Positions 1 through 63,506 of a DNA stretch of 63,506 bases are shown one piece after another (within the stretch, counting starts at the first letter, position 1; each line of letters starts with the position of its first letter). The notes below the pieces were generated by a model. That model was given only the letters and a program-made list of their open reading frames with translations, had not been told where the DNA came from and made no database searches. The stretch is taken from assembly GCA_002070055.1 (NCBI GenBank), contig MWCM01000006.1, positions 1-63,506 of the forward strand, written 5' to 3'. The position numbers and the translations under genes were made by a program. The DNA comes from a bacterium ADurb.Bin212 (lineage in GTDB: Bacteria; Patescibacteriota; UBA1384; XYA2-FULL-43-10).

Positions 1-287
1 ACCCCAAAAGCCATCTCCTGATAATCGGCGACAGCACTGTCTATCTCCGCATTCTTAATGAGCTTGAAGATGCTTTTGAGTTTTGATCTGTTTTCGACCC
101 TGTTTGCCCTTTTTTCCGTATTGCTCCTGGCGGCCTCGTCAACTGTTTCTTGGTCGGCGTCTCTGGTTTCTCCCTGTTCGGCTCCATCTTCGGCTGCCTC
201 TGGCCCATTCTCCGATGCTTCGGGGGTTGTGGGTTGTGCTTCTTGTTCCTCTGCGGGCGGTGGGCTTTGTGGTGCTCTTTCTGTCAT
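1..287 (-). CDS. Partial CDS (runs off left edge): acidic Pro/Glu/Ala-rich hypothetical protein, third gene of the minus-strand operon
   Basis: Absent from the ORF track because there is no in-window stop. Minus-strand ATG at 285-287 is preceded by AAGGA plus a 5-nt spacer, 18 nt after the stop of 305..3148. The frame stays open to position 1: MTERAPQSPPPAEEQEAQPTTPEASENGPEAAEDGAEQGETRDADQETVDEAARSNTEKRANRVENRSKLKSIFKLIKNAEIDSAVADYQEMAFG... Confidence 0.5.
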   Translation of the reverse strand, partial: MTERAPQSPPPAEEQEAQPTTPEASENGPEAAEDGAEQGETRDADQETVDEAARSNTEKRANRVENRSKLKSIFKLIKNAEIDSAVADYQEMAFG

Positions 288-304
288 GATTATCCTTTTT
301 TGAA

Positions 305-3148
305 TTAATCGGTTGCTGGTGGCCTAATATCCATATTTTTTGCCCCTTTTGCCCCTTTACTCAGCATCTGGTTGGTAGTTTCTAGTGATTTATTCATGGA
401 TTTGCCAAAAGCTTGAGCTAAGCCTTGTGTAACCTGAGGATCGGTCATGGCTTTTACCATTGCTTCCTTTTGTATGCTTCCGCTTAACCTGTCGTTCTCG
501 TTCATAGTGGGGAAAGCTGCTCTAATTGACTTATCTAGCACGTCTGCTAAGCCACTCTGGGCTTCTTTTAGGGCTTTAATTTGATCTTCGCCACCAAGCT
601 GTCCCAAGGCTCCGTGTAGCTCTTGGTTGCTGGCGATCATAGCATCAAAGCCTTTGTTAAGAGTTTCCATTAACTGTTGGTTGGTGGCATTATCCGGCAA
701 ACTGGCTAGGCGCTCGGCACTTTGTTGAATAATTACCTCTCTGTGTGCTTCTTGTGGAGCCTCTTTCATACTCTCCGCTACAACCTGTTTCTGCCATTCG
801 CCTGCGCCTTTTTGCTTAAAATCACTAATTTGCTCTGCCAAAACCACACCATTTTTTTTGCTTAAATCGTCCAACTGCTTTTCTGCCGTGCTTAAAATAC
901 GCGTTACATGCTCTTCGAGTTTGTCTGTTTCTCCTCTCCTTTGTAATCCCTCAAGTAGCACTGCCGAATCTGGATTGACTAATTGCGCGGCAGCAACAGC
1001 ATTGCCTAGCCCCTCTGCGTTATTTTGCCCTAGTCCTGCTTGTCCGTCTCTAGCAATTTGCAGTAGATCGTTAACCCTGTCTTTGGCCCTAGGTGTTTCG
1101 GCAAGTTGGCTCATTATACCGCTAGAGACCAATGCTTCGCTATGAGCAAGATTATTCTTTTCGTTGACACGACCCCTGATTTCATCGGCGATCTGCATAT
1201 TGGACTGGGTGGCGGCTTTGGCAAAATTTTCTAGCGCCGATGGAGGGATATTTAAACCGGCGCTTTGCGTGTGAGCTTGGATATCTTGTGCAGTAACATT
1301 AAGGACTCCGACTCCACCACCATTAAGCCCCTCAGCGATTTTTTTGTGCTGTTCGGCCGACATCTCCTCATTTACCTGCTTGGCGGCTTCTCTGGTTTGC
1401 GGTGATGGTTGTGGCGGTTGGGGCGCTTGTTGGCCTCCTCCTCCGTCAGCTGGTGGGGGGGGTGGTGGAGTTGCGGCTTGAGCTAACTCATCAGGATCGA
1501 TCGGCCCATCAGTTCCAACCCCGGAGACAGCATGAAATACTCCGCCGTCAGATCCTGATATGTCCTCAAACACATTTCTTGCTTCATCTCTTTTGTTTGA
1601 TCTCATGACTTTCATGTATTCTGTTGCGACTGCTTTTATGTCTCCCAGGTCAAAACCGCTGATACCCGAACCCTTCATATCTACTGCCAACTTGTCTTTG
1701 CCTCTTGTTGCGACTTCCTGCAACCAGAGATGTTGTGCGTAAGCTTCGGGGTCAGAATAACCTAATTGGGCATATTCTTCTGCGTTTTCAGGATCAATAG
1801 CGGCATCCATGAATCTTTGGTAATACTTACTTCTATTCTTTTTGAGGTCAGCCCAGTGTTTTTTTACTTTTCCTCTGGCCGCTTTTCCTGTAGCGGTATT
1901 TGACATTGCTCTATAATCATCAATATTTGCCTCAAAACCTGCGTCTATTGCAGCCGGGTCTCCTAACCAACCAGCATATGATTGAGTTTTGACTGCAGCC
2001 TTATCATAGGATGCTCTTGTGGCAGCCCTATTAGCCACGAATGCATCGTATCTGGCCCACGGGTTCGCTTTAGTCCATCTTTCTGCTCTTTTCAAATATT
2101 TTTTCTTAGCAGCTTCATCATCGTCTGCCTGCGCGCGTGCCGCTGCCATCTGATTTTTATGCGTCATCATTTTCTGAAAACCACCAGTCGCCAGCCATTT
2201 TCCATTTTCAACTGCTCTTCCTCCTGTCTGTCCCCACGCCTTCTTACCCAAGTCACCGTATTTGCCCATTATGGCGCCGCCGACTTTAAACGGTGTAGTA
2301 ATTGCCAAGTAGTAGCAGACTCCGGCAAAAGCTAAGGCTAAAACGGCGGAGTTCAAATCTCCGGTTCTGGCGCTTTCCACACTGCCTCCACTACTGGTAA
2401 AGCCGGAGGAATACCACATGCCACCTAGCCAAAGCCAAAATATCGAGATAACCGGTAAATATATCCACTTAAGCATTTGGTTCCACCACTGATCAAAAAG
2501 TTTTTTGGTTTGTGGTAAAACTAAAGACATAAAGGCTAGAGGCCCAAGAACAATTAAAAAATATATTACATAATTGCGGATAAAAAACAAAAAGGCCAGA
2601 ATTAGTATCATTACTCCACCGGCAAATTCCGCCAGAATAAATATAAAGCTACGGTTGAGATTATTGGGATCAATCGGGAATTTTGACTGATCGGTAAAAT
2701 CAAAGGCGCCGGCAACGCCTACACTACTGCTATTTACCGTTGCTCCTGCCCCGGTTGTGCCCTGAACCCCGTTCATTAAGAGGTCAATAACTATATTGGC
2801 AAAATCTATTAAGATCCGGCAGATAAAGTAGCTAAAGTTGGCTAGTATTATGGCCAAAATTAATGTTGGCAAAATCTTCTTAATGGCAAAATTGTTTATT
2901 TGCAAGCGCAAAATATTCATAAAAGCCACATAAACCAGCGCAGCAATTACCACCACATTTACCAGATTCCTGGTGTGGCCCCAAAGATCTTTTATATTCT
3001 GGACGTCTCTCAGCACTTTGTGAAGAGGCTCAATTTTGATAATTGCCGCCGAAGCTTGGTCGGCAGAAAAAATGAATATTGAAAAAAGAACAACAACAAA
3101 TATTGTTTTAACAGTGGATGGGATGTTTATCGTAAATTGTTTTTTCAT
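305..3148 (-). CDS. 947-aa polytopic membrane protein. N-terminal signal peptide plus about 6 TM helices (possibly TrbL/VirB6-like). Long Ala/Gln/Lys-rich C-terminal region with a poly-Pro tract
   Basis: Long ORF. Signal-like N-terminus (FVVVLFSIFIFSADQASA) and hydrophobic segments (ILPTLILAIILANFSYFICRIL, GGVMILILAFLFFIRNYVIYFLIVLGPLAF, WIYLPVISIFWLWLGG). PPPPPPADGGGGQQAPQPPQPSPQ linker and helical repeat-like tail. The VirB6/TrbL assignment rests on topology and recollection only. Confidence 0.6.
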   Translation of the reverse strand: MKKQFTINIPSTVKTIFVVVLFSIFIFSADQASAAIIKIEPLHKVLRDVQNIKDLWGHTRNLVNVVVIAALVYVAFMNILRLQINNFAIKKILPTLILAIILANFSYFICRILIDFANIVIDLLMNGVQGTTGAGATVNSSSVGVAGAFDFTDQSKFPIDPNNLNRSFIFILAEFAGGVMILILAFLFFIRNYVIYFLIVLGPLAFMSLVLPQTKKLFDQWWNQMLKWIYLPVISIFWLWLGGMWYSSGFTSSGGSVESARTGDLNSAVLALAFAGVCYYLAITTPFKVGGAIMGKYGDLGKKAWGQTGGRAVENGKWLATGGFQKMMTHKNQMAAARAQADDDEAAKKKYLKRAERWTKANPWARYDAFVANRAATRASYDKAAVKTQSYAGWLGDPAAIDAGFEANIDDYRAMSNTATGKAARGKVKKHWADLKKNRSKYYQRFMDAAIDPENAEEYAQLGYSDPEAYAQHLWLQEVATRGKDKLAVDMKGSGISGFDLGDIKAVATEYMKVMRSNKRDEARNVFEDISGSDGGVFHAVSGVGTDGPIDPDELAQAATPPPPPPADGGGGQQAPQPPQPSPQTREAAKQVNEEMSAEQHKKIAEGLNGGGVGVLNVTAQDIQAHTQSAGLNIPPSALENFAKAATQSNMQIADEIRGRVNEKNNLAHSEALVSSGIMSQLAETPRAKDRVNDLLQIARDGQAGLGQNNAEGLGNAVAAAQLVNPDSAVLLEGLQRRGETDKLEEHVTRILSTAEKQLDDLSKKNGVVLAEQISDFKQKGAGEWQKQVVAESMKEAPQEAHREVIIQQSAERLASLPDNATNQQLMETLNKGFDAMIASNQELHGALGQLGGEDQIKALKEAQSGLADVLDKSIRAAFPTMNENDRLSGSIQKEAMVKAMTDPQVTQGLAQAFGKSMNKSLETTNQMLSKGAKGAKNMDIRPPATD

Positions 3149-3175
3149 TGTCGCAAATTAAATGTCTTTTAAACT

Positions 3176-5509
3176 CTATTGGCTTGGATATGTTTCTGAA
3201 TAACTGTTGTTATTAACCATTTTTCCGTCAAGCGTAATCGAGACTAAAGTATCCTTGCCGTTTCCTATTTTGATATAAGCTTTGTTAATGGGTCCCAAAA
3301 GACCGGCTTTGCCAATTACTTTAAATTTAAATTTATCAACACCCCACTCATAAACAGTAATCGCGCCTTTGTTCGGCACATCGCTGGAAGCACCATACTG
3401 GACCGTTATCTTGCTCTTATTGTTTTTGTATGTGTCTCTAAAAGTGGTTAATCTTCTGTAATAGTCCTCCGTGTTTATTCCACTGGCTGGTTTGGCCCAT
3501 CCAGTAACTCTAAAACCATACTCTGTTTCTGTTTTCGAATCTGAAGATGCTCCATTTTTTGGTTCGGCAGTAGAATCACTCCCTGAACCTGGCAACTCAG
3601 GGATTGCTCCACTCATTTTTTTGATCTCAGCGGGACTGAATTTTATATCAGTGCCTGTCTTTAACATTGATATTTTATAATTTTGCCCGTCGGCACTAAA
3701 CATTAACACGGAGTTTGTGTAGGATAATGCGTTTTGAGCTTTAACTTCTACTGCAGTCTGTGCCTGTCCTGGGCTAGCAATTTTGACTTGTGCAGCCATT
3801 CCTTCACCTGATTTCACATTACCCGAAGAGTCAGTTGCAAAGATTCTAGCACTGATTATCCCAGAATTCTTTTCGGCCTCTGTTTTGATTTTTGTTACAT
3901 TAGCTGCGCCATCAATTTTTACTGAGTTATCATTACTAAGATCTATTAGGGTTGCTGGTGCAGATGATCCTCCACTACCTCCACCTCCGCTACCACCACC
4001 GCCGGCCGTGCCACCGGTCCCGCCGGACAAAACGTCTCCTGTCCCTGGTTCCAAGTCGGGCGTTTCCATGTCTTTTGTGGAGTCGCTAACGCCCATTGAT
4101 GCCTTCATCCAGCCGATTGCCCATAATACAAAAGCATCTGCCCAATCCTTCATAACCTCCAAAACTGCGCAGATACCTTTTTTAACTAACAACATAAAAG
4201 AGTTTCCCTCTTGAATTTTGTCACATGCACTTATGGCTCCTGTGGCAGTACCAGAACCAATATCTGTGCTGGACATAGCAAGAGATTCAGCAATTTGTAC
4301 TAATGATTCGTTAGTTAGTGCGTAAGGATCACCTTTGCCGGCTAGACACTGATTGTAGTTATTGTTTGCGCTGATATAACCAGAAGCAGACCAAATCTCA
4401 ACCACTTGAGGTATCATTCTTTTTAAAGAACCCCTATCAAGGTGTCCTCCGATAAGGCTTAATACTTTTTCATAAGAAAGAGCAGCGGCAACGCCAGCCC
4501 CAGCCGCTATCCAGGGGTTTCCTGTACCTGCACCAACAATAGTGGCTGCCCCAGTAACAATTTTGCGTAGTAGCGGTTGTTTTTCTTCAATGGCAAATGG
4601 TTTTATAAATTCATTGGTTGTATATATGTTTATTAACTCTTGAGTCAAGTTGTCTGTTAAGGCCACAGTAGGATATCCCTTGCCGGCTTCACCATAAAAT
4701 TTTCGGAACATGTCTGAATCTTTGCTTTTTATTGCAGTTATAACCTCACTTTGGTCTGTAGCGTTATTGAAAAATTCGTCAATGACCGATGTGTCGTCTT
4801 TATTGGCAGGATCTTCTAGAAGCTTCTTTTTTATTTCCTGCATGAATTCTTCTGCGGCGGTTGCATCAGAGAATACTGGTTTGTCTCGACCCTTTGATTT
4901 ACATGCCTCGATATTCTGTGACAAAGGAGGAGTTGAATTTCTTAGCGTGGAGAACAATCTAATGCCATTAGCGGTATTGCTTAGCACAATATTCATGGTG
5001 GATGCTTGTGTTGGGTCGTAAGTCGCGAAATCAAAGCCCGAAGATATTTTATTGCCTTCAAATTTATCTGAAGCTGTGCCTCCGTTCAACCAACCATTTC
5101 TTACAATATTAAAAGTTACAGTGATCTTCGGCAGTCTTGGTACACCACCTGAAGGGAAGTAACTATCTAAAACTGCAAAATCAGTGACGACTGGGGCGCT
5201 TGTATCGGCTGTCGTTATAACAAAGTATTTTTTTTGTGCAGCTCCTGAAGATATCCAAACCTTCTTGGGCAATTCCGAAGAATCGGTTGTTCCAATGGGA
5301 CCATATTGGTTAAATTTTATAAGAACACTGGTGCCAAGATTATTATAGAACCAGAGTTCAACATTCTTAGTTTTTGGGTTGTAATATTCAACCCATCTCT
5401 GTCCAGGACCTGGTGGGACCTGTGCCATTGTAGATTGAGCGGTAGCAAAAAAAACATTAGTCAAAACTAATATATAAAAAACTATTTTTCTCACTTCCCC
5501 TCCATACAA
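3176..5509 (-). CDS. 777-aa secreted hypothetical protein with an internal Gly/Ser-rich linker
   Basis: Signal peptide (IVFYILVLTNVFFATAQSTMAQ). Linker GGTGGTAGGGGSGGGGSGGSS separates two large domains. First gene of an operon with 305..3148. No family recognised. Confidence 0.65.
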   Translation of the reverse strand: MYGGEVRKIVFYILVLTNVFFATAQSTMAQVPPGPGQRWVEYYNPKTKNVELWFYNNLGTSVLIKFNQYGPIGTTDSSELPKKVWISSGAAQKKYFVITTADTSAPVVTDFAVLDSYFPSGGVPRLPKITVTFNIVRNGWLNGGTASDKFEGNKISSGFDFATYDPTQASTMNIVLSNTANGIRLFSTLRNSTPPLSQNIEACKSKGRDKPVFSDATAAEEFMQEIKKKLLEDPANKDDTSVIDEFFNNATDQSEVITAIKSKDSDMFRKFYGEAGKGYPTVALTDNLTQELINIYTTNEFIKPFAIEEKQPLLRKIVTGAATIVGAGTGNPWIAAGAGVAAALSYEKVLSLIGGHLDRGSLKRMIPQVVEIWSASGYISANNNYNQCLAGKGDPYALTNESLVQIAESLAMSSTDIGSGTATGAISACDKIQEGNSFMLLVKKGICAVLEVMKDWADAFVLWAIGWMKASMGVSDSTKDMETPDLEPGTGDVLSGGTGGTAGGGGSGGGGSGGSSAPATLIDLSNDNSVKIDGAANVTKIKTEAEKNSGIISARIFATDSSGNVKSGEGMAAQVKIASPGQAQTAVEVKAQNALSYTNSVLMFSADGQNYKISMLKTGTDIKFSPAEIKKMSGAIPELPGSGSDSTAEPKNGASSDSKTETEYGFRVTGWAKPASGINTEDYYRRLTTFRDTYKNNKSKITVQYGASSDVPNKGAITVYEWGVDKFKFKVIGKAGLLGPINKAYIKIGNGKDTLVSITLDGKMVNNNSYSETYPSQ

Positions 5510-5550
5510 CTAATAGTCTGCTAGGTGGCAGACGCAATATTACAGTTTAA

Positions 5551-5577
5551 ATTATACTGTAAAAAATATAATAACAA
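5551..5577 (-). promoter_or_regulatory. Candidate sigma70-type promoter for the 5509<-1 operon
   Basis: Minus strand reads TTGTTA (5577-5572), a 15-nt spacer, then TATAAT (5556-5551). A 6-bp hairpin (GTCTGC/GCAGAC, about 5517-5534) follows in the leader. Confidence 0.3.
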
Positions 5578-5581
5578 AACA

Positions 5582-6232
5582 TTAAGACAAAAGTTGTTCA
5601 ACTTCTTTTAAATATTGTTTGGCAAGTTCGTAACTTTCATCTAATTCTTTGGCTTTGGCAAAAGCCTCTTTGGCGCTTAACAGTTTTGTTTTCCGATTGC
5701 TTTCCGACATCTGCACAATTCTGGCAGTTTGTAACCGTGCCAAACCTAAGTATGCCCAAGTTTCTTTGCTGTCTTTTTCCATTTCGAGTATTAGTTCTGT
5801 TTGTATCTCGGCTAATTGTGGTTCATTATCCTCTATCATTTTTTTGACTGTTTCTAGTCCTTCACTCACAGAAGAAGGGACTTTGTTGGCGGCAGCAAGC
5901 TGTTCAAGGTCTTTAATTGAATTTTTTTCTCTCAAAAAAGATTCAAGTTCTAAGAAATTGAGCTGAGCCTTGTTAGCCAGTTGGATTTTATTTTCAGCTT
6001 GGCAGCTTTTACATAGATAATCCGCTTTATGATACTCTACAATGGCCTCTAAATACTTTTTTTCTAGCAACAAGCTGTCGCCCTGAGCGGAAAAATTCTC
6101 CGCCATGTCTCTACGCAAGGGCAAAAGAGCAAAATACAAAACGGACACAAGCGCAGCTAAAGCGACAAGCCAAATAATAAATTTTTGATTTTTAATCTTT
6201 GACCCTGGCGAGGCCGTTTTGGTGCGGTTCAT
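5582..6232 (-). CDS. Membrane-anchored TPR-like/helical-repeat protein
   Basis: The track ORF is 5582..6307. The internal Met (MNRTKTASPGSKIKNQKFIIWLVALAALVSVLYFALLP) is preferred because the longer version overlaps the PAP2 gene by 116 nt. One N-terminal TM followed by TPR-like helices (YLEAIVEYHKADYL, AYLGLARLQ, AKEAFAKAKELD). The start remains uncertain. Confidence 0.55.
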   Translation of the reverse strand: MNRTKTASPGSKIKNQKFIIWLVALAALVSVLYFALLPLRRDMAENFSAQGDSLLLEKKYLEAIVEYHKADYLCKSCQAENKIQLANKAQLNFLELESFLREKNSIKDLEQLAAANKVPSSVSEGLETVKKMIEDNEPQLAEIQTELILEMEKDSKETWAYLGLARLQTARIVQMSESNRKTKLLSAKEAFAKAKELDESYELAKQYLKEVEQLLS

Positions 6233-6782
6233 ACCAAAATTTCTCCCATTTATGGACCATAATGTAGGATAAAATGCCGGAAGCTGTGCCCAGTAGCGCT
6301 CCGGCAATTACGTCGCTTGGGTAATGCAATCCGGCTCCTATGCGCGAAAGAGCTACCGCAATAGCAATAATAAGCAATGTTAAGCCCAATTTTTTATGTC
6401 CATATAGCAGAATTGATACGGCTATAGCAAATACTATGTAGGTGTGGCTAGAAGGGAAAGAGGCCATATCAACGGTAAATCTCTCTGGATTAGTGTTTAT
6501 GATGTCATCGGCATGCGCGATATATGGCCTGGGACGTTTCCAGAAGATGTAGATAGCCAAATCAATCATCCCAGCTATACCGATGGCAAAGAAAGAACAG
6601 ATTAAAGCGTTGATTCTTTTTGTCCATATGAGATATATAAAACTCAGAAACATAAGTACAATGCCGTATTTGGCAAAAAAAACATAAAATAATTGAACTT
6701 TATAATTCTTTATGCCCCAAAAATACATCGAATAAAGCCAACCGAAATCAATCGCTCTAATTTGATTTAATAAATTTTCCAT
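6192..6782 (-). CDS. PAP2-family (type 2) phosphatase, undecaprenyl-diphosphate/phosphatidic-acid phosphatase-like
   Basis: All three PAP2 motifs are present: KRPRP, PSSH and SRIGAGLHYPSD. Multiple TM helices. Confidence 0.85.
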   Translation of the reverse strand: MENLLNQIRAIDFGWLYSMYFWGIKNYKVQLFYVFFAKYGIVLMFLSFIYLIWTKRINALICSFFAIGIAGMIDLAIYIFWKRPRPYIAHADDIINTNPERFTVDMASFPSSHTYIVFAIAVSILLYGHKKLGLTLLIIAIAVALSRIGAGLHYPSDVIAGALLGTASGILSYIMVHKWEKFWYEPHQNGLARVKD

Positions 6783-6806
6783 AGCACCAATATAATAACA
6801 AGATAA

Positions 6807-6836
6807 TTGAGCAGTGTATATATTTTGTCGTATAAT
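6807..6836 (+). promoter_or_regulatory. Candidate promoter for the recombinase gene
   Basis: TTGAGC (6807-6812), an 18-nt spacer, then TATAAT (6831-6836). It lies about 57 nt upstream of the ATG at 6894. Confidence 0.4.
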
Positions 6837-6893
6837 ATTTGTGGGTAGCCAAAAATATTAAACCAAGAACCCAATAATAACATCGGGAGCAAA

Positions 6894-8201
6894 ATGAAAG
6901 ACCTGTGGCAGTTGAAAAGAGAATTTTTAGAGCATTGCGAGATAGAGAAGGGGCAATCAAAATTAACTGTTGATAATTATGGTAGATATTTGGATCGATT
7001 TTTGTCTTGGCTGGGGGAATTTAATGTAAACACAACCACAGATATACTCCACAGATCGACACAGATGGGGAAACAGAGCAATAGAGAAACAGAGGAAGGC
7101 ACAAATCAAGAAATTGGAATATTAGATAATCAAGCCATGAAAGAGCAAGAAAATAGAGGTGAAGCTACTAAAGGGCTGGGAGTTGATGAGATAATGACTA
7201 AAAAGCTAGCTCCTGAATTAATAACCGATGAAACTGTTAGACAATATCGACTATATATCAATCGTCTGAGCGCTCCCGATGGCGGTGAGCTTAAACTAAC
7301 TACTCAAAATCACCATGTTTTGGCTCTACGCGCTTTTTTGCGTTATCTTTTGTCGCGCGGAGTCACAGTTCTGCCTCCAGAGAAGATCTCTTTAGCCAGA
7401 ACCGGCGAAAGAGAGATCAATTTTTTGAACAAGGAGGAGTATATTAGATTGCTTAAATCTCCAGACACTAAAGATGCCGAGGGTATCAGAGACCGGGCGG
7501 TATTGGAAACTTTATTTTCAACCGGCATGAGGGTATCTGAGATAGTAAACTGCAATATCGGTAGACTGAACCTGGAGCAGGGAGAAATATCTATTTTAGG
7601 TAAAGGTAAAAAGCTCAGAGTGGTGTTTTTATCGGAGAGCGCATGTTATTGGCTGGTTAAATATCTGATAATGAGAGGAGCGGTAATAGATCAAAAATCA
7701 AAAATCAAAAATCAAAAAGAAGATAACAAGGAGATTATCTCCACTGATTTAATCTACGGATCGGCACAGATCGGAGAAGTGTCTAACAGCAATATTGCTA
7801 ACGATTTATCAATACAACAATTTAGCAATTTATCTGTTTTAGATTCCTATAAAAATGATCCGCTATTTTTATCGTCTCGTGGCAATAGAATGAATGCCCG
7901 AGCCGTAGAAAGATTGATTAAAAAATACAAAAGGCTGGCGGGGATATCTAAGGACATCTCTCCTCACTCCTTGCGTCACACTTTTGCTACTGATTTATTA
8001 AGCGGTGGTGCAGATATTCGCAGTGTTCAATCTATGCTTGGCCACTCAAATCTCTCCACCACGCAAATTTACACTCATGTTACAGATCAGCATCTTCGTG
8101 AGGTGCACCGTCGTTTTCACGCGGCCAGCAACGAAGACTCCGCCACTGACGCAAGAAGTGCGGATTCCAGTTTTGATGATCAAAATAAAAAGGATCATTA
8201 A
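6894..8201 (+). CDS. Tyrosine recombinase, XerC/XerD family, with three low-complexity insertions and a C-terminal tail
   Basis: Catalytic signature is intact: RDRAVLETLFSTGMRVSE (Arg), HSLRHTFAT (HxxR) and LGHSNLSTTQIYTHV (His/Tyr). Core-binding N-terminus (FLEHCEIEKGQSKLTVDNYGRYLDRF). Extra segments lie at about aa 45-105 and 263-320. Confidence 0.85.
   Translation: MKDLWQLKREFLEHCEIEKGQSKLTVDNYGRYLDRFLSWLGEFNVNTTTDILHRSTQMGKQSNRETEEGTNQEIGILDNQAMKEQENRGEATKGLGVDEIMTKKLAPELITDETVRQYRLYINRLSAPDGGELKLTTQNHHVLALRAFLRYLLSRGVTVLPPEKISLARTGEREINFLNKEEYIRLLKSPDTKDAEGIRDRAVLETLFSTGMRVSEIVNCNIGRLNLEQGEISILGKGKKLRVVFLSESACYWLVKYLIMRGAVIDQKSKIKNQKEDNKEIISTDLIYGSAQIGEVSNSNIANDLSIQQFSNLSVLDSYKNDPLFLSSRGNRMNARAVERLIKKYKRLAGISKDISPHSLRHTFATDLLSGGADIRSVQSMLGHSNLSTTQIYTHVTDQHLREVHRRFHAASNEDSATDARSADSSFDDQNKKDH
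7690..7717 (+). repeat. Heptanucleotide tandem repeat (ATCAAAA)x4 in-frame inside the recombinase gene
   Basis: Read directly: atcaaaa atcaaaa atcaaaa atcaaaa. It encodes KSKIKNQK. Confidence 0.95.
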
Positions 8202-8208
8202 AGATCCT
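8182..8208 (-). terminator. Rho-independent terminator for the minus-strand small gene, overlapping the 3' end of the recombinase CDS
   Basis: Stem AGGATC/GATCCT (8191-8196 / 8203-8208) with a 6-nt loop. On the minus strand it is followed by TTTTATTTT (complement of 8182-8190). Confidence 0.55.
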
Positions 8209-8245
8209 AAATAAAGTGAGTTCAGCGAATGGGTGTTTTTACTGC

Positions 8246-8413
8246 TTAAGAGTTGTTGCGCAAGTCATCCCACATATCAAAGACCTCTACTTCGCAGAGA
8301 TCCGGTTGGGCGGCGCAGGCTGAAATTTCACTTTTTATCTGTTCTATACGTTGAAGTTCCGAGTTAATCGGGATTTCATCTAACTTATCTACTTTTTTGA
8401 TTTTTAATTGCAT
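8246..8413 (-). CDS. 55-aa acidic small protein with its own promoter and terminator
   Basis: Below the track cut-off. My translation: MQLKIKKVDKLDEIPINSELQRIEQIKSEISACAAQPDLCEVEVFDMWDDLRNNS*. Near-consensus promoter upstream and a hairpin plus U-tract downstream. No obvious SD. Confidence 0.55.
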   Translation of the reverse strand: MQLKIKKVDKLDEIPINSELQRIEQIKSEISACAAQPDLCEVEVFDMWDDLRNNS

Positions 8414-8428
8414 TTTGTTTTTGTGTTT

Positions 8429-8454
8429 CTAACCGCCTAATTTTTGGCGATTAG
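8429..8454 (-). promoter_or_regulatory. Inverted repeat overlapping the predicted +1 of the small-gene promoter (operator or 5' hairpin)
   Basis: CTAACCGCC (8429-8437), an 8-nt loop, then GGCGATTAG (8446-8454). In minus-strand RNA it is fully paired, with one G-U pair. Confidence 0.3.
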
Positions 8455-8457
8455 GTC

Positions 8458-8486
8458 ATTGTATCAAAAAAACGCCTCTATGTCAA
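8458..8486 (-). promoter_or_regulatory. Near-consensus sigma70 promoter (minus strand)
   Basis: Minus strand reads TTGACA (8486-8481), a 17-nt spacer, then TACAAT (8463-8458). Confidence 0.55.
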
Positions 8487-8524
8487 GGCATTTTGTGGTA
8501 TTGGTGGTTGATTTATAGCTGGGG

Positions 8525-8570
8525 AGCCCGCTGCCGGCTCGCGTGGCGTGAGCTCTTTTGGCAGCGGGCT
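8525..8570 (-). terminator. GC-rich 11-bp hairpin downstream of the candidate small ORF (no U-tract)
   Basis: AGCCCGCTGCC (8525-8535) pairs perfectly with GGCAGCGGGCT (8560-8570) across a 24-nt loop. Its role as a terminator or RNA structure is uncertain. Confidence 0.35.
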
Positions 8571-8586
8571 GGATCTCGGCTCGAAG

Positions 8587-8760
8587 TCAGTTCAGGTTGT
8601 GGCTGTCGACGCCGGGATTGAGGCACTCCATACACTCGTCACAGTTCGTTGGCCTACCCCTTTCGTCGGCGTTGGGGCAGCTTGGTCTTAGTATGGCGCA
8701 TCTCAGGACGACGACGATGTCAAAGAAAGTCCTTACGATAGCGCAAGCTTTTTGCAGCAT
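8587..8760 (-). CDS. Candidate 57-aa Cys-rich small ORF in a GC-rich island (alternatively a structured RNA)
   Basis: Minus-strand ATG at 8758-8760, with AAGGAGG 12 nt upstream. Translation: MLQKACAIVRTFFDIVVVLRCAILRPSCPNADERGRPTNCDECMECLNPGVDSHNLN* (6 Cys). It sits 47 nt downstream of the Mur-ligase stop. Local GC is far above the neighbours, so an open frame is weak evidence on its own. Confidence 0.3.
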   Translation of the reverse strand: MLQKACAIVRTFFDIVVVLRCAILRPSCPNADERGRPTNCDECMECLNPGVDSHNLN

Positions 8761-8807
8761 GGTGAGACATCACCTCCTTATTCGAGCACAGATTAAGACT
8801 TACAAAC

Positions 8808-10130
8808 TTAAGCCTTAAATCTTTGTTCGAGTTCTTTTTTTACGATCTTTCTGTCTGAAAATGGCACAAATTCGTGTAGCCCGACAGCCATGACCTCTTC
8901 GGCACCTTTACCGGTAATTATTACCACGTCATCCTTTTTAGCTTCACGAATCGCTTTTTTAATGGCCTGTTCACGATCAATCACTTTCCAATAATTTCTG
9001 TTTAATCTCCATTGATGTTTATTGCCTCCGCGGTGTATGCCCTCTGCTACCTCTTCCATGATTGTTAAAGGGTCTTCATCATAAGGATCCTCGTCTGTAA
9101 ATACTACTAAGTCGGCGTAACCACCGGCGAGTGCTCCCATAATTGGGCGCTTGGTTTTGTCGCGACGTCCTGTTGCGCCAAGTACGGCAATCATTCGTCC
9201 ACCACTCTTTTTGAGTCCATCTTTTATCGTTTCATATACATTTTTTAGAGAGTCAGGGTTATGTGCATAATCTACAATAACTGTAAAATCTTGTTTTTGG
9301 GAAACCCTAACTGATTCCATTCTGCCGGCAATACTTAAAATATTTTCCAGCCCCTGTTTGATAATATTGGGGTCGATCTCCAAGGCAACGCCAACACAAA
9401 AGGTAGCAAGGGCATTTAAGATATTAAATATGCCAGGCAGATTTAGATTAATTGTAATTTGCCCGTTGTCGTAAGCGGCTGTAAAGGTAGAGGAGTCAGG
9501 AGCGGTTAAAATCTTTCTGGCAACCGCGCCATGTTCCGGAGGATTCTTGACTGAATATAAGAACTTCTCCTTGCCAGGCACGGAGTAGAATTTGTTCCAG
9601 TTGGCGTCATCTCTGTTTATTATAAAAATAGCCTGCGGATGATCTTTAAAAACTTTTAACTTTGCATTTAAATAGTTCTCTTTGGTTTTATGGTATTCCA
9701 TGTGCTCGTGAGAGAGATTGGTGTAAACTAAAATATCGTAGTTTATACCGTGGATGCGGTTTTGATCTATGGCCTGGGAGGTGGTTTCAATTATGGCGTA
9801 TTCGCAACCTTCAATCACCGCTTGTTTCAAAAATCTTTGCAGAACGTTAGATGGAGGAGTGGTTACCCACTTATCTTTGGTGGTGTGGGGGATGATTTTT
9901 TCACCAAACTTGGTGTTAATGGTGGTTTCCATGGCGTTTTTAATGCCTGCGGCATCCAAAACACTGGCGATCATATTGCAAACTGTAGTTTTGCCTTTAG
10001 TACCGGTAACACCAATTACTTTTATTTTTCGGCTTGGTTTACCGTATTTTAAAACTGCCAAATTGGCCTCAACTTTGTGAAGCTTATTTTTAGTCTCTTG
10101 GGATAAAATTTTTGATAAGTATTTTTTCAT
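8808..10130 (-). CDS. Mur ligase family protein, MurE-like, apparently lacking the usual N-terminal domain
   Basis: P-loop VIGVTGTKGKTT. Also TNLSHEHMEYH, DYAHNPDS and VLGATGRRDKTKRP...VVFTDEDPYDEDP, as in MurE-type ligases. Only about 35 residues precede the P-loop. 440 aa. Confidence 0.85.
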   Translation of the reverse strand: MKKYLSKILSQETKNKLHKVEANLAVLKYGKPSRKIKVIGVTGTKGKTTVCNMIASVLDAAGIKNAMETTINTKFGEKIIPHTTKDKWVTTPPSNVLQRFLKQAVIEGCEYAIIETTSQAIDQNRIHGINYDILVYTNLSHEHMEYHKTKENYLNAKLKVFKDHPQAIFIINRDDANWNKFYSVPGKEKFLYSVKNPPEHGAVARKILTAPDSSTFTAAYDNGQITINLNLPGIFNILNALATFCVGVALEIDPNIIKQGLENILSIAGRMESVRVSQKQDFTVIVDYAHNPDSLKNVYETIKDGLKKSGGRMIAVLGATGRRDKTKRPIMGALAGGYADLVVFTDEDPYDEDPLTIMEEVAEGIHRGGNKHQWRLNRNYWKVIDREQAIKKAIREAKKDDVVIITGKGAEEVMAVGLHEFVPFSDRKIVKKELEQRFKA

Positions 10131-11077
10131 TTCCTTCTGATTTTTTCTGCGATTTTAAATAGATTATACTCAAATGGCCGCAGTATTAAATCCCAACTTC
10201 CAGCCAACCGGATTTCTTGCCCGCCAAACTTCTTTTTAAAATCTGTCACCCCTCGCCATGGGTGATTGGGTTCATTGGGCGGGGCGATACCGAAAAAGTC
10301 ATATTCGGTGCAGCCTCGTGATTTTGCCTCGCGAATTGCTGTCCACTGCAAAAGGTAGGGAGCCATCAAATTCTTGTATTCGTCGCTTGAGCCGCCAAAC
10401 AGATATATTGCCTTGTCTTGGTAGAAAGAAATTATCACCGAAGCAATGGGGATTTGATTTGCCTTCTTGTCTTCCGCATCATTCTTTATTCTTAATTCGT
10501 TATTCTGTTTCACAACGGCAGTAAACACCTTACAATAGCCTTTTGTGCTCAGTATGTCAATTAATTTTTGGAAATAAGCTGAGTTGCGATGGCTGATATT
10601 GTGTCTCTGAGACATGCTGGAATAGAGCTTGAAAAAGTTCTTGGTGTCTTTTTCCTCGACAATATTGATCTGATTCTTTTGTGCGACTTTAATATTGTAG
10701 CGACCCTTTTGCTTCATTTGTTTAAGTATTTCGTCTTCTGGTTTACTTATATCCAGAACAAGTGTGTGTTCCGGTTGCATCTCCTCAAATGCTTTTTTAA
10801 AAAGTGAATGATGATTGATGAATGATGAATTATGGAGCGGGACATCGAGCTCTAGCCTATAAAATATTGACCTATTATCACGAGCTATATCTTTAATTTG
10901 TTCCAAAAATCTGTTATTCATTATTCGTTCTTCGTTATTCACCATGGGGCTATACAGCATGTTTCTCCCCATGGGTAGACTTTTTTGTAACACCAAAATA
11001 TCATTGATACGATATGACTTTTGATATCCGGTGGCCAATTTAAAAGCTTCCCACTCGGGGCTTTGGAATAAATTCAT
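10127..11077 (-). CDS. FemAB/FemX-family peptidoglycan interpeptide-bridge aminoacyltransferase
   Basis: N-terminal FQSPEWEAFK, C-terminal GVTDFKKKFGG and the overall length (316 aa) are typical of the FemAB family. A 4-nt overlap couples it to the Mur ligase. Confidence 0.8.
   Translation of the reverse strand: MNLFQSPEWEAFKLATGYQKSYRINDILVLQKSLPMGRNMLYSPMVNNEERIMNNRFLEQIKDIARDNRSIFYRLELDVPLHNSSFINHHSLFKKAFEEMQPEHTLVLDISKPEDEILKQMKQKGRYNIKVAQKNQINIVEEKDTKNFFKLYSSMSQRHNISHRNSAYFQKLIDILSTKGYCKVFTAVVKQNNELRIKNDAEDKKANQIPIASVIISFYQDKAIYLFGGSSDEYKNLMAPYLLQWTAIREAKSRGCTEYDFFGIAPPNEPNHPWRGVTDFKKKFGGQEIRLAGSWDLILRPFEYNLFKIAEKIRRK
10481..10508 (-). repeat. Heptad-periodic run inside femX-like gene
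   Basis: Plus strand: attcttt attctta attcgtt attctgt. The sense strand encodes NNELRIKND and contains the 13-mer GAATTAAGAATAA, shared with 56414-56426 and 61920-61932. Confidence 0.85.
10805..10832 (-). repeat. Heptad tandem repeat (TGAATGA-like x4) inside femX-like gene
   Basis: tgaatga tgattga tgaatga tgaatta. The sense strand encodes NSSFINHHS. Confidence 0.9.
10914..10941 (-). repeat. Heptad tandem repeat (TTATTCA-like x4) inside femX-like gene
   Basis: ttattca ttattcg ttcttcg ttattca. The sense strand encodes NNEERIMNN. Confidence 0.9.
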
Positions 11078-11100
11078 GAGTTCATTTTAACAAATTTATC

Positions 11101-11141
11101 GTGAAAAGAGAAAGGCCGCCACGGTGGCACCGAGGCGGCCT
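11101..11141 (-). terminator. Rho-independent terminator after the 69-aa ORF
   Basis: AGGCCGCC (11113-11120) pairs with GGCGGCCT (11134-11141). On the minus strand it is followed by TTCTCTTTTCAC. Confidence 0.6.
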
Positions 11142-11169
11142 CCTGCTCCCTGAGCGGCTATGCGTGATG

Positions 11170-11379
11170 TTAATGGCGTGGTGCGAACAGTGGAACGTTC
11201 GGCGGCAGGTTGTGGCGTGTCTTGTTGTGCTCGAAGACTATGCAGGTTCCATCTTGGCATTGTTGGTAGAACCGGCAGTCCGTTGGCACATCTCCCAACA
11301 TGACCGTGACCGAATCGCCGCAGACTATATCTTTTGCGTCGAGCGGGTCGCCCATACCCAATCCAGTAGCTTCGCTCAT
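11170..11379 (-). CDS. Candidate 69-aa Cys-containing small protein in a GC-rich island
   Basis: AGGAGGA plus a 6-nt spacer plus ATG. Translation: MSEATGLGMGDPLDAKDIVCGDSVTVMLGDVPTDCRFYQQCQDGTCIVFEHNKTRHNLPPNVPLFAPRH. It has its own terminator. About 55-60% GC against the AT-rich flanks. Confidence 0.45.
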   Translation of the reverse strand: MSEATGLGMGDPLDAKDIVCGDSVTVMLGDVPTDCRFYQQCQDGTCIVFEHNKTRHNLPPNVPLFAPRH

Positions 11380-11479
11380 TGTGTTTCCTCCTCTCTGGGA
11401 GAGATCTGTTTCTGTCCTTATTTTAATAACAGTTTAAGAAATAGAAAAGTGGATAAATTTGTGTTAGAATTCGTTAGTT

Positions 11480-12679
11480 ATGAAATATGAACATAATGAT
11501 CAAATTAAAATACTTGCTATCGAAACTTCGTGCGATGAAACCAGCGTGGCGGTTATTGGTGTAGAAAATGGAAATCCAGTGATTTTGTCGAATGTTGTAA
11601 GCTCACAAATTGATTTACACGCAAAAACGGGCGGGGTGGTGCCGGAAGTTGCTTCGCGTGCGCACATGGAGGCAATGATACCTGTAATTAAAGAAGCCCT
11701 ATTAAGGGCTAATTCAAAATTTAAAATTCAAAATTTAAAATTCAATGAAAATTCTAAATTAGAAATTGAAAATTCTCTTAAAGAGATAACACATGTTGCG
11801 GTGACGGCTGGACCGGGTTTGATTGGTTCACTGCTTGTTGGATTTAACACTGCAAAATCGCTTGCCTACGCGCTGGATCTCCCGATTATTCCGGTAAATC
11901 ATATCGAAGGACATATATACTCGGCATTAGCTGAGAAATTTTCAATTTTCAATTTTCAATTTTCAAATAAATCACATATTCAAAATTCAAGATCTGTTAC
12001 CTGCAACCTATCACCCGCAACCTTTCCCATTTTAGCCCTTACGGTTTCTGGAGGACATACATCGCTGACATTAGTCCACAATCATGGTGAATACGAAAAC
12101 ATCGGGCAAACTTTGGATGATGCGGCGGGGGAGGCTTTTGATAAAGTGGCGAAACTACTGGGGCTCGGTTACCCTGGTGGCCCGGAAGTATCAAAAATTG
12201 CAAAACAGTATCGAAATACAAAAAATGGTGATGATACTATTGAACTGCCACTACCCTTGTCTAGAGATAATTCCTGTAATTTTTCATTCTCCGGATTGAA
12301 AACGGCAGTCATAAATGTTTGGCGGAAAGCGGAGGAAGAATATGAAAATCAGCCGGAAAAAATTGAGGAATTTAAAGCTGAGTTGGCGGCAAAGTTCGAG
12401 GAAACTGCGATCGCCCACTTAATCGATAAAACGCTAAAAGCGTTGAGGGCAACTGGTGCTAAGAATGTTGTACTAGCCGGAGGCGTTTCGGCAAACAATT
12501 ATTTAAGAGAGAATATGCAAAAAGAGTTGAAAGGCTTGGGTGTTGCGTTGTTAATGCCACCAATGGAATTGTGTGGCGATAATGCCGCTATGATTGGGCT
12601 AGCCGCTTATTATCATATTATTAGGGAAAACGTCTCAAATTGGCATGAGATCAAGATAGATTCCAATTTCAGGCTATAG
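11480..12679 (+). CDS. tsaD: tRNA N6-adenosine threonylcarbamoyltransferase TsaD (Kae1/Gcp family) with two heptad-repeat insertions
   Basis: ILAIETSCDETS, NHIEGH metal motif, VSGGHTSL, GYPGGP, LAGGVSAN and CGDNAAMIG. Confidence 0.92.
   Translation: MKYEHNDQIKILAIETSCDETSVAVIGVENGNPVILSNVVSSQIDLHAKTGGVVPEVASRAHMEAMIPVIKEALLRANSKFKIQNLKFNENSKLEIENSLKEITHVAVTAGPGLIGSLLVGFNTAKSLAYALDLPIIPVNHIEGHIYSALAEKFSIFNFQFSNKSHIQNSRSVTCNLSPATFPILALTVSGGHTSLTLVHNHGEYENIGQTLDDAAGEAFDKVAKLLGLGYPGGPEVSKIAKQYRNTKNGDDTIELPLPLSRDNSCNFSFSGLKTAVINVWRKAEEEYENQPEKIEEFKAELAAKFEETAIAHLIDKTLKALRATGAKNVVLAGGVSANNYLRENMQKELKGLGVALLMPPMELCGDNAAMIGLAAYYHIIRENVSNWHEIKIDSNFRL
11711..11780 (+). repeat. Ten consecutive heptads in-frame in tsaD (insertion 1)
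   Basis: aattcaa aatttaa aattcaa aatttaa aattcaa tgaaaat tctaaat tagaaat tgaaaat tctctta. Encodes NSKFKIQNLKFNENSKLEIENSL. Confidence 0.9.
11937..12027 (+). repeat. Thirteen consecutive heptads in-frame in tsaD (insertion 2)
   Basis: aattttc x4, then aaataaa tcacata ttcaaaa ttcaaga tctgtta cctgcaa cctatca cccgcaa cctttcc. Encodes FSIFNFQFSNKSHIQNSRSVTCNLSPAT, lying between the HIEGH and SGGHT motifs. Confidence 0.9.
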
Positions 12680-12687
12680 TTTGTATA

Positions 12688-14139
12688 CTAGTATGCTGGG
12701 CCCAGATTTCCTCCGCCAACAAACTGCCAGTTATATCTTTCGCTGGAGTTTGCTCCAAGGAATTTCATGGCCGTAGGGCTGATATCTAGGCCTGCAGCAT
12801 TAGAACCTTGATCTTCACAGCCTCCAAGATTGACTCCGCTTTCAACAGACGGCCTATTTGGCCCACATACATAATCAGCATCTTTTATATTGCAAGGGCC
12901 GGAATCGACTACGGCTAAAATTACTGATTTGCCATTGTTTGGATTGGTAACTTTTATCTTCATACAATTTTTAATATCTCCTTTGCATTGAGAAGCAATT
13001 TGTGAATATGGCAGGGAAGCAAAGTATTGAGTTGGAGCGTTGCATCCGGTGCTGATACCGCTTGAACCAATACAGTTATCCCCGCTATCAGCACACTTGC
13101 CATTGCTGCCACACCCAGCAAAAGTGGTTGTGCGCACAGACGTGTGTAATATTTCTTTACAATTGCATACAAATGGGTCTTTAAGAGCTGTAAGACCTGA
13201 GTATGTAATTGGTGCAACTATCTTGAAATCTCTACTCTCGCTGGTAGGTATCAGTATGTCTGGGTTAATATCTTGTTTAACTAACGGGTCTGGAACAACA
13301 TAGGTCTTGATCGAAAAACCATTGATCCAGCTTTGGTATTTTTGTTCATCTGTAAGGCCAGAAAGGCTAAAATCAAATTTTATTTCAGTCGTCTTTAATA
13401 ATGAGTCTAAGGGCATATTTATTGTCTGCAGACTTTTTCCTGAAGTTGAGATACTGTTTGATGCCGACCAGTTTGAAGTAACCGCAAACACCTCGAACTT
13501 TACGGTAGCTTTTGGCACGGCAGTGCTATTCATGCCAATAGAGATATTTGAGACTCTTGATACTGGTATCGAAAATGTGGCAGAACTTGGTGCCTGTCTA
13601 TTCTTGAGTTGGTTAATCGAGATATTATTTCTTAAGTAGTGGACATCCCATTTACTTAAGTGATAAAAACCGTTGTATCCAGATTGATATTTAGAGCCAT
13701 TATAAATGCTGTGCATCAGATCTGTTTCTCGATCAATAAAAAAATTTGTCGAACTAGCAGGGCTTAACATTTTTGACATTAAAGAGCTTCCTGCGGCGGC
13801 CTTTACAATAAAACCACTAATTTTCTTGGCATTATATTTTTCACCTGATAGAAATACTGTGTAGCCACAAGGCAAGGGGTTGTTGACAGTGACACTATAA
13901 TTACCATTGGCGTCAGTGGTACTGGAAGATGAATCGCCCTTAGCGTCAACCAACATTACATTTACACCGGCTGCGGCCTTTCCGAATGAAGTGTTGTCCA
14001 AGCTTTCAAAAACCTTCCCTTTTATTACTACGCTAGTTGAGATCTCGTCTGCTCCAATAAAATTCAGCGACAGCAAAAGGGCAGTGACGGCTAAAGCAAC
14101 AATCAGAAAAATTGAAATTCTAATATTTTTTATTTTCAT
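12688..14139 (-). CDS. Secreted protein: carboxypeptidase-regulatory-like N-terminal domain plus Cys-rich C-terminal RlpA/expansin-like double-psi beta-barrel
   Basis: Start moved to the internal ATG (14137-14139), which has GAGGGG plus a 6-nt spacer. Signal/TM segment ISIFLIVALAVTALLLSL. GKVFE...AAAGVNVMLVD...TDANGNYSVTV. The C-terminal KVTNPNNGKSVILAVVDSGP...GLDISPTAMKFLG resembles the RlpA DPBB domain. Confidence 0.65.
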   Translation of the reverse strand: MKIKNIRISIFLIVALAVTALLLSLNFIGADEISTSVVIKGKVFESLDNTSFGKAAAGVNVMLVDAKGDSSSSTTDANGNYSVTVNNPLPCGYTVFLSGEKYNAKKISGFIVKAAAGSSLMSKMLSPASSTNFFIDRETDLMHSIYNGSKYQSGYNGFYHLSKWDVHYLRNNISINQLKNRQAPSSATFSIPVSRVSNISIGMNSTAVPKATVKFEVFAVTSNWSASNSISTSGKSLQTINMPLDSLLKTTEIKFDFSLSGLTDEQKYQSWINGFSIKTYVVPDPLVKQDINPDILIPTSESRDFKIVAPITYSGLTALKDPFVCNCKEILHTSVRTTTFAGCGSNGKCADSGDNCIGSSGISTGCNAPTQYFASLPYSQIASQCKGDIKNCMKIKVTNPNNGKSVILAVVDSGPCNIKDADYVCGPNRPSVESGVNLGGCEDQGSNAAGLDISPTAMKFLGANSSERYNWQFVGGGNLGPAY

Positions 14140-14253
14140 CTCTAACCCCTCATTAATACAATTTGTGAATAATTCTAACATATATTGTTTATTGCTACTA
14201 GATAAAAAACAGCTTTGATTCAAGTAATTTTTATGGTAATCTTATAAATAAAT

Positions 14254-16689
14254 ATGATGAAGAATATTAATAAAACTTGGGATCACAAGAAGCACGAAGC
14301 GAAGCTTTATGAAAACTGGGAGAAATCCGGCTATTTTAAGCCTGAAGTCAACATTGAGGAGACTACACGGACAAACACAGATAATGCAGAAGAGAAAGGG
14401 CTACTCGCTACTGACTACTCGCTACAAGCTAATAAAAACCCTTTCGTAATAGCTATACCGCCACCTAATGTCACGGGACAGCTTCATATTGGCCATGCAC
14501 TATTTGCAACTCTTCAAGATATAATGATCCGTTATCATCGTTTACAGGGCGAACCTTCGCTCTGGATCCCAGGCACAGACCACGCCGGCATTGCCACTCA
14601 AACCGTCGTAGACAAAATGCTTAAGAAACAGGGTATTAATCGTTTTGAAATTGGGCGAGAGAAGTTTTTAGAGCATGTTTGGAAATGGAAAGAGGAGTAC
14701 GGGGGCAAAATCAACCAGCAGTTGCGTGCTGTTGGTTCAAGTTGTGATTGGAGCCGTGAGCGGTTTACCTTAGATGATGGCTTGTCCCGTGCCGTTAATG
14801 AAGCTTTCGTTCATCTCTATAAAAAAGGACTAATTTATCGAGGTGAATATATCGTGAATTGGTGCCCAAAGTGTGGAACAGCTATTGCTGACGACGAAGT
14901 TGAATATACCGAGCAAAAAGGCAAGCTTTACTTCTTTAAATATGATAAGGACTTTCCTATATCAATAGCTACCACCCGCCCCGAAACGAAATTTGGTGAT
15001 GCAGCTGTGGCAGTAAATCCCAGCGACAAAAGATATAAAGAATTTATCGGAAAAAGCTACAATATCTGCCTGGATGGGGTCCAAAGGAATATTCAAATCA
15101 TCGCTGACAGATCGGTCGATTCCACTTTTGGAACGGGTGCAGTTGGTGTAACCCCGGCTCACTCAGCTGTAGACTGGCGAATGGGCGAGGAGCACGATTT
15201 ACCGCGCGTAAAGGTTATCAATGAGCGTGGCCGAATGACAGAAGAGGCCGGTGAAAAATATTCCGGACTCAAAACCGCAGAAGCAAGACAGAAGCTGGTT
15301 GAATACTTGCACTCTAATAATCTTTTGGAGAAGGAGGTGGAGCTCGATAATAATCTTTCGGTTTGTTATCGCTGTGCTACCGCAATTGAGCCGATTCCCA
15401 GTTTGCAGTGGTTTGTAAAAATGAAACCATTGGCAGAAAAGGCCAAAGAGGCGGTGGAGAGTAATCAGATAGAGATTATCCCTAAGCGCTTTGAAAAGGT
15501 TTATTACCATTGGATGGACAACATACGTGACTGGTGTATTAGCCGGCAGCTTTGGTGGGGACATCGAATACCAGTATGGTACCCGAAATCAAAAATCAAA
15601 AATCAAAGATCAAAAAGTGGAACTGATGATTCAGCTACTGACAACTATCAACTAGAAGCTAAAGATATTTATGTTGGCATAGAGCCACCTAAAGATATTG
15701 AAAATTGGATTCAGGATGAGGATGTACTGGATACATGGTTCTCTTCAGCACTTTGGCCATTTAGCACTCTTGGCTGGCCGGACGAGACAGCAGATTATAA
15801 AGCTTTCTACCCCAATACGGTTATGGAAACAGGTTATGACATTCTCTTTTTCTGGGTGGCACGGATGATAATGATGGGTTTGGAGCTAACTGATCAAGTG
15901 CCTTTTAAAACTGTTTACCTTCATGGCCTTGTGCGTGATGAGAAAAATCGCAAGATGAGTAAATCGTTGGGTAATGGCATAGATCCCTTAGAGGTAATTG
16001 ACAAATATGGCGCTGATGCCTTGCGTATGGCTTTGGTTGTGGGGTCTGCTCCTGGCCAAGATATACCGGTGGGAGAAAATAAAATCCGCGGTTATCGAAA
16101 TTTTTCCAACAAAATTTGGAATGCTTCGCGTTTTGTGGTTTTGCGTGTCTCTGAAGGAGACTTGCGAGAAGGGGAGATCGGAAAATTTGAAATCCAGGAT
16201 ATAGAATACAGTGAGAAATTATTGACTGAGGCAGATAAAGAGATACTGAAAAAACATCAGGAAGTTAAGGCTAAAGTCAAAAAATACCTAGATGAATTTA
16301 AATTTTCTTTGGCTGGCGAAACTCTTTACGAATACTTCTGGCATACCTTTTGCGATATTTATATCGAGCAGGCGAAAAGACAGTTGGAGACAGAAGAACA
16401 AAAAAACAAAGAAACTGAAAAACAAAAGAACAGTGGAACAGAAGGGCAGAAGGACATTGAAAATTTTGATATTGAGCATTCATTGAAAATTGAAAATTGT
16501 AAAATTGAAAATTCTAAACTTCCCCAAAACACTAAAAAAATTCTCATAAAAATCCTTTCAGAAAGTTTAGTGATGCTTCATCCTTTTGTGCCATATGTTA
16601 CTGAATCGGTTTGGCAGGAGCTAAGAGAGATATGTCCTACTCTCTCGGAGTCCATTATGATCTCAAAATGGCCCTCTGTTTCTGAATAA
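14254..16689 (+). CDS. valS: Valine--tRNA ligase with low-complexity insertions
   Basis: HIGH motif (PPPNVTGQLHIGHAL), KMSKS motif (RKMSKSLGNG), TTRPET, WCISRQLWWGHRIP and the ValRS-like N-terminus YENWEKSGYF. Confidence 0.95.
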   Translation: MMKNINKTWDHKKHEAKLYENWEKSGYFKPEVNIEETTRTNTDNAEEKGLLATDYSLQANKNPFVIAIPPPNVTGQLHIGHALFATLQDIMIRYHRLQGEPSLWIPGTDHAGIATQTVVDKMLKKQGINRFEIGREKFLEHVWKWKEEYGGKINQQLRAVGSSCDWSRERFTLDDGLSRAVNEAFVHLYKKGLIYRGEYIVNWCPKCGTAIADDEVEYTEQKGKLYFFKYDKDFPISIATTRPETKFGDAAVAVNPSDKRYKEFIGKSYNICLDGVQRNIQIIADRSVDSTFGTGAVGVTPAHSAVDWRMGEEHDLPRVKVINERGRMTEEAGEKYSGLKTAEARQKLVEYLHSNNLLEKEVELDNNLSVCYRCATAIEPIPSLQWFVKMKPLAEKAKEAVESNQIEIIPKRFEKVYYHWMDNIRDWCISRQLWWGHRIPVWYPKSKIKNQRSKSGTDDSATDNYQLEAKDIYVGIEPPKDIENWIQDEDVLDTWFSSALWPFSTLGWPDETADYKAFYPNTVMETGYDILFFWVARMIMMGLELTDQVPFKTVYLHGLVRDEKNRKMSKSLGNGIDPLEVIDKYGADALRMALVVGSAPGQDIPVGENKIRGYRNFSNKIWNASRFVVLRVSEGDLREGEIGKFEIQDIEYSEKLLTEADKEILKKHQEVKAKVKKYLDEFKFSLAGETLYEYFWHTFCDIYIEQAKRQLETEEQKNKETEKQKNSGTEGQKDIENFDIEHSLKIENCKIENSKLPQNTKKILIKILSESLVMLHPFVPYVTESVWQELREICPTLSESIMISKWPSVSE
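14401..14435 (+). repeat. Heptad tandem repeat (CTACTCG-like x5) in-frame near the valS N-terminus
   Basis: ctactcg ctactga ctactcg ctacaag ctaataa. Encodes LLATDYSLQANK, just upstream of the HIGH region. Confidence 0.9.
15588..15615 (+). repeat. Heptanucleotide repeat (ATCAAAA)x4, one variant unit, in-frame in valS
   Basis: atcaaaa atcaaaa atcaaag atcaaaa. Encodes KSKIKNQRSK. Same unit and same reading frame as 7690-7717. Confidence 0.95.
16456..16519 (+). repeat. Heptad-periodic run (TGAAAAT family) in-frame in the valS C-terminal region
   Basis: attgaaa attttga tattgag cattcat tgaaaat tgaaaat tgtaaaat tgaaaat tctaaac. Encodes IENFDIEHSLKIENCKIENSK. It is preceded by a CAGAAG-rich run at 16383-16455. 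Confidence 0.85.
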
Positions 16690-16723
16690 GGAATAGTGCA
16701 TTTTTTGCACACACTGGAATTTA

Positions 16724-17719
16724 ATGAATAAAAAAGATGAAAAAATGATCATCTATTCTGCGCCAGATAAGGGCGTAGAAATCAAGATTAAGCTGGATCA
16801 TGACACGATTTGGTTGACTAAAAAACAGATAGCTGAGCTTTTTAATGTTGATCGGACCGTGGTCTCCAGGCATATTAACAATATCTACAAATCTGAAGAG
16901 CTAGAGCGGAAAAGTACGTGTGCAAAAATTGCACATGTACTTGATAAAAGAGACCGTTCATACGAAAGTGAGATCTACAATCTGGATGCCATCATATCAG
17001 TCGGCTATCGGGTTAATTCCAAAAAAGCCACTCAATTCCGTGTCTGGGCTACAACTACTTTGCGTAAATATTTGATTGATGGTTATGCAATAAATCAAAA
17101 ACGTTTAGCCGAACAAGAGAAAAAACTGACAGAAATCCAGAAAACTGTTGCGCTAATTAGGGCTAAGTCGGATGAAAGGGAGCTTGTCGGTTACGAGCAT
17201 GAGCTGTTAGAACTCATTAACGAATACACAAAGTCTCTGGTTCTCTTAAACCAATATGACGAAGGTGCTCTAAAAATTGGCAAAGTCAATCGATATGTTA
17301 AGTTCCAACTTACTGAAGATGAATATCTTGAGGCCAAGCGAAAAATTGTTGAGTTGGTTAGTAAAGGAAAGCGAGCAGGGGAATTATTCGGTAGGGAGCA
17401 GGGCAACAAAATTAAGGGCATAATAGGGTCTATTAACCAGACATTTGATGGTAAAGAGTTATACGACAGCATCGAAGAGAAAGCGGCGCATCTGCTTTAT
17501 TTTATCATAAAGGATCATCCTTACAGCGACGGTAACAAGAGAATAGGCTCTATGTTATTCTTATACTTTTTACGGCGCAACGGATGTCTGTATAAAACTA
17601 ACGGAGGGGTTAAAATCAACGATAATACAATAATAGCCTTGGCTTTGTTGGTGGCCGTAAGCGATCCCGCCGAAAAAGACAGCATAATTAATCTGATTAT
17701 TAATATCATCAAAGAATAA
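16724..17719 (+). CDS. RhuM-like N-terminal domain fused to a Fic/Doc-family domain (Doc-type motif)
   Basis: The N-terminus (IWLTKKQIAELFNVDRTVVSRHINNIY...YNLDAIISVGYRVNSKKATQFRVWAT) is typical of RhuM. The C-terminal HPYSDGNKRIGS matches the Doc variant of the Fic motif. Confidence 0.8.
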   Translation: MNKKDEKMIIYSAPDKGVEIKIKLDHDTIWLTKKQIAELFNVDRTVVSRHINNIYKSEELERKSTCAKIAHVLDKRDRSYESEIYNLDAIISVGYRVNSKKATQFRVWATTTLRKYLIDGYAINQKRLAEQEKKLTEIQKTVALIRAKSDERELVGYEHELLELINEYTKSLVLLNQYDEGALKIGKVNRYVKFQLTEDEYLEAKRKIVELVSKGKRAGELFGREQGNKIKGIIGSINQTFDGKELYDSIEEKAAHLLYFIIKDHPYSDGNKRIGSMLFLYFLRRNGCLYKTNGGVKINDNTIIALALLVAVSDPAEKDSIINLIINIIKE

Positions 17720-17725
17720 ATTATT

Positions 17726-18175
17726 ATGGAGCAGAATAAACAGATATTTATCTTTTTACTCATTCAGTTGGCGATGATCTCTTTCTCTTATACAGAGGCA
17801 GTTTTGGAGGGGTATGAGGGCTGGGCCAAAGATCGTAAAGTCTGGCGTTTTAAAGTTTCCAGAAACCACGATTATACCAGCTATCACCTTGTTACGTATT
17901 ATTTGCTTTTTCCCCTGGTAATAATTGCCTTACCTCTACTTGTAGCAGGTTTTAGCTGGGAGCTATTTTGGTTACTTTTAGCTTCATATTTGATTGGTAG
18001 TATTTTTGAAGATTTTATGTGGTTTGTTTTTAACCCGGAGAGGCCATTTAGAAAGTGGAATCCTAAAGACACCACTTGGTATCCTTGGCTGGTTATTAAA
18101 AGATTTGCGTTGCCGGTTTCTTATGTTGTTAAATTTATTATTGGGGTGTTGATGTTAGTTTTTCTGGTTGGCTAG
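17726..18175 (+). CDS. 149-aa integral membrane protein, unknown function
   Basis: Four hydrophobic segments. It starts 7 nt after the upstream stop. No family recognised. Confidence 0.55.
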   Translation: MEQNKQIFIFLLIQLAMISFSYTEAVLEGYEGWAKDRKVWRFKVSRNHDYTSYHLVTYYLLFPLVIIALPLLVAGFSWELFWLLLASYLIGSIFEDFMWFVFNPERPFRKWNPKDTTWYPWLVIKRFALPVSYVVKFIIGVLMLVFLVG

Positions 18176-18179
18176 GATG

Positions 18180-18208
18180 TTGACACAAGGAATAAGGCTA
18201 ATTATAAT
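18180..18208 (+). promoter_or_regulatory. Perfect consensus sigma70 promoter
   Basis: TTGACA (18180-18185), exactly a 17-nt spacer, then TATAAT (18203-18208). Confidence 0.65.
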
Positions 18209-18244
18209 AAATAAACTAATAATTTAGTTTTTTAAGGAGAATAT

Positions 18245-18301
18245 ATGGGTGGATGTTGCGGATGCCCTCATTCCGATGAGTGCGGAGATAAAGAGGAGTA
18301 G
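18245..18301 (+). CDS. 18-aa Cys-rich micro-ORF MGGCCGCPHSDECGDKEE
   Basis: AAGGAGA (18234-18240), a 4-nt spacer, then ATG at 18245 and TAG ending at 18301. The consensus promoter lies 37 nt upstream of the ATG. 4 Cys and 1 His in 18 residues. The next gene is convergent, so this is not a leader peptide for a downstream gene. Confidence 0.5.
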   Translation: MGGCCGCPHSDECGDKEE

Positions 18302-18324
18302 TATTATAGCTCTTTGTAAAGATG

Positions 18325-20325
18325 CTACTTACTATCTTTAACCCTTTTGTAACTATCAACTGGGGATTTTTTTGTGTCTCTAAGCAACTCATTTATTATG
18401 TTGTTTGATTGAATGACTGCATTTTCTATGCCTCTATCTTCGGGGAAGATGTGTGCCATGCTTAGAACAAAGAACTCCCCCATGGGTGCTTTGATTGGCG
18501 GTATTTTGTAGTTATTTTTAATAACAGGTTGTGCATATTTATCTTTGACAACCTTGACGTTGTTTATTGAGTCAGAAAAATTTGGTGCAAGGCTGTTTAT
18601 CCAATCGAGAGCAATTTCTTTAATCTTATTATCATCTGTTTGGTATAAATCAGATTTTAAGGAGCAGTATTTGCCAAGATATATGATCTTTTCCTTGCTT
18701 AGTGGAAGTAAGTTGTTTTGCTCGACAATTACACCGAATGGTGCATTATTATCCAGGACAGTAATCCAATAGTGCTTACTGAGCGAAGTGTTTGCTTTTA
18801 TTATTACGCCCACAAAGCCCAGGTATTCAATGCCGCGTTGTCGGTAGGATGGATATATTCGGCTACTCTCATTTGGGGCTAATGTGCTAATACAATAGTC
18901 GAATCTTTCGCCGTCGATTTTTATACCCTGTTTGCTTTTTTTTATTGAATTAACATTGTGACAGGTAATTATTCTGCCTCCGTTTCCGACAATATCTCGA
19001 GCTAATTTTTCGATTAAGATTCCGAATCCACCTTTGGGATAAATTAGGGTTTCTATTTGTGATTTTTTATCACGGCTTTTAACTCGGCTAATAAACCAGC
19101 TGGCGGAGATTTTTTTAGAATAGTGGCCGAATTTTCCTTCGAATACCGGTTGCCAAAAAATGTTCCAAACAGTTTTGCCGAGTTTTGCTTCTATCAGCTT
19201 TTTGGCAGTTTTGTTGTTGTGCTTTGCTGGATCTATTAATTTGAACACAAGGTTGCCGGCACCCATAATCATTTTTTGCACCAATGAGAAGTGGGGAAGT
19301 TTTAGTAAATCAAAAGCATTATTAAAAGAGTAAATCGTTTTGCTTTTTAAGCAGGCCATTGAAGCGGGAATCTTTTCTAATCGATCCGAGATCTTTAATT
19401 CATTAAATAAATTGATGATATTTTGTTGATTTGTAAATATATGATGATAGTGTCTGTCAATTTTGGTGCCATCCATATTAAAAGTGGATAATAACCCACC
19501 AATTTGAGGTTCTTTTTCAAATACGGTTACCGTGTAGCCCAACTTAGATAGCCGATAAGCACAAATTAAACCCGTGATGCCGGCACCGATTATGGCAATT
19601 TTTTTGTTTAACATATTGCTTTCCGAAATATTTGCTCGAGGCTTAAATGTGTTTATATGGTTTGCAAACCGTAAAGCATCGTGACCCAAACGAGTCATTT
19701 TGGCAAGAGAATAGCCACCTTTCCCTCTCTGCCTGCTTTGTCTATCATAAAAAATATTACTCTTTTTTAGATTTAGTTTTTGCACCTCGCCCCTCAAAAA
19801 AATCGAGGGCTGTCTTTTGTTAATGATTTGATTAATCGCTTTTCTGTCAAGTAGATAGAACTCCCCAATTCTTGGATCAAGTGTTGTTTTAGACACTCTG
19901 TTTAACAGCCAATAAAACAAATTTGCTGAAATTATTTTAAATGGACGATCTTTGCGGTTCTTTCTGATTGGCAAAACAACATCAGCTCCATCTCGCCATT
20001 GCTCAATCATCTCCAAAATTAGATACGGCGGGTCTTGTAGGTCGCAATCTAAAACTATTGCCGCTTCTCCGGTGCAATACATCAATCCTTCATAAATGGC
20101 CGCTTGTTGGCCGTAATTTTTATCAAAACAGATGTGTTTGATGCGGTCATCTTTGGTCGCCAATCGTTTGATTGTGTTTTGAGTGTTGTCGGTTGACCCA
20201 TCATTAACGAAAATTATTTCAAAGAGACAGCCGGAAAGATTTAAGTGACGTCTTAATTCGAAATAAAATTTCGGCAATGATTCCTGCTCGTTATATATTG
20301 GGGAGATAATAGATATTTTTTTCAT
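18325..20325 (-). CDS. Fusion protein: N-terminal GT2 glycosyltransferase plus C-terminal FAD/NAD(P)-binding oxidoreductase (amine-oxidase/phytoene-desaturase-like fold)
   Basis: GT2 motifs: ISIISPIYNEQESL, VNDGSTDNT, VLDCDLQDPP. Then a Rossmann dinucleotide motif, KKIAIIGAGITGLICAYRLSKLGYTVTVFEKEPQIGGL, at about aa 242, followed by about 420 aa. Confidence 0.8.
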   Translation of the reverse strand: MKKISIISPIYNEQESLPKFYFELRRHLNLSGCLFEIIFVNDGSTDNTQNTIKRLATKDDRIKHICFDKNYGQQAAIYEGLMYCTGEAAIVLDCDLQDPPYLILEMIEQWRDGADVVLPIRKNRKDRPFKIISANLFYWLLNRVSKTTLDPRIGEFYLLDRKAINQIINKRQPSIFLRGEVQKLNLKKSNIFYDRQSRQRGKGGYSLAKMTRLGHDALRFANHINTFKPRANISESNMLNKKIAIIGAGITGLICAYRLSKLGYTVTVFEKEPQIGGLLSTFNMDGTKIDRHYHHIFTNQQNIINLFNELKISDRLEKIPASMACLKSKTIYSFNNAFDLLKLPHFSLVQKMIMGAGNLVFKLIDPAKHNNKTAKKLIEAKLGKTVWNIFWQPVFEGKFGHYSKKISASWFISRVKSRDKKSQIETLIYPKGGFGILIEKLARDIVGNGGRIITCHNVNSIKKSKQGIKIDGERFDYCISTLAPNESSRIYPSYRQRGIEYLGFVGVIIKANTSLSKHYWITVLDNNAPFGVIVEQNNLLPLSKEKIIYLGKYCSLKSDLYQTDDNKIKEIALDWINSLAPNFSDSINNVKVVKDKYAQPVIKNNYKIPPIKAPMGEFFVLSMAHIFPEDRGIENAVIQSNNIINELLRDTKKSPVDSYKRVKDSK

Positions 20326-20378
20326 TTATTGATGAATTGGGTATAATCATTATAAGCATCAGATAAAGGGGAAACTTA

Positions 20379-23276
20379 ATGCAAGAAAAAAAATCCAGAT
20401 TTTACGCTCTTGACCTACTGCGAGGTTTGGCAGTTTTTTTGATGTTACTCGCTCATTCTGTTTATTTTTTCTCTCATCGTGACAGTTCTCTGATTATTTC
20501 CTTGGAGAATACTGGCAACGTCTTTTGTTTTACAACTTTTTTGCTGATATCTGGTGCGGTCTCTTATATTGCATATTTAAACCATGATCTGGCTGATTCC
20601 AGGAAGAACAGGGTTATTAAGCGAATCCTAGCGTTGATAGTATCATATTATCTTATTGCGGTTTTTGTCGAGCTGAAGAGTATTTTACATGCTGATGTTT
20701 GGCAAAAAATAAGTATATTATTGGATATTATAACTTTAAGGAATTTGCCTTCTTATACCGAATATATTGTGCCATTCATAATATATCCTCTTATAATGTT
20801 TGTGTTTTCAGATGTCTTCCGCAAAATTGCAAAAAATATACTTCTAGTTGTTGTATTTTCTACAATATTTTATCTTGTCGGCTTTCTTGTATATAATCTG
20901 CCCTTTGCCGGCTTTTTTGAGCCATGGAAAGCTTTGGTGGCCGGAGCTGAGGGATATTTCAGGTTTCCTTTATTACAGTATTTTCCTGTATTCCTGCTCG
21001 GCTTATACTGGGGGCGACAACTTATTAGGTTGGAAAATATAAAGCTCAAAGAACAGCTTGTCGCTAAGTTGGGGTTATTATTTGCAATCACATTTTTATT
21101 GATATGGTATTTTGCTAATGCTCTTGATGTTAGTGCCGGAGAAATTCTTCGAAGATGGCCGCCATCTTTAGGCTTTCTGGCCTTCTCTTCTAGTATTTCC
21201 TTCCTTGTTTCATATTTAATATACAAATCAAAGAATTTTAGATCCTTACCTGTTTTAAAGGACTTTCTTCTTATACTTGGACAAAACGCATTCGCATTTT
21301 TCTGGGCACACGTCTTCTTGCTCACTTTGTATAAATTTATAAGTGGTCCACAAATCAGTTCGCTATTGGTATTTGTTATTATGTTTGTTCTGCTAATTGT
21401 GGTTTCTCTGATATTAGCTACTATATTGCCATTTAACTATAGGTTTGTGTTGTGCAAAGTTAGAGGGTCTTGCGAGGAAGATGAAATAAGGGATTCCGAG
21501 GTTTTGAAATTAGAAGAAGAGGTGCTTAGAGGCACAAAAAAAGAACTCGGATTTTTACGCAAGTTCTTTTTCCCGGCTCCCGATGGGACAACAAAAAGAA
21601 AAAGGCTGATTAAAAAAAGACATATTCTAGCCGGCTTAGTGATTGGCGCGGTCGTAGCAGCTCTGGTTTCGCCTGCTATTGTCGAAGAAGTAAAAACATC
21701 GATTAAAAATAGCAGAAATGCATCTTGGTGGGATGATAGTTATGCTTACAGACAAAATATTAATGTCGTGAACACTAGCACATTCAGCAATATTTCTGAG
21801 GGACAAACTCTAAAATTTCAAATAAACCACAAAAAAATGGTGGAGGCCGGCGAATCAAAGGCAGATGGGGGAGATATTAGGATGGTATATCTGGCCGCAT
21901 CCGGCTATAAAGAAATCGCCTTCCTCGTTGATTCTTGGGGCAGCGAACAAACCGAAATCACCTTTAATAACCAGGAAATCATAAATGGGGGCAGTAACGA
22001 TTCTCTTTATTTTCTATATTTTGGCAATACCTTAGCCTCTTTTGAGCCAGGTGACTTTAATTTGGAGCCTACTCCCGCTGATTACAGAGTTGAGTTATCT
22101 AGCACATCTACCCATGCCGTTTTAGCTTCAGTGTCAAAAAAATGGAATTTAATTGAAAAGGATGATGGAAAATTAGAGGTATATGGCCGCCCAATGGTTG
22201 AGGTTTCCAAGGAAGCTACGGTTAGATACAGAGTTTTAGATACTCCTTTGAAAGGAATGATGGTCGTGAATTCGGAAGGTTTTTTTGAGGCTCAAATACA
22301 AATCTCTTCGCTAAAAGCTGGAACTTACCAAGTTCAGATTGAACTTAACGATAACGGCAATATACTCTTGAGTCAGAAGGTTGGTTTTTATGTTTCTTAT
22401 CCTCTGTATATAACCTGGACTTATGATTGGGAAGGTTATGATGTTAGCGGAGCATATTTGAAAGCCAGCGAAGATATTTCAAGAGAATATGGTGTGCCAA
22501 TTACTCACTTTTTTAATCCCAGGATATTTACCACAAGTACAATAACTCCAGACAGAGCACAGTATTTAACAGATTGGTTAAGAAACAGGATGAATATCGG
22601 TGATGGCTATGGCTTACATCTGCATATGTTTTATGATTTTGTCGAGTTGAGCGGTGTTACTCCCAAAAAAGAGCCGAGGTGGGATAAAGCAGAAGGCGAT
22701 GGTTACAGCGTTTTGACCTCTGCCTATAGCAAAGATGAGCTTAAGCAAATTATTTCTAAGGCTATGTCTGAACTAGAAAATCAAGGCTTGCCGGAGCCGG
22801 AAATATATCGTGCTGGCGGTTGGTTTTCCAATATTGAGACGCTAAAAGCGCTAGAAGAGTTGGGTTTTGGGGCTGATAGCTCTGGCAGAACCGCTTACAA
22901 GTTTGGACAAAACAGTATTGCTGGCCACTGGGATTTATCGCCTCTATCGCAACCTTATTTTCCATCTCGGACCGATCAGAACGCGCCGTCCCTTAGTAAT
23001 CACCTTAATTTATTAGAGATCCCCAACAATGGCACTGATTCCTATTGGTTTAGCGCTTCAGAGATGATTGAAAGATTTAACGCAAATTTTACCAATCAGC
23101 CATTAAAAGAGAAGAAGCAACTCACCTATTTATCTCATCCTCACTGGTTTAAACAGTCTGAGCAAAGTCGAATAAGGGAGCTGTTTGGATATATTGCAAA
23201 ATATAATAATTCTAGTGATTCAGGGCCCGTTATCTACGTAACAAGTCAGGAGATATTAGACATTTGGACTAAATAA
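20379..23276 (+). CDS. 965-aa fusion: acyltransferase-3/DUF1624-like polytopic membrane domain, DUF2341-like domain and polysaccharide-deacetylase-like C-terminal domain
   Basis: N-terminal FYALDLLRGLAVFLMLLAHS plus about 10 TM helices. WWDDSYAYRQNINV...ADGGDIRMVYL is DUF2341-like. The C-terminal YITWTYDWEGYD...GLHLHMFYDF...YRAGGWF resembles NodB-type/carbohydrate esterase domains (recollection). Confidence 0.7.
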   Translation: MQEKKSRFYALDLLRGLAVFLMLLAHSVYFFSHRDSSLIISLENTGNVFCFTTFLLISGAVSYIAYLNHDLADSRKNRVIKRILALIVSYYLIAVFVELKSILHADVWQKISILLDIITLRNLPSYTEYIVPFIIYPLIMFVFSDVFRKIAKNILLVVVFSTIFYLVGFLVYNLPFAGFFEPWKALVAGAEGYFRFPLLQYFPVFLLGLYWGRQLIRLENIKLKEQLVAKLGLLFAITFLLIWYFANALDVSAGEILRRWPPSLGFLAFSSSISFLVSYLIYKSKNFRSLPVLKDFLLILGQNAFAFFWAHVFLLTLYKFISGPQISSLLVFVIMFVLLIVVSLILATILPFNYRFVLCKVRGSCEEDEIRDSEVLKLEEEVLRGTKKELGFLRKFFFPAPDGTTKRKRLIKKRHILAGLVIGAVVAALVSPAIVEEVKTSIKNSRNASWWDDSYAYRQNINVVNTSTFSNISEGQTLKFQINHKKMVEAGESKADGGDIRMVYLAASGYKEIAFLVDSWGSEQTEITFNNQEIINGGSNDSLYFLYFGNTLASFEPGDFNLEPTPADYRVELSSTSTHAVLASVSKKWNLIEKDDGKLEVYGRPMVEVSKEATVRYRVLDTPLKGMMVVNSEGFFEAQIQISSLKAGTYQVQIELNDNGNILLSQKVGFYVSYPLYITWTYDWEGYDVSGAYLKASEDISREYGVPITHFFNPRIFTTSTITPDRAQYLTDWLRNRMNIGDGYGLHLHMFYDFVELSGVTPKKEPRWDKAEGDGYSVLTSAYSKDELKQIISKAMSELENQGLPEPEIYRAGGWFSNIETLKALEELGFGADSSGRTAYKFGQNSIAGHWDLSPLSQPYFPSRTDQNAPSLSNHLNLLEIPNNGTDSYWFSASEMIERFNANFTNQPLKEKKQLTYLSHPHWFKQSEQSRIRELFGYIAKYNNSSDSGPVIYVTSQEILDIWTK

Positions 23277-25324
23277 TGAGTTTTATCACAACAGTTTTTG
23301 AACAAAAAAATCTTTATTATTTTTTACTGACAATGATATCCGTATTAATTCTGTTGCTGTTTTTTGTGCTTTTTTGGCATTTCTATAAAAAAAGACATTA
23401 TATTGAGGCCTTAAATAAGGTTTTTATAGTAAAAGCAATGAATTACTGGATAATTTATATATCAATTATATTATTTATAATTCTCCTAAATGCGTCTGCC
23501 ATGGCCATGTTAACTCCCGATGTCACCTCTCCGTCTGGGCCGTCTATGGATTCTGTTATTGTTTCAGCGAGCAAACCTTTGGTTGTTGAATTTGATAGAC
23601 CGATTTCTAAGTCAATCAGTTATGAAATTACCCCAGAGTTGGAGGGAAACTGGCGAGTGGAGAATAGTTTGATACTTAAAAATTCAAAACTGGTATTTAC
23701 ACCTGATGTGACTCCTGATTTAGACACGAGATACACAGTATCCCTAAAGAACGTTAAGAATCATTTGGGTTCGAAAAAAAGAGAATATCTATTTAGTTTT
23801 CAAACACCAAAAGCGCCAGAAGTTATCGAGACATCAATTCTAGATGGCGCAATAAACGTTATGCCGGACGCAAAAATTATTATTAGAACTGATCCTATAA
23901 TTGATAATTCAGCCAATCTATATTTTGAGATTGTTCCTCAAACTGAGTTAGATGTTACTAAATCTGGTAATGAGTATACAATCAGAGCCAAAGATCGTTT
24001 TGTAAAAAGTACCAGCTACAACCTTAAGGTTCTGAGGAATCTGGTCAGATTCAGTTATAAGCTGAACAAAGCGATTAATGAAACGGAAAAACTAGAGATA
24101 TTCTCCACAAATTTTCGCACTATTGATGCCCCTGGCGTCAAAAGCACCTCTCCTTCCGGATCAGGTGTTCTGGTCGACAGCAATATTGTTGTTGAATTTA
24201 ACCAGCCAATGGACCGGCAAAGCGTTGAGGAGTCTTTTTCTGTTGACCCTAGTGTTTCCGGGATGTACTCTTGGGATGGAGATTCAAAATTGGTATTTGA
24301 TCCCGAAAATGTCCTGACAAAAAACTCAAGGTATTCAGTTAGAATCTCTAAAGATGCTAAGGCTTCGGATGGAAGCAATATTGAAGAAGAGATCGGTTTT
24401 GAATTTGTTACCATCGGCTATGTTCAGGTTAGCATTTTTTATCCTACGAGTGGTGCCAAAGAGGTGTCTAAATCAACAAAAATTTCAATAACTTTTAATC
24501 AAGATGTTGATCACAGTTCAGCTGAAAGTAGATTCTCGATTAGTCCAACGGTAAACGGCAGTTTTAGTTGGAGTGGCAATACCCTAATCTTTAATCATGA
24601 CCAGCTTGCCGATTATCAAAGTTATACGTTAAAAATTGAGGCAGGGGTTAAGACGGTCCATGGTTTGGATTCAAAAGAGGCCTTTTCCGGTTCCTTTACC
24701 ACGCAGATTCCAAAATACCAGCTAAATGTCTCTGCATTTAGACAAGCACACATGTACACCTGCATGAGCTCGGCGGCCAGAAGTGCAATGGCTTATAAGG
24801 GAGTTTCTCTTGGTGAGGATGCCATATCCAGCAGAATTGGATATGACTCAACTCCATGGAGTGGCACATGGAACGAGGGTGGTGCAGTTTGGGGTGATCC
24901 GGATGTTGGCATTGTTGGCGACATAAACGGCAAAGCAGACAATATTGGTTGGGGCTATGGCTCGCATTGGAATCCCGTTGCAAATGCAATAAGAAGTTTT
25001 GGTTTAGGGGCGGAGGTTAAGAGTGGTTGGAGTGTAAGCGGGATTGCTAGTGAGATTGCGGCCGGCAATCCGGTAATAATCTGGTGGGTAAACGGTGTTT
25101 GGCCTGCTTATGAAGTTGACTGGAAAACGCCTGGCGGTAAGAGTGTCCGCGGCGTGAACTCTATGCATGTCCAAGTGGTGAAGGGTTTCACTGGGACCGT
25201 CGATAATCCCCAATCTTTTGTTGTTACAGATTCGGGTTACGGTTATCCGGGACGTAGTTACGATGTTGGCACATTTAAAGCAAAATGGAGCTGGTTCGGG
25301 AACACGGCGATAGTAGTCAGATGA
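23276..25324 (+). CDS. Membrane-anchored protein with tandem Ig-like (SbsA/Big-type) domains and a C-terminal C39-like cysteine peptidase domain
   Basis: A TAATG overlap couples it to the upstream gene. Repeated SPxxGxxxVxxxxxIxxxFxxPM/V modules. The C-terminal MYTCMSSAARSAMAYKG (Cys), GYGSHWNPVANAI and MHVQVVKGFTG (His) are typical of peptidase_C39-like domains. Confidence 0.75.
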   Translation: MSFITTVFEQKNLYYFLLTMISVLILLLFFVLFWHFYKKRHYIEALNKVFIVKAMNYWIIYISIILFIILLNASAMAMLTPDVTSPSGPSMDSVIVSASKPLVVEFDRPISKSISYEITPELEGNWRVENSLILKNSKLVFTPDVTPDLDTRYTVSLKNVKNHLGSKKREYLFSFQTPKAPEVIETSILDGAINVMPDAKIIIRTDPIIDNSANLYFEIVPQTELDVTKSGNEYTIRAKDRFVKSTSYNLKVLRNLVRFSYKLNKAINETEKLEIFSTNFRTIDAPGVKSTSPSGSGVLVDSNIVVEFNQPMDRQSVEESFSVDPSVSGMYSWDGDSKLVFDPENVLTKNSRYSVRISKDAKASDGSNIEEEIGFEFVTIGYVQVSIFYPTSGAKEVSKSTKISITFNQDVDHSSAESRFSISPTVNGSFSWSGNTLIFNHDQLADYQSYTLKIEAGVKTVHGLDSKEAFSGSFTTQIPKYQLNVSAFRQAHMYTCMSSAARSAMAYKGVSLGEDAISSRIGYDSTPWSGTWNEGGAVWGDPDVGIVGDINGKADNIGWGYGSHWNPVANAIRSFGLGAEVKSGWSVSGIASEIAAGNPVIIWWVNGVWPAYEVDWKTPGGKSVRGVNSMHVQVVKGFTGTVDNPQSFVVTDSGYGYPGRSYDVGTFKAKWSWFGNTAIVVR

Positions 25325-25345
25325 TATTTGAACGAAGGAGATTAC

Positions 25346-25424
25346 AACACAAATCTTTACACAAATAAACACAAATGGGGACAAGGTTATAACACAAATC
25401 TTTACACAAATAAACAAAAATGAG
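25346..25424. repeat. Two 34-nt direct repeats (45-nt period) built from ACACAAAT octamers, in a convergent intergenic region
   Basis: aacacaaatctttacacaaataaaca occurs at 25346-25371 and identically at 25391-25416. Both extend to about 34 nt with 2 mismatches. Confidence 0.9.
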
Positions 25425-25476
25425 TACCACAGCGAAAAAGAGATTAATATAGAAAACGATTTTAGCTCTTTCGTTA

Positions 25477-25513
25477 TCATCGCGAGGAGGTACGACGAAG
25501 CAATCTTATAATC
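25477..25513. repeat. Short dispersed element, intergenic copy (related to 61506-61548)
   Basis: tcatcgcgaggaggtacgacgaagcaatcttataatc compared with gtcattgcgaggagcggttttgcgacgtggcaatctaataatc. They share the tcatYgcgaggag head and the gcaatctWataatc tail. Confidence 0.7.
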
Positions 25514-25594
25514 AATGTCACATATATTTTATGATAAGTACCAATAAACAGAATGATTAATTAGTGACTATTTGTGTGTGGATTAGTGTTTTAA

Positions 25595-26995
25595 CTACTT
25601 TGTTTTATACGCAACTACCCCCAGATCACCGTCCCAATAGACCGGTTTATAATTATTTAGCACATAGCTTTGCAATTTTTTTGCGTAGGCGTAGTTACTA
25701 TCTGCCGGCCAGATTACTAAATAATCATCATCTTTGATCGTCTCAATTGTTTTCTCTTCCGCTTGTTCGCTCCAGTCGCTAATTTCAGTAATGTATAAAT
25801 ATTTATTAGGGGGCTGATTTCCGGTCAAAAAATACATTCCTGTAAACTGGTTTTCGGCATAAATTGCCGTATTTTGTCGTCTTAAAAAAACAGAAAGATT
25901 TTTTTCTGCAACATGTCGAGAATAATTTCCTTTAACATTTACGGTGGTAAAAATTATGCAAAAAATAATTAAAAATATTGTTGTAAAAACTCTTGTGCTT
26001 GGACTCACTTTATTCATTGTGGCAGACGCGATGATCGCAAAAAACGGAGCAACTTGCAGCCAATAGTGTGGATAGTGACGGCCAAAAAACAGGAAGATTG
26101 GGAGCGTTGCCAATAGAGCAATCAACACCAATGGATGACGAATTTGCCAAATGGCTAATAACGAATTGTCAACTTTGTTGAAATTGCGAATAGTCATCTG
26201 GTTTGGCGGGCGACGAAGCAATCTGATTGCCGCGAAGCCGGATAATAGCCATATTGGGAGTGTGTAGAGAAAAGAAGGAGTTAACAAGCGGATTACCTTA
26301 ACAATATTTTCGCTTGGATAAAATTTAAAATTATATAAAATAATTTGCTCATATGCTATCGGCAAGATGTTCGAAGCCCATAACCATAATATTGTTACGA
26401 TTATAGGAATAAGGGTTCCGGTTATTATCCAAGGTAGCTTCTTATGTTTTTTCTGCCAGATGAAATAGACCAGAAAGGCAAAAGCTGAAAGTAGAAATGT
26501 TTGCTTGATGAGGATCGAGACACCCAACAGAAACCCGGTTAGTAAGGCGCTAGTGAGTTTTTTCGCTGATAGGTTAACATAGAGGCTCAAAAGTAAGAAA
26601 AGGACCCCAAAAGGCTCTGCAATCATTCTTTGACCCTCAAAGATTAATATTAGGCAGAGATAAAATAATATAGTGTAATGCCCAGATATTTTTATCTTTT
26701 GCGAAATCAAGAAGATTAGCAACAACGATACAAGGTGGCTGGTGATTAGTAGAAATTTGTAGAAAAAAATATTCTTTGTTGCTAGCGACAGAATCCCAAA
26801 AATGAAATAGATTCCGGGCGGTTTATGATCGAAAAAATCCCGATAGGGGAGTAAACCGTTTTTTAGGCCTTCGGCTATGGTTAAGAAAACTCCTTCGTCT
26901 TGCTGAAGCGGTAAAATAAATGTGGTTAGGATTAAGCAAAGAAAAACCAACAACATGATTATGTAAAGGCGAAGGTCTTTGTTGGATATCTGCAT
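25595..26995 (-). CDS. GT-C fold glycosyltransferase (ArnT/PMT-like, GT39/GT83 type)
   Basis: 466 aa with about 11 TM helices. The first loop, QQDEGVFLTIAEGLKNGLLPYRDFFDHKPPGIYF, is typical of ArnT/PMT-like enzymes. Confidence 0.75.
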   Translation of the reverse strand: MQISNKDLRLYIIMLLVFLCLILTTFILPLQQDEGVFLTIAEGLKNGLLPYRDFFDHKPPGIYFIFGILSLATKNIFFYKFLLITSHLVSLLLIFLISQKIKISGHYTILFYLCLILIFEGQRMIAEPFGVLFLLLSLYVNLSAKKLTSALLTGFLLGVSILIKQTFLLSAFAFLVYFIWQKKHKKLPWIITGTLIPIIVTILWLWASNILPIAYEQIILYNFKFYPSENIVKVIRLLTPSFLYTLPIWLLSGFAAIRLLRRPPNQMTIRNFNKVDNSLLAIWQIRHPLVLIALLATLPIFLFFGRHYPHYWLQVAPFFAIIASATMNKVSPSTRVFTTIFLIIFCIIFTTVNVKGNYSRHVAEKNLSVFLRRQNTAIYAENQFTGMYFLTGNQPPNKYLYITEISDWSEQAEEKTIETIKDDDYLVIWPADSNYAYAKKLQSYVLNNYKPVYWDGDLGVVAYKTK

Positions 26996-27045
26996 AGACT
27001 TATCAAAAGTATATTAATCAATTACAATAATATGGTAGCATCATC

Positions 27046-27080
27046 AATAATGGATGACGAGTTTGCCAAATGACGAATCA
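27046..27080 (-). pseudogene. Short fragment homologous to an internal segment of the adjacent GT-C gene, located in its own upstream region
   Basis: aatggatgacgaGtttgccaaatgAc (27048-27073) compared with aatggatgacgaAtttgccaaatgGc (26130-26155), same orientation. It translates as IWQTRHPL versus IWQIRHPL. Confidence 0.4.
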
Positions 27081-27134
27081 CAAATATTAGTCATTAGTTA
27101 TTTAGTATATTAGTTATTCTTTTGTGGAGGTTAT

Positions 27135-27749
27135 ATGGTTACAATGATATTAGATATATTAGCACATTGGGTAATAAGTATCATCGACTTCATGGGTTAT
27201 TTTGGGGTCTTTGTTTTAATGTTGGTTGAGAGTTGTGGTATTTTGATGCCCAGCGAGGTCATTATGCCATTCTCCGGCTTTTTGGTAGCCGATGGTAGTA
27301 TGAACTTCTGGTTAGTTGTTCTTCTTGGAGCGCTTGGTAATTTGGCCGGTTCTTTACTTGCATACTGGATCGGCTGGAAGGGTGGGCGGCCCTTGATTGA
27401 AAGATATGGAAAATACATTTTGCTTTCTAAGCACGATCTTGACTTGGCTGATCATTGGTTCACAAAATACGGCTCGGCCACAACTTTTTTTGGTCGAGTT
27501 TTGCCCATTGTGCGAACTTTTATATCCTTCCCTGCCGGTATTGCCAAAATGGACTTAAAAAAATTCTCTATTTATACTTTTTTGGGAGCGTTTATCTGGT
27601 GCATACCCTTAACTTACGCCGGTGTAAAAATGGGTGAGAATTGGGCTCGAATAAGAGAGTATCTGCACAACTTTGATTTAACCGTAGGCATATTGATTGT
27701 GGTTTTTTTGGTCTGGTATATTTGGAGGCATATCAAGAACTCGAGATAA
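27135..27749 (+). CDS. DedA-family membrane protein
   Basis: GGAGG SD. VLMLVESCGILMPSEVIMPFSGFLV, GRVLPIVRTFISFPAGIAKM. 204 aa. Confidence 0.88.
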   Translation: MVTMILDILAHWVISIIDFMGYFGVFVLMLVESCGILMPSEVIMPFSGFLVADGSMNFWLVVLLGALGNLAGSLLAYWIGWKGGRPLIERYGKYILLSKHDLDLADHWFTKYGSATTFFGRVLPIVRTFISFPAGIAKMDLKKFSIYTFLGAFIWCIPLTYAGVKMGENWARIREYLHNFDLTVGILIVVFLVWYIWRHIKNSR

Positions 27750-27752
27750 ATT

Positions 27753-27782
27753 AAAAAAACCGCTGATGATAGCGGTTTTTTA
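27753..27782. terminator. Bidirectional rho-independent terminator between convergent genes
   Basis: AAAAAAACCGCT gatgat AGCGGTTTTTT. The stem is flanked by an A-tract and a T-tract. Confidence 0.75.
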
Positions 27783-27794
27783 ATTTGTAAAGAC

Positions 27795-28517
27795 TTATTG
27801 TCCGGAGATGGTATTGCTGTCTTCTTGTGCTTCTGTGTCATCTTCGGTGGCAAAGCCAGCATTGGTGTCCGGTGAAGGGGTTGTCGTAGCAAATGGATCA
27901 ATTATCGGCTCGCTATTTTCCTCTTGCATGGGGTCTGCCATATCTGAGGAGGAGAACTGTGCATTTGTGCTACTTTGAGAATTTAAGTCTTCGCTTTCGG
28001 TTGAGTCTGTTTCTGCGCTGCTATCAAAAGTTGGGATTGAAGCGCTAAAGTCGCTGGGGATTGGTTGGATAGGATCATCTTCTGTGGTCGTGGGTGCAGG
28101 GCTCGGTTCGCTTACAGCTCCCTGAAATTCGGTAGATGGAGCAGAGGGTGCCGGTGAGGCCAAATCAAGCGGGGTGTTATCTTCTGTGGCTAAAGAGCTA
28201 CTGCTGGATGCAACAGCATCATCGGCGGAGGCGAAAACAGTTTCTGTTTGGCTATCATCCGGTTGATTGGGCGTGTCATCGCTCTGATCGGAGTCATCAC
28301 TAAATTGTGATGCGGCCGCTCCTGCTGCGATGCTTTGAATATTCTGTTCTCCCGTCAGTTTCTCTAGGTGGTTCACACCAACTACGACTGCAGCCGGTTT
28401 ACCGTTTTTGGTCAAGACATAAAGGTCGTCTGTACCCTCTACGCTATCAACCAATTGATTAAATTTATCTCGCGCCTCTGTTACCGGCAAAATTTTATCG
28501 ACATTAACTTGTAACAT
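27795..28517 (-). CDS. Phd/YefM-type antitoxin domain fused to an approximately 180-aa acidic Ser/Asp/Thr/Pro-rich tail
   Basis: The N-terminus (ILPVTEARDKFNQLVDSVEGTDDLYVLTKNGKPAAVVVGVNHLEKL) is typical of Phd/YefM. The rest is low-complexity and acidic. GGAGG SD. Confidence 0.7.
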   Translation of the reverse strand: MLQVNVDKILPVTEARDKFNQLVDSVEGTDDLYVLTKNGKPAAVVVGVNHLEKLTGEQNIQSIAAGAAASQFSDDSDQSDDTPNQPDDSQTETVFASADDAVASSSSSLATEDNTPLDLASPAPSAPSTEFQGAVSEPSPAPTTTEDDPIQPIPSDFSASIPTFDSSAETDSTESEDLNSQSSTNAQFSSSDMADPMQEENSEPIIDPFATTTPSPDTNAGFATEDDTEAQEDSNTISGQ

Positions 28518-28531
28518 TATACCTCCGAGTT

Positions 28532-28566
28532 AATTTAAAATTTAAAATTTTCAATTTAAAATAAAT
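28532..28566. repeat. Intergenic heptad run (AATTTAA family)
   Basis: aatttaa aatttaa aattttc aatttaa aataaat. Further on, caagaaacaataaccaaa (28592-28609) is identical to 62047-62064 inside the GT4 gene. Confidence 0.85.
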
Positions 28567-28724
28567 GTTTGCAAAAATGACTATCAATAATCAAGAAACA
28601 ATAACCAAAACCATTTTACGATAGAACTACATCTCGCGTCAATTTTAATGGTTCCAATTATGTTGATTTTAGGCTAGAATTATTATGTTATTTATTGAGC
28701 AGAATAATTCACATTTGGAGAACA

Positions 28725-29150
28725 ATGAAAGAGCTTATTAACAAGATTTTTAAAATCGAGATTATTAGATATGGGATGGTGGGTGTGTTAAGCACCGCTT
28801 TAGACTATCTGTTTTTGAATCTCTCTCATACTCTTATGGGCGGAGTAAATCAGACGTTAGGTTGGGCCACAGCAATCGGTTTTTGCGTAGGACTTGTTAA
28901 CGGCTATTATTTTAATTCGCGCTGGACATTTAAATATAATACCAAAGGACAAGAGGGTAAGAAATTTGGTCAATTCGCTATTATTTCACTTGTTGGTTTG
29001 GCTCTAACGGAGATTATAGTGCTATATTTTGCCAATAATGTCGGACATGACAAGAACATCGCTAAACTGATCGCTGTGATTATTGTATTTTTCTGGAATT
29101 TCTTCGGCAATAAAATGTGGACATTTAGACAAAAAAGTGAAAAAAAATAA
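28725..29150 (+). CDS. GtrA-family membrane protein
   Basis: ATG at 28725 with GGAG upstream (the track begins at a TTG at 28695). IRYGMVGVLSTALDYLFLNL, NSRWTF, FFWNFFGNKMWTF. Confidence 0.85.
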   Translation: MKELINKIFKIEIIRYGMVGVLSTALDYLFLNLSHTLMGGVNQTLGWATAIGFCVGLVNGYYFNSRWTFKYNTKGQEGKKFGQFAIISLVGLALTEIIVLYFANNVGHDKNIAKLIAVIIVFFWNFFGNKMWTFRQKSEKK

Positions 29151-29204
29151 GTGGTTAATTTCTAATCTCTAATCCAGGGCATTTTTTAATGCCTTAAAGA
29201 GTAT

Positions 29205-30506
29205 ATGAGCGCGAATAAGAAACTATTCTCAAATAGCATTGTTGTAATAATAGGCACTGTTGTAAGCAGCGTCTTTTCATATTTGTTTAACATGGTAATG
29301 GGTCGGAAGCTAGGTCCTGCACTGTACGGGGACCTTGTAACTTTACTTTCCTTGCTATTAATCGTAAATGTTGGAGGAAACGCAATATTGAATATATCGA
29401 TGAAATATTCCAGCAAGCTCTTTGCGGCAGACAAAAAGCATCTAATTTATAGTTTTATAATGAAAATGGGCAAGTATGTATTTCTGATTGCGCTGTTAAT
29501 TGTAATTATTGGTTTGATATTTATTGGACCAATATCTAGTTTGTTATCTATGAGTAACAAGATTTCTCTTGTTGTGGCTTATATGAGCGTGTTTGCCGGA
29601 TTTTTAATAATGATTAATAAGGGAGTACTACAAGGATTGCAAAAGTTCGTTCCAATATCTTATATAAACTCATCAGAGATGATTTGCAGGTTGTTATTGG
29701 GCGTTCTGTTAGTGTCGCTTGGCTTCTCGTTGAACGGAGCAATTTCATCTGTTGTGTTGGCTACATTTATGTCATATTTAGTATCTTTTTATTTTATTAA
29801 GAAATACTTATTTGACTCAACGAAAGATTTAGTAGAAATAAAAAAAGAACAGGATCTTGGCATAGGCAAAAGAGAAATAATAAGTTATTCCTGGCCCACA
29901 CTAATTGCGATGATTTTATTGACGATATTATTAAATTTAGACATTATTGTAATTAAATACTATTTTCCACCTGTTGATGCAGGATTGTATGCAGCTATTT
30001 CGACTGTTGCGAAGATAATATTTTATATATCTGGGCCGATTGTTATGGTGATGTTCCCAGTGCTATCGAAACAAAAATATTCCGGGGAGAAACATTATAA
30101 GACCCTTGCTATCACATTATTGATTACTATCTCCATGGGGGCGGTAATTCTGTTCGCCTATTATTTGTTTCCAAAAACAATTATTGCCATACTATATGGT
30201 TCTCAATATGCGGAAGCTTACCGTTTTTTGTCGTTTAGCGGCGCTTTTATGTTGCTTTATTCTGTAATTAATATGTTGATAAATTATTATCTAGCTATTG
30301 AAAGATTTTTTGTATTGTGGCTGTTAGCTATAACAATTTTTGCGCAGATTGTTATGTTTATTTTTTACCATAACAGCATAGAATTGATTTTAAGACTATT
30401 TGTATTTACTCTGGTTTCATTATTTGCTTTAATTGTCATGTATTATCTATTTGAGAGAAAGCAATTAATATTATCTTATTTTAAAAATGGAAACAAAAAA
30501 AGTTAA
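29205..30506 (+). CDS. Wzx-like oligosaccharide flippase (MOP superfamily polysaccharide biosynthesis protein)
   Basis: 433 aa with about 12 TM helices. The N-terminus (KKLFSNSIVVIIGTVVSSVFSYLFNMVMGRKLGPALYGD) is typical of this family. Confidence 0.75.
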   Translation: MSANKKLFSNSIVVIIGTVVSSVFSYLFNMVMGRKLGPALYGDLVTLLSLLLIVNVGGNAILNISMKYSSKLFAADKKHLIYSFIMKMGKYVFLIALLIVIIGLIFIGPISSLLSMSNKISLVVAYMSVFAGFLIMINKGVLQGLQKFVPISYINSSEMICRLLLGVLLVSLGFSLNGAISSVVLATFMSYLVSFYFIKKYLFDSTKDLVEIKKEQDLGIGKREIISYSWPTLIAMILLTILLNLDIIVIKYYFPPVDAGLYAAISTVAKIIFYISGPIVMVMFPVLSKQKYSGEKHYKTLAITLLITISMGAVILFAYYLFPKTIIAILYGSQYAEAYRFLSFSGAFMLLYSVINMLINYYLAIERFFVLWLLAITIFAQIVMFIFYHNSIELILRLFVFTLVSLFALIVMYYLFERKQLILSYFKNGNKKS

Positions 30507-31437
30507 AAAACTGATTTCTTTTGTGCTCCCTGCTTATAACGAGGAAAAGAATATTCCCCAAATGTTTGATGACATAAAGGCTGTCATTAGTTCACTGGAA
30601 AATAAATATCGTTATGAGATTATTTTTATAAATGATGGCAGCTCCGATAACAGTTGGGCAGAGATTATTGCGACAACGCAAAAAGATAACGGAGTAAAGG
30701 CGATAAATTTAAGCAGGAACTTTGGGCACCAATCTGCATTAGAGGCTGGAATTGAAAATGCAATGGGGGACGCAGTAATTATGCTTGATTGTGATGGGCA
30801 GCATCCAGTAGAAATAATCGAAAAATTGATAGAGAAATGGGAATCTGGTTTTAAAATCGTTAATACTATCAGAAAAGACACAGAGGGTGTATCGCGTTTT
30901 AAAAAGATTACAGCTAAGTTCTTTTACTCGCTAATAAATCGTTTTTCAGATACAAAAATTATTCCAGGGTCAGCCGACTTTAGGCTAATTGATAGAATCG
31001 TCGCAGATACAATAAAAAAACTTCCTGAACAAAATAAGTTCTATAGGGGCTTAATAAATTGGGTAGGATTTCCGACTGGTTATGTTGAATACAATGCAAA
31101 AGATCGAAGATTTGGTAAAACTTCTTACACTCTTAAAAGGATGTACAAATTTGCCGTAGATGGATTAACTGGTTTTTCAAATTTCCCACTTACAATTGCA
31201 AAATATATTGGCTTAATGATTATGGCCGTAGGAACCTTAACTTTGTTATCAATGCTCTTGCTTACACTGATAGGGAGCTCACATTTCCCTATATGGGTCT
31301 ATTTGATAGTTTTAGTTTTTTTACTTAATGGATTACAATTCATTGTTTTATGGTTTATTGGAAATTACATTGGCAGAATTTTCAACCAGCAACGGCAAAG
31401 ACCAAACTATATTATCTCTGAAAAAATTAATTTCTAA
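30487..31437 (+). CDS. GT2 polyprenol-phosphate glycosyltransferase (GtrB/ArnC/DPM1-like, two C-terminal TM helices)
   Basis: SFVLPAYNEEKNI, INDGSSDNS, MLDCDGQHP (DxD), C-terminal TM pair. Confidence 0.88.
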   Translation: METKKVKKLISFVLPAYNEEKNIPQMFDDIKAVISSLENKYRYEIIFINDGSSDNSWAEIIATTQKDNGVKAINLSRNFGHQSALEAGIENAMGDAVIMLDCDGQHPVEIIEKLIEKWESGFKIVNTIRKDTEGVSRFKKITAKFFYSLINRFSDTKIIPGSADFRLIDRIVADTIKKLPEQNKFYRGLINWVGFPTGYVEYNAKDRRFGKTSYTLKRMYKFAVDGLTGFSNFPLTIAKYIGLMIMAVGTLTLLSMLLLTLIGSSHFPIWVYLIVLVFLLNGLQFIVLWFIGNYIGRIFNQQRQRPNYIISEKINF

Positions 31438-31442
31438 TAAAA

Positions 31443-31526
31443 ATGGCCAACTCAGCCCCAATATCTGTCCTAATGCCGGCGTATAATACGCTGAAGTCTG
31501 TAGAGTTGGTATGTTTACATAATTAA
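31443..31526 (+). pseudogene. 27-codon remnant of a GT2 N-terminus
   Basis: MANSAPISVLMPAYNTLKSVELVCLHN*. The 15-nt stretch atgccggcgtataat is identical to the start of the following GT2 gene (VSVLMPAYNAESY). Confidence 0.5.
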
Positions 31527-31540
31527 GACGAAGATTGAAA

Positions 31541-32365
31541 ATGAAAAAAAAGACTCCTAAAGTTTCTGTTTTGATGCCGGCGTATAATGCCGAGAGTTAT
31601 ATTGGTGTTGCTATTGAGAGCATATTGTCTCAAACATTTAGGGATTTAGAATTAATTGTTATTGATGATTCCTCTACAGATAGCACTATTGAGATCGTGT
31701 CGGAATTTGCAAAAAATGATGATAGATTATGTATAATAAGAAACAGTAAAAATCTCAAAATTAGTAGATCTTTAAATAAAGGTCTAAACATTGCGAAAGG
31801 AAGATATGTTGCAAGAATGGATGCCGATGACTGGTCATATTCCGACAGAATAGAAAAGCAGTATCATTTTTTAGAAAAAAATCCTAAGGTTGGTATTGTT
31901 GGAGGGGTGATGCGTGTTTGTGATAAAAATCTTAAAGTTATTGGCACCAGATTTTATGAAAAATCCGATCGATCTATCAGAAAAAAAATGTTTCGGTACA
32001 ATCCTTTTTGCCACCCTGCAATAATGGTCAGAAAATCAATATTTGATCAGGTTGGTGGATATAATGTATATCTTGCCGATGCAGAAGACTATGATCTGTA
32101 TTTTAGGATTGGGAATATCAGCAAATTCGCAAATTTAGACTGTCCAATAATTAAATACAGGATGAATAACTCATCAATATCCAGTATAAGATCCAGGAAT
32201 CAAGAAAGGCTCACAATTTTTATACGTTTCAAAGCATGGGTTGAGTATGGCTACCCTATGAAATTCTCAGATATTTTTTATACACTAGCACAATTATTAA
32301 GCATGTTAGTAATTCCTCAAAAACTAAAAATAAAACTATTTAATGCTTTGCGTAATACCAAATAA
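31541..32365 (+). CDS. GT2-family glycosyltransferase (soluble type)
   Basis: VSVLMPAYNAESYI, VIDDSSTDST, ARMDADDWS. ATG at 31541 is preferred over the track TTG at 31535. Confidence 0.85.
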   Translation: MKKKTPKVSVLMPAYNAESYIGVAIESILSQTFRDLELIVIDDSSTDSTIEIVSEFAKNDDRLCIIRNSKNLKISRSLNKGLNIAKGRYVARMDADDWSYSDRIEKQYHFLEKNPKVGIVGGVMRVCDKNLKVIGTRFYEKSDRSIRKKMFRYNPFCHPAIMVRKSIFDQVGGYNVYLADAEDYDLYFRIGNISKFANLDCPIIKYRMNNSSISSIRSRNQERLTIFIRFKAWVEYGYPMKFSDIFYTLAQLLSMLVIPQKLKIKLFNALRNTK

Positions 32366-32380
32366 AGAAAGGTTAGTAAA

Positions 32381-33391
32381 ATGTTTACAGACAAGACAAT
32401 TTTTGTGACAGGTGGTACCGGATCTTGGGGACATGAGTTAGTTAAACAGATGATTGAAAACCATGATCCAAAAGAGATCAGGATTTATTCACGGGGTGAG
32501 CACAAACAGGTTGAGATGAAGAGGGAATTCGGCTTCAACCCAAAGATCAAATTCATTATTGGTGATATTCGTGACAAAAACATATTGGGTATGGCTATGA
32601 AAGGTGCAGATTACGTTTTTCACTTAGCTGCTCTCAAGCATGTTCCTGTATGCGAAGAAAACAGCTGGGAAGCTGTTCTGACAAATATTTACGGTACTCA
32701 GAATGTGATTGAGTGTGCAATTGCAAATGAAGTTTCAACAGTTGTTGATATATCTACTGATAAAGCCGTTGATCCTTTCAACCTTTATGGTGTAACAAAA
32801 GCTTGCGGGGAAAAGTTAATAATAAATTCAAACCAGAACTATAATTCTGACACAAAATTTGTCTGCATAAGGGGTGGCAATGTAATGGGTACTAATGGTA
32901 GTGTTTTGCCACTATTTAAAGAGCAGCTTATAACCAGAAATGAAATTACTATCACTGATCCGCATATGACAAGATATCTGATGAGCACCAGAGAGGCTAT
33001 CGGATTGGTATTCCAAGCTGTAGCAAACGCAACTGGCGGGGAAGTCTATGTTATGAGGATGCCCTCAACGAAGGTAGAAAACATTGCCAACGTTATGATT
33101 AAGTTATTTGGGGATAATAATAGTAAAAAGACTATTATTGGAACTCGTCCCGGAGAGAAGATGCATGAAGTTCTTGTATCCAAGAATGAATCCCCCAGAA
33201 CAAAGATTTTTAACGATCAATACTATGTAATATTGCCTCAATTCAATACTAATAGTTTAGAAGAGAGGTATAAAAATCTTCAACCTATTGAGCACGAAGA
33301 ATTTAGCTCTTTAAACGCAAAGAAACTCAGCGATGATGATTTCATTTCGATTCTTAAAAAAGAGAGCTGGCTATGGGACAAACCAGAGTAG
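32381..33391 (+). CDS. UDP-N-acetylglucosamine 4,6-dehydratase, short PseB/FlaA1/CapD type
   Basis: KTIFVTGGTGSWGHELV, DISTDKAVDPFNLYGVTKACGEK (YxxxK). 336 aa. Confidence 0.85.
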   Translation: MFTDKTIFVTGGTGSWGHELVKQMIENHDPKEIRIYSRGEHKQVEMKREFGFNPKIKFIIGDIRDKNILGMAMKGADYVFHLAALKHVPVCEENSWEAVLTNIYGTQNVIECAIANEVSTVVDISTDKAVDPFNLYGVTKACGEKLIINSNQNYNSDTKFVCIRGGNVMGTNGSVLPLFKEQLITRNEITITDPHMTRYLMSTREAIGLVFQAVANATGGEVYVMRMPSTKVENIANVMIKLFGDNNSKKTIIGTRPGEKMHEVLVSKNESPRTKIFNDQYYVILPQFNTNSLEERYKNLQPIEHEEFSSLNAKKLSDDDFISILKKESWLWDKPE

Positions 33392-34182
33392 CGGTAACCG
33401 GGTCGCAAGGATTTATCGGACAGAATGTAACACGCATCTTGTCTTCTTGTGGTGATATTAAACAAATCGATTTCGAGGGCGATCTATTGGTGCAAGACGA
33501 TATTATCTCTTTTTTTGAAAATAACAAAGAAATCGACAGCATAATTCATCTGGTTGGAGTGTTCAGTGGGCCGACTGGTTTATTGATCGATATAAACGTT
33601 AAGACTCTTGCAAACTTGCTCGAAACAGCTAAGGATTATGGTGTTAAAAAAGTGGTATTTACTTCTACTGGTGCTGTTTATGGCGAGCCTATTGGAGAAG
33701 AATCTTTTGAAACTGACCAGCTTTCACCAAATACAGAATATAGTATGAGCAAAATGTTAGCTGAAGAAACCTTGAAATACTATTGTCGACAGTATCACAT
33801 GTCTTATGTGATTTTGAGATACCCTAATGTATACGGCAGGGGCAACGAAAAAGGAGTGATAGGGGCGTTTATGAAGTCAATCCAAGAAAATCATTCAATC
33901 ACCGTATACGGAGATGGTGAACAATCAAGAAACTTCTTACATGTTGATGATGCTTGCAGGGCTATTGAGTTAGGTCTTAGATACAAAGGATCTGATGTAT
34001 TTAACATCTCCAACCCAATAAAATACACTATTAATGAGATTGTAGAACTGTATAAGAAAAAATTCGATTTCGTTGTAGAAAAAAAACCCAGCAACAACAA
34101 TTTACGCAACCTATTGCTTAATACCGATAAGGCCCATAAACTTTTGAATTTTGATGTACAACACAAGGAGATAGAGTTATGA
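33373..34182 (+). CDS. NAD-dependent sugar epimerase/reductase (SDR extended family, short form)
   Basis: VAVTGSQGFIGQNV, YSMSKMLAE, YGDGEQSRNFLHVDD. 19-nt overlap with the upstream gene. Confidence 0.8.
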   Translation: MGQTRVAVTGSQGFIGQNVTRILSSCGDIKQIDFEGDLLVQDDIISFFENNKEIDSIIHLVGVFSGPTGLLIDINVKTLANLLETAKDYGVKKVVFTSTGAVYGEPIGEESFETDQLSPNTEYSMSKMLAEETLKYYCRQYHMSYVILRYPNVYGRGNEKGVIGAFMKSIQENHSITVYGDGEQSRNFLHVDDACRAIELGLRYKGSDVFNISNPIKYTINEIVELYKKKFDFVVEKKPSNNNLRNLLLNTDKAHKLLNFDVQHKEIEL

Positions 34183-35297
34183 TTATTGTCCTGGGTCATG
34201 CCAGTCTTATTAACGAAAAGATATATGAGGCACCGGTCAATACTTATGTTGAGACACTAATTAGACAGAAAAGAGATTTTGTTTTCATTCGGCACTTTAT
34301 TGATGGTAATTTGAAATCAACAGTATACTGCTACAAAAAAGGTCAATTAGTATCACAGAAGAAGCTTTTTATAATCTCAAGGATATCTCCATTAAGATAT
34401 TTTACGGAAATTGTCTCAAGTTTTTTGTACCTTTTAAGATACAAAAATGCGGAAGTTATGATTGCCGCAGATCCGTTGAACGCCTACACAGGATTATTAT
34501 TAAAGAGATTCCGGAGGTTAAAGAAGCTGATATTTGTAACTTGTGATTATTCGGAGAGACGCTTCGACAATTCTATATTAAATTGGATATTCTTCAAAGT
34601 TGATAGGATGGCTGCCTTAGGATCAGACCAAATATGGAATGTTTCCAAGAGGATTCAAGAGGTTAGAAGATCGATGGGGTTTTCAGATAAGAAGAATATC
34701 TTGGTGCCGAATGTTCCTTCTTCTAATTATAAGCAATACGTAGACAACAAGAGAAATAAATTCTGTATGGTGACGCTCGGATTATTAGGCGATCAACTTG
34801 AGTTTGATTATTTATTTGAAGCAATCAAGGATCTACTCAAAAAATATCCCAACCTTATTTTAAAAATTATCGGAAATGGTCCCAAAGAAGAGTATTTGCA
34901 TCAAAAAGCAAAGAAAATGGCCATAGAAGAAAGTATAATTTTTACCGGTCATCTTGAGCACGACAAAGCCTTAGAACATATATCAAAATCTGGCATCGGA
35001 CTGGCCCTGTACAATGGTAATTGGAATTTCAACTTTTTTGGAGACAGTATGAAGTGCCGTGAATTTTTCTGTTTCGGGCTACCTGTTATAACGACTGACA
35101 CACACTCAACCGTCGAAGATATAAGAGAAAATAATGCTGGCATCGTGGTTGAAATGAATAAAAAAAGCTATATTGGCGCCGTGGAAGAAATACTAAATAA
35201 CTACGGCTTATACAGCAAAAACTCTTCTGTTTTAGCCAATAAATATGAAGATATACATAATAAGCTTCTCAAAAGAATAATTGGTAAAGATGTCTAG
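34179..35297 (+). CDS. GT4-family (GT-B fold) glycosyltransferase
   Basis: LKIIGNGPKEEYL...IIFTGHL, FGDSMKCREFFCFGLPVITTD. ATGA overlap with the upstream gene. Confidence 0.75.
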   Translation: MIIVLGHASLINEKIYEAPVNTYVETLIRQKRDFVFIRHFIDGNLKSTVYCYKKGQLVSQKKLFIISRISPLRYFTEIVSSFLYLLRYKNAEVMIAADPLNAYTGLLLKRFRRLKKLIFVTCDYSERRFDNSILNWIFFKVDRMAALGSDQIWNVSKRIQEVRRSMGFSDKKNILVPNVPSSNYKQYVDNKRNKFCMVTLGLLGDQLEFDYLFEAIKDLLKKYPNLILKIIGNGPKEEYLHQKAKKMAIEESIIFTGHLEHDKALEHISKSGIGLALYNGNWNFNFFGDSMKCREFFCFGLPVITTDTHSTVEDIRENNAGIVVEMNKKSYIGAVEEILNNYGLYSKNSSVLANKYEDIHNKLLKRIIGKDV

Positions 35298-37491
35298 ATT
35301 CCTCAAATCTGCAACAAAAAGTGATTTTATTCCGATATCTGTTTTTATCACCTTGGTATTGGTTTCTTCATATCGTGTTTTGCCAAGTCTTGGGACCATT
35401 TTTTATAATGACGGTGCCTTTTTTTGGCTAAGGGAAAACTATTTTGTAAACTTGGCGATGACTTGGAGTCAAAATTATTTTGGCTCTGATCAAACCAACA
35501 TCACCTTTCTATATCTAGTTAAATCATTATTGACTCACGCTCTTAACCGTTTTGGTGTTAGTCAAGAGGTAATATCATACATATTGTCTTTTGGTTTGGT
35601 TTTGGCGGCCGCTTTAGTATATTATTTTATCTTCAAAAAAATCTCTGGCAGCAAAATTTTTGGTTTCGGTGCTGGGGTTTTTGCAATTATGTGTAATTTG
35701 TCTCTTGAACACGTCGGGTTTGGTGGTTTCTTTTACTATTTTCTTGGTCTTATCGCTTTCGGTGTGTTGTTTATGCGTTTGAATAAGATAATAATGAGCA
35801 AAAACATCAACAAGGCTGATATTATTTGCTTTTCTCTGCTCTCTGTCTTATTGGTGCACCCTTTTTATTTTGTGATTTATCTAATTTCCTTGATGATTAT
35901 CTTTCTATTTTTTGGCATAAGATATGAATTATATAAACGAGCTAAATTCTATATAAAAACATTGACGACATTTTTATTTTTGGCCCTTATCCACATGTAT
36001 TGGCTTCTACCTTTTGTAATCGGGACAGTTACCCGTGATGCGTCACAGACCTATGGCGGTAATTTGGACGGAGTTTTTGAAGGGTTTAAGAGGGCTTCTT
36101 CATATCTGAATGCGCAGAATTTCTTTCAATATTTCAATTTATACTCAAAAAATGTTCAATCCAGCTATTTATTTTATCCTTTTTATGTCTTACTGGCTAC
36201 ATTGTTGCTAATTTCTTTTTATTACCTCTTTAAAAAAAAGAAGACAGTTTTCCTCATAAGTCTATTTCTATATATTGTATTCTTTTCCTTAGCTTTGGGA
36301 CCGATGTCAGTCGTTTCGGGCGGGATTTGGAGTTATCTGTGGAGCAGTATTCCAGCTTTTTCTTTTTTTAGAAGTTTTTCTCGTTTTCTTATAGTAATAA
36401 TACCGATTTACCTCTATGTTTATGCTTTAGCCTACAAGTTGCTAGATTATGGAAATAAAAAAATACTTTTGGGAACAATAGTCGCTGCCTTTGTGTTTTT
36501 AAATATATTTGTAATTAGCGGTGATATGAGCGGCACGATAGTAGCGGTGACTCCACCGCAGGAATACTCAGAGCTAAACAAAATATTAGTGTCTGATTCT
36601 TCGTCATATTCCGTTTTGTCGGTGCCTAACTATTTCTATGAAACTTACAAATGGTCAGAGAATAGAAAAACTGATTTTATGAGACAGGATTATTATTTTA
36701 TGGATTATTTTCTAGAGGCACCAGTAATTTACAATCGTGCCTCGATAAGTATCAACAACAACAACAAATTGTTTTCAAATGTTTTTTCTTTCTCGGAAAG
36801 CAAGGTGGATGAACTTGGTTATTTGTTTGATGCTTCAGACATAAAATATGTCCTAGTCCATAAAGATTACATTGCAGGGCCACCCAATATCAATACACAA
36901 GATTATTTAAGTTATGTGAAGTATTTTAAAGATAATAACGTCGATTCGTTAATGGAGAATGAAAACTTTGCTGTCTACCAGCTACCAACCTCAACTCCTC
37001 GTCTGTCTCATCCCAATCTTACATTTCAAAAAATTAACCCTGCTAAATACAAACTGCACTTCAAGGGAGTTAAAGATGTAAAAGATTTGAATTTTCTTCA
37101 AAGCTATCATTCAAAGTGGAATCTATATTTAGATAACTACCAAAAGCCTTGTTTGGCCGCAGAAAGCAGCAAGGAGTGTCCTCCTATTAATGCTTTCTAT
37201 CAATCTGGAGATATCTCATATATTAACAAAGAGCCTCTGTTTGATTCTACACACAGCAAGAAGTTTAACTATGCAAATTCTTGGTCTATAGACCCAAATG
37301 AAATCAAAAAATTTGCAGAAGGAGAGTATTATAAAAAGAATAGTGATGGCTCCATTGATTTTACGATGACTCTTTATTTTGCTCCACAGAGTTATCAATA
37401 TCTGGGTATAATAATTTCAATTTTAGCAGTATTGGTAGTAATAATAATGGGGATTGCCTTAAATGTGGTTAAAAATAGTCAAAAACCGTAA
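35290..37491 (+). CDS. Large polytopic membrane protein (GT-C-like or polymerase-like) with an extracytoplasmic C-terminal domain and a terminal TM anchor; paralogue A
   Basis: About 12 TM helices, then a roughly 300-aa soluble region and YLGIIISILAVLV. ATG at 35290 overlaps the upstream stop (ATGTCTAG). No family is confidently recognised. Confidence 0.65.
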   Translation: MSRFLKSATKSDFIPISVFITLVLVSSYRVLPSLGTIFYNDGAFFWLRENYFVNLAMTWSQNYFGSDQTNITFLYLVKSLLTHALNRFGVSQEVISYILSFGLVLAAALVYYFIFKKISGSKIFGFGAGVFAIMCNLSLEHVGFGGFFYYFLGLIAFGVLFMRLNKIIMSKNINKADIICFSLLSVLLVHPFYFVIYLISLMIIFLFFGIRYELYKRAKFYIKTLTTFLFLALIHMYWLLPFVIGTVTRDASQTYGGNLDGVFEGFKRASSYLNAQNFFQYFNLYSKNVQSSYLFYPFYVLLATLLLISFYYLFKKKKTVFLISLFLYIVFFSLALGPMSVVSGGIWSYLWSSIPAFSFFRSFSRFLIVIIPIYLYVYALAYKLLDYGNKKILLGTIVAAFVFLNIFVISGDMSGTIVAVTPPQEYSELNKILVSDSSSYSVLSVPNYFYETYKWSENRKTDFMRQDYYFMDYFLEAPVIYNRASISINNNNKLFSNVFSFSESKVDELGYLFDASDIKYVLVHKDYIAGPPNINTQDYLSYVKYFKDNNVDSLMENENFAVYQLPTSTPRLSHPNLTFQKINPAKYKLHFKGVKDVKDLNFLQSYHSKWNLYLDNYQKPCLAAESSKECPPINAFYQSGDISYINKEPLFDSTHSKKFNYANSWSIDPNEIKKFAEGEYYKKNSDGSIDFTMTLYFAPQSYQYLGIIISILAVLVVIIMGIALNVVKNSQKP
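36974..37436 (+). repeat. 463-bp direct repeat, copy 1 (100% identical to 39084-39546)
   Basis: Compared base by base. The offset is exactly 2110 bp. It encodes the last approximately 154 aa of paralogue A. Confidence 0.97.
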
Positions 37492-39601
37492 TATCTTTAT
37501 GCTGATAATTTTCTTGTTGGCATATTTACTTTTGTTCTCTTCTTTTAGAGATGGCGTGGGAAACTATTGGGATTGGTCTTTTCCTTACTTTTCTGATCAT
37601 TTGACAAATTATTTTTCCAACATGTCGCTGAGTTATATACCGGACAATCTTGGCAATCCGCTTAGCTACTCTTCAAATTATTACTTTAGGTATTTCATCT
37701 CATTATTCGGATATTTTGGTTTAGCGCCGGAGATGTTGCAATATTTATTGCTCTCCGCATCTGCTGCCCTATCCTCTTTCTATTTTTATAGGACGCACAA
37801 AAGAGATTCTGGGAATAATCTGTTAGTAGTTGTCGCTTCATTCGTTCTAATAATCAACCCAGCAGTATTTTATAAATTTGTCGGCGGACATACTTATTAT
37901 ATGGTTTCTTTAGCCATACTTAGCGGGCTATATTTTTATTTGATGAAGAATTTTAGACCCAATATTAAAGGCTATTTAGCTCTATCCTTGTTTCTCGCTT
38001 TTGTTGGGGTTCAGATTCAATTTTTTGTTATAGCAGGCATAATGATGTTTATTTACTTCATTTTGCACAAAGAGAAATTTAGGCTTATATATTTGCCTTT
38101 ATTATTGATCGTCCCGATTCTGATAAATTTACCATGGTTGAGCAATTTTATATCTTCTGCTTATACAATTTCGCAGGTGGGCGGAGGGGCGGCTTTTGGT
38201 TCTTTTAAAACCTTGACCGAGGCCACTTTTAGAGACGTCTTTTACATGTCTTTCTCCCGAGCGACGTTGTTGCAGTATTTTTATTCTTCTGCTCATTTTG
38301 CGATCTTCGCGTTATTTTCAGTGATGTTTTTAGTTCAACTCTATCTTTCAAAATTTAATAAAAATAGGTTGTTTATTGTTGCTTTGGTGATTATATATTT
38401 TATTCTTGCAACTGGTCTCTTGCAGTCACTTAATATTCCATATTTGAATAAGATATATCCAATGATTCGAGAGGTGGGTCATTTTGCCCCGATTCTAGTT
38501 TTTTGTATGTTGAGTTATTTATTGCAGATAAAGTCAATGAGTAAATGTAATCAAATAGTAATAGTCTTTTCGCTATTTGTCTTTTTGTTTACAAATTTGA
38601 CCGCATATTGGGGATATGTAAAATTGCCGAAGCCAGAATACAGTCTTGTGAGGCAGAATTTCGAAGAATTTGAAGACATTAAAAGGAATGATACGGGTAG
38701 TTATAGAGTGCTTACTTACCCATTCTTTAATCAATACTCTCTGAATAATGTTAAAAACGTTTATGCTCGAGGTCGCTTAATTAATAATAGTGGTTGGGAC
38801 AGCTATATTATGTATTCTGGCTATGAGTACATTAATCAAAACATTAATTCAAAAGACTATTATAAGTCCCTTCAATATAGACTACTACGTGACTTTCAGA
38901 CAAAAGAGTTAGAAGAGTTGAATGTGAAATATGTCTTTGATTTTAGCCATATATATCAAACTAACTACGAAAAATACTTAGAGCTCTCGGAAATTGGCTA
39001 TGATGTTGATATAATTAAAGCTAACGGGGATTTCATTGATTCCGTTGCTAGTTATCCCGGTGTCATTAAAATATCCGAGCACATCTACCAGCTACCAACC
39101 TCAACTCCTCGTCTGTCTCATCCCAATCTTACATTTCAAAAAATTAACCCTGCTAAATACAAACTGCACTTCAAGGGAGTTAAAGATGTAAAAGATTTGA
39201 ATTTTCTTCAAAGCTATCATTCAAAGTGGAATCTATATTTAGATAACTACCAAAAGCCTTGTTTGGCCGCAGAAAGCAGCAAGGAGTGTCCTCCTATTAA
39301 TGCTTTCTATCAATCTGGAGATATCTCATATATTAACAAAGAGCCTCTGTTTGATTCTACACACAGCAAGAAGTTTAACTATGCAAATTCTTGGTCTATA
39401 GACCCAAATGAAATCAAAAAATTTGCAGAAGGAGAGTATTATAAAAAGAATAGTGATGGCTCCATTGATTTTACGATGACTCTTTATTTTGCTCCACAGA
39501 GTTATCAATATCTGGGTATAATAATTTCAATTTTAGCAGTATTGGTTGCAGCTGTTATAATTGTTTATAGTAAAATTAAATTGAGAGAATATGAAGATTA
39601 G
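37463..39601 (+). CDS. Large polytopic membrane protein, paralogue B; the N-terminal 550 aa are diverged from A and the C-terminal 154 aa are identical
   Basis: About 12 TM helices. C-terminal YQLPTSTPRLSHPNLTFQKINPAKYKLHF...YLGIIISILAVLV is identical to A. An alternative start at 37499 is possible. Confidence 0.65.
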   Translation: MWLKIVKNRNIFMLIIFLLAYLLLFSSFRDGVGNYWDWSFPYFSDHLTNYFSNMSLSYIPDNLGNPLSYSSNYYFRYFISLFGYFGLAPEMLQYLLLSASAALSSFYFYRTHKRDSGNNLLVVVASFVLIINPAVFYKFVGGHTYYMVSLAILSGLYFYLMKNFRPNIKGYLALSLFLAFVGVQIQFFVIAGIMMFIYFILHKEKFRLIYLPLLLIVPILINLPWLSNFISSAYTISQVGGGAAFGSFKTLTEATFRDVFYMSFSRATLLQYFYSSAHFAIFALFSVMFLVQLYLSKFNKNRLFIVALVIIYFILATGLLQSLNIPYLNKIYPMIREVGHFAPILVFCMLSYLLQIKSMSKCNQIVIVFSLFVFLFTNLTAYWGYVKLPKPEYSLVRQNFEEFEDIKRNDTGSYRVLTYPFFNQYSLNNVKNVYARGRLINNSGWDSYIMYSGYEYINQNINSKDYYKSLQYRLLRDFQTKELEELNVKYVFDFSHIYQTNYEKYLELSEIGYDVDIIKANGDFIDSVASYPGVIKISEHIYQLPTSTPRLSHPNLTFQKINPAKYKLHFKGVKDVKDLNFLQSYHSKWNLYLDNYQKPCLAAESSKECPPINAFYQSGDISYINKEPLFDSTHSKKFNYANSWSIDPNEIKKFAEGEYYKKNSDGSIDFTMTLYFAPQSYQYLGIIISILAVLVAAVIIVYSKIKLREYED
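39084..39546 (+). repeat. 463-bp direct repeat, copy 2
   Basis: See copy 1. Flanking bases differ immediately outside both ends. Confidence 0.97.
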
Positions 39602-41171
39602 AATAGAATATTTATTGAATGCGCTAAAGCATAATCAGATATACTTAATTGTTCTGTTAATGTTTATTCTTGTGTTTTTGTATGGCAAAAACATTATTAT
39701 TGACGAAGACAATTCTAAGCCCACTGAATGCATTGCCGTTAACGACTCAAACGAAATATTTAGCATAGATAATCAGTCTACATATTTTGCAGTCAAAAAT
39801 ATTTTCAACTCAAGCGAAGGAGATTATTATCGATTGAAATTTGTGGCTGAGGTAACTCCGGATATTCGTCGTAGCGTTTCTAACACAAACGAGAAGGGCC
39901 CGGAATATCAATATGTTAACATGGACTATCCATACAAAATTGAAACGATAATAAACTCACAATCAGGAGAACAAAAGAAGATAGGAGAGATTTCGATTGA
40001 GGGCATGGAAAGAAAATATTATGAATATATTTTTAAGACTGATGGCAATTATAGCGATGTTGTATTTAGAAAATTCAACGTTAATGATCTCGAAAAAGTT
40101 ATCATCAGCAACGTCGGCATAAGTAGATTGGATATTAGCAGCGATACTCAACTTGGAGAACTTACTTCTACAAAGCAGAGTATCGTAATGGACAGCGAAA
40201 TACCGGAATTGCCCAACAATAATCCAATGAGGCATGTTTCACTCTCTACTGGCAATCAGCAAGTTGGACAGTTGTTCGAGGCAAGTGAAGATTATTTAGG
40301 GGGCGTGTATTTATCTATGAATATGGTTGGCAATGGTGGCGTTGGAGACTATACTTTAAATCTGTATATGGTTTCGGATGAAAACAATATCAATATTCTA
40401 GCTGAACCTTTTCGGTCATTTCGTTTCCAGACATCGGATTTTGACAAATTTAATTTGCGCGGTGATTTATACAAAATACCTTTCTTTTTCCCCTTAGAGA
40501 AAGGCAAGAAATATTATCTGTCCATATCTAATCGTTCTGCGGTGACGAATAGATCCAATAACCTAAGTATTGGTATTTGGGACAGTAAAGATCAAAACGT
40601 GTTGTATTATAAGGGAAAGGATAAGAATTATCTTGAAGAGTCTTCAGCTCTTTTTCCGATATTCCTAAACTCTCAATATTATAATGGAGAAAAGCTAACA
40701 AATAACTCACTAATTGAAGATTTGGGTGGAGGAAAGGGAAGATTTCATTTCTCCTCATTATCTCAGCCCAGTGATTTGTTGGTCCCAGAATACAATTTGT
40801 ATGCCGGATACGATCAATATATCAAGGCAGTTACTTTTTGGGGCGAGAAAAAATATTCACTAGACTACAAATTTAATACAATATATCCCATAAAAAGATT
40901 TCGCCTAAACTTAAAGCAGGCCATGGGTTTATATCCAAAGGCTACAGTTAAGTTCTCTCTTGACGGCACGACTTGGCAAGAGATAGAGAACCAGAAAGAT
41001 GCCGCTGCCCCATATTTATTTTCTCAGACCGTTGAGATGTCAGAGAACAAAACAACATCAGAAATATATGTTTCAATATCTCCGAAAGATGATCCAAATG
41101 ATTTTGCTAATAAATACCTAGCCATTTACGATTTTGAATTAGGTGCTGATTTAGACATGGAGAAAAAATGA
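39591..41171 (+). CDS. N-terminally anchored extracytoplasmic protein, possibly with a C-terminal discoidin/F5-F8-type-C-like domain
   Basis: TM segment IYLIVLLMFILVFLYG. The C-terminal VKFSLDGTTWQEIE pattern is weakly reminiscent of discoidin domains. Confidence 0.5.
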   Translation: MKIRIEYLLNALKHNQIYLIVLLMFILVFLYGKNIIIDEDNSKPTECIAVNDSNEIFSIDNQSTYFAVKNIFNSSEGDYYRLKFVAEVTPDIRRSVSNTNEKGPEYQYVNMDYPYKIETIINSQSGEQKKIGEISIEGMERKYYEYIFKTDGNYSDVVFRKFNVNDLEKVIISNVGISRLDISSDTQLGELTSTKQSIVMDSEIPELPNNNPMRHVSLSTGNQQVGQLFEASEDYLGGVYLSMNMVGNGGVGDYTLNLYMVSDENNINILAEPFRSFRFQTSDFDKFNLRGDLYKIPFFFPLEKGKKYYLSISNRSAVTNRSNNLSIGIWDSKDQNVLYYKGKDKNYLEESSALFPIFLNSQYYNGEKLTNNSLIEDLGGGKGRFHFSSLSQPSDLLVPEYNLYAGYDQYIKAVTFWGEKKYSLDYKFNTIYPIKRFRLNLKQAMGLYPKATVKFSLDGTTWQEIENQKDAAAPYLFSQTVEMSENKTTSEIYVSISPKDDPNDFANKYLAIYDFELGADLDMEKK

Positions 41172-41488
41172 TTCTAAAATCAATAATAAGATATTTAAAC
41201 AGGGATAACGTCAATATAGTAGTGGTTGCTTTGGCTTATGCCCTTGTCAGCTATTTAAACTGGACTCCGATGGCCTCAATCTTTTTCGTTCTCTTTATTT
41301 GGTTCTTGTTGAATCCGATAAAAACATCTGACGCGCTTAAGATATCCATAATAACGTTGGCAGTTTCTCCTTTGTTATTAATGGTAAAAAGAAGAACCAA
41401 CGCAGAATACTTAGCTCAAATATCTTTCTTTTTCCTTGTTATCGCCCTGATCACAGAAATTCGTTTCCGAAAATCAAGAGTCGAATAA
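41168..41488 (+). CDS. 106-aa small membrane protein
   Basis: ATGA overlap with the upstream gene. Three hydrophobic segments. Confidence 0.5.
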   Translation: MILKSIIRYLNRDNVNIVVVALAYALVSYLNWTPMASIFFVLFIWFLLNPIKTSDALKISIITLAVSPLLLMVKRRTNAEYLAQISFFFLVIALITEIRFRKSRVE

Positions 41489-41494
41489 GATAGC

Positions 41495-42277
41495 TTATTG
41501 GTAGGGATCTTTGCCTAACTGGTAATCACCAGATCTTAGTGCCTCTATTCCTCTCTGTTCAGCGGCCAATCTATCTTTATAATTGTCTGACTCTCTAACT
41601 TTTGAAATTAAGTTTTTGTAGTGCCCACTAGTACTCTCTAGTATTTTCTCGGCTGGTATAAAGCTGACCTCAACTTGTTGTTTGAATTTTGATATGCTTT
41701 CCATGGTCTCTTTATCTTGTTCTGATAGTTTTTCAAGTTGGATGAAAAATTCCTTCGCTCTTGGGACATGGTAATCGTTGGTAATTATCGCTATACGAGA
41801 CCAACCCTCTCTTTGGGCCATCTTTATCATCTCAATCATCTCACTATATGTGTCCCAAGAGTTTTCTTCTAGTATAATATTTTCTTGTTTGGCTCCGAAC
41901 CTTTCCATCTCAGCAGCCACAACTGAGGCATGCGTCGGTTCCTCCTTTAATCTACGGCTAGTTGTAACAAAATTGATGTCTGGGAATATCTCTGAGACTT
42001 TGGCAGCCGCAATAGATCTGGCCTTACCTCCAGTTATTAGCCCGTGATCATCGGTTTCACTATACGATGGAGATTTATATTCATCATCCTTCCTTATTAT
42101 ACCCCCGCTTAACACAAAAATACTCTCCGGCATCCGCCCAGATTCGGTTTCTTGGCAAATTACAGACTTAATGCACTCTTTAAGCTCTTCCGTTATTCTT
42201 TCTGACACGTTACTCTTGAATTTAGATTTGTAAGTCAAAAATATTATATCACTCGGATTAAGTGTTAAAAAGCACAT
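41495..42277 (-). CDS. DUF218/YdcF(ElyC)-like protein
   Basis: FVLSGGI...SETDDHG...IAIITNDYHVPRAKEFF resembles the DUF218 pattern (SGG ... TsxyHmxRA). Confidence 0.6.
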   Translation of the reverse strand: MCFLTLNPSDIIFLTYKSKFKSNVSERITEELKECIKSVICQETESGRMPESIFVLSGGIIRKDDEYKSPSYSETDDHGLITGGKARSIAAAKVSEIFPDINFVTTSRRLKEEPTHASVVAAEMERFGAKQENIILEENSWDTYSEMIEMIKMAQREGWSRIAIITNDYHVPRAKEFFIQLEKLSEQDKETMESISKFKQQVEVSFIPAEKILESTSGHYKNLISKVRESDNYKDRLAAEQRGIEALRSGDYQLGKDPYQ

Positions 42278-42390
42278 AAAGGGTGTGGCGGTGCGGGCAG
42301 CTTTATGATATCATGATTACGTTTTTCATATGTTGTATTAAAATATTTTTTAGATAATTTTGTGCGTCATTTTCACAAGCTTGAAAAATT

Positions 42391-43341
42391 ATGATTTCAA
42401 TAATTATACCTGTTTATAATGAAGAAGATAATGTTGCTAAGCTTCACAATGAGTTAGTTTCTGTGATGAAAAAAATTGGACGAAGTTACGAGATAATTTT
42501 AATCGATGATGGTTCGTCTGATGAGACCGGAAAGATTATTACAAAAATATCTCATAACGACAAGCTGACAAAATCAATTGTTCTTGCTAGGAATTTTGGC
42601 CAAACTGCCGCGCTTTCGGCGGGTTTAGATAATGCAAGCGGCGACATTATTATCCCGATGGACGGGGATTTGCAGAATGATCCCAGAGATATTCCCAAGT
42701 TGCTGAAGAAGATAGAAGAGGGATATTCGGTAGTTTCGGGTTGGCGCAAGAATCGTAAAGATTCTTTTTTTAGGGTTCTGCCATCGAAAATCGCCAACCT
42801 TTTGATTAAAAAGCTTACCGGCGTACAAATTAATGATAACGGTTGTTCGCTTAAGGCTTACAAGAAAGAGGTAATAAGCGGCATCCAGCTTTATGGCGAG
42901 ATGCATCGATTTATTTCGGTTTATGCTGCTTGGTCGGGAGGCAAAACATGCGAGGTAGTAGTTAACCATCGATCTCGTAAGAATGGTAAAAGTAAGTATG
43001 GTTACTCGCGGATTTTCAAAGTCATACTGGACCTTCTGGTAATGAAGTTCCTGCACCGATATATAAGCCGCCCCATTCATTTTTTTGGTAAGTATGGCTT
43101 TTGGTCATTTTTTATTGCCTTTGCATTTGTTATATGGTCACTAATACTAAAATACGCGTATAATTTATCCATTAATAGGACGCCATTACCAATATTTGCA
43201 ATTATGTTTGTAATATTGGGAGTCCAATTGGTTCTTACAGGGATCTTGGCCGAGTTGTTGACACGAACCTATTATGAATCTCAAGGGAAAAAATCTTACA
43301 AAATAAGTTATGTTGTTGCAAATGGCAAGAATATTAAGTAG
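42391..43341 (+). CDS. GT2 polyprenol-phosphate glycosyltransferase (DPM1/GtrB-like, two C-terminal TM helices)
   Basis: SIIIPVYNEEDNV, IDDGSSDET, PMDGDLQNDP, C-terminal TM pair. Confidence 0.88.
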   Translation: MISIIIPVYNEEDNVAKLHNELVSVMKKIGRSYEIILIDDGSSDETGKIITKISHNDKLTKSIVLARNFGQTAALSAGLDNASGDIIIPMDGDLQNDPRDIPKLLKKIEEGYSVVSGWRKNRKDSFFRVLPSKIANLLIKKLTGVQINDNGCSLKAYKKEVISGIQLYGEMHRFISVYAAWSGGKTCEVVVNHRSRKNGKSKYGYSRIFKVILDLLVMKFLHRYISRPIHFFGKYGFWSFFIAFAFVIWSLILKYAYNLSINRTPLPIFAIMFVILGVQLVLTGILAELLTRTYYESQGKKSYKISYVVANGKNIK

Positions 43342-44587
43342 AGAAAAAGTAAAAAGTGTAGTAAATTTGATCTACTCCAATAGAGTCATACTTATTGTAG
43401 TCCTATTGGGTATTCTGTTAAGAGTCATCTTAATGCCTTTTACTATTCATCATGATATATTGAGTTCAATCTGGCGCGGAACTCTGCTTGTTTTTGAAGG
43501 GTCATATAGAATCAGCCACCTGCCGGAGTTAATAATGGCTGCATATATCTTTTTCATGAAGTCATTCTTGCCTCATCTTCCTGACCTCCTTGGTTCCCAT
43601 AGTGGTTTAACCATTGCGCCCGATCATGGTGTGTATTTTAATTTTTTGGAATCAATATATTCACATAGGTATGTTTTTATCGTTAAATCAGTATTCTTAA
43701 TGGTTGATTTGTTGATGCTTGTAACAATCCTAAAGAGCACGCTAAAAAAGCACCTACCAGTTATTATTTTTTGGGCCATAAATCCATTTATATTATATAG
43801 TGCTTATTTATGGGGTCGATTTGAGATAATACCAATATACTTCATGCTTTTGTCAATGATTTCATCATCAAAGGAAATGAAATGGCAGGCAATAATTTTT
43901 GCGGGTCTTGCTGTTTCTTCCCGAATTAACTTTTTAATTTATTTTTTGCCACTTATAATATTCATCAGCGATAGCAAAAAAGATTATGTTAAATATTTGA
44001 TTGCCGGATTAACGCCATATTTTATAACTTCCTTGTTTACTAAGCTATTGATTGAGAGTTACTCAGGAATAAACGGCGGATTCCAAGAGTATCTATTTTC
44101 GAGTTCTTTTGGTCAGGGATTCAATTCAATTAGTTTGTTCCCAATCGCAGTATTTATTATTATCTATTTTATGATCAAAGATAAGAAGTCCCAAGAACTT
44201 GACTATAAAAAGTATCTATTTTATACGGGCATAATGATTAGCTCATATTTTGCATTTACATTTTTTCATCCCCAATGGCTCGCGTGGTTAACTCCAATTG
44301 CAATAATGTATATCTATTACGAGAGAAAATCTATTTATACCTTGATGATTATGTTTGTGTTATTTTTTGTTTTCATTGATAGCTACTGGGGCCCATATAC
44401 CTCAACCTATCTTCTATTTGAAGCTTCAAATCCTGATTTTGCTAAATCATTCTTTTCGATCAAATTCCAGTTGCTAGGCAAATATTCCGATCAGACACTA
44501 ATTACCGTCTTTCATACTATGTTTATTTTGTCGCTAATTCTTTTAAATATGCAACTAAAAGTTAAACTTTATGACAAGAAAAAATAA
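43310..44587 (+). CDS. Polytopic membrane protein, probable GT-C-like glycosyltransferase partner of the upstream GT2
   Basis: 425 aa with about 11 TM helices. It overlaps the upstream gene. The start is uncertain (43310 or 43322). Confidence 0.55.
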   Translation: MLLQMARILSREKVKSVVNLIYSNRVILIVVLLGILLRVILMPFTIHHDILSSIWRGTLLVFEGSYRISHLPELIMAAYIFFMKSFLPHLPDLLGSHSGLTIAPDHGVYFNFLESIYSHRYVFIVKSVFLMVDLLMLVTILKSTLKKHLPVIIFWAINPFILYSAYLWGRFEIIPIYFMLLSMISSSKEMKWQAIIFAGLAVSSRINFLIYFLPLIIFISDSKKDYVKYLIAGLTPYFITSLFTKLLIESYSGINGGFQEYLFSSSFGQGFNSISLFPIAVFIIIYFMIKDKKSQELDYKKYLFYTGIMISSYFAFTFFHPQWLAWLTPIAIMYIYYERKSIYTLMIMFVLFFVFIDSYWGPYTSTYLLFEASNPDFAKSFFSIKFQLLGKYSDQTLITVFHTMFILSLILLNMQLKVKLYDKKK

Positions 44588-45215
44588 AACGATGATTTTG
44601 GCGCTTGTCTCATTTGTCTTACTATTGGCAATTTTTTTCTATAAATTTTCTTTTGTTAGTATGGAGAAATTTGAAGCAGCAGAAGACCACAGAGAGTCAT
44701 TTTATGTATTTAGCGCCGTTAAACAGGACCAATTAGTTGGACTCGTTGTTAGCTCTGAAAGGTCGGTATTTATTGAAGATTATAAAAATAAAAATATCGA
44801 AATCGTTATAGATATATTAAATGAAAAAGGTAAGATAGAAAAAACAATTAAACAAACATTTAACATATATAATTTGCCGGTAAAAGGTTTCAAAAAGCTT
44901 ATGCTCGATGAGAGCATTAGTGACTTAAAAGGAAAAGGGATTAAAATATCTCACAAACTACTCTTTGTGCCTGGGGCTGATGAAACAGTCAAAATATTTC
45001 ACCACGGAAGCAACAACACTCCTAATAATTTTGAGACAACCCCTAAATTAATTTACAAAACCAACCTAATCCAGCTTTTTTATGAATCGCGGTTGAGCCT
45101 CAATGGAGACCCAAAATTCGAAAAGATGTATCATTTTTTGGTGATCTCAATTATTATCTCCATACTCATTGTAGTATTCATTTCTTTATTAAAGAAAGAT
45201 GAACAAAAGCGATGA
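44571..45215 (+). CDS. 214-aa bitopic membrane protein (N- and C-terminal TM), unknown function
   Basis: MILALVSFVLLLAIFFY at the N-terminus and VISIIISILIVVFISLL at the C-terminus. Overlapping operon context. Confidence 0.5.
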   Translation: MTRKNKTMILALVSFVLLLAIFFYKFSFVSMEKFEAAEDHRESFYVFSAVKQDQLVGLVVSSERSVFIEDYKNKNIEIVIDILNEKGKIEKTIKQTFNIYNLPVKGFKKLMLDESISDLKGKGIKISHKLLFVPGADETVKIFHHGSNNTPNNFETTPKLIYKTNLIQLFYESRLSLNGDPKFEKMYHFLVISIIISILIVVFISLLKKDEQKR

Positions 45216-46342
45216 AGAGGATACTAATTCTAAACTACGAATTTCCACCACTTGGCGGCGGTGGGAGTCCGGTTGCTTATGAGATTGCCAAAAGATATGT
45301 CGAGGCGGGCAATTCTGTTTGCGTGGTTACTATGGGCTATAGGGGCTTGCCAAGATATGAAAAGATAGACGGGATTAAAATATTTAGAGTCCCATCAATT
45401 CGTAAGAGAAAAGAGATTTGCCAACCTTGGGAGCAGTTAAGCTATATAATCTCGGCAAAATTGTTTTTAAAGCGACATTTAAAGGATAATAAATATGATA
45501 TCAATCATACTCATTTTATTATTCCAACCGGTATAGTTTCCTTATGGCTTAAAAGGAAATACGGTATTAAATATATTATTACTAGTCATGGTAGTGATGT
45601 ACCTGGGCACAACCCTCAGAGATTTGTTTTTTTGCATAAATTCACAAAGCCGATTTTAAAAAGGATCTGTTTTGAAGCAGAAAAAATCGTATCACCATCT
45701 AATTATCTCAAAGAAACCATTATTAATAATATTGATAAAGTAATTATACATAAGTTAACGGTGATTCCTAATGGAATCGACCCAAATATATATCTACCCG
45801 TCAAAAAAGAAAAAATAATTTTATCAACCGGCAGGCTTATCAATTTCAAGGGCTTTCAATATCTAATAAAATCAGTATCTCCTAAAGATTTGAGATACAA
45901 ACTGCATATTTGTGGTGATGGCCCCATGATGTCAGAACTTAAAGAGATGGCAAAACAATCTAAAACCAAGATAATCTTTCATGGTTGGGTTGATAACAAA
46001 AGTAGAGAATATATACAATTACTGGGTAAAGCCTCAATCTACTGTTTATTTTCATCCAAAGAAAATGCCAGCATTTCTCTGTTGGAGGCAATGAGTGCCG
46101 GGTGTGCTGTTCTTACAAGCAATGTTGCCGGTTGTCTTGAAACGGTGGGAGAGTCGGGGTTGATAGTGGAACCAAAGAATGTCGAAGAAATCAGAGGACA
46201 GATCAATGCTTTGATATCGGATCATAGATTAATTGAAAAATTGTCCCGAGAGGGGAGAAAAAGGGTTTTAAATAATTACTCTTGGGAGAAAGTAGTGTCT
46301 AAATATATTGAACTATTAAATAATATTATGGCCAATAATTGA
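45212..46342 (+). CDS. GT4-family glycosyltransferase
   Basis: RILILNYEFPPLGGGGSP, ICGDGPM, SSKENASISLLEAMSAGCAVLTSNVAG (E-x7-E). Confidence 0.88.
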   Translation: MKRILILNYEFPPLGGGGSPVAYEIAKRYVEAGNSVCVVTMGYRGLPRYEKIDGIKIFRVPSIRKRKEICQPWEQLSYIISAKLFLKRHLKDNKYDINHTHFIIPTGIVSLWLKRKYGIKYIITSHGSDVPGHNPQRFVFLHKFTKPILKRICFEAEKIVSPSNYLKETIINNIDKVIIHKLTVIPNGIDPNIYLPVKKEKIILSTGRLINFKGFQYLIKSVSPKDLRYKLHICGDGPMMSELKEMAKQSKTKIIFHGWVDNKSREYIQLLGKASIYCLFSSKENASISLLEAMSAGCAVLTSNVAGCLETVGESGLIVEPKNVEEIRGQINALISDHRLIEKLSREGRKRVLNNYSWEKVVSKYIELLNNIMANN

Positions 46343-47502
46343 GTAAATTTTTCATAATCATTATCAATAATTTAATAACAATCCCTTTGATATTTTTGTC
46401 ATGGCTTATGCCTAAAAAAAAGGGATTATATCTGTTGACTTCTTCTGATGGGAGTAAGTACAAGGATAATCCAAAGTATTTCTTTCAATACCTTCAAAAA
46501 AAGGGGCTAAACGCTTATTGGGCGACAACGAATAAGAATGTTTATCAAGAACTAAAAAGTAAAAATATGCCCGTTTCATATATTTATTCAATCAAGCATT
46601 TCTTATATGCATTGAGAGCCGAGTTTGTCTTTTCTGACGACTCCCGTAATGGAGTCTTTTTTGATAGTATTTTTTGGCATTATGGAAATTTTAAAAATAT
46701 TTTAATGTGGCATGGTACGGGTTTTAAAAATATTGGTCTGAAAGCGGAGAAATATCAAAAAGGCAATAAGCTCATTAATTATATTAAATACGCTCTTATG
46801 AAATCCAGGTTTAAAAGCTACAAATTGATTTTAGCCAGCAGCGAATTTGATAAAAAAAGAAAGAAAGATTGTTTTAAAAACTCAAATGTAGAGGTGTTGG
46901 GTTACCCGAGAATAGATTATTTAGTTGAAAGCGCGAAGAAGAAATCCTTAAACAAGAATAAAATAATCTTGTATTTACCAACATTTAGGGAGAAAGATTC
47001 CGAAAATAGGCCTTTCAGTAGAATATTTTTAAAAAAGCTTGATGAATATCTTGAGAAAAGTCAGCAAAAACTATTAATAAAAAATCATCCTTATGACAAA
47101 ATATGTAAGCTTTATAAAGGTCAGACATATCATAATATTCTCGACATAACTAATAAAGGTAAGGATGTTCAGGATCTATTAATCGATTCTGATTTACTTA
47201 TTACTGATTACTCAAGCGTTTGCTGCGATTATGTTGTTTTAGATAAACCCGTGATATTTTATATTTATGATTATGACCATTATACTAGTAATTGCAGGAA
47301 CACATATTATTCTTTTACCGATACTGTCCCCGGTCCCTTTGCAAGAGATGAAACCTCTTTATTAAAAATGATCCAAAATCAGAGCTGGTTTATTAATAAA
47401 GAGTACAAAGAGAAATATCTCAATTTTAAATCAAGCTTTCATAAATTTACCGATAGTAATTCTTCTAAAAGAATATTAGAATACATTAGAAATAAATTAT
47501 GA
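46339..47502 (+). CDS. CDP-glycerol glycerophosphotransferase (TagB/TagF family)
   Basis: YLPTFRE, LLITDYSSVCCDYVVLDKPVIFYIYDYDHY. TTG start in the track. It overlaps both neighbours. Confidence 0.82.
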   Translation: MSKFFIIIINNLITIPLIFLSWLMPKKKGLYLLTSSDGSKYKDNPKYFFQYLQKKGLNAYWATTNKNVYQELKSKNMPVSYIYSIKHFLYALRAEFVFSDDSRNGVFFDSIFWHYGNFKNILMWHGTGFKNIGLKAEKYQKGNKLINYIKYALMKSRFKSYKLILASSEFDKKRKKDCFKNSNVEVLGYPRIDYLVESAKKKSLNKNKIILYLPTFREKDSENRPFSRIFLKKLDEYLEKSQQKLLIKNHPYDKICKLYKGQTYHNILDITNKGKDVQDLLIDSDLLITDYSSVCCDYVVLDKPVIFYIYDYDHYTSNCRNTYYSFTDTVPGPFARDETSLLKMIQNQSWFINKEYKEKYLNFKSSFHKFTDSNSSKRILEYIRNKL

Positions 47503-47918
47503 AAAAAAAGATTATAGGATATACAACCGGTGTTTTTGATTTATTCCATGTTGGGCATTTGAATATTATTAAGAATGCCAAATCGATGTGCGATTATTTG
47601 ATTGTCGGCGTAACGTCAGATCAATTATGTCTGGAATTGAAGAACAAAAAGCCAGTAATCCCATTTGAAGAGAGGGCAGAAATCATAAGAAGCTTAAAAT
47701 ATGTTGACGAAGTAGTGTGTCAGAATGTTGTGGATGAAATTGCAGATCACCAAAAATACGGTTATGACATAATATTTAAAGGAAGCGATTGGATGAACAG
47801 CGAGAAGTGGAGAATACTAAGCAAAGAGATAGAAAAAAGGGGAGCAATTGTAAAATTTTTCCCTTACACAAAAAACACATCTAGTACTATCATAAAAAAA
47901 TATTTAATGAATGGCTGA
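47499..47918 (+). CDS. tagD: Glycerol-3-phosphate cytidylyltransferase
   Basis: IGYTTGVFDLFHVGHLNIIKNAK (HxGH). 139 aa. RSLKYVDEV. Confidence 0.9.
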   Translation: MKKKIIGYTTGVFDLFHVGHLNIIKNAKSMCDYLIVGVTSDQLCLELKNKKPVIPFEERAEIIRSLKYVDEVVCQNVVDEIADHQKYGYDIIFKGSDWMNSEKWRILSKEIEKRGAIVKFFPYTKNTSSTIIKKYLMNG

Positions 47919-47945
47919 TAGATATTATGTTTCTTCAAACTTGCG

Positions 47946-49331
47946 ATGAAAAAAAGATCACCTAAAGGTTATTACGAAACAGTGCCACTGATTAGGGACT
48001 CAAAGGAATTCTTTGAGTTTATAAATTTTCGTGACATAAATCTCTGGCCGATATTTGCGAATGAGGTTTATCGGATTTACTGCAAAAAACCGCACAAGAG
48101 CTATATGGGAATTTTAAAGTCGATAATTATATCACTCTTTTTCCCAGAGAAAAAGTTGCCCAAAAAAGATTTTCAAAATAAAATTCTGGCGACATACTTT
48201 AAGCCCCGATCAGACCATCGAAATTTCGTTATGGCAGCGTTGGCAGATTTCAAAAAAAATGAACTATGCTTGATAGATCCTTTTAAAGATAATGCCGGAA
48301 GCTATTTACATGTTTTTAAGTTTTCTTTTCCTTCTATAAAAAAAATCATTAGAATTGTTAAGTATTTTAACAAGTCTGGATTAATAAAACACTACAAAAA
48401 ATATTACTGGATGATGATTTTTTTGACATATAGGGCTTTTAGGCAGGTAGAATGGTTTGAAAACATAATAAAAAATCAGCCTCCGAAGGCGATTGTTTGT
48501 TTCTCCCCGGCAACTACTTTTGAAGAAATGGTTTTGACTCAAGTCGCCAAGAAGTATGAAATCCCGACATTTGCCATGCAGCACGGGCCTTTTAATGATT
48601 TGTCTGAAGAGGTTTTTGTTCCTCTTATAACCTGTGAAAACATGCAAAGCGATTATATATTGGTTTGGGGAAAAAGTTCTGCCGATGTTATCGGCAGCTA
48701 TATTGATGCAGATCAGATCATATTAGCAGGGAACCCGAAATATATATATAAAAAGAATATCAATCGACATTCTAATAAACTGATTAATGGGACTTTATTT
48801 TTAGATGAAACATCCAAGAGGCAAAACAGTCTGCAGAGCAACATAAATTTAATAAAAATTACCAAAAAATTTATTGATAATAATAAAGAAATATGTATTC
48901 AAGTTAAGATCCATCCTCTAGATAAATTAGATAATTACAAAGGATTACTGAACCATGAACGTATAACAGTAGTCGATAAAGGCTTGTCAGTCAAAGAACT
49001 TCTAGATTGTTCCGACTTTATATTGGTCCATAATACTGCAGTCGCTTCTGAGTCATTATTTTACGGAATTCCTGTTCTTCGGTATAAAGATAGTGGCTAC
49101 GGGCAGTTCTGGAGAGATTTCGACACCTTTTCCAGCCCCGAAGAGCTAACCAAACTTTTATCGGCTATGCAAGAAAAAGGTAATTATAACAAGTTAATGA
49201 AAGAATATAATAAAGTGTTAATGAATTTTTTTTATTTTGAAAAAGATACGAAAGTAAGTAAGATATATTATAATAAGATTAATCAAGCAATCGAGAGGTA
49301 TTATGAAAAAAGATTCCATTCAAAAAAATAA
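47946..49331 (+). CDS. 461-aa hypothetical glycan-biosynthesis protein (possibly GT-B-like or capsule-synthesis-like)
   Basis: Operon context between tagD and a cytidylyltransferase. No motif confidently recognised. Confidence 0.5.
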   Translation: MKKRSPKGYYETVPLIRDSKEFFEFINFRDINLWPIFANEVYRIYCKKPHKSYMGILKSIIISLFFPEKKLPKKDFQNKILATYFKPRSDHRNFVMAALADFKKNELCLIDPFKDNAGSYLHVFKFSFPSIKKIIRIVKYFNKSGLIKHYKKYYWMMIFLTYRAFRQVEWFENIIKNQPPKAIVCFSPATTFEEMVLTQVAKKYEIPTFAMQHGPFNDLSEEVFVPLITCENMQSDYILVWGKSSADVIGSYIDADQIILAGNPKYIYKKNINRHSNKLINGTLFLDETSKRQNSLQSNINLIKITKKFIDNNKEICIQVKIHPLDKLDNYKGLLNHERITVVDKGLSVKELLDCSDFILVHNTAVASESLFYGIPVLRYKDSGYGQFWRDFDTFSSPEELTKLLSAMQEKGNYNKLMKEYNKVLMNFFYFEKDTKVSKIYYNKINQAIERYYEKRFHSKK

Positions 49332-50004
49332 GAGAAAAATTACTGTTATAGTACCTGTTCGGGCGGGGAGCAGGAGACTGAAAAATAAAAATATATTACC
49401 TTTTGGAAAAAATAATTTACTGGTGAACAAGATAGAAGAACTCAAGAAAGTGCCGGAAATAGATACCATAGTTGTTTCTAGCGATTCGGACCAGATGCTT
49501 GATATGGCAAGATCCTCCGGAGTCAGAACCCACAAAAGGGACCTCGAATATGCTGACGATAAATCTAGGCCGTTTGGGGATGTCGTCAGGCATATTTGCG
49601 AGAATGTCGAGGGAGAGGATATTATGTGGGCAACAGTTACCTGCCCGATGATATTTAAAGAGCACTATTCTGACGCAATAAAAAAGTATTATTGGGCTTT
49701 GGAGAATGGTTATGATTCTTTGTTGCCTGTTGAGCCTTTTAAAGATTTTCTATGGGACGAGAATGGTCCTCTTAACTATGAATTAGGGAAGAAGCATGTA
49801 ATTTCTCAGAATCTACCTCAGTTATATTTTGCTCGTTTTGGGATGTTGCTCGCACCAAGAATTAAAATGATCCAATGGCACTATTTTCATGGACCTAAGC
49901 CGTTTAGATATGTTTTAGATAAAATTAACGCAGTTGATATTGACGACGCACTCGATCTCGAAGTGGCTAGGGCTTGGCTGAATTATCTTAATGATTCTCG
50001 TTAG
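49303..50004 (+). CDS. Acylneuraminate/nonulosonate-type cytidylyltransferase (NeuA/PseF/CMP-KDO-synthetase-like fold)
   Basis: ITVIVPVRAGSRRLKNKNILPFG. 233 aa. Confidence 0.8.
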   Translation: MKKDSIQKNKRKITVIVPVRAGSRRLKNKNILPFGKNNLLVNKIEELKKVPEIDTIVVSSDSDQMLDMARSSGVRTHKRDLEYADDKSRPFGDVVRHICENVEGEDIMWATVTCPMIFKEHYSDAIKKYYWALENGYDSLLPVEPFKDFLWDENGPLNYELGKKHVISQNLPQLYFARFGMLLAPRIKMIQWHYFHGPKPFRYVLDKINAVDIDDALDLEVARAWLNYLNDSR

Positions 50005-51202
50005 GTATTAGTTTAGTATTTTTTCGATAATAATAAAAATAGCTTATTGCAATAAACAGATAGTATATCATCGAGCCGTATACTCCACCCAATACTCCAA
50101 TTTTTGGGATTAGAACAATATAGCAGATACAGACTAGTATGGTGGCTGCGAGTCTCGTTCTGTTCATCTCTTTTAATAGATTATTTCTTATCAAGAACGT
50201 TTCGACTGTTGAAAGAACGAAGTATATCGGAACAATAAACATGTATATTTGAGAATATTTTACGACATCTCCCATGCCTGAACCGTAAAGCAAATTTATT
50301 GGATATTCAAGAAAATGAAATATTATTATCGGAAATATCGCGCTTATTATAAAAAATCTATAAAAAGAGCTCAAACGCAGAGACTTTTTTGTCCATATCT
50401 TTGGAGAGATAGCAACGATTGCGCTCGAAATTACCTTTATAAAAATGTCTACAAATTTCATTACTAAGCCGTATACTGCAATTTGAGACGATTCAACAAA
50501 TATTCCTATCAAAACAATATCCATTCTGCCGAATATGAGGTCGGAAAAGTTTAGTAATGTCAAAGAATAACTGTCCTTAATTAGATTTTTTGCAACCGAT
50601 GTATTTACAATTTGATTATTAATGATTTTTGAAAATATAAGATTAAATATTGTTATTACTGAGAGATACGAAACAATAACTATTATTAGATTGTTGGTTA
50701 ATATCATTGATATAACCACGGCGGTGGACTGCAAGCTGGTCTTGATCGCTTCCCATAATGCCAACTTCCTGAATTGTGATTTTCCTTTTAAATAAGATTG
50801 CCAGGTTGTAATACTATGGATAAAAGGTATAAGGATGGCAGAGACGATAATTGCCCCACCTAAAATTTTATTAAACCAAATGAAATATATGCATCCGGCG
50901 ACTAATAATATTGGTACGGCCAAAAGACCCCATTTAAATGAGAATTGAGTCCCCGTAATGTATGATAGATCGTGACCTTGTGAGACCGCTTTAAATATCG
51001 CTGTTTTCACCCCAGGTATAGATACAATAGATACAATCCCAATTACCCCAATGACGAATAGGTACTGCCCATAGAGATCAATATTTCCTGATCTAACAAA
51101 AAAAATTGAGATAATCACAGAAGAAAGCGTGAGCGTGATATTTTTTACGTTTGACCAGAAAATGTTTGCAAGTATTTTCTGGTATTTTTTAAGGATGTGC
51201 AT
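49988..51202 (-). CDS. Polytopic membrane protein, Wzx-like flippase or polymerase
   Basis: 404 aa with about 12 TM helices. Its 3' end overlaps the convergent cytidylyltransferase gene by 17 nt. Confidence 0.6.
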   Translation of the reverse strand: MHILKKYQKILANIFWSNVKNITLTLSSVIISIFFVRSGNIDLYGQYLFVIGVIGIVSIVSIPGVKTAIFKAVSQGHDLSYITGTQFSFKWGLLAVPILLVAGCIYFIWFNKILGGAIIVSAILIPFIHSITTWQSYLKGKSQFRKLALWEAIKTSLQSTAVVISMILTNNLIIVIVSYLSVITIFNLIFSKIINNQIVNTSVAKNLIKDSYSLTLLNFSDLIFGRMDIVLIGIFVESSQIAVYGLVMKFVDIFIKVISSAIVAISPKIWTKKSLRLSSFYRFFIISAIFPIIIFHFLEYPINLLYGSGMGDVVKYSQIYMFIVPIYFVLSTVETFLIRNNLLKEMNRTRLAATILVCICYIVLIPKIGVLGGVYGSMIYYLFIAISYFYYYRKNTKLIPNENH

Positions 51203-51270
51203 GGGTATTATCCCGACATATTGTTACTTATAATAAATGTTACCATATAAACATTTCACTTGATCCTTAC

Positions 51271-51299
51271 TTGAAATACCTTGAGTCTTTGTATAGAAT
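51271..51299 (+). promoter_or_regulatory. Candidate sigma70 promoter
   Basis: TTGAAA (51271-51276), a 17-nt spacer, then TAGAAT (51294-51299). Confidence 0.4.
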
Positions 51300-51345
51300 C
51301 TGACATAGCTAACATTACTACAAATAATATTATATTTAAAGGAAT

Positions 51346-52164
51346 ATGATAATGAATCAAAAAGTTGCCATCATAGGCTACGGTTGGGTCGGAAAGGCTA
51401 TGTATAAGCTTTTCCCTGATGCAGTGGTATATGATAAACATCAGCCAACAATAGAGGTCTTAAATGAAGCCACAGGGGAATCTAAGCAATTAAAATTCTC
51501 AAAGGAGGATGTTAATTCTTGTGGTATGGCCTTTATCGCTGTGCCCACTCCAAATAAAAAAGATGGTTCACTTGATTGCTCAATAGTTGAGGAGGTTATC
51601 AAATGGTGCAGCTGCCCCTTATTAATTATCCGCTCAACGGTGCAACCGGGTTTTTGCAATGAGATGAGCAAAAAATATAGCAGAAACATCGTCTTCCAAC
51701 CGGAGTATCTTGGTGAGACCCCATCTCATCCTATGCTTGATCCTAGAACGCGTCAATTTGTGATTTTGGGTGGCGAGGCAAAAGATAGGCGTAAAGTAAT
51801 TGATTTATATACATCGGTTTACAACGCCAACATGACGATTCGTCAAGTGACTTGCTTGGAGGCGGAGATTATCAAACTTTCGGAAAATCGTGCGATTGCT
51901 TTTAAGGTCGCCCAATGTCAGGAGTTGTATGACGCCTGCGAGAAGGCTGGAGTAGATTACTATACGATAAGGGATGCGGTTTATTCAGACGACCCCAGAT
52001 TTACTCTTTGGTTTACCTTCGTTTTTCCAGAGAAACGAGGCTTTAACTCTAAATGTATTCCGAAAGATGTTTATGGCTGGTGCGCTTGGGCGGAGAGTGT
52101 CGGTTATGAGCCAGAGCTCACAAAAGCCATGTTAAAAGCAAACAATAAATACCTAAAAGCATAA
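51346..52164 (+). CDS. Short (272 aa) nucleotide-sugar dehydrogenase-like protein (UDP-glucose/GDP-mannose dehydrogenase family, apparently lacking the C-terminal domain)
   Basis: KVAIIGYGWVGKAM (Rossmann motif). A catalytic-Cys-like motif, GFNSKCIPKD, lies near the C-terminus. Typical family members are about 390-440 aa (recollection). Confidence 0.65.
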   Translation: MIMNQKVAIIGYGWVGKAMYKLFPDAVVYDKHQPTIEVLNEATGESKQLKFSKEDVNSCGMAFIAVPTPNKKDGSLDCSIVEEVIKWCSCPLLIIRSTVQPGFCNEMSKKYSRNIVFQPEYLGETPSHPMLDPRTRQFVILGGEAKDRRKVIDLYTSVYNANMTIRQVTCLEAEIIKLSENRAIAFKVAQCQELYDACEKAGVDYYTIRDAVYSDDPRFTLWFTFVFPEKRGFNSKCIPKDVYGWCAWAESVGYEPELTKAMLKANNKYLKA

Positions 52165-52208
52165 TTTTACCCAACTAATCTCAAGAAATTTGTCGAACTC
52201 TTGTTTGA

Positions 52209-53642
52209 TTATTTGTGTTTGAGTAACAACTTAAAGGTGTCTGTAATTGAGAGTATTTTGAAAACATATAGCAATACAAAATATAGTACTAAAATAATCA
52301 CTATTGCGCCTAAAAAGAACACATGCCACGCAGTTAGCAATTTTGCGAGGGCGGCTAACATGGCAACAATAACTGATAATTTTGCAACGGTTAGCCAGTT
52401 GATTCGGAAATTAATAATTTTGTTGGCAAAATGGAAGTAAGTTAACATTAAAGTTATGGCTGAGCTCAAATTTGCCACAGCTGCCCCGAAGTAGGAAAAG
52501 CGGGGGATTAGCAGTAGATTTAGCAATAAGTTGAAGATAAATATAAAGATTGATATTTTTAAAAATACGGAGCGAGAGTCGTTAGCAATAAAGATCTCTA
52601 CTAAAAGTGTGTTTATGAATATTATAGGCAACGACAAGGCTAAGAACACTAGCACTCTTGCTGAATCACCAAACTCAGGACTTGATAAGAGTAAAATAAT
52701 TTCGTTGCGGTAAGCTATCGATAGCAAAGATATAATAGTTGCTCCAATTAGCATAACAGATATGCCTTTTTGTATGATGTTGGCGACTGCTTTTTTGTCC
52801 TTGTCTATATTCTGTGAAATTGCCGGCTTTAAGGCACTGGAGAAGTATGAGCTCATAAAGGTTATTACCTCTAATACTTTAAAAGCAACAGTATAAATAC
52901 CGGCGGCTGCGGCGCCCTTAATAGCAAATAGAAGAAGTGTATCCAGCTTGTAATACAGATTATTTACGATAAATACTATTCCCAGTGGCCAAGCCATCGC
53001 CATAAGATTGTTGCTAAAGGCTTTGTCGTAAGCAAAAGCGAATTGTAAATAGCGACTAGCAAAAAGATATTTAAATATTAAGATAAATATCCCCCACAGG
53101 GCTATAGTAGATGCCACCCACAAAAAACTTCCTCTTTGGTTAACAATTACAACAAGTGCAACAATGCTAATGATCCTACTTAAAAACTCTGCCAGAGCGG
53201 AATACTGCATTTTAAGTCTTGCTTGAAGTAGCATATCGTAAACGCTGGCCAGAAGGTTAAAGAAAAGAAAACCGGTAGCTATTATTACGCCGAATTTTAT
53301 TTCTTTGTCATAATCGGTTAATAAAACAATGGAGATTGCCACAAGGCTGGCGGCAAGAGCGCTCCAGAACCGAATTGTTAACACGTTCGACATAACTTTC
53401 TTTTCTTTTTCCGGTTTTTGGGATATCTCACGAACAGTCACTGCAAATAAACCCAAGTCGGCAAAAACGATAAAAAAGTTTATGTAGGTAGTAATGGTAT
53501 TGTATTTTCCTACCCCTTCGGTCCCCAAATAATTGGTTAAAATTTTTATTGACACCAAAGTAAGCCCGAGTGTAAAAAGCCGGACTACTATTTGCCAGAA
53601 GGTATTATCAAAGATTGCTTTTTTGTCTAATCTCTTTTGCAA
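52209..53642 (-). CDS. Wzx/MurJ-like oligosaccharide flippase (MOP superfamily)
   Basis: 477 aa with about 14 TM helices. The N-terminus (FWQIVVRLFTLGLTLVSIKILTNYLGTEGVGKYN) is typical. Confidence 0.75.
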   Translation of the reverse strand: MQKRLDKKAIFDNTFWQIVVRLFTLGLTLVSIKILTNYLGTEGVGKYNTITTYINFFIVFADLGLFAVTVREISQKPEKEKKVMSNVLTIRFWSALAASLVAISIVLLTDYDKEIKFGVIIATGFLFFNLLASVYDMLLQARLKMQYSALAEFLSRIISIVALVVIVNQRGSFLWVASTIALWGIFILIFKYLFASRYLQFAFAYDKAFSNNLMAMAWPLGIVFIVNNLYYKLDTLLLFAIKGAAAAGIYTVAFKVLEVITFMSSYFSSALKPAISQNIDKDKKAVANIIQKGISVMLIGATIISLLSIAYRNEIILLLSSPEFGDSARVLVFLALSLPIIFINTLLVEIFIANDSRSVFLKISIFIFIFNLLLNLLLIPRFSYFGAAVANLSSAITLMLTYFHFANKIINFRINWLTVAKLSVIVAMLAALAKLLTAWHVFFLGAIVIILVLYFVLLYVFKILSITDTFKLLLKHK

Positions 53643-53656
53643 TTAATTATAACCTT

Positions 53657-55213
53657 TTATTTTTTAGTGTGTGCGTAGCCTGTTGGGGCGAAGGAGGCTA
53701 GACTAGATGTATGGCCTGGATAGTTGTAAATCGTAACAAGACGACCATTTTCTGAGAAAGTATTATCAATAAAAGTTAAGGGCATACTTCTTTTTGCGTC
53801 CCATCTTCCATTACCACTAAAATACCAATTCTTGGGGGACATAGTGCTCCCGGTGTTTGTAAAAACCCACATTCTCATAGTTTGTCCCGGATACTCGTAT
53901 AAAGTAGCGATATCTGTATCGCCATCATTGTCAAAATCACCACTTACCAAGCTTCTTGACCTTGTAGCGTCCCAAGCTCCGGGAGCGCTTGTCCAGAGTA
54001 AGTTAGGTGTAAAGGTAGAATCACCATTATTTTTAAACATCCAGAGTCTAGCAATTTGTCCCGGATACTCGTATAAAGTAGCGATATCTGTATCGCCATC
54101 ATTGTCAAAATCACCACTTACCAAGCTTCTTGACCTTGTAGCGTCCCAAGCTCCGGGAGCGCTTGTCCAGAGCCCCTCTGTTGTAACCGACTGTTTAAAA
54201 TTGCAGTTAACAGTTTTGCCATCACTAAACAAAAATCCACACTTTGAGACTGAAGAGTTACACCCGTCCCAACTGTAAAAAACCGCATCTTCATTTCCTA
54301 GCGCATAAAAATCTATTGTCGTGTTTGCGGGATATTGTAAATAACATCTATCTTGACAATAAGTATAAGTTCCATTGGATTCAATCTTAACTTTTCCTCC
54401 TGGCGAAACGTTTATGACAACTTGGGAGCTAAAGTATAATTTGTATAATCTCCAAAAATTATAGTTTCCGTTAAACACATGGGGAGTGTAGCGGTAAAGG
54501 GATGAGGTAGCTCTATTGTTGTAAGTTACATTGTAGGTGCCGTACCAATTTGAATAAGTAACAGTTTGCCCAACTTGATAGTCCAAAAAACCGTAGCCTT
54601 GAGCCCTATACCAGTTGTAGCGCAGTTGCCAAGCACCCCAGTCTACTTGTTTGGAAAAACCGGCCTTCGAATTATCCCATGAGCCGGCATCCGGGCAACC
54701 GTATCCCATAGCCCATGTTAGAGCATAGTTTAGGGCTTCGGTGTTGGTAAAATCTCCTTGTCCGGGTAGCCTAAACTTGCCAGATATTAGAGACTGTTCT
54801 TTATCCAGAACAACCAAAATGACTCTGGGACTAACCGTGCCTGTTGAAGGATCAATGGCTGGAATTGCATTAAATTTTGCTGATTGGGAATCTGGAGTCA
54901 GTGCCAGTGCAGCATCGTATATTATTTGGGCAGCGGTTCTGCCGTTCTCTGAATATCCTGCCAAATAAGAACCTTTCAACTCTAGAAATGATTGTATGTC
55001 CGACACAGACATGGATTTTGTCGCAATAAAGGCATCATCCGATATGAGGTTGTTATAAGCTGCAGTTGAATTAAAGTTGGCTACAGAGGTGTCTACGGCA
55101 AGTGCTTTCTGACCACCAGTAAAAATACACAGAAACATCAAAACTGATGCAAAATAAAATACATATCTTATAAGTCGAAATGAATTTCTTTTATTTAGCG
55201 TTGATAATTTCAT
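53657..55213 (-). CDS. Secreted protein with a conserved N-terminal domain and C-terminal FG-GAP/VCBS-type repeats
   Basis: Signal/TM segment YVFYFASVLMFLCIF. LVSGDFDNDGDTDIATLYEYPGQ appears twice, with a third degenerate copy. Start taken at the Met at 55213; the track start is 55258. Confidence 0.7.
   Translation of the reverse strand: MKLSTLNKRNSFRLIRYVFYFASVLMFLCIFTGGQKALAVDTSVANFNSTAAYNNLISDDAFIATKSMSVSDIQSFLELKGSYLAGYSENGRTAAQIIYDAALALTPDSQSAKFNAIPAIDPSTGTVSPRVILVVLDKEQSLISGKFRLPGQGDFTNTEALNYALTWAMGYGCPDAGSWDNSKAGFSKQVDWGAWQLRYNWYRAQGYGFLDYQVGQTVTYSNWYGTYNVTYNNRATSSLYRYTPHVFNGNYNFWRLYKLYFSSQVVINVSPGGKVKIESNGTYTYCQDRCYLQYPANTTIDFYALGNEDAVFYSWDGCNSSVSKCGFLFSDGKTVNCNFKQSVTTEGLWTSAPGAWDATRSRSLVSGDFDNDGDTDIATLYEYPGQIARLWMFKNNGDSTFTPNLLWTSAPGAWDATRSRSLVSGDFDNDGDTDIATLYEYPGQTMRMWVFTNTGSTMSPKNWYFSGNGRWDAKRSMPLTFIDNTFSENGRLVTIYNYPGHTSSLASFAPTGYAHTKK
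53881..54228 (-). repeat. Tandem 174-bp (58-aa) duplication, 118 bp of each unit being 100% identical
   Basis: 53881-53998 is identical to 54055-54172. It encodes LWTSAPGAWDATRSRSLVSGDFDNDGDTDIATLYEYPGQ. Confidence 0.95.
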
Positions 55214-55715
55214 ATGTGCTAAGTAGTTGCGGATCATCCGGATTATTCTCCAGGCCATTAAGAAGTGTGTCGAGAGCCTCGTTTTTACGATTTAATTCAA
55301 AAAGGACTTGTGCCTTTTTGTTATAGATAACAGGATAATAAGGGCTTGCCTGTATGGCTCTATTGTAATAAACAATGGCTTCTTCAAGCTTTTTTTGAGT
55401 ATAGAGGTTGTTGCCTTGCTCATACAGGGTGATCGCCTCGCCCAGATTGACCTCCGGAACATCACCGGTTTGCTGCCCTTTATCATCAAAATTGCTATTA
55501 ACCTCAGTTGTGCCGCTCGAATCGGTGGTCCCATTATCTCCGGATTGGTCTGTCGAGCTACTGCTATCAGTTGTAAAGTTGTCTGCTTGGTTGTTGGATT
55601 CCGGCCGACCCTTAAGAAACAAGTAGTAATAAGAAGTAAGTAGTAGTAATACCACTAAAAACAAACCAGATGCAAGCAACATCCATCTTTTGAATTTTAT
55701 TGTTTTTCCCTTCAT
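55191..55715 (-). CDS. Membrane-anchored TPR-repeat protein
   Basis: TM segment WMLLASGLFLVVLLLL, a Ser/Thr/Asp-rich linker, then TPR-like YEQGNNLYTQKKLEEAIVYYNRAIQASPYY... Confidence 0.7.
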   Translation of the reverse strand: MKGKTIKFKRWMLLASGLFLVVLLLLTSYYYLFLKGRPESNNQADNFTTDSSSSTDQSGDNGTTDSSGTTEVNSNFDDKGQQTGDVPEVNLGEAITLYEQGNNLYTQKKLEEAIVYYNRAIQASPYYPVIYNKKAQVLFELNRKNEALDTLLNGLENNPDDPQLLSTYEIINAK

Positions 55716-55834
55716 AAAACCCTCTTTTCTTGGTGTAGTTAATTATAACATATTCAGGCAAATTTGTAGAAATGGATTAATCTTGTTTTCGGCGTTTGGT
55801 GGAGCAAATAACCAATCTATGCTAATTTATAAGA

Positions 55835-57154
55835 GTGAAAAATGATTATTTTAATAAAATAGTATATTTAATTGTTGCTCTTTTGCCGCTAGAAAGACTG
55901 CTAACTTTTGATCTATTTGGCTACACCGTTAAGCCGGCATATTTATTGGCAATTATTTATGTTATTTTTGTGGTTTATAAATACTTCAGAAAAACTTTAT
56001 TCCGAAATTTAGTGCCAATAATTATGCAAAAAATTAAGAAAGAAGAGCTATGGACGCTTATCTTAGTCCTTTGGTCATTTTTGTCTTGTTTGTGGTCTTT
56101 GGCGCCAAGACGAACTTTGGTCATGTCTGCTCTATTAGCCTTTATGGTTTTGATGTTTATGCTGTTGCGTCGTAAGCTGGATTTCGAGATGCGCCAAAAG
56201 ATACTACACATAATTACAAACACCGGGATTGCGGTGTCGGTGTTTGCAATTATTCAGTTTTTTCTCGAGCATTATTTTAGTCATAGCGCTGCTTTACTAA
56301 GAGAGCAATATGGTAGCCAGCTCTTTGGTTTTGCCCGCCCCCAAGCCACATTTTTAGAGCCGCTTTATTTGGCAAACTTTTTGCTGTTCCCAATTTTTAT
56401 CGAACTGAATAAAGAATTAAGAATAATGAATAAAGGCGAAAACGGTAATATTCAATATTCAATATTCAATATTCAAATTTTGAAAAGAAATTTAGCTTTG
56501 GTTTTGATGCTAGTAGCGTTTATTGTAACTCTCTCGAGGGGAGCATATTTGGGTTTAACGGTTGGTTTTGTAGCATTTGTGACAACCTTGGCTTTTGTCA
56601 AAGCAATCAATTGGCAGAAACTTGGAGGCATAATTGTTGCCACATTAATATCAATTTTTGTTTCTCTTGTTATAATTTATGCTGTGTCTGGCACAACAGG
56701 TGTAAATAACTTTGTTGGTCACGCCATAAAAACATCAGATCTTGCTCCAACTAATGAGATCGAGGCTTTGCAAAATAGGAGGTTGTCGGGAGAAGTTGCC
56801 TTTCAAAATTTTGTTCAGAATCCTATCTTTGGAAGCGGGCTAGCTTCATTTGGTGCCCTGCCACAGTTCAAAGAGTTGCGAAAAATTGGTGAGTGGCAAA
56901 CGGTTAACAATCAATATCTGGAAATTGCTACCGAACTGGGGCTCGTTGGCCTGTTGCTATTTTTAGCAGTAGTTTATTCAGGTATCAGGTATCAGGTATC
57001 AGGTATTAGAAAGGGAAAATACGATAATATCGTATTTTTGGGCTGGATAGTATCGGTTATAGTGCAGTATTTTACTTTCTCTTCAATATATCTTTTATAT
57101 CTTTGGGTATTTTTGGCGATTATTTGGCCTATAAACGAAGAGAAACAAGCTTAA
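55835..57154 (+). CDS. O-antigen ligase/polymerase family (Wzy/WaaL-like) membrane protein 1, with heptad-repeat insertions
   Basis: About 11 TM helices and the TLSRGAYLG motif. GTG start in the track. Confidence 0.75.
   Translation: MKNDYFNKIVYLIVALLPLERLLTFDLFGYTVKPAYLLAIIYVIFVVYKYFRKTLFRNLVPIIMQKIKKEELWTLILVLWSFLSCLWSLAPRRTLVMSALLAFMVLMFMLLRRKLDFEMRQKILHIITNTGIAVSVFAIIQFFLEHYFSHSAALLREQYGSQLFGFARPQATFLEPLYLANFLLFPIFIELNKELRIMNKGENGNIQYSIFNIQILKRNLALVLMLVAFIVTLSRGAYLGLTVGFVAFVTTLAFVKAINWQKLGGIIVATLISIFVSLVIIYAVSGTTGVNNFVGHAIKTSDLAPTNEIEALQNRRLSGEVAFQNFVQNPIFGSGLASFGALPQFKELRKIGEWQTVNNQYLEIATELGLVGLLLFLAVVYSGIRYQVSGIRKGKYDNIVFLGWIVSVIVQYFTFSSIYLLYLWVFLAIIWPINEEKQA
56407..56483 (+). repeat. 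Eleven consecutive heptads in-frame (GAATAAA family x4, then TATTCAA x4)
   Basis: gaataaa gaattaa gaataat gaataaa ggcgaaa acggtaa tattcaa x4 attttga. Encodes NKELRIMNKGENGNIQYSIFNIQIL. Confidence 0.92.
56981..57008 (+). repeat. Heptad tandem repeat (GGTATCA)x3 plus a variant unit
   Basis: ggtatca ggtatca ggtatca ggtatta. Encodes GIRYQVSGIR. Confidence 0.95.
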
Positions 57155-57156
57155 AG

Positions 57157-58623
57157 CTATTTTGGGCTTGGTACATTAGTTCTTTTTACGACGAATACAC
57201 CATTTTCATTAAAAACCTCTTGATAAGAACGATTGAGGATTAAATTCTCTTTAAAACTTTGCACTTCCTCGGCAGATTTAAACGGCCAGAAATCCAATGT
57301 TGTGCTGAGCACTACATATTCGGGCCAAATTTCGCCGGAGTCGATGAACTTTGGCACATTATAAACTTTATCTCTGCTGGTTAATTGCGGGAAAGCTGAT
57401 TGCACTCCCACCGAGGCGTTGTTTGGTATCAACTTTATTGCTTCTCTGGCTGACATTACCTCCGGATTAACAATATAAAACCCTTTATCGAATAGATTAA
57501 ATAAATCCCTTCCTGGTAATTGATAATTCACATAAATAGTAGCGACAAACATTGCCGTTATTGCAATCTTCACTGATATATCTTTTGATCTTTTGTTTTT
57601 AAACAACTTTGACAAACGGTATAAACCGATGATTGCCGCCACAATCAAAATAGGTGTTTGGTTGGCGGAATAATGCTGCAGAGTAAGCCAGCGCCACTCT
57701 TGGGTATTCAGAAACCTGCCAAGCCAAAGAGGAGATATGAACACAAATATTTCTGGTGCTAGCAGCGACAATCCCGCAAACGGCAGTATTGAATAGATCA
57801 TTGATGTAGTTTTTACTATCGGCGTAAAAAGGTTTTTGAAAAAAAGCAGAGGTTGTTTGATAGAGTTAACAATGGCTTCTGACCATGTTTGACCGAGTTG
57901 CCCGGCGTCTGAGTAGTAATAATGTATTTGGCTCATATTGGGCAAGAAATATTTGGTTATATAGACAAAATAGATGGCACTCAAAATAACAATAATTGAT
58001 CCAAGTAGGTATTTTCTGTAGAAAAACATCAGGTAAAGTCCAAAAAATATTACGATTAACGGCATATCTTCTTTTGTTAGCAATAAAAATGCCAAAGATA
58101 TTAAAAGAGGAGATGTTTTTTTCTCCAATAAGAAATAAAAGGCCCATGCCATTGGCAAAACTGCTAAAACGGAGACGTGAAAGGGGTAGTCTAGAGCGGA
58201 AGCAAAACCGAAATATAAAAAGTATGGAATAAGCCACAAAGAAGCGATCGTTTTGTTGCCAAAATATTTTTTGGCGATAAGGTAAATCGGATAGCCACTT
58301 AAAGCTACCGCTAAAGCTTGTATCACAAGTAAAGTTTGAGGGTGTTTAAACAGGGAGTAAATCGGTATTAAAATCAATAACACAAAATGCGAGTGGTCTC
58401 CCAATAAATTGTAGCCCTTAAGTGGATTAGCACCAAAATCAAAGTTAGACATGCCCCAAAAATGCCTATTATATAGCCCTAAATCCAACACGGGGAAGCG
58501 AAAGTTATAGTAAGATACGAATTCAAATATTAAAAATAGTGCTGTGAAAATTAGGATAATCAACCATGCACAGCGGTTTTCCCAAAAGGTGCGGAATTTA
58601 TATTTTTTGATTTTTTTGGCCAT
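57157..58623 (-). CDS. DUF2079-family polytopic membrane protein (putative GT-C-like)
   Basis: The first loop, FPVLDLGLYNRHFWGMSNFDFGANPLKGYNLLGDHSHFVLLILIP, matches my recollection of DUF2079. 488 aa. Confidence 0.65.
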   Translation of the reverse strand: MAKKIKKYKFRTFWENRCAWLIILIFTALFLIFEFVSYYNFRFPVLDLGLYNRHFWGMSNFDFGANPLKGYNLLGDHSHFVLLILIPIYSLFKHPQTLLVIQALAVALSGYPIYLIAKKYFGNKTIASLWLIPYFLYFGFASALDYPFHVSVLAVLPMAWAFYFLLEKKTSPLLISLAFLLLTKEDMPLIVIFFGLYLMFFYRKYLLGSIIVILSAIYFVYITKYFLPNMSQIHYYYSDAGQLGQTWSEAIVNSIKQPLLFFKNLFTPIVKTTSMIYSILPFAGLSLLAPEIFVFISPLWLGRFLNTQEWRWLTLQHYSANQTPILIVAAIIGLYRLSKLFKNKRSKDISVKIAITAMFVATIYVNYQLPGRDLFNLFDKGFYIVNPEVMSAREAIKLIPNNASVGVQSAFPQLTSRDKVYNVPKFIDSGEIWPEYVVLSTTLDFWPFKSAEEVQSFKENLILNRSYQEVFNENGVFVVKRTNVPSPK

Positions 58624-58688
58624 GTTTACTATCGTTGCTTTATTTAGCTTCAGGCAATATAATTAATATCAGGTTATAAGAGAAATAA

Positions 58689-60074
58689 TTGATTGCAGGC
58701 GTCAAATTGCTTGAAAAGAAAAATGTCAAAATAGTTGGTTATAAAACGTTGGATTTATTACTTGGTCTAACGATATTTTTGATACCGTTCTATTTTATCA
58801 GATTCAAAATTTTGGGCATACCAACCAATATCTTTGAGCTTGGAGTTTTGTTGTTGCTAATAGCTACGCTAATGCAAGCAACAATAACCAAAAAACAATA
58901 TCCAGTTAATAACCAAACTCAAAAAGATCAAAACCACAAAACCTTTAACCATTATTCTTTATTTATAATTCTTTTTTTCTTGTCGTTTCTAATGGGGTCA
59001 TCAAAGGCTGGTTATAGCCTTGATTCATTGGGTATTGTCAAAAGTTACTTTGTTGTGCCAGTGGTATTGGGTTTAGCTATCAGCTATCAGCTATCAGCCT
59101 TTAGGGGACACATAAACCCAAAACCTATAACCCAAAACCTGAAACCTATTTTCTTTGGGTTTTATCTCTCATTGCTAATTGTTTCTCTTTGGGCGATTTT
59201 GCAAAAGTTTGGCATACTTACAACACTTTTCTATCAAGTGGGCGATATATCATTCAACCAATATCTTGGAGACAATTTCCGCGCTTTTGGACCATTTGAG
59301 TCACCAAATTATTTGGCGATGTATATCGTGCCGATTTTGTTTTTAACGATCGGGATAATGCAAAATGCAAAATGCAAAATGCAAAAAATTTGGAAGGTAA
59401 TGTTTAATCTAACTTTGATTTTGCCGTTGATTGCGTTGATCTTTACTAAATCAAGGGCTGGAATTATAGCTTTAGCGGTATCATTGTCACTACTCTTAAT
59501 TTTCTGGATTTACCAAAACCTCAAATCCAAAGCGGGAAAAGTTATTATAATTTCTGGTAGCTTAATTCTGTATTCTGTATTCTTAATTCTAGTTACAAAG
59601 TACGGTTTGCGTCCGGAAACTGATTCTGCCAGATTCGAAATATACTCATATTCATGGCAGATGATCGTCGAAAACCCGATCTTTGGTATCGGTTTGGGCG
59701 GTTTTCAAAACTATTTATCCGCTATACCAATATCTGTTTCATTTAGGGAGATAATACTTCCATATGCTTATCACCCTCACAATCTATACATGTCATTATG
59801 GTTAAATGTTGGTTTGCTGGGGCTAATATCATTTATTGGCATAGTAGTATGTGTTATTGGGCAATATTTTGTAAACAATCCCGGCAAAAAGAGGCTCAAT
59901 AACGCTGGAATTTTTATGATTTTGGCCTTAGTTTCGATTTTAATACATGGTATTTTGGATACCACATATTTCAAAAACGATCTTTCGGCAATTTTTTGGG
60001 TGACAATAGCCTTAATATTAACACAAACCGATTTAAAATTGGCAGGTCGCGCCAGTAGTTTAAGCGATAAATGA
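58689..60074 (+). CDS. O-antigen ligase/polymerase family membrane protein 2, with heptad-repeat insertions
   Basis: About 12 TM helices and the TKSRAGIIAL motif. TTG start in the track. Confidence 0.72.
   Translation: MIAGVKLLEKKNVKIVGYKTLDLLLGLTIFLIPFYFIRFKILGIPTNIFELGVLLLLIATLMQATITKKQYPVNNQTQKDQNHKTFNHYSLFIILFFLSFLMGSSKAGYSLDSLGIVKSYFVVPVVLGLAISYQLSAFRGHINPKPITQNLKPIFFGFYLSLLIVSLWAILQKFGILTTLFYQVGDISFNQYLGDNFRAFGPFESPNYLAMYIVPILFLTIGIMQNAKCKMQKIWKVMFNLTLILPLIALIFTKSRAGIIALAVSLSLLLIFWIYQNLKSKAGKVIIISGSLILYSVFLILVTKYGLRPETDSARFEIYSYSWQMIVENPIFGIGLGGFQNYLSAIPISVSFREIILPYAYHPHNLYMSLWLNVGLLGLISFIGIVVCVIGQYFVNNPGKKRLNNAGIFMILALVSILIHGILDTTYFKNDLSAIFWVTIALILTQTDLKLAGRASSLSDK
59075..59151 (+). 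repeat. Eleven consecutive heptads in-frame (AGCTATC x3, then CCCAAAA/CCTATAA family)
   Basis: agctatc x3 agccttt aggggac acataaa cccaaaa cctataa cccaaaa cctgaaa cctattt. Encodes ISYQLSAFRGHINPKPITQNLKPI. Confidence 0.92.
59357..59384 (+). repeat. Heptad tandem repeat (AATGCAA)x4 in-frame
   Basis: aatgcaa x4. Encodes MQNAKCKMQK. The same unit recurs intergenically at 62691-62704. Confidence 0.95.
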
Positions 60075-61312
60075 AAACTTTATATCAAAAATATTTTCTG
60101 GAACAAAGAGCCGTCATAATTTTCCTGTTTTTATTAATTGCTTTTTTGCCTTTTAGCTCGTGGCTGGTTAGTCTAACCGGAATAACACAGATATCCCTTA
60201 TTCGTGATGTGCTTTTATTCTTAGTATTATTATCTGCCTTGCCTGTGCTACTCCGTAATAAAAAACTAGAACATAAGCCCCAATTTCTAGCTGGATTATT
60301 ATTCGTTGCATGGGCGCTTTTATCTGTAATATGGCGGGAGCCGAGCTTAGAGCAGTGGGTTAGGGGTCTGCGTTTTACCTTGCCACCAATTGTGCTGTTT
60401 TTGATTTTGAGCCAAATCAAAATACCATTAAGGCGTCTTGCCTTTCTGGTAAATGCTGTGTGCTTGGCGGCGATTCTGATTGCTATTACGGCTTTGCTCG
60501 ATGTTTTTAATTCTCCTCTACCCTTAACCACATCTTTATCCGGATCGGGCACTTTGGAAAGTGCTCATTATGTAGGGCTACTTATGATAAAACGTGCGCA
60601 AGGGATAATGGCCGGACCGAATGCACTAGGATTATTCTTGCTACCGGCCTTTGCTATAAGTATAACTTGGCCTAGCAAGTCACTGTGGCCCAAAATACTA
60701 TCATTAGTATTAGCAATGCTTATTGTTTTAACTTTTTCAAGAAGCGCTCTAATAGGTTTGCTGGTAATTGTTTTGTTACTCTTTTGGCAAAAAGCTAAAG
60801 ACAAAATCGGCTCCATAAAAACCATTATCATCTCTTTGGCACTACTGCTTTTGTTGGTTTGCGCCGGCTTTGTAATCAATAAAACAACTTGGGGGAAGCA
60901 GGTAATAAGCCACAACTCCTCAAGCAGCTTGAGACTCGAACAATACCAACGTATTTGGCAACAGAAATATAACATTGGTTTAATCGGCAGGGGCTTGGGT
61001 ACAGCCGGTCCATCTTCAATAAATAGGTTAGATGGGGGAGAGAATCACTGGACGGAGAATGTTTATTTAGATGTTTTTGAGGAGCTAGGGCTTGTTGGTA
61101 CAATAATTTTTATAATATTTATTATTGTTTTGATAGTAAAAACGAGCAAAATTAATAACAATTTAGGTAGAGCTACAAGTCTTGCTTTGTGGGCATTTGC
61201 CATTTCCGGCATTTTTATAAACATTTACACCGGTCAGGCCGGTTTTTGGTATGTAATGCTTTTATTGGGCTTGGCAATAAATACTCAAAATAACAACAAG
61301 GATACAAAATAA
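60071..61312 (+). CDS. O-antigen ligase/polymerase family membrane protein 3
   Basis: ATGA overlap with the upstream gene. About 11 TM helices and the TFSRSALIGL motif. Confidence 0.78.
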   Translation: MKTLYQKYFLEQRAVIIFLFLLIAFLPFSSWLVSLTGITQISLIRDVLLFLVLLSALPVLLRNKKLEHKPQFLAGLLFVAWALLSVIWREPSLEQWVRGLRFTLPPIVLFLILSQIKIPLRRLAFLVNAVCLAAILIAITALLDVFNSPLPLTTSLSGSGTLESAHYVGLLMIKRAQGIMAGPNALGLFLLPAFAISITWPSKSLWPKILSLVLAMLIVLTFSRSALIGLLVIVLLLFWQKAKDKIGSIKTIIISLALLLLLVCAGFVINKTTWGKQVISHNSSSSLRLEQYQRIWQQKYNIGLIGRGLGTAGPSSINRLDGGENHWTENVYLDVFEELGLVGTIIFIIFIIVLIVKTSKINNNLGRATSLALWAFAISGIFINIYTGQAGFWYVMLLLGLAINTQNNNKDTK

Positions 61313-61313
61313 T

Positions 61314-62669
61314 ATGAAAAGAATATTAATTGATGGTAGGTTCATTGGAGTGGGTGATTCGATGACCCGCTACTGTCTGGAAATTGTGAAGGGAATTTTG
61401 GATCAGGACAAAGATAATGAGTATACTTTGTTGATTCGGCCAGAAGGAGAGAAAATTTTGAAGGTGACATCCACAGAAATTCTTCACAGAAAGGGCACAG
61501 AAAGTGTCATTGCGAGGAGCGGTTTTGCGACGTGGCAATCTAATAATCTGACAATAAAAGTTCTGGATATTCCGCATTATTCATTGGGGGAGCAAACGAA
61601 GTTGCTTAGTTATCTAAATAAAGAAAAATTTGATTTAGTGCATTTTATCCAATTCAATCATCCAATTCTGTATAGAGGCAAATATGTTGTCACAATCCAC
61701 GATTTAACGCTTTTTGGGCATTTATATCGCGAAAAACTTCATAAAAAAATCGCATTCGATAAGGTAATGCGTTCGGCAGTTAATAAATCGGCCAAAATCA
61801 TCACCGTATCGGAAACCAGTAAAAATGATATTATAGATAATTATCATGTTGATCCAAATAAAATCGCTGTGACATATTTGGGAGTGGACGGGAAGTACAA
61901 CTGCAGAATTAAGAATGATGAATTAAGAATAAAGCAGTTTAAAGAGAAGCACGGGATTGTGGGGGATTATATTTTATATACTGGGATGTGGAAGAAGCAT
62001 AAAAATTTAATTAGGCTACTAAAAGCCTTCGAAAAGTTTCAAGAAACAAGAAACAATAACCAAACAAATTCTAATTATCAAATCCCAAATATTCAATTGG
62101 TTCTAGTAGGGAAGGTGGATAAAAACGAACCGGAAGTGATAAAAACGATTGAGGAAATTAACAAGCGTTTTTGTCATCCTGAGCGAGCAGAGCGAGTCGA
62201 AGGATCTTCAAACAAAATCAATAACAAAATATCCAATATCCAATATCCAACATCCAATGAAATTTCAAATTCCCAACCTAATAAGCTAAGGCCTAATGCC
62301 TACCTTCCAGTTATTACTACTGGCTTTGTGGAAGAGGAGGAGCTACCTATTTCCTATGCTGGAGCGCTATTTTACGTTATTCCCTCGCTCTCCGAGGGAT
62401 TCGGTCTACCGCCCTTAGAAGCTATGGCCTGTGGCACACCTGTCATTAGTTCAAATATTAGCGCCATGCCGGAGATTTTGGGCGATGCTGCTCTGTATTT
62501 TGACCCCTATGATGTTTGTGATATTGCTGAAAAAATGAGGCAAATGGCAGATAATACTAATCTAAGGGAAGATTACTCCCAAAAAGGATTAGAACAAGCC
62601 GGTAAGTATAGCTGGGAGAATACTGCTAAAAGAACGCTGGTTGTTTATAAGGAGCTGCTTGATAGCTAA
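61314..62669 (+). CDS. GT4-family glycosyltransferase carrying several inserted repeat elements
   Basis: C-terminal [46 protein letters not shown] (E-x7-E). N-terminal RILIDGRF. 451 aa, about 90 aa longer than typical family members (recollection). Confidence 0.88.
61506..61548 (+). repeat. Short dispersed element, in-frame coding copy (related to 25477-25513)
   Basis: gtcattgcgaggagcggttttgcgacgtggcaatctaataatc. Encodes [15 protein letters not shown]. The termini ATTGC...GCAAT are inverted. Confidence 0.7.
61905..61932 (+). repeat. Heptad run (AGAATTA family) in-frame
   Basis: agaatta agaatga tgaatta agaataa. Encodes [10 protein letters not shown]. It shares GAATTAAGAATAA with 10488-10500 (reverse complement) and 56414-56426. 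Confidence 0.88.
62040..62095 (+). repeat. Eight heptads in-frame (CAAGAAA family)
   Basis: caagaaa caagaaa caataac caaacaa attctaa ttatcaa atcccaa atattca. Encodes [18 protein letters not shown]. Confidence 0.88.
62181..62219 (+). repeat. Short GC-richer palindrome-ended element in-frame (encodes [12 protein letters not shown])
   Basis: ttgtcatcctgagcgagcagagcgagtcgaaggatcttc. The terminal ATCCT...AGGAT is inverted. I recall similar gtcatcctgagcg...gtcgaaggatc motifs being dispersed in other bacterial genomes, but this is unverified. Confidence 0.5.
62220..62310 (+). repeat. Thirteen consecutive heptads in-frame (ATCCAAT x4 core)
   Basis: aaacaaa atcaata acaaaat atccaat atccaat atccaac atccaat gaaattt caaattc ccaacct aataagc taaggcc taatgcc. 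Encodes [30 protein letters not shown]. Confidence 0.92.
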
Positions 62670-62690
62670 AGCAATGAACCAAACTTTTAT

Positions 62691-62753
62691 AATGCAAAAT
62701 GCGATATGCGAAATAATGTAAGGAATAAATTAAGGAATTAAAGAATAAAGAAA
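62691..62753. repeat. Intergenic heptad run (AATGCAA family, then AAGGAAT/AAAGAAT)
   Basis: aatgcaa aatgcga tatgcga aataatg taaggaa taaatta aggaatt aaagaat aaagaaa. Confidence 0.85.
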
Positions 62754-62793
62754 TTAGCTACTGCTTTTGGTAATAATTTGTTTTCTAAATGCG

Positions 62794-62835
62794 AAGAGCC
62801 GCCCCTGCCGGTTAAGGCGTGTTGGGGCGGCTCTT
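62794..62835. terminator. 12-bp GC-rich hairpin between convergent genes, exactly at the compositional boundary
   Basis: AAGAGCCGCCCC (62794-62805) pairs with GGGGCGGCTCTT (62824-62835) across an 18-nt loop. Short T-rich stretches follow on both strands. Confidence 0.6.
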
Positions 62836-62857
62836 GTTCTTAGCGCTGTGAGGGGCG

Positions 62858-63506
62858 CTAGCCCTTGGCGGGGATCGTGACTTCGGGGGTGAAGTCCACG
62901 ATGGTCGTATCCACTGTGGTGCCACCGTCTCCTTGAGCGGCGGAGATGTCGTAGACAATCACCGCGAAGGCGGCACGGCTGACTACTTTGCCGGCCATGT
63001 AATTGCCCTCGAGCCAGGTGACGTCTTCGGAGCCGGAGACCGTGCTCGCGTAGGCGTTGTAGCGGCTGGGAGCCGATACAACCACGCCATCCTTGGTCCA
63101 GACAGCAGCCCACTTGAAGGGCTGCCAGACTTCCACTTGGTAGTGGCCGTCCGCGTCCTTGGCATAGGCCTTACCGCTCGGGTCCACGGCGACCATGCGC
63201 ACGGTGTAGCCGTCCAAGTCGACGGCTTTGACTTCGATGGTAACGCGAATGGTGCCTCCGGGGTAGCTGACGTCAGCATCGTAGGCGCCAGGGCCGAGCA
63301 CCCAACCGTTCGGGGTGGGAGAAACGACCTGGCTCGTGCCGTGCTTGTACACGGTGGCAGGCCAATCGATGCCGCCCATGGTCTGGACAGTGCCGGCATC
63401 CATGGTACCGACTTCGGCCTGTCTGAGCGCCACGATCTTGTAGGCGCCAGACAGAACCGTGAAGTGGTCAGGCGCGTCCTGCGGCAGGTAGGAATTGTCG
63501 TAATCA
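62858..63506 (-). CDS. Partial CDS (N-terminus beyond the right edge): GC-rich hypothetical, probably secreted/beta-rich protein
   Basis: The track ORF 62858..63433 starts at a GTG. The frame stays open upstream to the window end (DYDNSYLPQDAPDHFTVLSGAYKI-VALRQ...). About 60% GC against about 25-35% next door. No family recognised. Confidence 0.6.
   Translation of the reverse strand, partial: DYDNSYLPQDAPDHFTVLSGAYKIVALRQAEVGTMDAGTVQTMGGIDWPATVYKHGTSQVVSPTPNGWVLGPGAYDADVSYPGGTIRVTIEVKAVDLDGYTVRMVAVDPSGKAYAKDADGHYQVEVWQPFKWAAVWTKDGVVVSAPSRYNAYASTVSGSEDVTWLEGNYMAGKVVSRAAFAVIVYDISAAQGDGGTTVDTTIVDFTPEVTIPAKG

Follow-up and report, generated by a model that had tools for sequence, protein, structure and literature searches.

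Heptanucleotide arrays within conserved genes of a Berkelbacteria-like genome as candidate dispersed mini-elements

How do runs of seven-nucleotide units come to lie inside conserved bacterial genes, and are they translated there? The question is raised by a stretch of 63,506 nt (here called the window) from a metagenome-assembled genome (MAG) of an ultra-small, uncultured Berkelbacteria-like member of the Patescibacteria (CPR), which is not cyanobacterial. A preliminary description of this sequence placed such runs in several conserved genes, and Pfam confirms the hosts that it named: Phage_integrase (the XerC/D-like recombinase), FemAB, TsaD, tRNA-synt_1 (ValRS), two Wzy_C genes and a GT4 gene.

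The periodicity itself, described as present at more than 20 sites, is real. TRF finds about 25 period-7 arrays in the window between positions 6181 and 62258, and all of the heptamer units named earlier are present. We also scored self-matches at lag 7 in 21-nt windows against shuffled sequence. With at least 18 of 21 matches there were 10 regions vs 0 in 30 dinucleotide block shuffles; at the same threshold the other lags from 4 to 13 gave 0, with five regions at period 14 and two at period 15. A second null, in which codons were shuffled within 300-nt blocks, gave 25 regions vs 1.6 expected at ≥15/21, 20 vs 0.1 at ≥16/21 and 15 vs 0 at ≥17/21. The excess thus persists under both shuffle types, with 20-25 sites in the window at roughly 15-200 times the shuffled expectation. 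Among periods 5 to 11, none other than 7 showed a comparable excess, period 8 being only slightly enriched at the two loosest thresholds (7 vs 1.1 at ≥15/21 and 4 vs 0.2 at ≥16/21 under codon shuffling), and the only other strong enrichment in this null was at the harmonic period 14.

The arrays (Table 1) are strongly clumped, filling 6-17 kb and 55-63 kb, while 17.0-55.8 kb holds just two of the 20 regions found at ≥16/21 (P=3e-6); another 20 kb of the contig contained zero arrays. Eighteen of these 20 regions lie inside ORFs, which make up 93% of the window, and two are intergenic (28529-28610). Some details of the preliminary description need correction. Runs were said to reach 13 units, and the longest has about 9.7 (11711-11775); A+T content ranges from 55 to 94% across the runs rather than the 75-85% given for coding ones; and, of the two intergenic copies proposed, the array at 28532-28566 stands, whereas that at 62691-62753 is weak and drifts to period 8.

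Table 1. Positions and character of the period-7 arrays in the window
Position	Strand	Array	Location	Remarks
6172..6208	-	weak, ATTTTTG x3	spans junction of 216-aa gene (5582-6232) and 3' end of PAP2 gene	reverse complement of ATCAAAA family F3; 88-91% complementary to 7682-7712
7681..7726	+	F3, ATCAAAA x4.1	XerC/D-like recombinase, residues 263-278	29 nt exact (7690-7718)
10477..10508	-	F4, GAATWAW units	FemAB	peptide NNELRIKNDA
10800..10838	-	TCATTCA-type	FemAB	peptide NSSFINHHS; TGAATGA 10805-10834
10909..10942	-	F4	near FemAB N-terminus	peptide NNEERIMNN; TTATTCA 10914-10941
11708..11775	+	F2, AATTCAAAATTTAAAATTCAAAATTTAAAATTCAATGAAAATTCT..., ~9.7 units	TsaD residues 77-99 (hot spot 1)	14-nt super-period
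11931..11990	+	F1, (AATTTTC)x4.3 + tail AAATAAATCACATATTCAAAATT	TsaD residues 151-170 (hot spot 2)	AATTTTC 11937-11966
14398..14431	+	degenerate GCTACTC x3.7 (14400-14425)	ValRS, window-specific N-terminal insertion	
15578..15619	+	F3, AAATCAA x4.4	ValRS residues 442-456, hot spot after RIPVWY	97% identity to Xer copy over 30 nt
16462..16520	+	F1, inverted, diverged	ValRS, insertion in the anticodon-binding domain (residues ~737-756)	59 nt, 75% complementary to 11929-11987
28529..28565	.	mixed AATTTAA and AATTTTC units, AAATAAAT tail	intergenic	F1/F2-like; stop codons present
28580..28612	.	F5 copy ATCAATAATCAAGAAACAATAACCAAAACC	intergenic	
56404..56436	+	F4	Wzy-like gene 1	peptide LNKELRIMNKG
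56440..56485	+	AATATTC x4.3	Wzy-like gene 1, directly before Wzy_C domain	30 nt exact (56447-56476)
56973..57014	+	TCAGGTA x4.1	Wzy-like gene 1, directly after Wzy_C domain	29 nt exact (56978-57006)
59067..59106	+	AGCTATC x3.4	Wzy-like gene 2	24 nt exact (59075-59098)
59114..59148	+	AAACCTA x5, degenerate	Wzy-like gene 2	14-nt super-period
59350..59391	+	F6, AATGCAA x4.3	Wzy-like gene 2	30 nt exact (59357-59386)
59560..59594	+	antisense F4, ATTCTGT/ATTCTTA units	Wzy-like gene 2	hydrophobic peptide SLILYSVFLILV
61905..61934	+	F4	GT4 interdomain region	10-residue peptide
62034..62067	+	F5 copy CAAGAAACAAGAAACAATAACCAAACAA	GT4	
62220..62261	+	AATATCC x4.4 (62228-62258)	GT4	
62686..62756	.	decayed F6 (AATGCAA/AATGCGA), then F4-like AAGGAAT/AAAGAAT	intergenic	stop codons present

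All 18 in-ORF arrays of the ≥16/21 set are in frame and stop-free in the host frame, as had been claimed, with a joint probability for stop-freeness in composition-matched shuffles of about 1e-9. Since a 7-nt period passes through all three codon phases within 21 nt, any stop-free unit encodes one 7-residue periodic peptide whatever the frame, which makes a heptamer block frame-neutral. Family F1, which consists of (AATTTTC)x4.3 followed by the non-periodic tail AAAYAAATCNCAAATYCAAAAT, is indeed read in two frames, yielding either KFSIFNFQFSNKSQI or GIFNFQFSIFKQIQ depending on the host. In ValRS its antisense copy, (GAAAATT)n, would contain an in-frame TGA but for a 1-nt insertion at precisely that point. 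These sequence features support the earlier proposal that the runs are under selection, and suggest that ribosomes translate through them and that stop codons within them are selected against.

The arrays also prove to be extra sequence between conserved motifs, on the agreement of solved structures (TsaD, XerD, ValRS) and orthologue alignments. Eight solved bacterial TsaD sequences lack anything equivalent to residues ~73-93 and 154-180 of the window's TsaD; compared with the T. thermophilus enzyme, ValRS has residues 442-470 and 713-759 inserted; and residues 259-315 of the XerD-like protein form a 57-residue insertion where E. coli XerD has about 7 residues. The arrays in FemAB, both Wzy proteins and GT4 likewise occupy segments that structural homologues or orthologues lack. 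The F1 array at TsaD hot spot 2 is predicted to be disordered (pLDDT <50 for residues 155-178 in an AlphaFold2 model). In orthologue alignments these segments are lineage-specific hot spots of variable length, and many orthologues have nothing there.

Several arrays belong to families. Within the window, F1, F3, F4, F5 and F6 are each represented 2-5 times, and their copies occur in both orientations. On separate metagenome contigs, F1 occurs in frame in MiaB-like, KsgA, LigB-family and RluD-like genes (91-98% identity over 51-55 nt) and in a class I tRNA synthetase gene (97% over 37 nt), as well as at three different positions in TsaD. The genome with the KsgA copy is a member of the Parcubacteria group, which is a CPR class other than that of the window genome. 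F2 lies in TsaD in the window and in a ValRS insertion in another locus (L096; 95.6% over 45 nt). At least two blocks thus recur in unrelated genes and in other CPR, and so behave as tiny dispersed insertion elements, not as products of ordinary slippage. The prevalence of F1 and F2 and their sense and antisense counts are biased, because loci L083-L101 were retrieved by peptide patterns including FNFQFSNK and QNLKFNEN; in 110 kb of Berkelbacteria-like loci sampled without this bias (L001-L006), F1 did not occur. Peptide-level searches with F1 gave no match, for the technical reason that the query is short and of low complexity.

After insertion the arrays evolve fast, and their units are homogenised in concert: at an orthologous KsgA site, one locus carries (AATTTTC)4 (L098) and another (AATTTCC)4 (L104), with related tails. 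Near-identical strains differ by in-frame indels or by replacement of whole units, as in two loci 96.6% identical (L084 and L088) that have AAAGTTC vs AATCTCA arrays at one TsaD site, and two 99.5% identical (L090 and L091) with a net difference of +36 nt within a heptamer region. Homologous recombination exchanges whole gene segments carrying an array.

Taken together, we consider it somewhat probable that the runs stem from heptamer-array mini-elements that are dispersed and frame-neutral, and that selection has sifted their copies by reading frame, absence of stops and placement in loops. A mini-element would be a block of about 30-65 nt in which roughly four tandem 7-nt units often lead into a short tail, decayed or non-periodic. 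To persist, a copy would have to add up to a multiple of three nucleotides, be free of stops in its orientation or have been edited to that state, and fall in a surface loop, linker or membrane segment that tolerates it; it would then be translated as a low-complexity, mostly disordered loop. Our preferred guess for their spread is that one array serves as template for another, with microhomology between heptamer units seeding the copying, through template switching or illegitimate recombination and possibly aided by DNA uptake. A dedicated transposase seems less likely as the copier because terminal inverted repeats, hairpins and clear target duplications are absent: F1, F2 and F3 showed no hairpin potential (z-scores -0.6, 0 and not applicable), nor did we find for the arrays any copying machinery, target-site duplications or a defined right end.

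Array size bears on the first alternative. Exact arrays in 391 kb of CPR DNA comprise 45 different units in 74 runs, with a sharp peak in length at 29-30 nt: 16 runs measure 30 nt, 5 measure 29 nt, 3 measure 31 nt and 1 measures 32 nt, the upper limit. Many of the 45 units are locus-specific, as a local origin would also predict. Fresh arrays could be fixed at about 30 nt; alternatively, the 29-30 nt mode could come from frame selection on slippage, which would allow states of 1.3, 4.3 and 7.3 units. Heptamer SSRs are the most over-represented class of long SSR in many bacteria, for which polymerase slippage has been proposed (Mrazek 2007, as summarised in PMC4692102 and PMC4679880). It is conceivable, but rather unlikely, that the arrays reflect ordinary SSR dynamics, with local microhomology-mediated duplication of 7-mers and replication slippage, frame selection leaving 3n+1 unit states in ORFs, and shared units arising from composition and stop-codon constraints in an AT-rich genome. 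The variety of units, the decayed variants and 14-nt super-periods, and the in-frame indels between strains all fit such dynamics, and the 29-32 nt runs match 7k with k=4 and a further 1-4 nt of microhomology. So does the contrast in F1 between sense-oriented coding copies (19/19 with 4.3 units) and non-coding-looking ones (3.3 units in four, ~3 in one and 4.3 in one), the only group with 3.3-unit copies, a contrast based on five or six of the latter, namely five scored as non-coding plus L085, moved by eye to the TsaD 5' leader. However, SSR dynamics fail to explain the conserved non-periodic tails, the 91-98% identities over 45-55 nt in unrelated genes of different CPR classes, or the same composite sequence in inverted copies 4.5 kb apart (F1 in TsaD and ValRS). 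Moreover, an essential single-copy gene could gain the three units that separate 1.3 from 4.3 only through out-of-frame intermediates, which would be lethal, or by one +21-nt event, and zero perfect 7.3-unit arrays were seen.

It is improbable that the arrays are by-products of mobile elements, that is, target-site duplications or insertion/excision footprints of small palindromic elements that share these loops in relatives. Palindromic mini-insertions do occur at the KsgA hot spot (L105; hairpin AACTCCCCC...GGGGGAGTT) and at ValRS hot spots (L003 and L096), and one is nested within a heptamer array in TsaD (L089). Coding-strand units loosely follow the pattern CA(A/G)...T(T/C), which might reflect a preferred target, and Nostoc may offer a parallel, as small dispersed repeats are reportedly embedded in tandem heptamers there. 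Yet every array in the window lacks a palindromic element, footprints would be expected to vary in copy number rather than stop at a 4.3-unit ceiling, and the conserved tails and whole-array dispersal would be left unexplained.

We give less credence still to the idea that positive selection repeatedly recruited the 7-residue periodic peptides as functional linkers or interaction modules, with the DNA periodicity being secondary. One peptide does recur across many housekeeping enzymes, and orientation fits context, with polar peptides in soluble loops and the hydrophobic antisense F4 in a membrane protein; against this, intergenic DNA harbours these sequences too, there with stop codons, different reading frames of the element yield different tails, the sites are hypervariable between about 97-99.5% identical strains and missing in many orthologues, and the loops are predicted to be disordered. 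Finally, chimeric or mis-assembled low-complexity MAG sequence is highly improbable: although all data are short-read metagenome assemblies, and one contig (L082) terminates exactly at an AATTTTC array, so that arrays can break assemblies, the arrays are 24-65 nt long, well under read length, lie in frame between conserved domains of one gene, are present in assemblies from many projects and assemblers, and in four cases are identical in that independent contig (ERZ795061).

The mini-elements proposed here would be akin to the heptamer repeats STRR and LSSR and to selfish DNA in coding genes. The arrays resemble cyanobacterial STRR in their heptamer unit but, unlike STRR, which are mostly intergenic, those of the window mostly sit in ORFs. 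The preliminary description knew of no report of heptad runs embedded in essential ORFs, and we likewise found no description of heptamer arrays inside ORFs in the searchable literature. What is new beyond that description is the CPR host, the dispersal of families across unrelated genes and genomes, and the array size of about 30 nt.

The heptamer periodicity reported in the preliminary description was borne out by two approaches. Tandem Repeats Finder returned about 25 period-7 arrays in the window, from 6181 to 62258. A self-match statistic, which scores matches at lag p inside 21-nt windows and counts the regions above a threshold, gave 10 regions at p=7 for at least 18 of 21 matches, as against none in 30 dinucleotide-preserving block shuffles; at this threshold the window held no region at the other lags from 4 to 13, five at p=14 and two at p=15. 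Against codon-triplet shuffles in 300-nt blocks, 25, 20 and 15 regions were counted at p=7 for at least 15, 16 and 17 of 21 matches (1.6, 0.1 and 0 expected). Strong enrichment was otherwise confined to the harmonic p=14; p=8 was slightly over-represented when 15 or 16 matches sufficed (7 vs 1.1 and 4 vs 0.2). All of the units listed earlier were found at their positions, with two corrections: the longest run comprises about 9.7 units rather than 13, and A+T content spans 55-94% rather than about 75-85%.

Since 93% of the window is ORF, coding DNA is not depleted of arrays: at the threshold of at least 16 of 21 matches, 18 of the 20 regions lie within ORFs of genes identified by Pfam, whose assignments agree with the host genes first read from the sequence (see table). 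The other two regions are intergenic (28529-28610), as had been proposed for part of the arrays. A separate intergenic stretch near 62.7 kb is weak. Every one of the 18 ORF arrays is stop-free in the host frame, as claimed for the coding copies (joint P ~1e-9 under composition-matched shuffles). The arrays are also clumped, with 2 of the 20 regions inside 17.0-55.8 kb (P=3e-6), and another 20 kb of this contig contained none.

Genes of the window that carry heptamer arrays
Gene	Position	Strand	Assignment
XerC/D-like recombinase	6894-8201		Pfam
FemAB	10127-11077	minus	Pfam
TsaD	11480-12679		Pfam
ValRS	14254-16689		Pfam
Wzy_C protein 1 (Wzy-1)	55835-57154		Pfam
Wzy_C protein 2 (Wzy-2)	58689-60074		Pfam
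GT4 glycosyltransferase	61314-62669		Pfam

Several other features of the window are worth recording. The interval 17000-55800 is a 38-kb cell-surface glycan cluster (GT2, GT4, epimerases, flippase, CDP-glycerol glycerophosphotransferase) of lower GC (33-37%), nearly array-free between array-rich flanks, and it may be recently acquired DNA. Two 300-nt segments, 36974-37273 and 39084-39383, are 100% identical and 2110 nt apart in adjacent ORFs (35281-37491 and 37463-39601), both without a Pfam match, which points to recent gene conversion of tandem paralogues or to assembly collapse. A 44-nt direct repeat in two copies (22-nt unit AACACAAATCTTTACACAAATA x3.4) occupies the intergenic DNA between convergent genes at 25339-25427 and is unrelated to the heptamer arrays. 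A type IV secretion-like set (TrbL/VirB6, PrgI, TraC-like, TraG-like ATPase), present at 305-5509 and also at 12862-18876 of the comparison contig L103, adjoins the array-rich block and is itself array-free. At 62790-62840, between the convergent GT4 gene and the gene at 62858-63433, a GC-rich hairpin (AGAGCCGCCCC...GGGGCGGCTCT) resembles an intrinsic terminator acting in both directions. Searches of the window for Rfam families and tRNA genes were negative.

The runs had been described as extra sequence between conserved motifs, and comparison with solved structures supports this for three proteins. In TsaD the runs lie within residues ~73-93 and 154-180, for which solved bacterial TsaD structures have no counterpart; the recombinase run lies inside a 57-residue segment (259-315) that stands opposite about 7 residues of E. 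coli XerD; and the two ValRS runs are insertions (442-470 and 713-759) relative to T. thermophilus ValRS. TsaD and ValRS orthologue alignments concur, showing a few insertion hot spots common to relatives, with lineage-specific length and sequence. Close TsaD homologues are between 348 and 581 residues long, and the ValRS hot spot after RIPVWY carries period-7 arrays of differing units in the window and in two CPR loci (L001, L003). In an AlphaFold2 model of TsaD (mean pLDDT 79), residues 155-178 score below 50 and a 10-residue block (81-90) within insertion 1 (77-99) averages about 52, so that in this one protein the array-encoded segment is predicted to be disordered or a surface loop. The possibility that ValRS is split or frameshifted at the array near 16.5 kb was rejected, as the 811-residue ORF ends as in CPR orthologues, which likewise have no C-terminal coiled coil, and the next ORF encodes a RhuM/Fic protein. 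The ValRS of the window and of related CPR bacteria has 707-881 residues and terminates soon after the anticodon-binding domain, without the ~120-residue C-terminal extension found in aligned Firmicutes-type ValRS. The corresponding region of the T. thermophilus enzyme is a coiled coil.

The arrays sit in-frame between conserved domains of single genes, and their orientation reflects where stop codons fall. Read antisense, AATTTTC becomes GAAAATT and places a TGA in every third unit. In the antisense ValRS copy of F1, the family with the AATTTTC unit, an extra T converts what would have been an in-frame TGA to TGT and shifts the phase back; the antisense copy in contig L093 never exceeds two perfect units; and the variant AATTTCC, stop-free on both strands, is found antisense and intact. 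Stop codons are present in intergenic copies. The preliminary description had argued that the runs are translated and under selection, and the in-frame, stop-free coding copies together with the removal of the TGA in ValRS fit that view. Judged from the DNA, the pattern is one of survivorship filtering; it indicates that the arrays are read through, not that they bring a benefit.

The arrays fall into sequence families that recur in unrelated genes. A metagenome scan seeded with TsaD, whose patterns included the array peptide FNFQFSNK, yielded contigs with F1, a (AATTTTC)x4.3 array with a non-periodic tail, in other genes. The same DNA (AAATTTTCAATTTTCAATTTTCAATTTTCAAAYAAATCNCAAATYCAAAAT) is in-frame in a MiaB-like radical-SAM enzyme, KsgA, a LigB-family protein and an RluD-type pseudouridine synthase (91-98% identity to the window copy over 51-55 nt), in a class I tRNA synthetase (97% over 37 nt) and at three different TsaD positions in other contigs. 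Since the conserved part extends into a tail that repeats imperfectly, convergence is not a credible explanation. The host of the F1-bearing KsgA belongs to the Parcubacteria group, a CPR class other than that of the window. F1 is read in at least two frames, as KFSIFNFQFSNKSQI in some hosts and GIFNFQFSIFKQIQ in others, which directly demonstrates frame neutrality. F2, the first TsaD insertion of the window (AATTYAAAATTTAAAAYTCAAAATTTAAAATTCAATGAAAATTCT), matches a ValRS insertion in contig L096 (95.6% over 45 nt). The non-periodic tails of both F1 and F2 are common to unrelated genes. It should be noted that contigs L083-L101 were chosen through array peptides, which biases the prevalence and orientation counts for F1 and F2. 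F1 was not found in six comparison loci (L001-L006), and a scan of viral contigs gave 0 matches. Peptide searches, with no match for a 44-aa duplicated F1 peptide among 36 candidates and none at E<=0.001 for the 30-aa window segment in 1.84 billion representatives, are uninformative because the queries are short and of low complexity.

Dispersal is also apparent within the window, where F1, F3, F4, F5 and F6 have 2-5 copies each in 63.5 kb (83 kb of the genome were covered overall). F1 recurs in ValRS as a diverged inverted copy (59 nt, 75% complementary) and, in degenerate form, in the intergenic DNA at 28.5 kb, and F3 (ATCAAAA) occurs in the recombinase and ValRS with 97% identity over 30 nt. 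F4 (GAATWAW units, peptide ELRIKND) is present twice in FemAB and in Wzy-1 and GT4, and antisense in Wzy-2, where it encodes a hydrophobic peptide (SLILYSVFLILV). F5 is shared by GT4 and the DNA at 28.6 kb, and F6 (AATGCAA) by Wzy-2 and the DNA at 62.7 kb.

The size of the arrays is nearly fixed. In 391 kb of CPR DNA, 74 exact period-7 runs with 45 different units were found, and their lengths peak at 30 nt (16 runs), with 5 runs of 29 nt, 3 of 31, 1 of 32 and none longer. This peak of 29-32 nt corresponds to 4.1-4.4 units, or ten codons, and its sharp mode at 29-30 nt differs from the broad or geometric distribution expected of slippage SSRs. Each of the 19 coding F1 copies in sense orientation has 4.3 units. 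Among six non-coding-looking copies (five scored as non-coding plus one, in L085, placed by eye in a TsaD 5' leader), four have 3.3 units, one about 3 and one 4.3; in this small sample, 3.3-unit copies occur only where no frame need be kept.

At an orthologous KsgA site, contig L098 has (AATTTTC)4 and contig L104 (AATTTCC)4, with related tails and 83% identity in the flanking gene DNA, so one substitution has spread to each of the four units. A pair of TsaD alleles with 96.6% identity differ at one site in having AAAGTTC or AATCTCA arrays, and two contigs that are 99.5% identical differ inside a heptamer region by a net 36 nt, in-frame and not in single units. The L098 KsgA gene (9194-10147) is itself a mosaic. 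It shares 90-100% identity with L105 at both ends, but its central ~240 nt, including the F1 array, match L104 at 83% and L105 at less than 50%, which indicates that homologous recombination moves array-bearing segments between lineages. The L105 gene has a perfect palindromic mini-insertion at the loop that holds the L098 array.

Such hairpin mini-insertions, short perfect palindromes (e.g. AACTCCCCCCAACCCCCTCTTAAATTAAGAGGGGGCGAGGGGGAGTT), occupy array hot spots in relatives, again in-frame, in KsgA (L105 7577-8500), ValRS (L003, L096) and TsaD (L089 ~9700-9750), and encode peptides like CHSRESGNL..DPRVKPEDD and PPLKLRGGEG; in the L089 TsaD, one is nested within a heptamer array. In addition, a 1802-nt contig of ERZ795061 (L082) is 99.9% identical to window 10136-11937 and terminates on the opening base of the AATTTTC array (window 11937), which suggests that arrays can break low-coverage assemblies.

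We lean, with modest confidence, towards the arrays being dispersed, frame-neutral mini-elements. Array copies would have spread by some copy-and-paste process and would then have been filtered by frame, stop codons and structural tolerance. Our preferred guess is microhomology-seeded templated copying, either by template switching or through illegitimate recombination of one array with another, with DNA uptake as a conceivable supply. We prefer it because the arrays lack transposon hallmarks, because members of a family are closely spaced and occur in either orientation (F1 copies 4.5 kb from each other, F3 8 kb, F6 3.3 kb), because the right ends are fuzzy, and because the first bases of F1 resemble the native KsgA loop (KF..F..KLK). 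In six aligned F1 copies the left boundary is sharp and the right fuzzy, and no target-site duplication is evident. No terminal inverted repeats were found for the array elements, and DNA folds of F1, F2 and F3 were no better than those of shuffles; an AATATTC array folds weakly (z -4.4), because its unit is partly self-complementary. The near-identity of F1 across CPR classes still calls for either horizontal spread or sequence-specific machinery. Within 83 kb (the window and 20 kb of flanks) there was no candidate for a copying enzyme, the search finding only the XerD-like recombinase, itself an array host, type IV secretion-like genes, Fic/RhuM and the glycan cluster.

A bolder reading, which we regard as a tentative and rather doubtful possibility, is that these are a novel class of mini mobile elements of ~30-60 nt that copy themselves between unrelated essential genes and CPR classes. 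The 7-nt periodicity would then be an adaptation for survival in any frame, and a dedicated enzymatic mechanism would regenerate about four copies from one unit, a mechanism maybe common to the cyanobacterial STRR and the Beggiatoa TAACTGA arrays. That pure slippage generates the arrays seems rather unlikely. Slippage accounts for the 3.3-unit non-coding-looking copies, for decay and for 14-nt super-periods, and plain slippage remains a partial contributor; however, it expects a local unit with unshared flanks and fails on the non-periodic tails that F1 and F2 share across unrelated genes, and in essential genes it must pass lethal frameshift intermediates. Finally, a cyanobacterial origin, with the arrays as true STRR, was rejected, since ValRS and TsaD relatives are Berkelbacteria or Patescibacteria and the host is thus a CPR bacterium, not a cyanobacterium.

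The window lies on contig JAKJEL010000001.1 (assembly GCA_022705445.1). Its ValRS is closest to Candidatus Berkelbacteria and other Patescibacteria MAGs (66-48% identity), and TsaD relatives, where named, are Patescibacteria or Berkelbacteria. In CPR loci sampled without bias, array density varies from 0 (L004, L015) to 18 per 22 kb (L002), and 26 of 40 arrays lie within long stop-free frames; control loci (1.23 Mb, mostly Firmicutes) have a density about 14 times lower than the window. In the collections searched there was no relative above 90% for an empty-site comparison, the best TsaD relative being 65% identical. Long heptamer arrays of up to 17 units (e.g. GATTAGG/GACTAGG) were seen in Dialister, Megasphaera and some Clostridia MAGs (L075 6345-6466 and 11660-11743; L076; L049; L033; L053), and the (GAAAATT)n and ATTTTGC arrays of L053 resemble F1 and F6.

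As relayed in two later papers, in many bacteria no class of long SSR is more over-represented than heptamers (Mrazek 2007, via PMC4692102, PMC4679880). G-rich heptamer arrays (GGGNATC) of Xanthomonas and Nostoc prefer about four units, as do the arrays here, are intergenic and are under-represented in ORFs (PMC4692102). Like STRR (Mazel et al. 1990), LSSR (Mrazek et al. 2007) and GGGNATC arrays, the window arrays are 7-nt tandem units in several dispersed families per genome. Unlike these intergenic-rich, ORF-depleted arrays, 18 of 20 lie in ORFs, and families share the whole array and tail between unrelated genes. Their host is a Patescibacteria member and their units are A/T-rich rather than G-rich, so that they have neither the heterocystous cyanobacterial host nor the named heptamers by which STRR are recognized. 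We take the window units to differ from the named STRR units. TAACTGA arrays occur across phyla, in Beggiatoaceae, cyanobacteria and Bacteroidetes, with horizontal spread suspected and no known mechanism (MacGregor 2015, PMC4679880). They are essentially intergenic (22 of 24 mapped Microcystis sets), are often found just upstream of start codons, have 2 to 6 or more copies, and are limited in orientation relative to genes by the repeat's stop codons (PMC4679880). The arrays described here likewise have one family across distant lineages and an orientation dictated by stop codons, but they lie within essential genes, with a ceiling of about 4.3 units.

The Rickettsia palindromic elements (RPE) described by Ogata et al. 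in 2000 are reportedly selfish palindromes of 100-150 bp, translated inside conserved genes. Our arrays resemble them as short, dispersed, in-frame repeats that add surface segments at permissive sites of conserved genes; unlike RPE, which are not frame-neutral, they are 30-65 nt, non-palindromic and internally 7-periodic, and hence frame-neutral. The Nostoc punctiforme small dispersed repeats (SDR) of Elhai et al. (2008; cited in PMC4390886) are reportedly small (<60 nt) dispersed hairpin elements within heptamer arrays. Both systems have very small dispersed elements tied to heptamer arrays, with nesting seen in L089, but in the CPR host the heptamer arrays themselves, rather than cyanobacterial hairpins, are dispersed, and in ORFs. 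Borg tandem repeats make disordered regions in ORFs (PMC9879509). They too are fast-evolving coding tandem repeats that add disordered segments and differ between close relatives. The units of Borg coding repeats are reportedly divisible by three in length, unlike the 7-nt unit, which keeps frame only since the total length is a multiple of three; the 21-nt super-period is the only codon-compatible period in the window arrays. The searched literature yielded no account of heptamer arrays inside CPR genes. The likeness to STRR drawn at the outset, in heptamer tandem repeats with an unusual coding location, holds. What appears to be new is the presence of STRR-like arrays at a fixed, frame-preserving size within essential genes, as composite elements common to unrelated genes and CPR classes.

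Repeats whose unit is not a triplet are usually eliminated from coding sequence, since the gain or loss of any unit shifts the frame. Here, arrays are as frequent in essential genes as the coding fraction predicts, and a fixed size keeps the frame. The first observation is confirmed and its interpretation supported and extended; the phenomenon is robust and unexpected for non-triplet repeats, with its prevalence drawn from a biased sample. Array blocks distort marker-gene alignments and phylogenies and can break assemblies, and they could be used as markers to tell strains apart. Were the dispersed-element reading true, it would open a fresh approach to how heptamer arrays such as STRR originate and spread, a question now 35 years old, because coding context, unlike that of intergenic arrays, limits frame, stops and orientation in a readable way. 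It would also provide a concrete source of the lineage-specific insertions that inflate conserved CPR proteins such as TsaD, and a rapid means of producing disordered loops in genomes that are minimal in other respects.

Follow-up and report, generated by a model that had tools for sequence, protein, structure and literature searches.

We analyzed a window of 63,506 nucleotides, the whole stretch of DNA considered here, from a small Patescibacteria (Berkelbacteria-like) MAG of 1.22 Mb, and found two genes that carry tandem copies of the heptanucleotide ATCAAAA. One is the ORF at 6894-8201 (plus strand), which matched Phage_integrase in Pfam (E 2.9e-45) and in which R213, K240, H358, R361, H384 and Y393 were invariant across an alignment of 28 sequences; based on this catalytic domain and the conserved R..H..R..H/Y pattern, its product is predicted to be an Xer-like tyrosine recombinase. 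The array is translated as ...VIDQKSKIKNQKED..., and the residues that it encodes (266-275, DQKSKIKNQK) form the start of a lineage-specific insertion in comparison with orthologues, in a region (residues 261-300) where the pLDDT of the AlphaFold model dropped from 77 to 40. The other is the ORF at 14254-16689 (plus strand), which is valS: Pfam recognized the class I catalytic core (tRNA-synt_1, E 7e-146), and the product resembled a ValRS of solved structure along its full length (PDB 1GAX, E 1.3e-185, residues 59-712). Its ATCAAAA array (translated as ...YPKSKIKNQRSKSG...) lies in a variable loop of ValRS, with WWGHRIPVWY on one side and DEDVLDTWF on the other, and the same loop carried arrays in relatives, with units that differed, also between genera. 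An additional array was found in the C-terminal insertion of valS, where the ATTGAAA consensus would run into TGA in the sense direction and an extra base keeps the frame open. These arrays, together with two weaker tracts, are as follows:

7690-7718, plus strand: (ATCAAAA)x4.1 without mismatches, in ORF 6894-8201 of the tyrosine recombinase (tandem-repeat and Pfam evidence)
15586-15616, plus strand: AAATCAA x4.4, 91% matches with one A>G, in the valS ORF 14254-16689 (TRF)
16482-16513, plus strand: ATTGAAA x4.4, of which one unit has 8 nt; valS, C-terminal insertion (SLKIENCKIENS)
6181-6202, minus strand: 3.1 degenerate units with 80% matches, at the lowest TRF score allowed (30)
8395-8408, minus strand: a pair of units with a single mismatch, where the 55-aa ORF 8246-8413 begins; no TRF row

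An earlier note on this DNA had placed the same repeat at four sites. Both sites with four claimed units, in the recombinase and valS, are real arrays, whereas those in a minus-strand 'TPR' gene and in the 55-aa ORF are weak and near chance level. The tract at 6181-6202 runs across the stop codon (TAA) that ends the PAP2 ORF 6192-6782 on the minus strand; in the frame of ORF 5582-6307 it reads GSKIKNQKF and belongs to the N-terminal tail of that ORF, for which the TPR label was unsupported (no Pfam family at E<=0.001). A 14-mer search with at most one mismatch gave 11 matches (0.38 expected), 6 of which were overlapping placements within the two strong arrays. The insertions had also been described as sharing one reading frame on both strands. 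However, the first ATC begins at the second base of a codon in the recombinase but at the third base in valS, and both strong arrays are on the plus strand; other parts of the genome do have arrays in minus-strand genes, at C5:10004 and C8:47836. Since 7 is not divisible by 3 and the two are coprime, a heptamer array encodes one and the same cyclic peptide of seven residues in all its frames, which for (ATCAAAA)n is KSKIKNQ, and this is why the peptide appears in unrelated genes; the frame is thus uninformative and no sign of a copied cassette. Furthermore, when heptamers rich in A/T (A>=4, A+T>=6) are read cyclically, only 9 of their 54 classes, AAAAATC among them, contain no stop, so that the identical unit should recur. 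The argument that independent slippage could not repeat both unit and frame is therefore lost. By contrast, the suggested counter-selection against TTTTGAT was borne out: every antisense frame of the repeat contains TGA, and instead of being equally common in both orientations, genic ATCAAAA tracts of at least 21 nt were all sense-oriented genome-wide (6/6, none antisense). Finally, blastn identity between the recombinase and valS was confined to the 30-nt tract, and the flanks contained neither a longer shared cassette nor a target-site duplication; a pre-formed cassette is not supported for this pair, but is a rival explanation for other sites, as discussed below.

Several other period-7 arrays are present in the window, mostly inside genes:

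10481-10506 and 10914-10941: weaker arrays in the FemAB ORF 10127-11077 (minus strand)
10805-10834, minus strand: TGAATGA x4.3 in the FemAB ORF 10127-11077, sense strand T-rich
11711-11775, plus strand: composite AATTCAA/AATTTAA, 9.7 units, 70% matches, in the TsaD ORF 11480-12679
11937-11966, plus strand: perfect (AATTTTC)x4.3 inside TsaD
28532-28562, plus strand: AATTTAA x4.4, intergenic
56407-56435, plus strand: GAATAAA, in the Wzy_C ORF 55835-57154
56447-56476, plus strand: AATATTC, same ORF
56978-57006, plus strand: TCAGGTA, same ORF
59075-59098, plus strand: AGCTATC, in the Wzy_C ORF 58689-60074
59114-59148, plus strand: AAACCTA, same ORF
59357-59386, plus strand: AATGCAA, same ORF
62228-62258, plus strand: AATATCC x4.4 in ORF 61314-62669

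The perfect TsaD array has a T-rich sense strand (FSIFNFQFS), and its antisense would read TGA. AATTTAA, the commonest unit family of the genome, has stops on both strands. Public contigs break at the composite TsaD array. An Rfam search of the window gave no match.

The two ATCAAAA tracts belong to a class of heptanucleotide repeats that occurs throughout the genome. At a TRF score of at least 40, the 1.22-Mb genome contained 72 period-7 arrays with 34 canonical units, compared with 1 array of period 6 and 17 of period 8, and none was present in any of five fifth-order Markov genomes. The period-7 excess started only above about 2.6 units, and periods 1-6 were not enriched. Using a crude gene call (90% of the genome in ORFs), 36 arrays were genic, 28 intergenic and 8 at gene edges; the arrays were thus enriched per base between genes, yet half of them were inside real genes. 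All 24 host ORFs tested had a Pfam match, one of them weak and partial, and the host genes included those for ValRS, recombinase, TsaD, FemAB, LeuRS, RecG, UvrD, LepA, MiaA, MnmA, KsgA, TGT, Dus and Fpg. The sister species (G001) had 43 arrays in 655 kb. Across the phylum, (ATCAAAA)4 with up to two mismatches occurred in 29 of 401 Patescibacteria genomes (27 of 320 genera), and MutS_V was found in none of 31 genomes of the order.

The arrays clustered near 30 nt, or about 4.3 units, with a mode of 28-33 nt. When G000 and G001 were combined, the 35-48 nt class comprised 1 of 88 genic but 11 of 66 intergenic arrays (Fisher p 0.0004); seven genic arrays reached at least 49 nt, four of them at 49-56 nt, and half of the intergenic arrays (33/66) were at 27-34 nt. 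The near-absence of the genic 35-48 nt class is compatible with changes in steps of three units. The unit was open on the sense strand in 22 of 36 genic arrays, whereas units with stops on both strands made up 21 of 36 non-genic arrays. Of the 36 genic arrays, 31 had the A-rich strand as their sense strand, against a background of 3:1 for A-rich 14-mers; among 28 non-genic arrays, the A-rich strand coincided with the G-rich strand of the surroundings in 21. Eight genic arrays (ATTGAAA and GAATAAT families) had a consensus that is stop-closed in their orientation but would be open on the other strand; imperfect units or a single inserted nucleotide allow them to persist.

We favor, with a probability of roughly 60%, the explanation that these are simple-sequence repeats of heptanucleotides which arise in place and then pass a filter set by stop codons, reading frame and the chemistry of the encoded peptide. 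They would start from chance seeds in either orientation and grow by slippage-like tandem duplication in register with the 7-nt unit. Within a gene, an orientation with a stop codon in its cyclic reading could not persist, and the frame would be kept solely by changes of three units (21 nt), a rule that would leave genic arrays at either ~30 nt or ~50-56 nt. An A-rich sense strand would encode hydrophilic K/N/S/Q/E/I peptides of the kind that surface loops may tolerate, and arrays would be accepted only in permissive protein loops.

Several observations fit this explanation poorly. In-situ slippage hardly accounts for the eight stop-closed genic arrays; in essential genes with a stop-closed consensus, a perfect precursor would be impossible. 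The ~30-nt mode was also present between genes, where no frame filter acts. As simple slippage proceeds by one unit per step, gaining three units in an essential gene would need a burst or import, and the process is not generic slippage, since periods 1-6 were unenriched despite the MutS_V result. Moreover, strains showed no length polymorphism and species differed by whole-unit swaps at constant length, and neither stop codons nor peptide chemistry can explain the orientation of the non-genic arrays.

A rival explanation, which we regard as possible, though doubtful, is that pre-formed modules of ~30 nt are copied or overwritten from other arrays instead of growing in place, whether by template switching at ectopic sites, by gene conversion or by some unknown process that resembles an element. 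At orthologous sites of two species of the genus, one unit was replaced by another at equal length (AAATTTA versus AAAATCA at C17:13965; AATGCAA versus AATTTAA, the latter in the sister species, at C6:59357, in Wzy_C), and at the C20:12692 site there was a different family altogether, with the characteristic GAATTAAG variant of that family. The narrow length distribution, intergenic arrays included, and the recurrence of an imperfect ATCAAAT variant in several families of the phylum point in the same direction, as do three ATTGAAA arrays (two genic, one intergenic) in each of which the third unit has 8 nt and (c/a)attc flanks the array on the left. Likewise, all ten coding GAATAAT-family copies in our scan (six in G000, four in the examined part of G001) used TTA-AGA or TTA-CGA. 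However, the middle units of non-coding GAATAAT copies varied freely, so the common coding variant may reflect selection; an identical 29-mer at C5:8907 and C5:17622 could result from copying or equally from selection for an open frame, and the apparent conservation of terminal units arises partly because array ends are set where matches stop. The diversity of units (34), the recombinase/valS identity that ends at the tract without target-site duplication or terminal repeats, and the lack of a candidate enzyme argue against copying as well. It is unlikely that the arrays are selected DNA or RNA elements, such as binding sites or unstructured leaders, whose presence in genes is secondary. Two GAATAAT arrays were identical between species (31/31) while their aligned surroundings were 83-87% identical, AATTTAA arrays often stopped a few bases upstream of ATG, and both the G-rich-strand preference of non-genic arrays (21/28) and the constant length among strains would agree with a function; but the unit differed between genera at one site, the C20:10014 array was absent from the orthologous site of the sister species with an unaltered gene start, only 5 of 36 non-genic arrays preceded a called start by 30 nt or less, and no Rfam family matched in the window.

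Phase variation, in which gain or loss of 7-nt units would switch genes on and off, appears very improbable, even though units of 7 nt are not multiples of 3 and phase-variable heptanucleotide repeats are described in Haemophilus (PMC8262952). The arrays resemble phase-variable contingency SSRs in their short tandem units of a length not divisible by three, but differ in showing no strain length variation, in their housekeeping hosts and in lengths fixed in-frame. Contigs from three studies, with runs X2 and X3 among them, spanned 7690-7718 and 15586-15616 without any indel, although contigs can hide rare variants, and the arrays were mid-gene, in loops of essential proteins (such as ValRS, LeuRS, TsaD, RecG and UvrD), rather than at 5' coding or promoter sites of surface or accessory genes. 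Compositional noise or assembly artefact has a negligible probability. The genome does have a high A/T content and a sense strand rich in A, and the sites at 6181 and 8395 are indeed near chance level. For the strong arrays, we rejected this possibility because 72 arrays contrasted with none in the five simulated genomes, and because the same arrays were present in the independent three-study contigs and in related MAGs of other projects.

A more speculative reading, to which we give little weight, is that arrays are written as quanta of ~30 nt (~four units) and old arrays are overwritten at the same length, planting 10-residue loops in essential proteins. The writer might be reiterative copying intrinsic to the replication/repair machinery, or a dedicated activity, and several separate changes in one ValRS loop would be an example. 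If true, the four-unit preference of G-rich heptamers elsewhere would be a property of the mechanism and not the result of G-quadruplex selection.

Heptamer SSRs are described as over-represented in bacteria, with a preference for four units, as linked to a hypothesis of polymerase-footprint slippage, and as hardly studied (PMC4692102). According to the same account, the STRR of cyanobacteria (Calothrix, Nostoc) and the GGGAATC repeats of Xanthomonas are genome-dispersed tandem 7-nt units, with period 7 specifically over-represented among long SSRs, a preference for about four units, and sequence and length that vary between related species; they are rich in G, occur mostly between genes with under-representation in coding regions, and their bias towards four units is credited to G-quadruplex formation (PMC4692102). 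The Patescibacteria arrays share the head-to-tail 7-nt copies, the period-7 excess and the ~four-unit preference, whereas they are A/T-rich, incapable of forming G4, and, given the 36 genic, 28 intergenic and 8 edge placements, half genic, essential genes included. Small dispersed repeats of Nostoc reportedly sit within heptamer repeats, as found by Elhai and co-workers in 2008. Similarly, a hairpin-forming element of ~100 nt adjoins heptamer arrays inside ORFs of relatives, but it is absent from the window, with only a 33-nt fragment in the genome. In addition, blastn of the flanks revealed no shared flanks, defined termini or target-site duplication of the kind that marks miniature mobile elements. 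Borg repeats, as described in PMC9879509, also lie within ORFs, add low-complexity, probably disordered segments and turn over rapidly between relatives. The arrays here differ in their 7-nt unit, their short length (~30 nt) and their cellular genome; as 7 is not divisible by 3, their frame is kept only every three units.

To our knowledge, earlier accounts of heptamer over-representation in bacteria have left it without an explanation. The present arrays offer a natural data set in which A/T-rich units incapable of quadruplex formation still prefer four copies. They also call for caution in annotation, as peptides such as KSKIKNQ, NNELRIMNN and SLKIENC are by-products of the repeats and not motifs. 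In the essential-gene arrays, reading frame and stop codons are visible filters, and one protein loop can be traced across genera; together with the A/T-rich units, this allows comparative genomics to test how such repeats originate and what part they play in generating new protein loops in reduced genomes.

Tandem repeats with a period of 7 form a genome-wide class in the ADurb.Bin212 genome (G000; 1.22 Mb, 74 contigs, 39% GC, rated 100% complete), of which the window is contig C6. The repeat finder TRF returned 72 arrays of period 7 at scores of at least 40, versus 1, 17 and 18 arrays of periods 6, 8 and 9, and none was found in any of five genomes simulated with a fifth-order Markov model. 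Periods 8, 9 and 12 were also above the simulated level (17, 18 and 39 arrays, respectively, versus about 0-9) but far below period 7. Perfect period-7 runs exceeded other periods only from ~2.6 units upward, and ended at 31 nt. The arrays were built from 34 canonical units, most commonly AAAATTT (13), AATAATG (10), AAAAATC (6) and AAAATTG (5). With genes called crudely as ORFs (1156, covering 90% of bases), 36 arrays were genic, 28 were intergenic, and 8 lay at gene edges. The 24 host ORFs tested account for 34 of the genic arrays and all gave Pfam matches, in one case a weak and partial match to a methylase; two hosts lay outside the test, one being a doubtful short ORF. Hosts included ValRS, LeuRS, a class II synthetase, TsaD, FemAB, RecG, UvrD, LepA, MiaA, MnmA, KsgA, TGT, Dus, Fpg, a 5'-3' exonuclease, GPI, two Wzy_C proteins and others. 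The window gave no match to the known RNA families of Rfam. A side observation concerns the LeuRS ORF (983 aa; C7:53825-56776, locus L184), in which a NUDIX domain (residues 407-528; Pfam E 2.8e-17) separates the editing domain from the catalytic core's second half.

The earlier note had reported ATCAAAA words at four sites of the window, for which TRF returned the following tracts:

7690-7718, plus strand: perfect (ATCAAAA)x4.1 array in the recombinase ORF (6894-8201)
15586-15616, plus strand: AAATCAA x4.4 array with one A>G, in the valS ORF (14254-16689)
6181-6202, minus strand: degenerate tract of 3.1 units with 80% matches, at the minimum TRF score

Thus, the recombinase and valS genes carry real arrays of about four units each, translated as ...DQKSKIKNQKED... 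and ...PKSKIKNQRSKSG..., respectively. The first host is a tyrosine recombinase (Pfam Phage_integrase, E 2.9e-45) and the second is ValRS (Pfam tRNA-synt_1, E 7e-146; PDB 1GAX, E 1.3e-185). At 6181-6202 a variant of the word is present only in the degenerate form listed, spanning a PAP2 stop codon together with the N-terminal tail of the ORF that follows; the label "TPR" for this gene was not borne out, as the host ORF had no Pfam family at E<=0.001. The fourth site (8395-8408) holds two units with one mismatch and gave no TRF row. The PAP2 ORF (stop 6192-6194) and the next minus-strand ORF share up to 116 nt (window 6192-6307); starting from an ATG near 6231, the latter would have a short basic tail ahead of a hydrophobic helix.

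The earlier note had argued that independent slippage would not be expected to give one unit repeatedly in one reading frame (KSKIKNQ). However, frames 0, 1 and 2 of (ATCAAAA)n encode IKNQKSK, SKIKNQK and QKSKIKN, which are one cyclic peptide, and three units (21 nt) run through all three frames because 7 and 3 are coprime. As calculated from coordinates, the first ATC begins at the second position of a codon in the recombinase and at the third in valS, so that strictly the two frames differ. Therefore, the shared peptide says nothing about origin. With regard to strand, the antisense of (ATCAAAA)n has a stop in all three frames. Across the 1.22 Mb we counted 61 tracts of the ATCAAAA type, taking lengths of 14 nt or more and allowing 1 mismatch per 14: those of at least 21 nt comprised 6 genic sense, 0 genic antisense and 3 intergenic tracts, and those of 14-20 nt comprised 38 genic sense, 8 genic antisense, 2 gene-edge and 4 intergenic tracts. 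Since A-rich 14-mers in genes already show a sense:antisense ratio of 3.0 to 1, only the long class is informative on orientation, and there the bias noticed earlier holds and is accounted for by TGA. A longer shared cassette or a target-site duplication was ruled out, because the flanking sequences of the two arrays, searched in the genome with blastn-short, gave no extension past the 30-nt tract. The specific inference of the earlier note was mostly explained away, and the underlying phenomenon is real.

Stop codons and orientation followed similar patterns in the whole class. The consensus unit contained stops on both strands in 21 of the 36 non-genic arrays, whereas genic consensus units (n=36) were open on the sense strand only in 15 cases, on both strands in 7, on the antisense strand only in 8 and on neither in 6. 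The last two classes persist in genes because arrays are imperfect; in the valS array at 16482-16513, one 8-nt unit steps over a TGA. Of the genic arrays, 31 of 36 had the A-rich strand as their sense strand; the exceptions include TsaD (11937-11966, FSIFNFQFS) and FemAB (10805-10834). Only 9 of the 54 A/T-rich heptamer classes (A>=4, A+T>=6) are stop-free, including AAAAATC, AAAATTC and AAATATC, all three of which were observed as clean genic arrays, and it is because so few are stop-free that an identical unit recurs in unrelated genes. For 21 of 28 non-genic arrays, the A-rich strand coincided with the G-rich one. An asymmetry of replication strands was considered and set aside, as 777 of 1025 genes share the orientation of the G-rich strand, which makes transcription and replication inseparable. 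A promoter or leader role was likewise rejected, since only 5 of the 36 non-genic arrays lay within 30 nt upstream of a start in these crude gene calls. As a separate observation, ~31-nt AATTTAA arrays (C1:8952, C1:23406, C5:20202, window 28532-28562 and others) often end in ...AATTTAAAAT with AATG within a few bases, and judging by sequence these arrays may sit just upstream of start codons.

Array length was also constrained. High-identity arrays had a bimodal length distribution: the class at 15-19 nt was at chance level, the second mode lay at 28-33 nt, and none exceeded 33 nt.

Lengths of period-7 arrays (score >=36) in G000 and 655 kb of its sister species G001
Genic: <27 nt, 25; 27-34 nt, 55; 35-48 nt, 1; >=49 nt, 7; total, 88
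Intergenic: <27 nt, 19; 27-34 nt, 33; 35-48 nt, 11; >=49 nt, 3; total, 66

The genic deficit in the 35-48 nt class (Fisher p 0.0004) is consistent with three-unit (21-nt) steps within genes, and four of the seven genic arrays of at least 49 nt measured 49-56 nt. The mode of about four units was present in both genic and intergenic arrays, and is therefore not a product of the reading frame. A four-unit preference is also described for the heptamer repeats of Xanthomonas and Nostoc, where it is ascribed to quadruplex formation (PMC4692102); however, those repeats are G-rich, whereas the units found here cannot form quadruplexes.

Relatives carry arrays at the same places in these proteins. In the ValRS loop following WWGHxIPxWY, at least 10 of 23 related genomes had heptamer arrays of other units (AAACCTC, AAGTCGA, AAAGTTA, AAATTCC, AAGTTGA, AAATCCC, AATTTAA and others), and in 7 of 23 the loop had merely 4-9 residues. 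On a ValRS tree of 20 rows (quick method, SH-aLRT support only, loop removed, and 10 of 30 loci omitted as having no full ORF containing the motif), the long-loop label required 5 changes, at least 4 of them forced by well-supported branches, although 147 of 500 shuffles were equally good. One same-genus pair (L002 and L021) differed in array state, but the adjoining 60 nt differed as well, so that this may be allele replacement and a clean insertion boundary could not be claimed. A period-8 array (AACAAAAA x4.5; window 16397-16432) lies beside a heptamer array in the C-terminal insertion of valS.

MAGs titled Candidatus Berkelbacteria and "Patescibacteria group" supplied the closest recombinase loci. 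An ATCAAAA array as in the window is present in the closest relative, L032 (best segment 71% identical); L031 has AAGATCA and AATATCC arrays at the corresponding place, and the loop is short in more distant orthologues. The recombinase was modelled with AlphaFold from a 28-row alignment (mean pLDDT 76.8), which gave a confident core; pLDDT dropped from 77 to 40 across residues 261-300, and the array (residues 266-275) lies at the start of this stretch. The recombinase (P0001; window 6894-8201) also contains the loosely similar segments NTTTDILHRSTQMGKQ and EIISTDLIYGSAQIGEV (residues ~45-60 and ~277-292), for which no DNA-level repeat was found within G000, and the L032 insertion contains two tandem copies of ENTTTDLLHRSAQM. 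Finally, a hairpin-forming element of ~100 nt with inverted ends GTCATTCCGAG...CTCAGAATGAC occurs in frame beside heptamer arrays:

L013:2867-3016: copy of the hairpin element
L031:2311-2419: copy of the hairpin element
L150:8243-8331: copy of the hairpin element

One copy is within valS of a relative and another, 86% identical to it, is within the recombinase of a different relative; the sister species has a third copy, and G000 has only a 33-nt fragment, on C46.

Array density varied among relatives. We found 54 arrays in 133 kb around valS of 29 relatives; the 25 best recombinase loci contained 21, and the 55 more distant ones 3. Genomes G006, G013 and G023 had 5, 0 and 8 arrays per 140, 140 and 120 kb, respectively. 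Among 401 sampled Patescibacteria genomes, (ATCAAAA)4 with up to 2 mismatches occurred in 29 (27 of 320 genera). The backward-read control matched in 11 genomes and is not a clean null; its matches in G122 (13) and G165 (18) suggest arrays of another unit. Loss of mismatch repair was examined as a cause. The MutS_V domain was found in none of the 31 genomes of the order (G000 and 30 related) and in 11 of 14 control genomes; as the 31 include the array-poor G013, it does not discriminate, and the period of exactly 7 would still be unexplained.

The arrays are stable within the species and turn over between species. In spanning contigs of sequencing runs from three studies, the arrays at 7690 and 15586 had no insertion or deletion at ~0.4-1% substitutions, although contigs hide rare variants; parts of the window that runs X1 and X6 leave uncovered are uninformative. 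In contrast, among 19 orthologous array sites aligned between G000 and G001, two, for example, were identical (31/31), several kept their length with a changed unit (AAATTTA to AAAATCA; AATGCAA to AATTTAA; in LeuRS, three parallel A/G changes), one belonged to a different family (+6 nt), and several G000 arrays were missing in G001. Part of this turnover is concerted. Clean insertion boundaries were not obtained, as length differences (+18, +33, +6 and -9 nt) were not simple multiples of 21.

The analysis thus demonstrates that period 7 is in excess, that units are numerous, that stops, frame and orientation are patterned, that certain loops are hot and that arrays turn over between species. 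As to mechanism, we infer that arrays would originate by tandem duplication in a 7-nt register, after which stop codons, frame and orientation would act as filters; slippage over a polymerase footprint is an idea for heptamer repeats cited in PMC4692102. A process that copies or overwrites pre-formed modules of ~30 nt is an unlikely alternative writer of these arrays, kept alive by five weak points of in-place duplication: the four-unit mode extends outside genes, essential genes require a step of +3 units, some genic arrays have a consensus closed on the sense strand, units are swapped at constant length, and periods 1-6 are unenriched despite the MutS_V result in the order. Identity between the recombinase and valS arrays is confined to the 30-nt tract.

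Over-representation of heptamer SSRs is already known. Our literature search returned no paper joining heptamer or heptanucleotide repeats with Patescibacteria, the candidate phyla radiation or Berkelbacteria, and none tying heptamer SSR over-representation to essential coding regions. Contigs from public runs tend to stop at arrays (window 7690-7719 and 11711-11969), probably because ~31-nt tracts (31-mers) repeated in the genome break de Bruijn assemblies. Thus, such arrays may be under-assembled in MAGs.

What the first reader, a model, noticed from the sequence alone, without database searches (positions are those of the whole stretch)
8521..11400. Two GC-rich mini-islands with small Cys-containing ORFs and GC-rich hairpins bracket the femX to MurE-like operon
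8521-8775 and 11101-11400 are roughly 55-60% GC by hand count, inside DNA of about 35-40% GC. Each holds a minus-strand small ORF with a strong SD (AAGGAGG; AGGAGGA plus 6 nt). The ORFs are 57 aa with 6 Cys and 69 aa with 4 Cys, and both begin with a C-x14-C spacing. They share an in-frame 11-mer, GCCACAACCTG (HNL), near the C-terminus. Each is followed by a long perfect GC hairpin (11 bp and 8 bp), the same hairpin style seen at 62794-62835.

The compositional contrast suggests one of three things: acquired cassettes, structured RNAs (GC-rich islands in AT-rich genomes are often ncRNAs), or small proteins under unusual constraint. Their position on either side of two peptide-bond-forming cell-wall enzymes raises the speculative possibility of peptide substrates or regulators.
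Basis: partly seen in the sequence, partly recalled or inferred. Interest (0 to 1): 0.65.

Follow-up and report, generated by a model that had tools for sequence, protein, structure and literature searches.

The report
Two swappable, highly expressed GC-rich mini-genes
The two GC-rich patches either side of the femX–murE cell-wall operon of this AT-rich, uncultured Patescibacteria-type bacterium are most likely small, strongly expressed protein-coding genes with no known relatives, sitting in intergenic slots where closely related strains carry different genes; they are not known RNAs and show no link to the cell-wall enzymes.

Summary
Windows 8521-8775 and 11101-11400 are 58% and 57% GC in a 38% GC window. 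Each holds a minus-strand ORF (57 aa with 6 Cys; 69 aa with 4 Cys), a strong Shine-Dalgarno (SD) site and a perfect GC hairpin.

Rfam gives no hit. Without the hairpins, the transcript bodies fold no better than shuffled sequence.

Coding evidence:
- GC3 is 0.67 and 0.63, against 0.37 in host genes.
- The 69-aa ORF has a syntenic orthologue with omega 0.31; only its frame stays open in both.
- The 57-aa ORF has only four strain variants: three synonymous, one V->I.

In five sludge metatranscriptomes, these two ORFs and a conserved 55-aa gene are the only RNA contigs above 4x in 20 kb.

Two strains about 99% identical in tsaD and femX carry unrelated small genes in the upstream slot. Both alleles occur in one metagenome. 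The switch points lie inside the flanking genes, so the swap is by homologous recombination, not a site-specific cassette system.

Downstream-of-murE slots in relatives repeatedly hold GC-rich small membrane-protein ORFs.

No homologue, domain, phage match or confident fold was found, so function is unknown. The shared 11-mer is coincidental, and a link to FemX/MurE is not supported.

Verdict: orphan accessory mini-genes, of moderate interest.

The parts
11420..11425 (-). Likely -10 box (TAAAAT) of the ORF2 promoter, in AT-rich, host-like DNA
   Evidence: Read from the sequence. The orthologue L001 has TACAAT at the aligned position. RNA contigs reach 11397. Inferred, not mapped.
11386..11403 (-). 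ORF2 5'UTR: small hairpin CUCUC-CCA-GAGAG overlapping the SD site AGGAGGA (11386-11392)
   Evidence: This segment and the first 10 codons are nearly identical in L001 (1 change in the hairpin, 2 just before the ATG; codons 1-10 identical).
11170..11379 (-). ORF2: 69-aa, 4-Cys small protein with no detected hydrophobic segment, GC3 0.63
   Evidence: Orthologue is 76% identical and syntenic. Omega is 0.31 (permutation P=0.01). It is the only frame open in both. RNA contigs cover 11145-11397.
11103..11141 (-). ORF2 terminator: GC hairpin (11113-11141) plus T-tract (11103-11112)
   Evidence: Conserved in L001 with one stem change to a G-U pair. RNA depth falls from ORF2 to femX.
11084..11092 (-). 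Extended -10 (TGTTAAAAT) 6 nt before the femX ATG, implying its own promoter and a leaderless or near-leaderless femX mRNA
   Evidence: Read from the sequence. L001 has TGCTAGAAT and L004 has TATAAT in the same place. Inferred.
8808..11077 (-). femX (FemAB family, 10127-11077) and murE (8808-10130), the conserved housekeeping operon bracketed by the two slots
   Evidence: Pfam and NCBIfam. Synteny is conserved in about 25 relatives.
8773..8779 (-). ORF1 SD site AAGGAGG. RNA contigs start here (8774-8779).
   Evidence: No convincing promoter lies between murE and ORF1, so the origin of the 5' end (own promoter or processing) is unresolved.
8587..8760 (-). ORF1: 57-aa, 6-Cys small protein with a hydrophobic N-terminal helix and a C-terminal CP...CxxCxxC tail, GC3 0.67
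   Evidence: Kyte-Doolittle 19-residue mean hydropathy is 2.05. The second haplotype differs at 4 sites: 3 synonymous third positions and V17I. RNA contigs cover 8575-8779 at 7-50x. No homologue.
8525..8570 (-). GC-rich stem-loop 3' of ORF1: 11-bp perfect stem with an inner 7-bp helix and no U-tract. Presumed terminator that insulates the o55 promoter.
   Evidence: RNA contigs in 5 runs end at 8575-8580, at the foot of the stem.
8246..8486 (-). Neighbouring conserved small gene o55 (8246-8413) with a near-consensus promoter (TTGACA-17-TACAAT, 8458-8486). It marks the distal edge of slot B.
62795..63506 (-). Third GC-rich gene (lipoprotein, GC3 0.78) with the same style of 3' hairpin (62795-62834)

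Best explanation
Each island is a small, self-contained, highly expressed gene, most likely protein-coding, that has no known family. Each gene occupies an intergenic slot next to the conserved femX-murE operon.

Slot A lies between tsaD and femX. It holds, in order: an AT-rich promoter, a strong SD site, the 69-aa ORF2, and a GC hairpin with a U-tract terminator. femX then starts from its own extended -10 box.

Slot B lies between murE and the conserved o55 gene. It holds a strong SD site, the 57-aa ORF2-unrelated ORF1, and a long GC hairpin that ends the transcript before the o55 promoter.

The contents of the slots are accessory. Close strains carry unrelated small genes there, exchanged by homologous recombination through the conserved flanking genes.

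The GC-rich codon usage and GC-rich terminators mark these genes as compositionally foreign to the 38% GC genome. They may have been imported from a higher-GC gene pool, or kept GC-rich by recombination-linked or RNA-stability effects.

Products (inferred):
- ORF1 is a small membrane-anchored peptide with a Cys-rich tail that may bind metal or form disulfides. This matches the small transmembrane proteins found in the same slot in relatives.
- ORF2 is a small beta-rich 4-Cys protein with no detected hydrophobic segment.

The most likely role (inferred) is a strain-specific function at the cell surface or in interactions with host, phage or competitors, not peptidoglycan synthesis.

Shown: composition, gene anatomy, expression, purifying selection on ORF2, allelic replacement, recombination. 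Inferred: promoters, terminator function, topology, biological role.
For: Composition:
- GC3 is 0.67 (ORF1) and 0.63 (ORF2). The 42 long host ORFs have mean 0.37, sd 0.036, max 0.45.
- GC3-GC2 periodicity in the called frames gives P=0.004 and P=0.005.

Coding, ORF2:
- It has a 76%-identical orthologue in the same tsaD|femX slot, in two independent assemblies.
- There are no indels, and all 4 Cys are kept.
- Nei-Gojobori omega is 0.31, against 0.75-1.2 in four control frames. The antisense frame that shares third positions gives 0.355.
- Permutation P=0.01, and 66% of random substitution sets would create a stop codon.
- Only this frame stays open in both sequences.

Coding, ORF1:
- The second haplotype has 4 changes: 3 synonymous third positions and V17I.

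Expression:
- Five activated-sludge metatranscriptomes were laid across two calls. X48, X49 and X50 are in both calls, X52 only (over 8100-11700), and X54 only (over window 1-20000).
- Over window 1-20000, the only RNA contigs above about 4x are ORF1 (8575-8779, 7-50x), ORF2 (11145-11397, up to 35x) and o55.
- femX, murE and tsaD are at 0-2.5x. In-gene GC-rich stretches are not covered, so this is not a GC artefact.

Replacement:
- L001/L002 and L004 are 98.7-100% identical over 1582 nt of tsaD and about 1000 nt of femX. Slot A is unrelated between them: the ORF2 orthologue versus an 83-aa ORF.
- Both alleles are in run X25.
- The X2/X4 haplotype is a mosaic: 35 changes in 8161-9369 and almost none in 9370-11399.

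Slot B in relatives:
- It holds GC-rich ORFs with hydropathy 1.95-2.78.
- L004 has a transmembrane helix followed by CPGC...CSAC.

Hairpins:
- 3 of the 4 perfect GC stems in the window follow the 3 GC-rich genes.
Against: - ORF1 has no homologue at all. Its coding status rests on 4 variant sites (P about 0.11 alone), periodicity, the SD site and expression.
- ORF2 is no better conserved than its UTRs (83% against 85% and 83%). Its SD site and first 10 codons carry no synonymous change, which hints at an RNA-level constraint.
- No donor lineage was found in the word-indexed search of 5.8 billion proteins for either ORF, or in the HMMER search of 1.84 billion representatives, which was run for ORF2 only.
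- The lipoprotein family keeps GC3 at 0.78-0.84 across relatives only 70-87% identical. This fits poorly with simple recent import followed by drift toward host composition.
- Logan RNA contigs carry no strand. Their depth is a crude measure of expression.
- Structure models are of low confidence (pLDDT 62 and 57).
- No promoter was found for ORF1.
Confidence: 0.6

Rival explanations
1. The islands are novel small non-coding or dual-function RNAs, and the ORFs are by-products of GC-rich sequence, which has few stop codons.
For: - The transcripts are short (about 200-250 nt), discrete and abundant.
- Many overlapping ORFs exist in all frames of the islands.
- The ORF2 5'UTR and first 10 codons are invariant between orthologues, with no synonymous change.
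- Island 1 folds with z=-3.45 when its hairpin is included.
Against: - No Rfam family matches in the window or in 20 related loci.
- Without the terminal hairpins, the bodies fold no better than shuffles: z=-0.01 and +0.05.
- ORF2 has omega 0.31 in frame, and only its frame is preserved.
- Codon-position GC periodicity gives P about 0.005 in both ORFs.
- Both ORFs have strong SD sites close upstream of the ATG (6 nt for ORF2, 12 nt for ORF1).
Confidence: 0.15
2. ORF1, and the other small hydrophobic ORFs in slot B, are type I toxin-like membrane peptides whose stable, structured mRNAs are held in check by an antisense RNA.
For: - ORF1 is 57 aa with a hydrophobic helix (hydropathy 2.05). Relatives carry 30-100 aa transmembrane ORFs in the same slot.
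- A small hairpin overlaps the SD site and spacer.
- The content is strain-variable, has no known relatives and is intergenic.
- The RNA is abundant, with a discrete end at 8579/8580 that could equally be the 5' end of a plus-strand RNA.
Against: - No antisense transcript can be shown, because the contigs are unstranded.
- No plus-strand promoter is visible near 8580.
- The helix carries three charged residues (R10, D14, R20).
- The long Cys-rich tail is atypical.
- ORF2 is not hydrophobic (0.78).
Confidence: 0.12
3. ORF2 with its terminator is a leader-peptide attenuator for femX-murE, or the small peptides are substrates or regulators (including modified-peptide precursors) of the FemX/MurE enzymes.
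For: - A small ORF followed by a hairpin and U-tract lies about 25 nt upstream of femX.
- RNA depth falls sharply across the terminator.
- FemAB enzymes use aminoacyl-tRNA (established knowledge).
Against: - At 69 aa and under purifying selection along its length, ORF2 is far longer than known leader peptides.
- An unrelated 83-aa ORF replaces it in a strain with about 99% identical femX.
- Other relatives have no homologue, and some have almost no spacer, e.g. 117 nt in L008.
- femX has its own -10 box after the terminator in three lineages.
- No peptide-maturation enzyme is in the neighbourhood.
- No alternative antiterminator pairing stood out in the folds.
Confidence: 0.05
4. The islands are site-specific mobile cassettes of integron or miniature-transposon type, and the hairpins are their recombination sites.
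For: - Each unit is a single small ORF plus an imperfect palindrome.
- A tyrosine recombinase gene lies next to slot B.
- An 11-nt perfect inverted repeat flanks island 2, at 11090-11100 and 11452-11462.
Against: - No RYYYAAC...GTTRRRY core is present in any island.
- The recombinase is XerD/XerC-like (239 and 224 bits). It scores 107 bits against the integron-integrase model, whose cutoff is 265, and it is syntenic in relatives.
- The genes are single units between housekeeping genes, not an array.
- The allele switch points lie inside tsaD-proximal DNA and inside femX, not at the hairpins.
- The flanking inverted repeat is only 7/11 conserved in L001, and its right arm is the femX promoter.
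- No other copies exist in the window.
Confidence: 0.04

Closest known systems
Replacement-type flexible genomic islands or islets: strain-variable gene content at a fixed chromosomal position, exchanged through conserved flanks
   Same: - The position is fixed between conserved housekeeping genes.
- Unrelated alleles occur in strains about 99% identical, and they co-occur in one sample.
- Recombination breakpoints lie in the flanking genes.
- Base composition is atypical.
   Different: - The scale is a single 57-86 aa gene, about 250-450 bp, instead of multi-gene clusters.
- No donor can be identified.
- The genes are among the most abundant transcripts of the region.
Horizontally acquired genes and genomic islands reported in Patescibacteria (PMC12455944)
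   Same: That paper reports more than 100 genomic islands, mostly exchanged among Patescibacteria, with about 62% of the genes of unknown function. The islands here also have atypical composition and unknown function.
   Different: These are single mini-genes, too small for island-calling tools. In the lipoprotein family, high GC3 persists across diverged relatives, which is not expected for import followed by drift toward host composition.
Type I toxin-antitoxin toxins (Hok, Fst, TxpA-like small membrane peptides)
   Same: ORF1 and the slot-B ORFs are similar in size and have a hydrophobic helix. The location is intergenic and strain-variable. The mRNA is abundant, and a hairpin sits at the SD site.
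   Different: No antitoxin RNA is shown. The Cys-rich tail is atypical. No sequence similarity exists. Toxicity is untested.
Integron gene cassettes
   Same: Small promoter-poor ORFs are followed by an imperfect palindrome, with a tyrosine recombinase nearby.
   Different: There is no attC core, no integron integrase and no array, and exchange is by homologous recombination.

Membership tests
Any Rfam RNA family | Covariance-model score at or above the family's gathering threshold | tested here: not met
   There are 0 hits in the window and 0 in 20 related loci. The best sub-threshold hit is ctRNA_pGA1 at 20.6 bits against a threshold of 45, and it falls on the ORF2 terminator.
Structured non-coding RNA (generic) | Folding energy clearly below shuffled controls, or covarying base pairs | tested here: not met
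   Transcript bodies give z=-0.01 and +0.05. Only the terminal hairpins are exceptional. Covariation cannot be tested with two sequences.
Protein-coding gene | Purifying selection in frame, frame conservation and codon-position periodicity | tested here: met
   ORF2: omega 0.31, P=0.01, and the only frame open in both sequences. Periodicity gives P=0.005 (ORF2) and P=0.004 (ORF1). ORF1 has only 4 variant sites, 3 synonymous and V17I, so for ORF1 the evidence is suggestive rather than conclusive.
Replacement flexible genomic islet | Different gene content at the same locus in near-identical strains, with conserved flanks | tested here: met
   Shown for slot A: L001/L002 versus L004 have 98.7-100% identical flanks and unrelated inserts, and both alleles are in run X25. 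For slot B the comparison is only with more distant relatives (window versus L004 at 87% nt).
Horizontally acquired island | An identifiable donor or a homologue outside the lineage | tested here: not met
   ORF1 has no homologue other than itself, and ORF2 has only its one orthologue cluster (ORF2). Phages and IMG/VR give nothing.
Integron gene cassette | attC site with RYYYAAC ... GTTRRRY cores | tested here: not met
   No match on either strand in any of the three islands.
Integron gene cassette | Adjacent integron integrase and a cassette array | tested here: not met
   The neighbouring recombinase is best matched by XerD/XerC (239 and 224 bits). The integron integrase model gives 107 bits against a cutoff of 265. 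The genes are single units between housekeeping genes.
Type I toxin-antitoxin | Small peptide (under about 60 aa) with a membrane-spanning helix | tested here: inconclusive
   ORF1 has a 19-residue hydropathy of 2.05, but the segment contains R10, D14 and R20. ORF2 scores 0.78 and does not qualify.
Type I toxin-antitoxin | Antisense or overlapping antitoxin RNA, and toxicity on expression | not testable with these tools
   RNA is available only as unstranded Logan contigs.
Modified-peptide (RiPP) precursor | A neighbouring maturation enzyme and a conserved precursor family | tested here: not met
   The neighbours are TsaD, FemAB, MurE, o55 and a Xer recombinase only. There is no peptide family.
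Leader-peptide attenuator | A short regulatory ORF conserved together with the regulated operon, and alternative terminator/antiterminator pairings | tested here: not met
   The ORF is 69 aa and under selection along its length. It is replaced by an unrelated ORF upstream of a 99%-identical femX. No antiterminator was evident.
Anti-phage defence proteins (PADLOC) and phage protein families (PHROGs) | A profile match | tested here: not met
   PADLOC gives 0 hits. PHROGs gives only E of 0.01 or worse on fragments.

The most novel reading that the evidence does not exclude
This Patescibacteria lineage maintains a pool of GC-rich, very highly expressed mini-genes: small membrane, Cys-rich and lipoprotein products. 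They are shuffled between strains at fixed chromosomal slots by homologous recombination and kept polymorphic within populations. They would act as strain-specific surface or interaction factors, for attachment to a host cell, phage exclusion or immunity, or as toxin-like peptides. Their persistent GC-richness would be maintained by recombination-linked biased gene conversion or by selection for RNA stability, not by recent import.
Probability: 0.15. Interest if true: 0.65.

Novelty: new member of a known kind. Interest (0 to 1): 0.4.

Why it matters
Patescibacteria have tiny genomes and depend on other cells. What distinguishes one strain from another is largely unknown, and small ORFs are usually ignored or mis-annotated.

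This locus gives a clean example of three things together:
- single-gene accessory units that are among the most abundant transcripts of their region;
- units that differ between co-existing, near-identical strains;
- units that carry a compositional signature, GC3 about 0.65 against 0.37, which makes them easy to find.

If such mini-genes mediate host, phage or competitor interactions, they would be a tractable entry point into strain-level ecology of uncultured episymbionts. The persistence of high GC3 in an AT-rich genome would also be a useful natural test of recombination-linked GC bias.

If they are simply orphan hitch-hikers, the result is still a useful correction. The islands are not RNAs and are not tied to cell-wall synthesis.

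Tried and rejected
1. Known RNAs. Rfam at gathering thresholds on the window and on 20 relatives, and a permissive scan of 8300-11600, gave nothing real. There are no tRNA or tmRNA genes.

2. Protein families. Pfam, NCBIfam, PHROGs and PADLOC gave no credible hits for either ORF or for the L004 alleles.

3. Homologues.
- The word-indexed search gave only self for ORF1 and one orthologue cluster for ORF2.
- The full HMMER search with the ORF2 profile returned giant repeat proteins of four unrelated families (SprB, Ig_7, CBM_14, DUF11). These are summed weak hits to a 25-residue Cys/beta motif and were rejected as non-homologous.
- PDB sequence search gave nothing.

4. Phage origin. tblastn against 50,697 phage records and three IMG/VR scans were negative.

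5. Structure. AlphaFold2 models have pLDDT 62 (ORF2) and 57 (ORF1). Foldseek's best matches for ORF2 are Tudor, chromo and BirA-C small barrels at E>0.3. This is suggestive of an SH3-like barrel only, and I do not rely on it.

6. Relationship between ORF1 and ORF2, or between the window ORFs and the L004 alleles. BLASTP found nothing. The shared 11-mer is not conserved in the orthologue.

7. Terminal inverted repeat around island 2. It is poorly conserved and overlaps the femX promoter, so it is probably chance.

8. Integron cassette, leader peptide and modified-peptide precursor: see the membership tests.

9. Assembly chimera. Rejected, because the islands are present in many independent runs and no read joints skip them.

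10. GC bias or DNA carry-over in the RNA runs. Rejected, because in-gene GC-rich stretches (1241-1616, 3892-4193) are not covered, while the AT-rich o55 gene is.

11. A general Patescibacteria phenomenon. A scan of 475 kb of low-GC loci from other lineages flagged almost nothing comparable.

The window end was used instead.

Full report
**Source and setting**

The window is the reverse complement of bases 79895-143400 of contig JAKJEL010000001.1 (174 kb) from assembly GCA_022705445.1. It is 37.9% GC. The genome is near-identical to sequence in anaerobic-digester, sludge and manure metagenomes. Its closest relatives in the genome collection are uncultured Patescibacteria-type genomes assembled from metagenomes, many labelled Saccharibacteria.

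On the minus strand the local order is:
- tsaD (divergent, plus strand)
- slot A
- femX (FemAB family), overlapping murE by 4 nt
- slot B
- a conserved 55-aa gene, here called o55
- a XerC/D-like recombinase on the opposite strand

This order holds in about 25 relatives.

**1.

- GC is 58.4% for 8521-8775 and 57.0% for 11101-11400.
- The ORFs, Cys counts, C-x14-C spacings, SD sites and hairpins are as described.
- The window has only four perfect GC-rich stems of at least 8 bp, where shuffles give 0.1. Three of them lie directly 3' of the three GC-rich genes in the window.
- The other GC-rich stretches of the window are low-complexity parts of long genes.
- The islands are not assembly artefacts. 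Island 1 is present in 7 independent runs as two haplotypes, with no joints that skip it. Island 2 is in three assemblies.

**2. Not a known or strongly structured RNA**

- Rfam gives no match at gathering thresholds in the window or in 20 related loci. The permissive scan gives only sub-threshold noise on the ORF2 terminator.
- With the hairpin included, island 1 folds with z=-3.45.
- The transcribed bodies alone (8575-8779 and 11145-11405) fold exactly like shuffles, z=-0.01 and +0.05.

**3. Coding evidence**

Both ORFs show GC3 > GC1 > GC2 in the called frame:
- ORF1: 0.50, 0.43, 0.67.
- ORF2: 0.60, 0.41, 0.63.
- The 42 long host ORFs have GC3 of 0.37, sd 0.036, max 0.45.
- The periodicity is significant in both (P=0.004 and 0.005).

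ORF2:
- It has one orthologue cluster: 76% identical, 72 aa, in the same tsaD|femX slot, in a Logan assembly and a JGI assembly.
- Over 204 aligned nt there are no indels, and all four Cys are kept.
- Differences by codon position are 9, 9 and 17.
- Omega is 0.31 in frame. Control frames give 0.75-1.2, apart from the antisense frame that shares third positions.
- Random placement of the same number of changes gives as few non-synonymous changes in only 1% of trials, and creates a stop codon in 66%.
- Only the ORF2 frame stays open in both sequences. The 129-codon plus-strand ORF of the window is broken in the orthologue.

Caveat for ORF2: the ORF is no more conserved than its UTRs. The SD site and codons 1-10 carry no synonymous change, so an extra RNA-level constraint at the start is possible.

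ORF1:
- It has no homologue anywhere.
- The only comparative data are four differences in a second haplotype. Positions 8755, 8740 and 8716 are synonymous third positions. Position 8712 gives V17I (effects derived by hand from the frame).
- This supports coding but is weak on its own (about P=0.11).

**4. Expression**

Five activated-sludge metatranscriptomes hold near-identical contigs:
- ORF1: 8575/8579/8580 to 8774-8779, depth 7-50x.
- ORF2: 11145-11219 to 11374-11397, depth 2.5-35x.
- o55: 8209-8437, depth 2.4-16x.

In window 1-20000 nothing else exceeds about 3x. This includes femX, murE, tsaD and the in-gene GC-rich stretches, so GC bias or DNA carry-over does not explain the pattern.

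In the deepest run, the GC-rich lipoprotein gene is the only multi-contig stretch covered in 44000-63506.

The ORF1 contigs begin at the SD site and stop at the foot of the 3' hairpin. In two runs, sequencing adapter is fused at 8579/8580. This fits an RNA that ends in a hairpin refractory to priming. It could also be a genuine end there.

Contigs carry no strand, so an antisense RNA cannot be excluded.

I found no convincing promoter between murE and ORF1. Its RNA either starts from an unrecognised promoter or is a stable 3' product of the operon transcript (inference).

**5. The slots are strain-variable and exchanged by homologous recombination**

- L001 and L002 (which carry the ORF2 orthologue) and L004 are 98.7-99.9% identical over 1582 nt of tsaD, and 99-100% identical over about 1000 nt of femX.
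- Between these flanks, L004 carries an unrelated 83-aa ORF (GC 0.52) with its own GC hairpin and U-tract.
- The switch points are just beyond the tsaD start and inside the first 60 nt or so of femX. They are not at the hairpins.
- In run X25 both alleles are present: a 1558-nt contig at 13.4x, and a 405-nt contig at 6.3x that runs on into the L001-type sequence.
- After murE, L004 carries yet another GC-rich ORF: a transmembrane helix followed by CPGC...CSAC, cut by the contig end.
- Neither island of the window has any DNA or protein match in L004, although murE is 96% identical in protein and 87% in DNA.
- The second haplotype of the window species differs at 35 sites between 8161 and 9369 and at almost none from 9370 to 11399, which is the pattern of an imported tract.
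- Window tsaD is only 56% identical to L004 tsaD at the protein level, against 87% and 96% for femX and murE. Slot A is therefore also an older recombination boundary.
- Relatives show GC-rich stretches (over 0.53) in slot A or B in at least L005, L006, L007, L010/L091, L011/L088, L085, L089, L090 and L097.
- The plausible slot-B ORFs all have a strongly hydrophobic 19-residue segment, 1.95-2.78. ORF1 scores 2.05.

**6. Origin of the GC-richness is unresolved**

- No donor was found among proteins, phages or viral contigs.
- The GC-rich segment matches the transcribed unit, from SD site to hairpin. The promoters are AT-rich and host-like.
- The same contig holds two more GC-rich genes with the same anatomy: a 77-aa two-helix membrane protein and a lipoprotein.
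- The lipoprotein family keeps GC3 at 0.78-0.84 in relatives 70-87% identical, inside AT-rich Patescibacteria contexts. One relative has three GC-rich genes in a row.
- This argues for an external or lineage-specific high-GC gene pool, and against rapid drift toward host composition. Recombination-linked GC bias or selection for stable mRNA are alternatives that I could not test.
- A scan of 475 kb of other low-GC Patescibacteria loci found almost nothing similar, so the pattern is specific to this lineage.

**7. What it is not**

- Not an integron cassette. There are no attC cores, the recombinase is Xer-type, there is no array, and exchange is by homologous recombination.
- Not a leader peptide or a FemX/MurE partner. 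The unit is swapped upstream of a 99%-identical femX, it is absent in other relatives, and femX has its own extended -10 box in three lineages.
- Not a modified-peptide precursor. No maturation enzymes are nearby.
- The two ORFs are unrelated to each other. The shared 11-mer, although it occurs only twice in the window, is not kept in the ORF2 orthologue.

**8. Function**

No domain, structure or homologue gives a lead.
- The ORF2 model (pLDDT 62) is a four-strand beta structure resembling Tudor or SH3-like barrels, at non-significant scores.
- The ORF1 model (pLDDT 57) is two helices.

My commitment, at low confidence for the role itself: these are strain-specific accessory small proteins. 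ORF1 is a membrane-anchored peptide with a Cys-rich tail. ORF2 is a small 4-Cys protein with no detected hydrophobic segment. Both are kept polymorphic in the population for interaction-type functions.

A type I toxin-like role for ORF1 is a live alternative, and so is a dual-function RNA.

**Verdict**

The features are real and the anatomy is well defined. The islands are best filed as orphan accessory mini-genes in recombination-prone slots. The notable twists are very high relative expression, within-population allelic replacement and persistent GC-richness.

Noticed in passing
window 8246-8486 (-): A conserved 55-aa gene (o55) lies directly after slot B, with a near-consensus promoter (TTGACA-17-TACAAT preceded by TG). 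It is found after murE in about 15 relatives at 33-52% identity, two Cys are often kept, and no family matches. It is one of the three abundant RNAs of the first 20 kb.
   Followed up: partly
L001 2738-2929; L004 1413-1764: The 5' end of tsaD (about 52 nt) is tandemly duplicated two or three times, with an 88-nt spacer that holds a GC hairpin (CCCGCCCCGCGGGGCG). Reads show a 'goes back 67' joint, so copy number varies. This may be a scar of recombination at slot A.
   Followed up: partly
window 11065-11092 (-); L001 about 3320-3345; L004 about 2215-2230: femX has no SD site. A -10 box lies 2-6 nt upstream of its ATG (TGTTAAAAT in the window, TGCTAGAAT in L001, TATAAT in L004), which suggests a leaderless or near-leaderless mRNA.
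   Followed up: no
window 8161-9369 versus 9370-11399: The haplotype in runs X2 and X4 has 35 substitutions and 3 small indels confined to 8161-9369, and is almost identical beyond. This is a clear recombination tract ending inside murE.
   Followed up: partly
window 11480-12679 versus L004 135-1460: tsaD is only 56% identical in protein between the window genome and L004. The adjacent femX and murE are 87% and 96% identical, far above the 46-53% and 69-76% seen with other relatives. femX-murE (together with ORF2 in L001) looks recently exchanged between lineages.
   Followed up: no
window 62858-63506 (-) and L164 9700-10576: A GC-rich lipoprotein gene (GC3 0.78) has a signal peptide ending LLGGCGG (lipobox-like). 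It is interrupted by a run of N exactly at the window end. It has four homologue clusters, all GC-rich and all in AT-rich Patescibacteria contexts. L165 has three GC-rich genes in a row.
   Followed up: partly
L164 2091-2324 (contig JAKJEL010000001.1, outside the window): A further GC-rich (0.59) 77-aa two-helix membrane protein has an SD site and a GC hairpin. It matches a pilin-like conjugal-transfer family weakly (NF045849, E=0.007) and phrog_6637 (E=0.001). The window itself starts with a TrbL-like gene at 305-3148.
   Followed up: no
window 6894-8201 (+): The XerC/D-like recombinase is 435 aa because of low-complexity insertions (about residues 55-110 and 280-320). It scores below the XerC and XerD equivalog cutoffs.
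   Followed up: no
window 8808-10130 (-): MurE aligns to the murE models only from about profile position 62-84 onward. It therefore seems to lack most of the N-terminal domain of canonical MurE.
   Followed up: no
window 1241-1616, 3892-4193, 28025-28340, 57-303: The other GC-rich stretches of the window are Pro/Gly/Ala/Ser-rich low-complexity segments inside long genes, not separate islands.
   Followed up: yes
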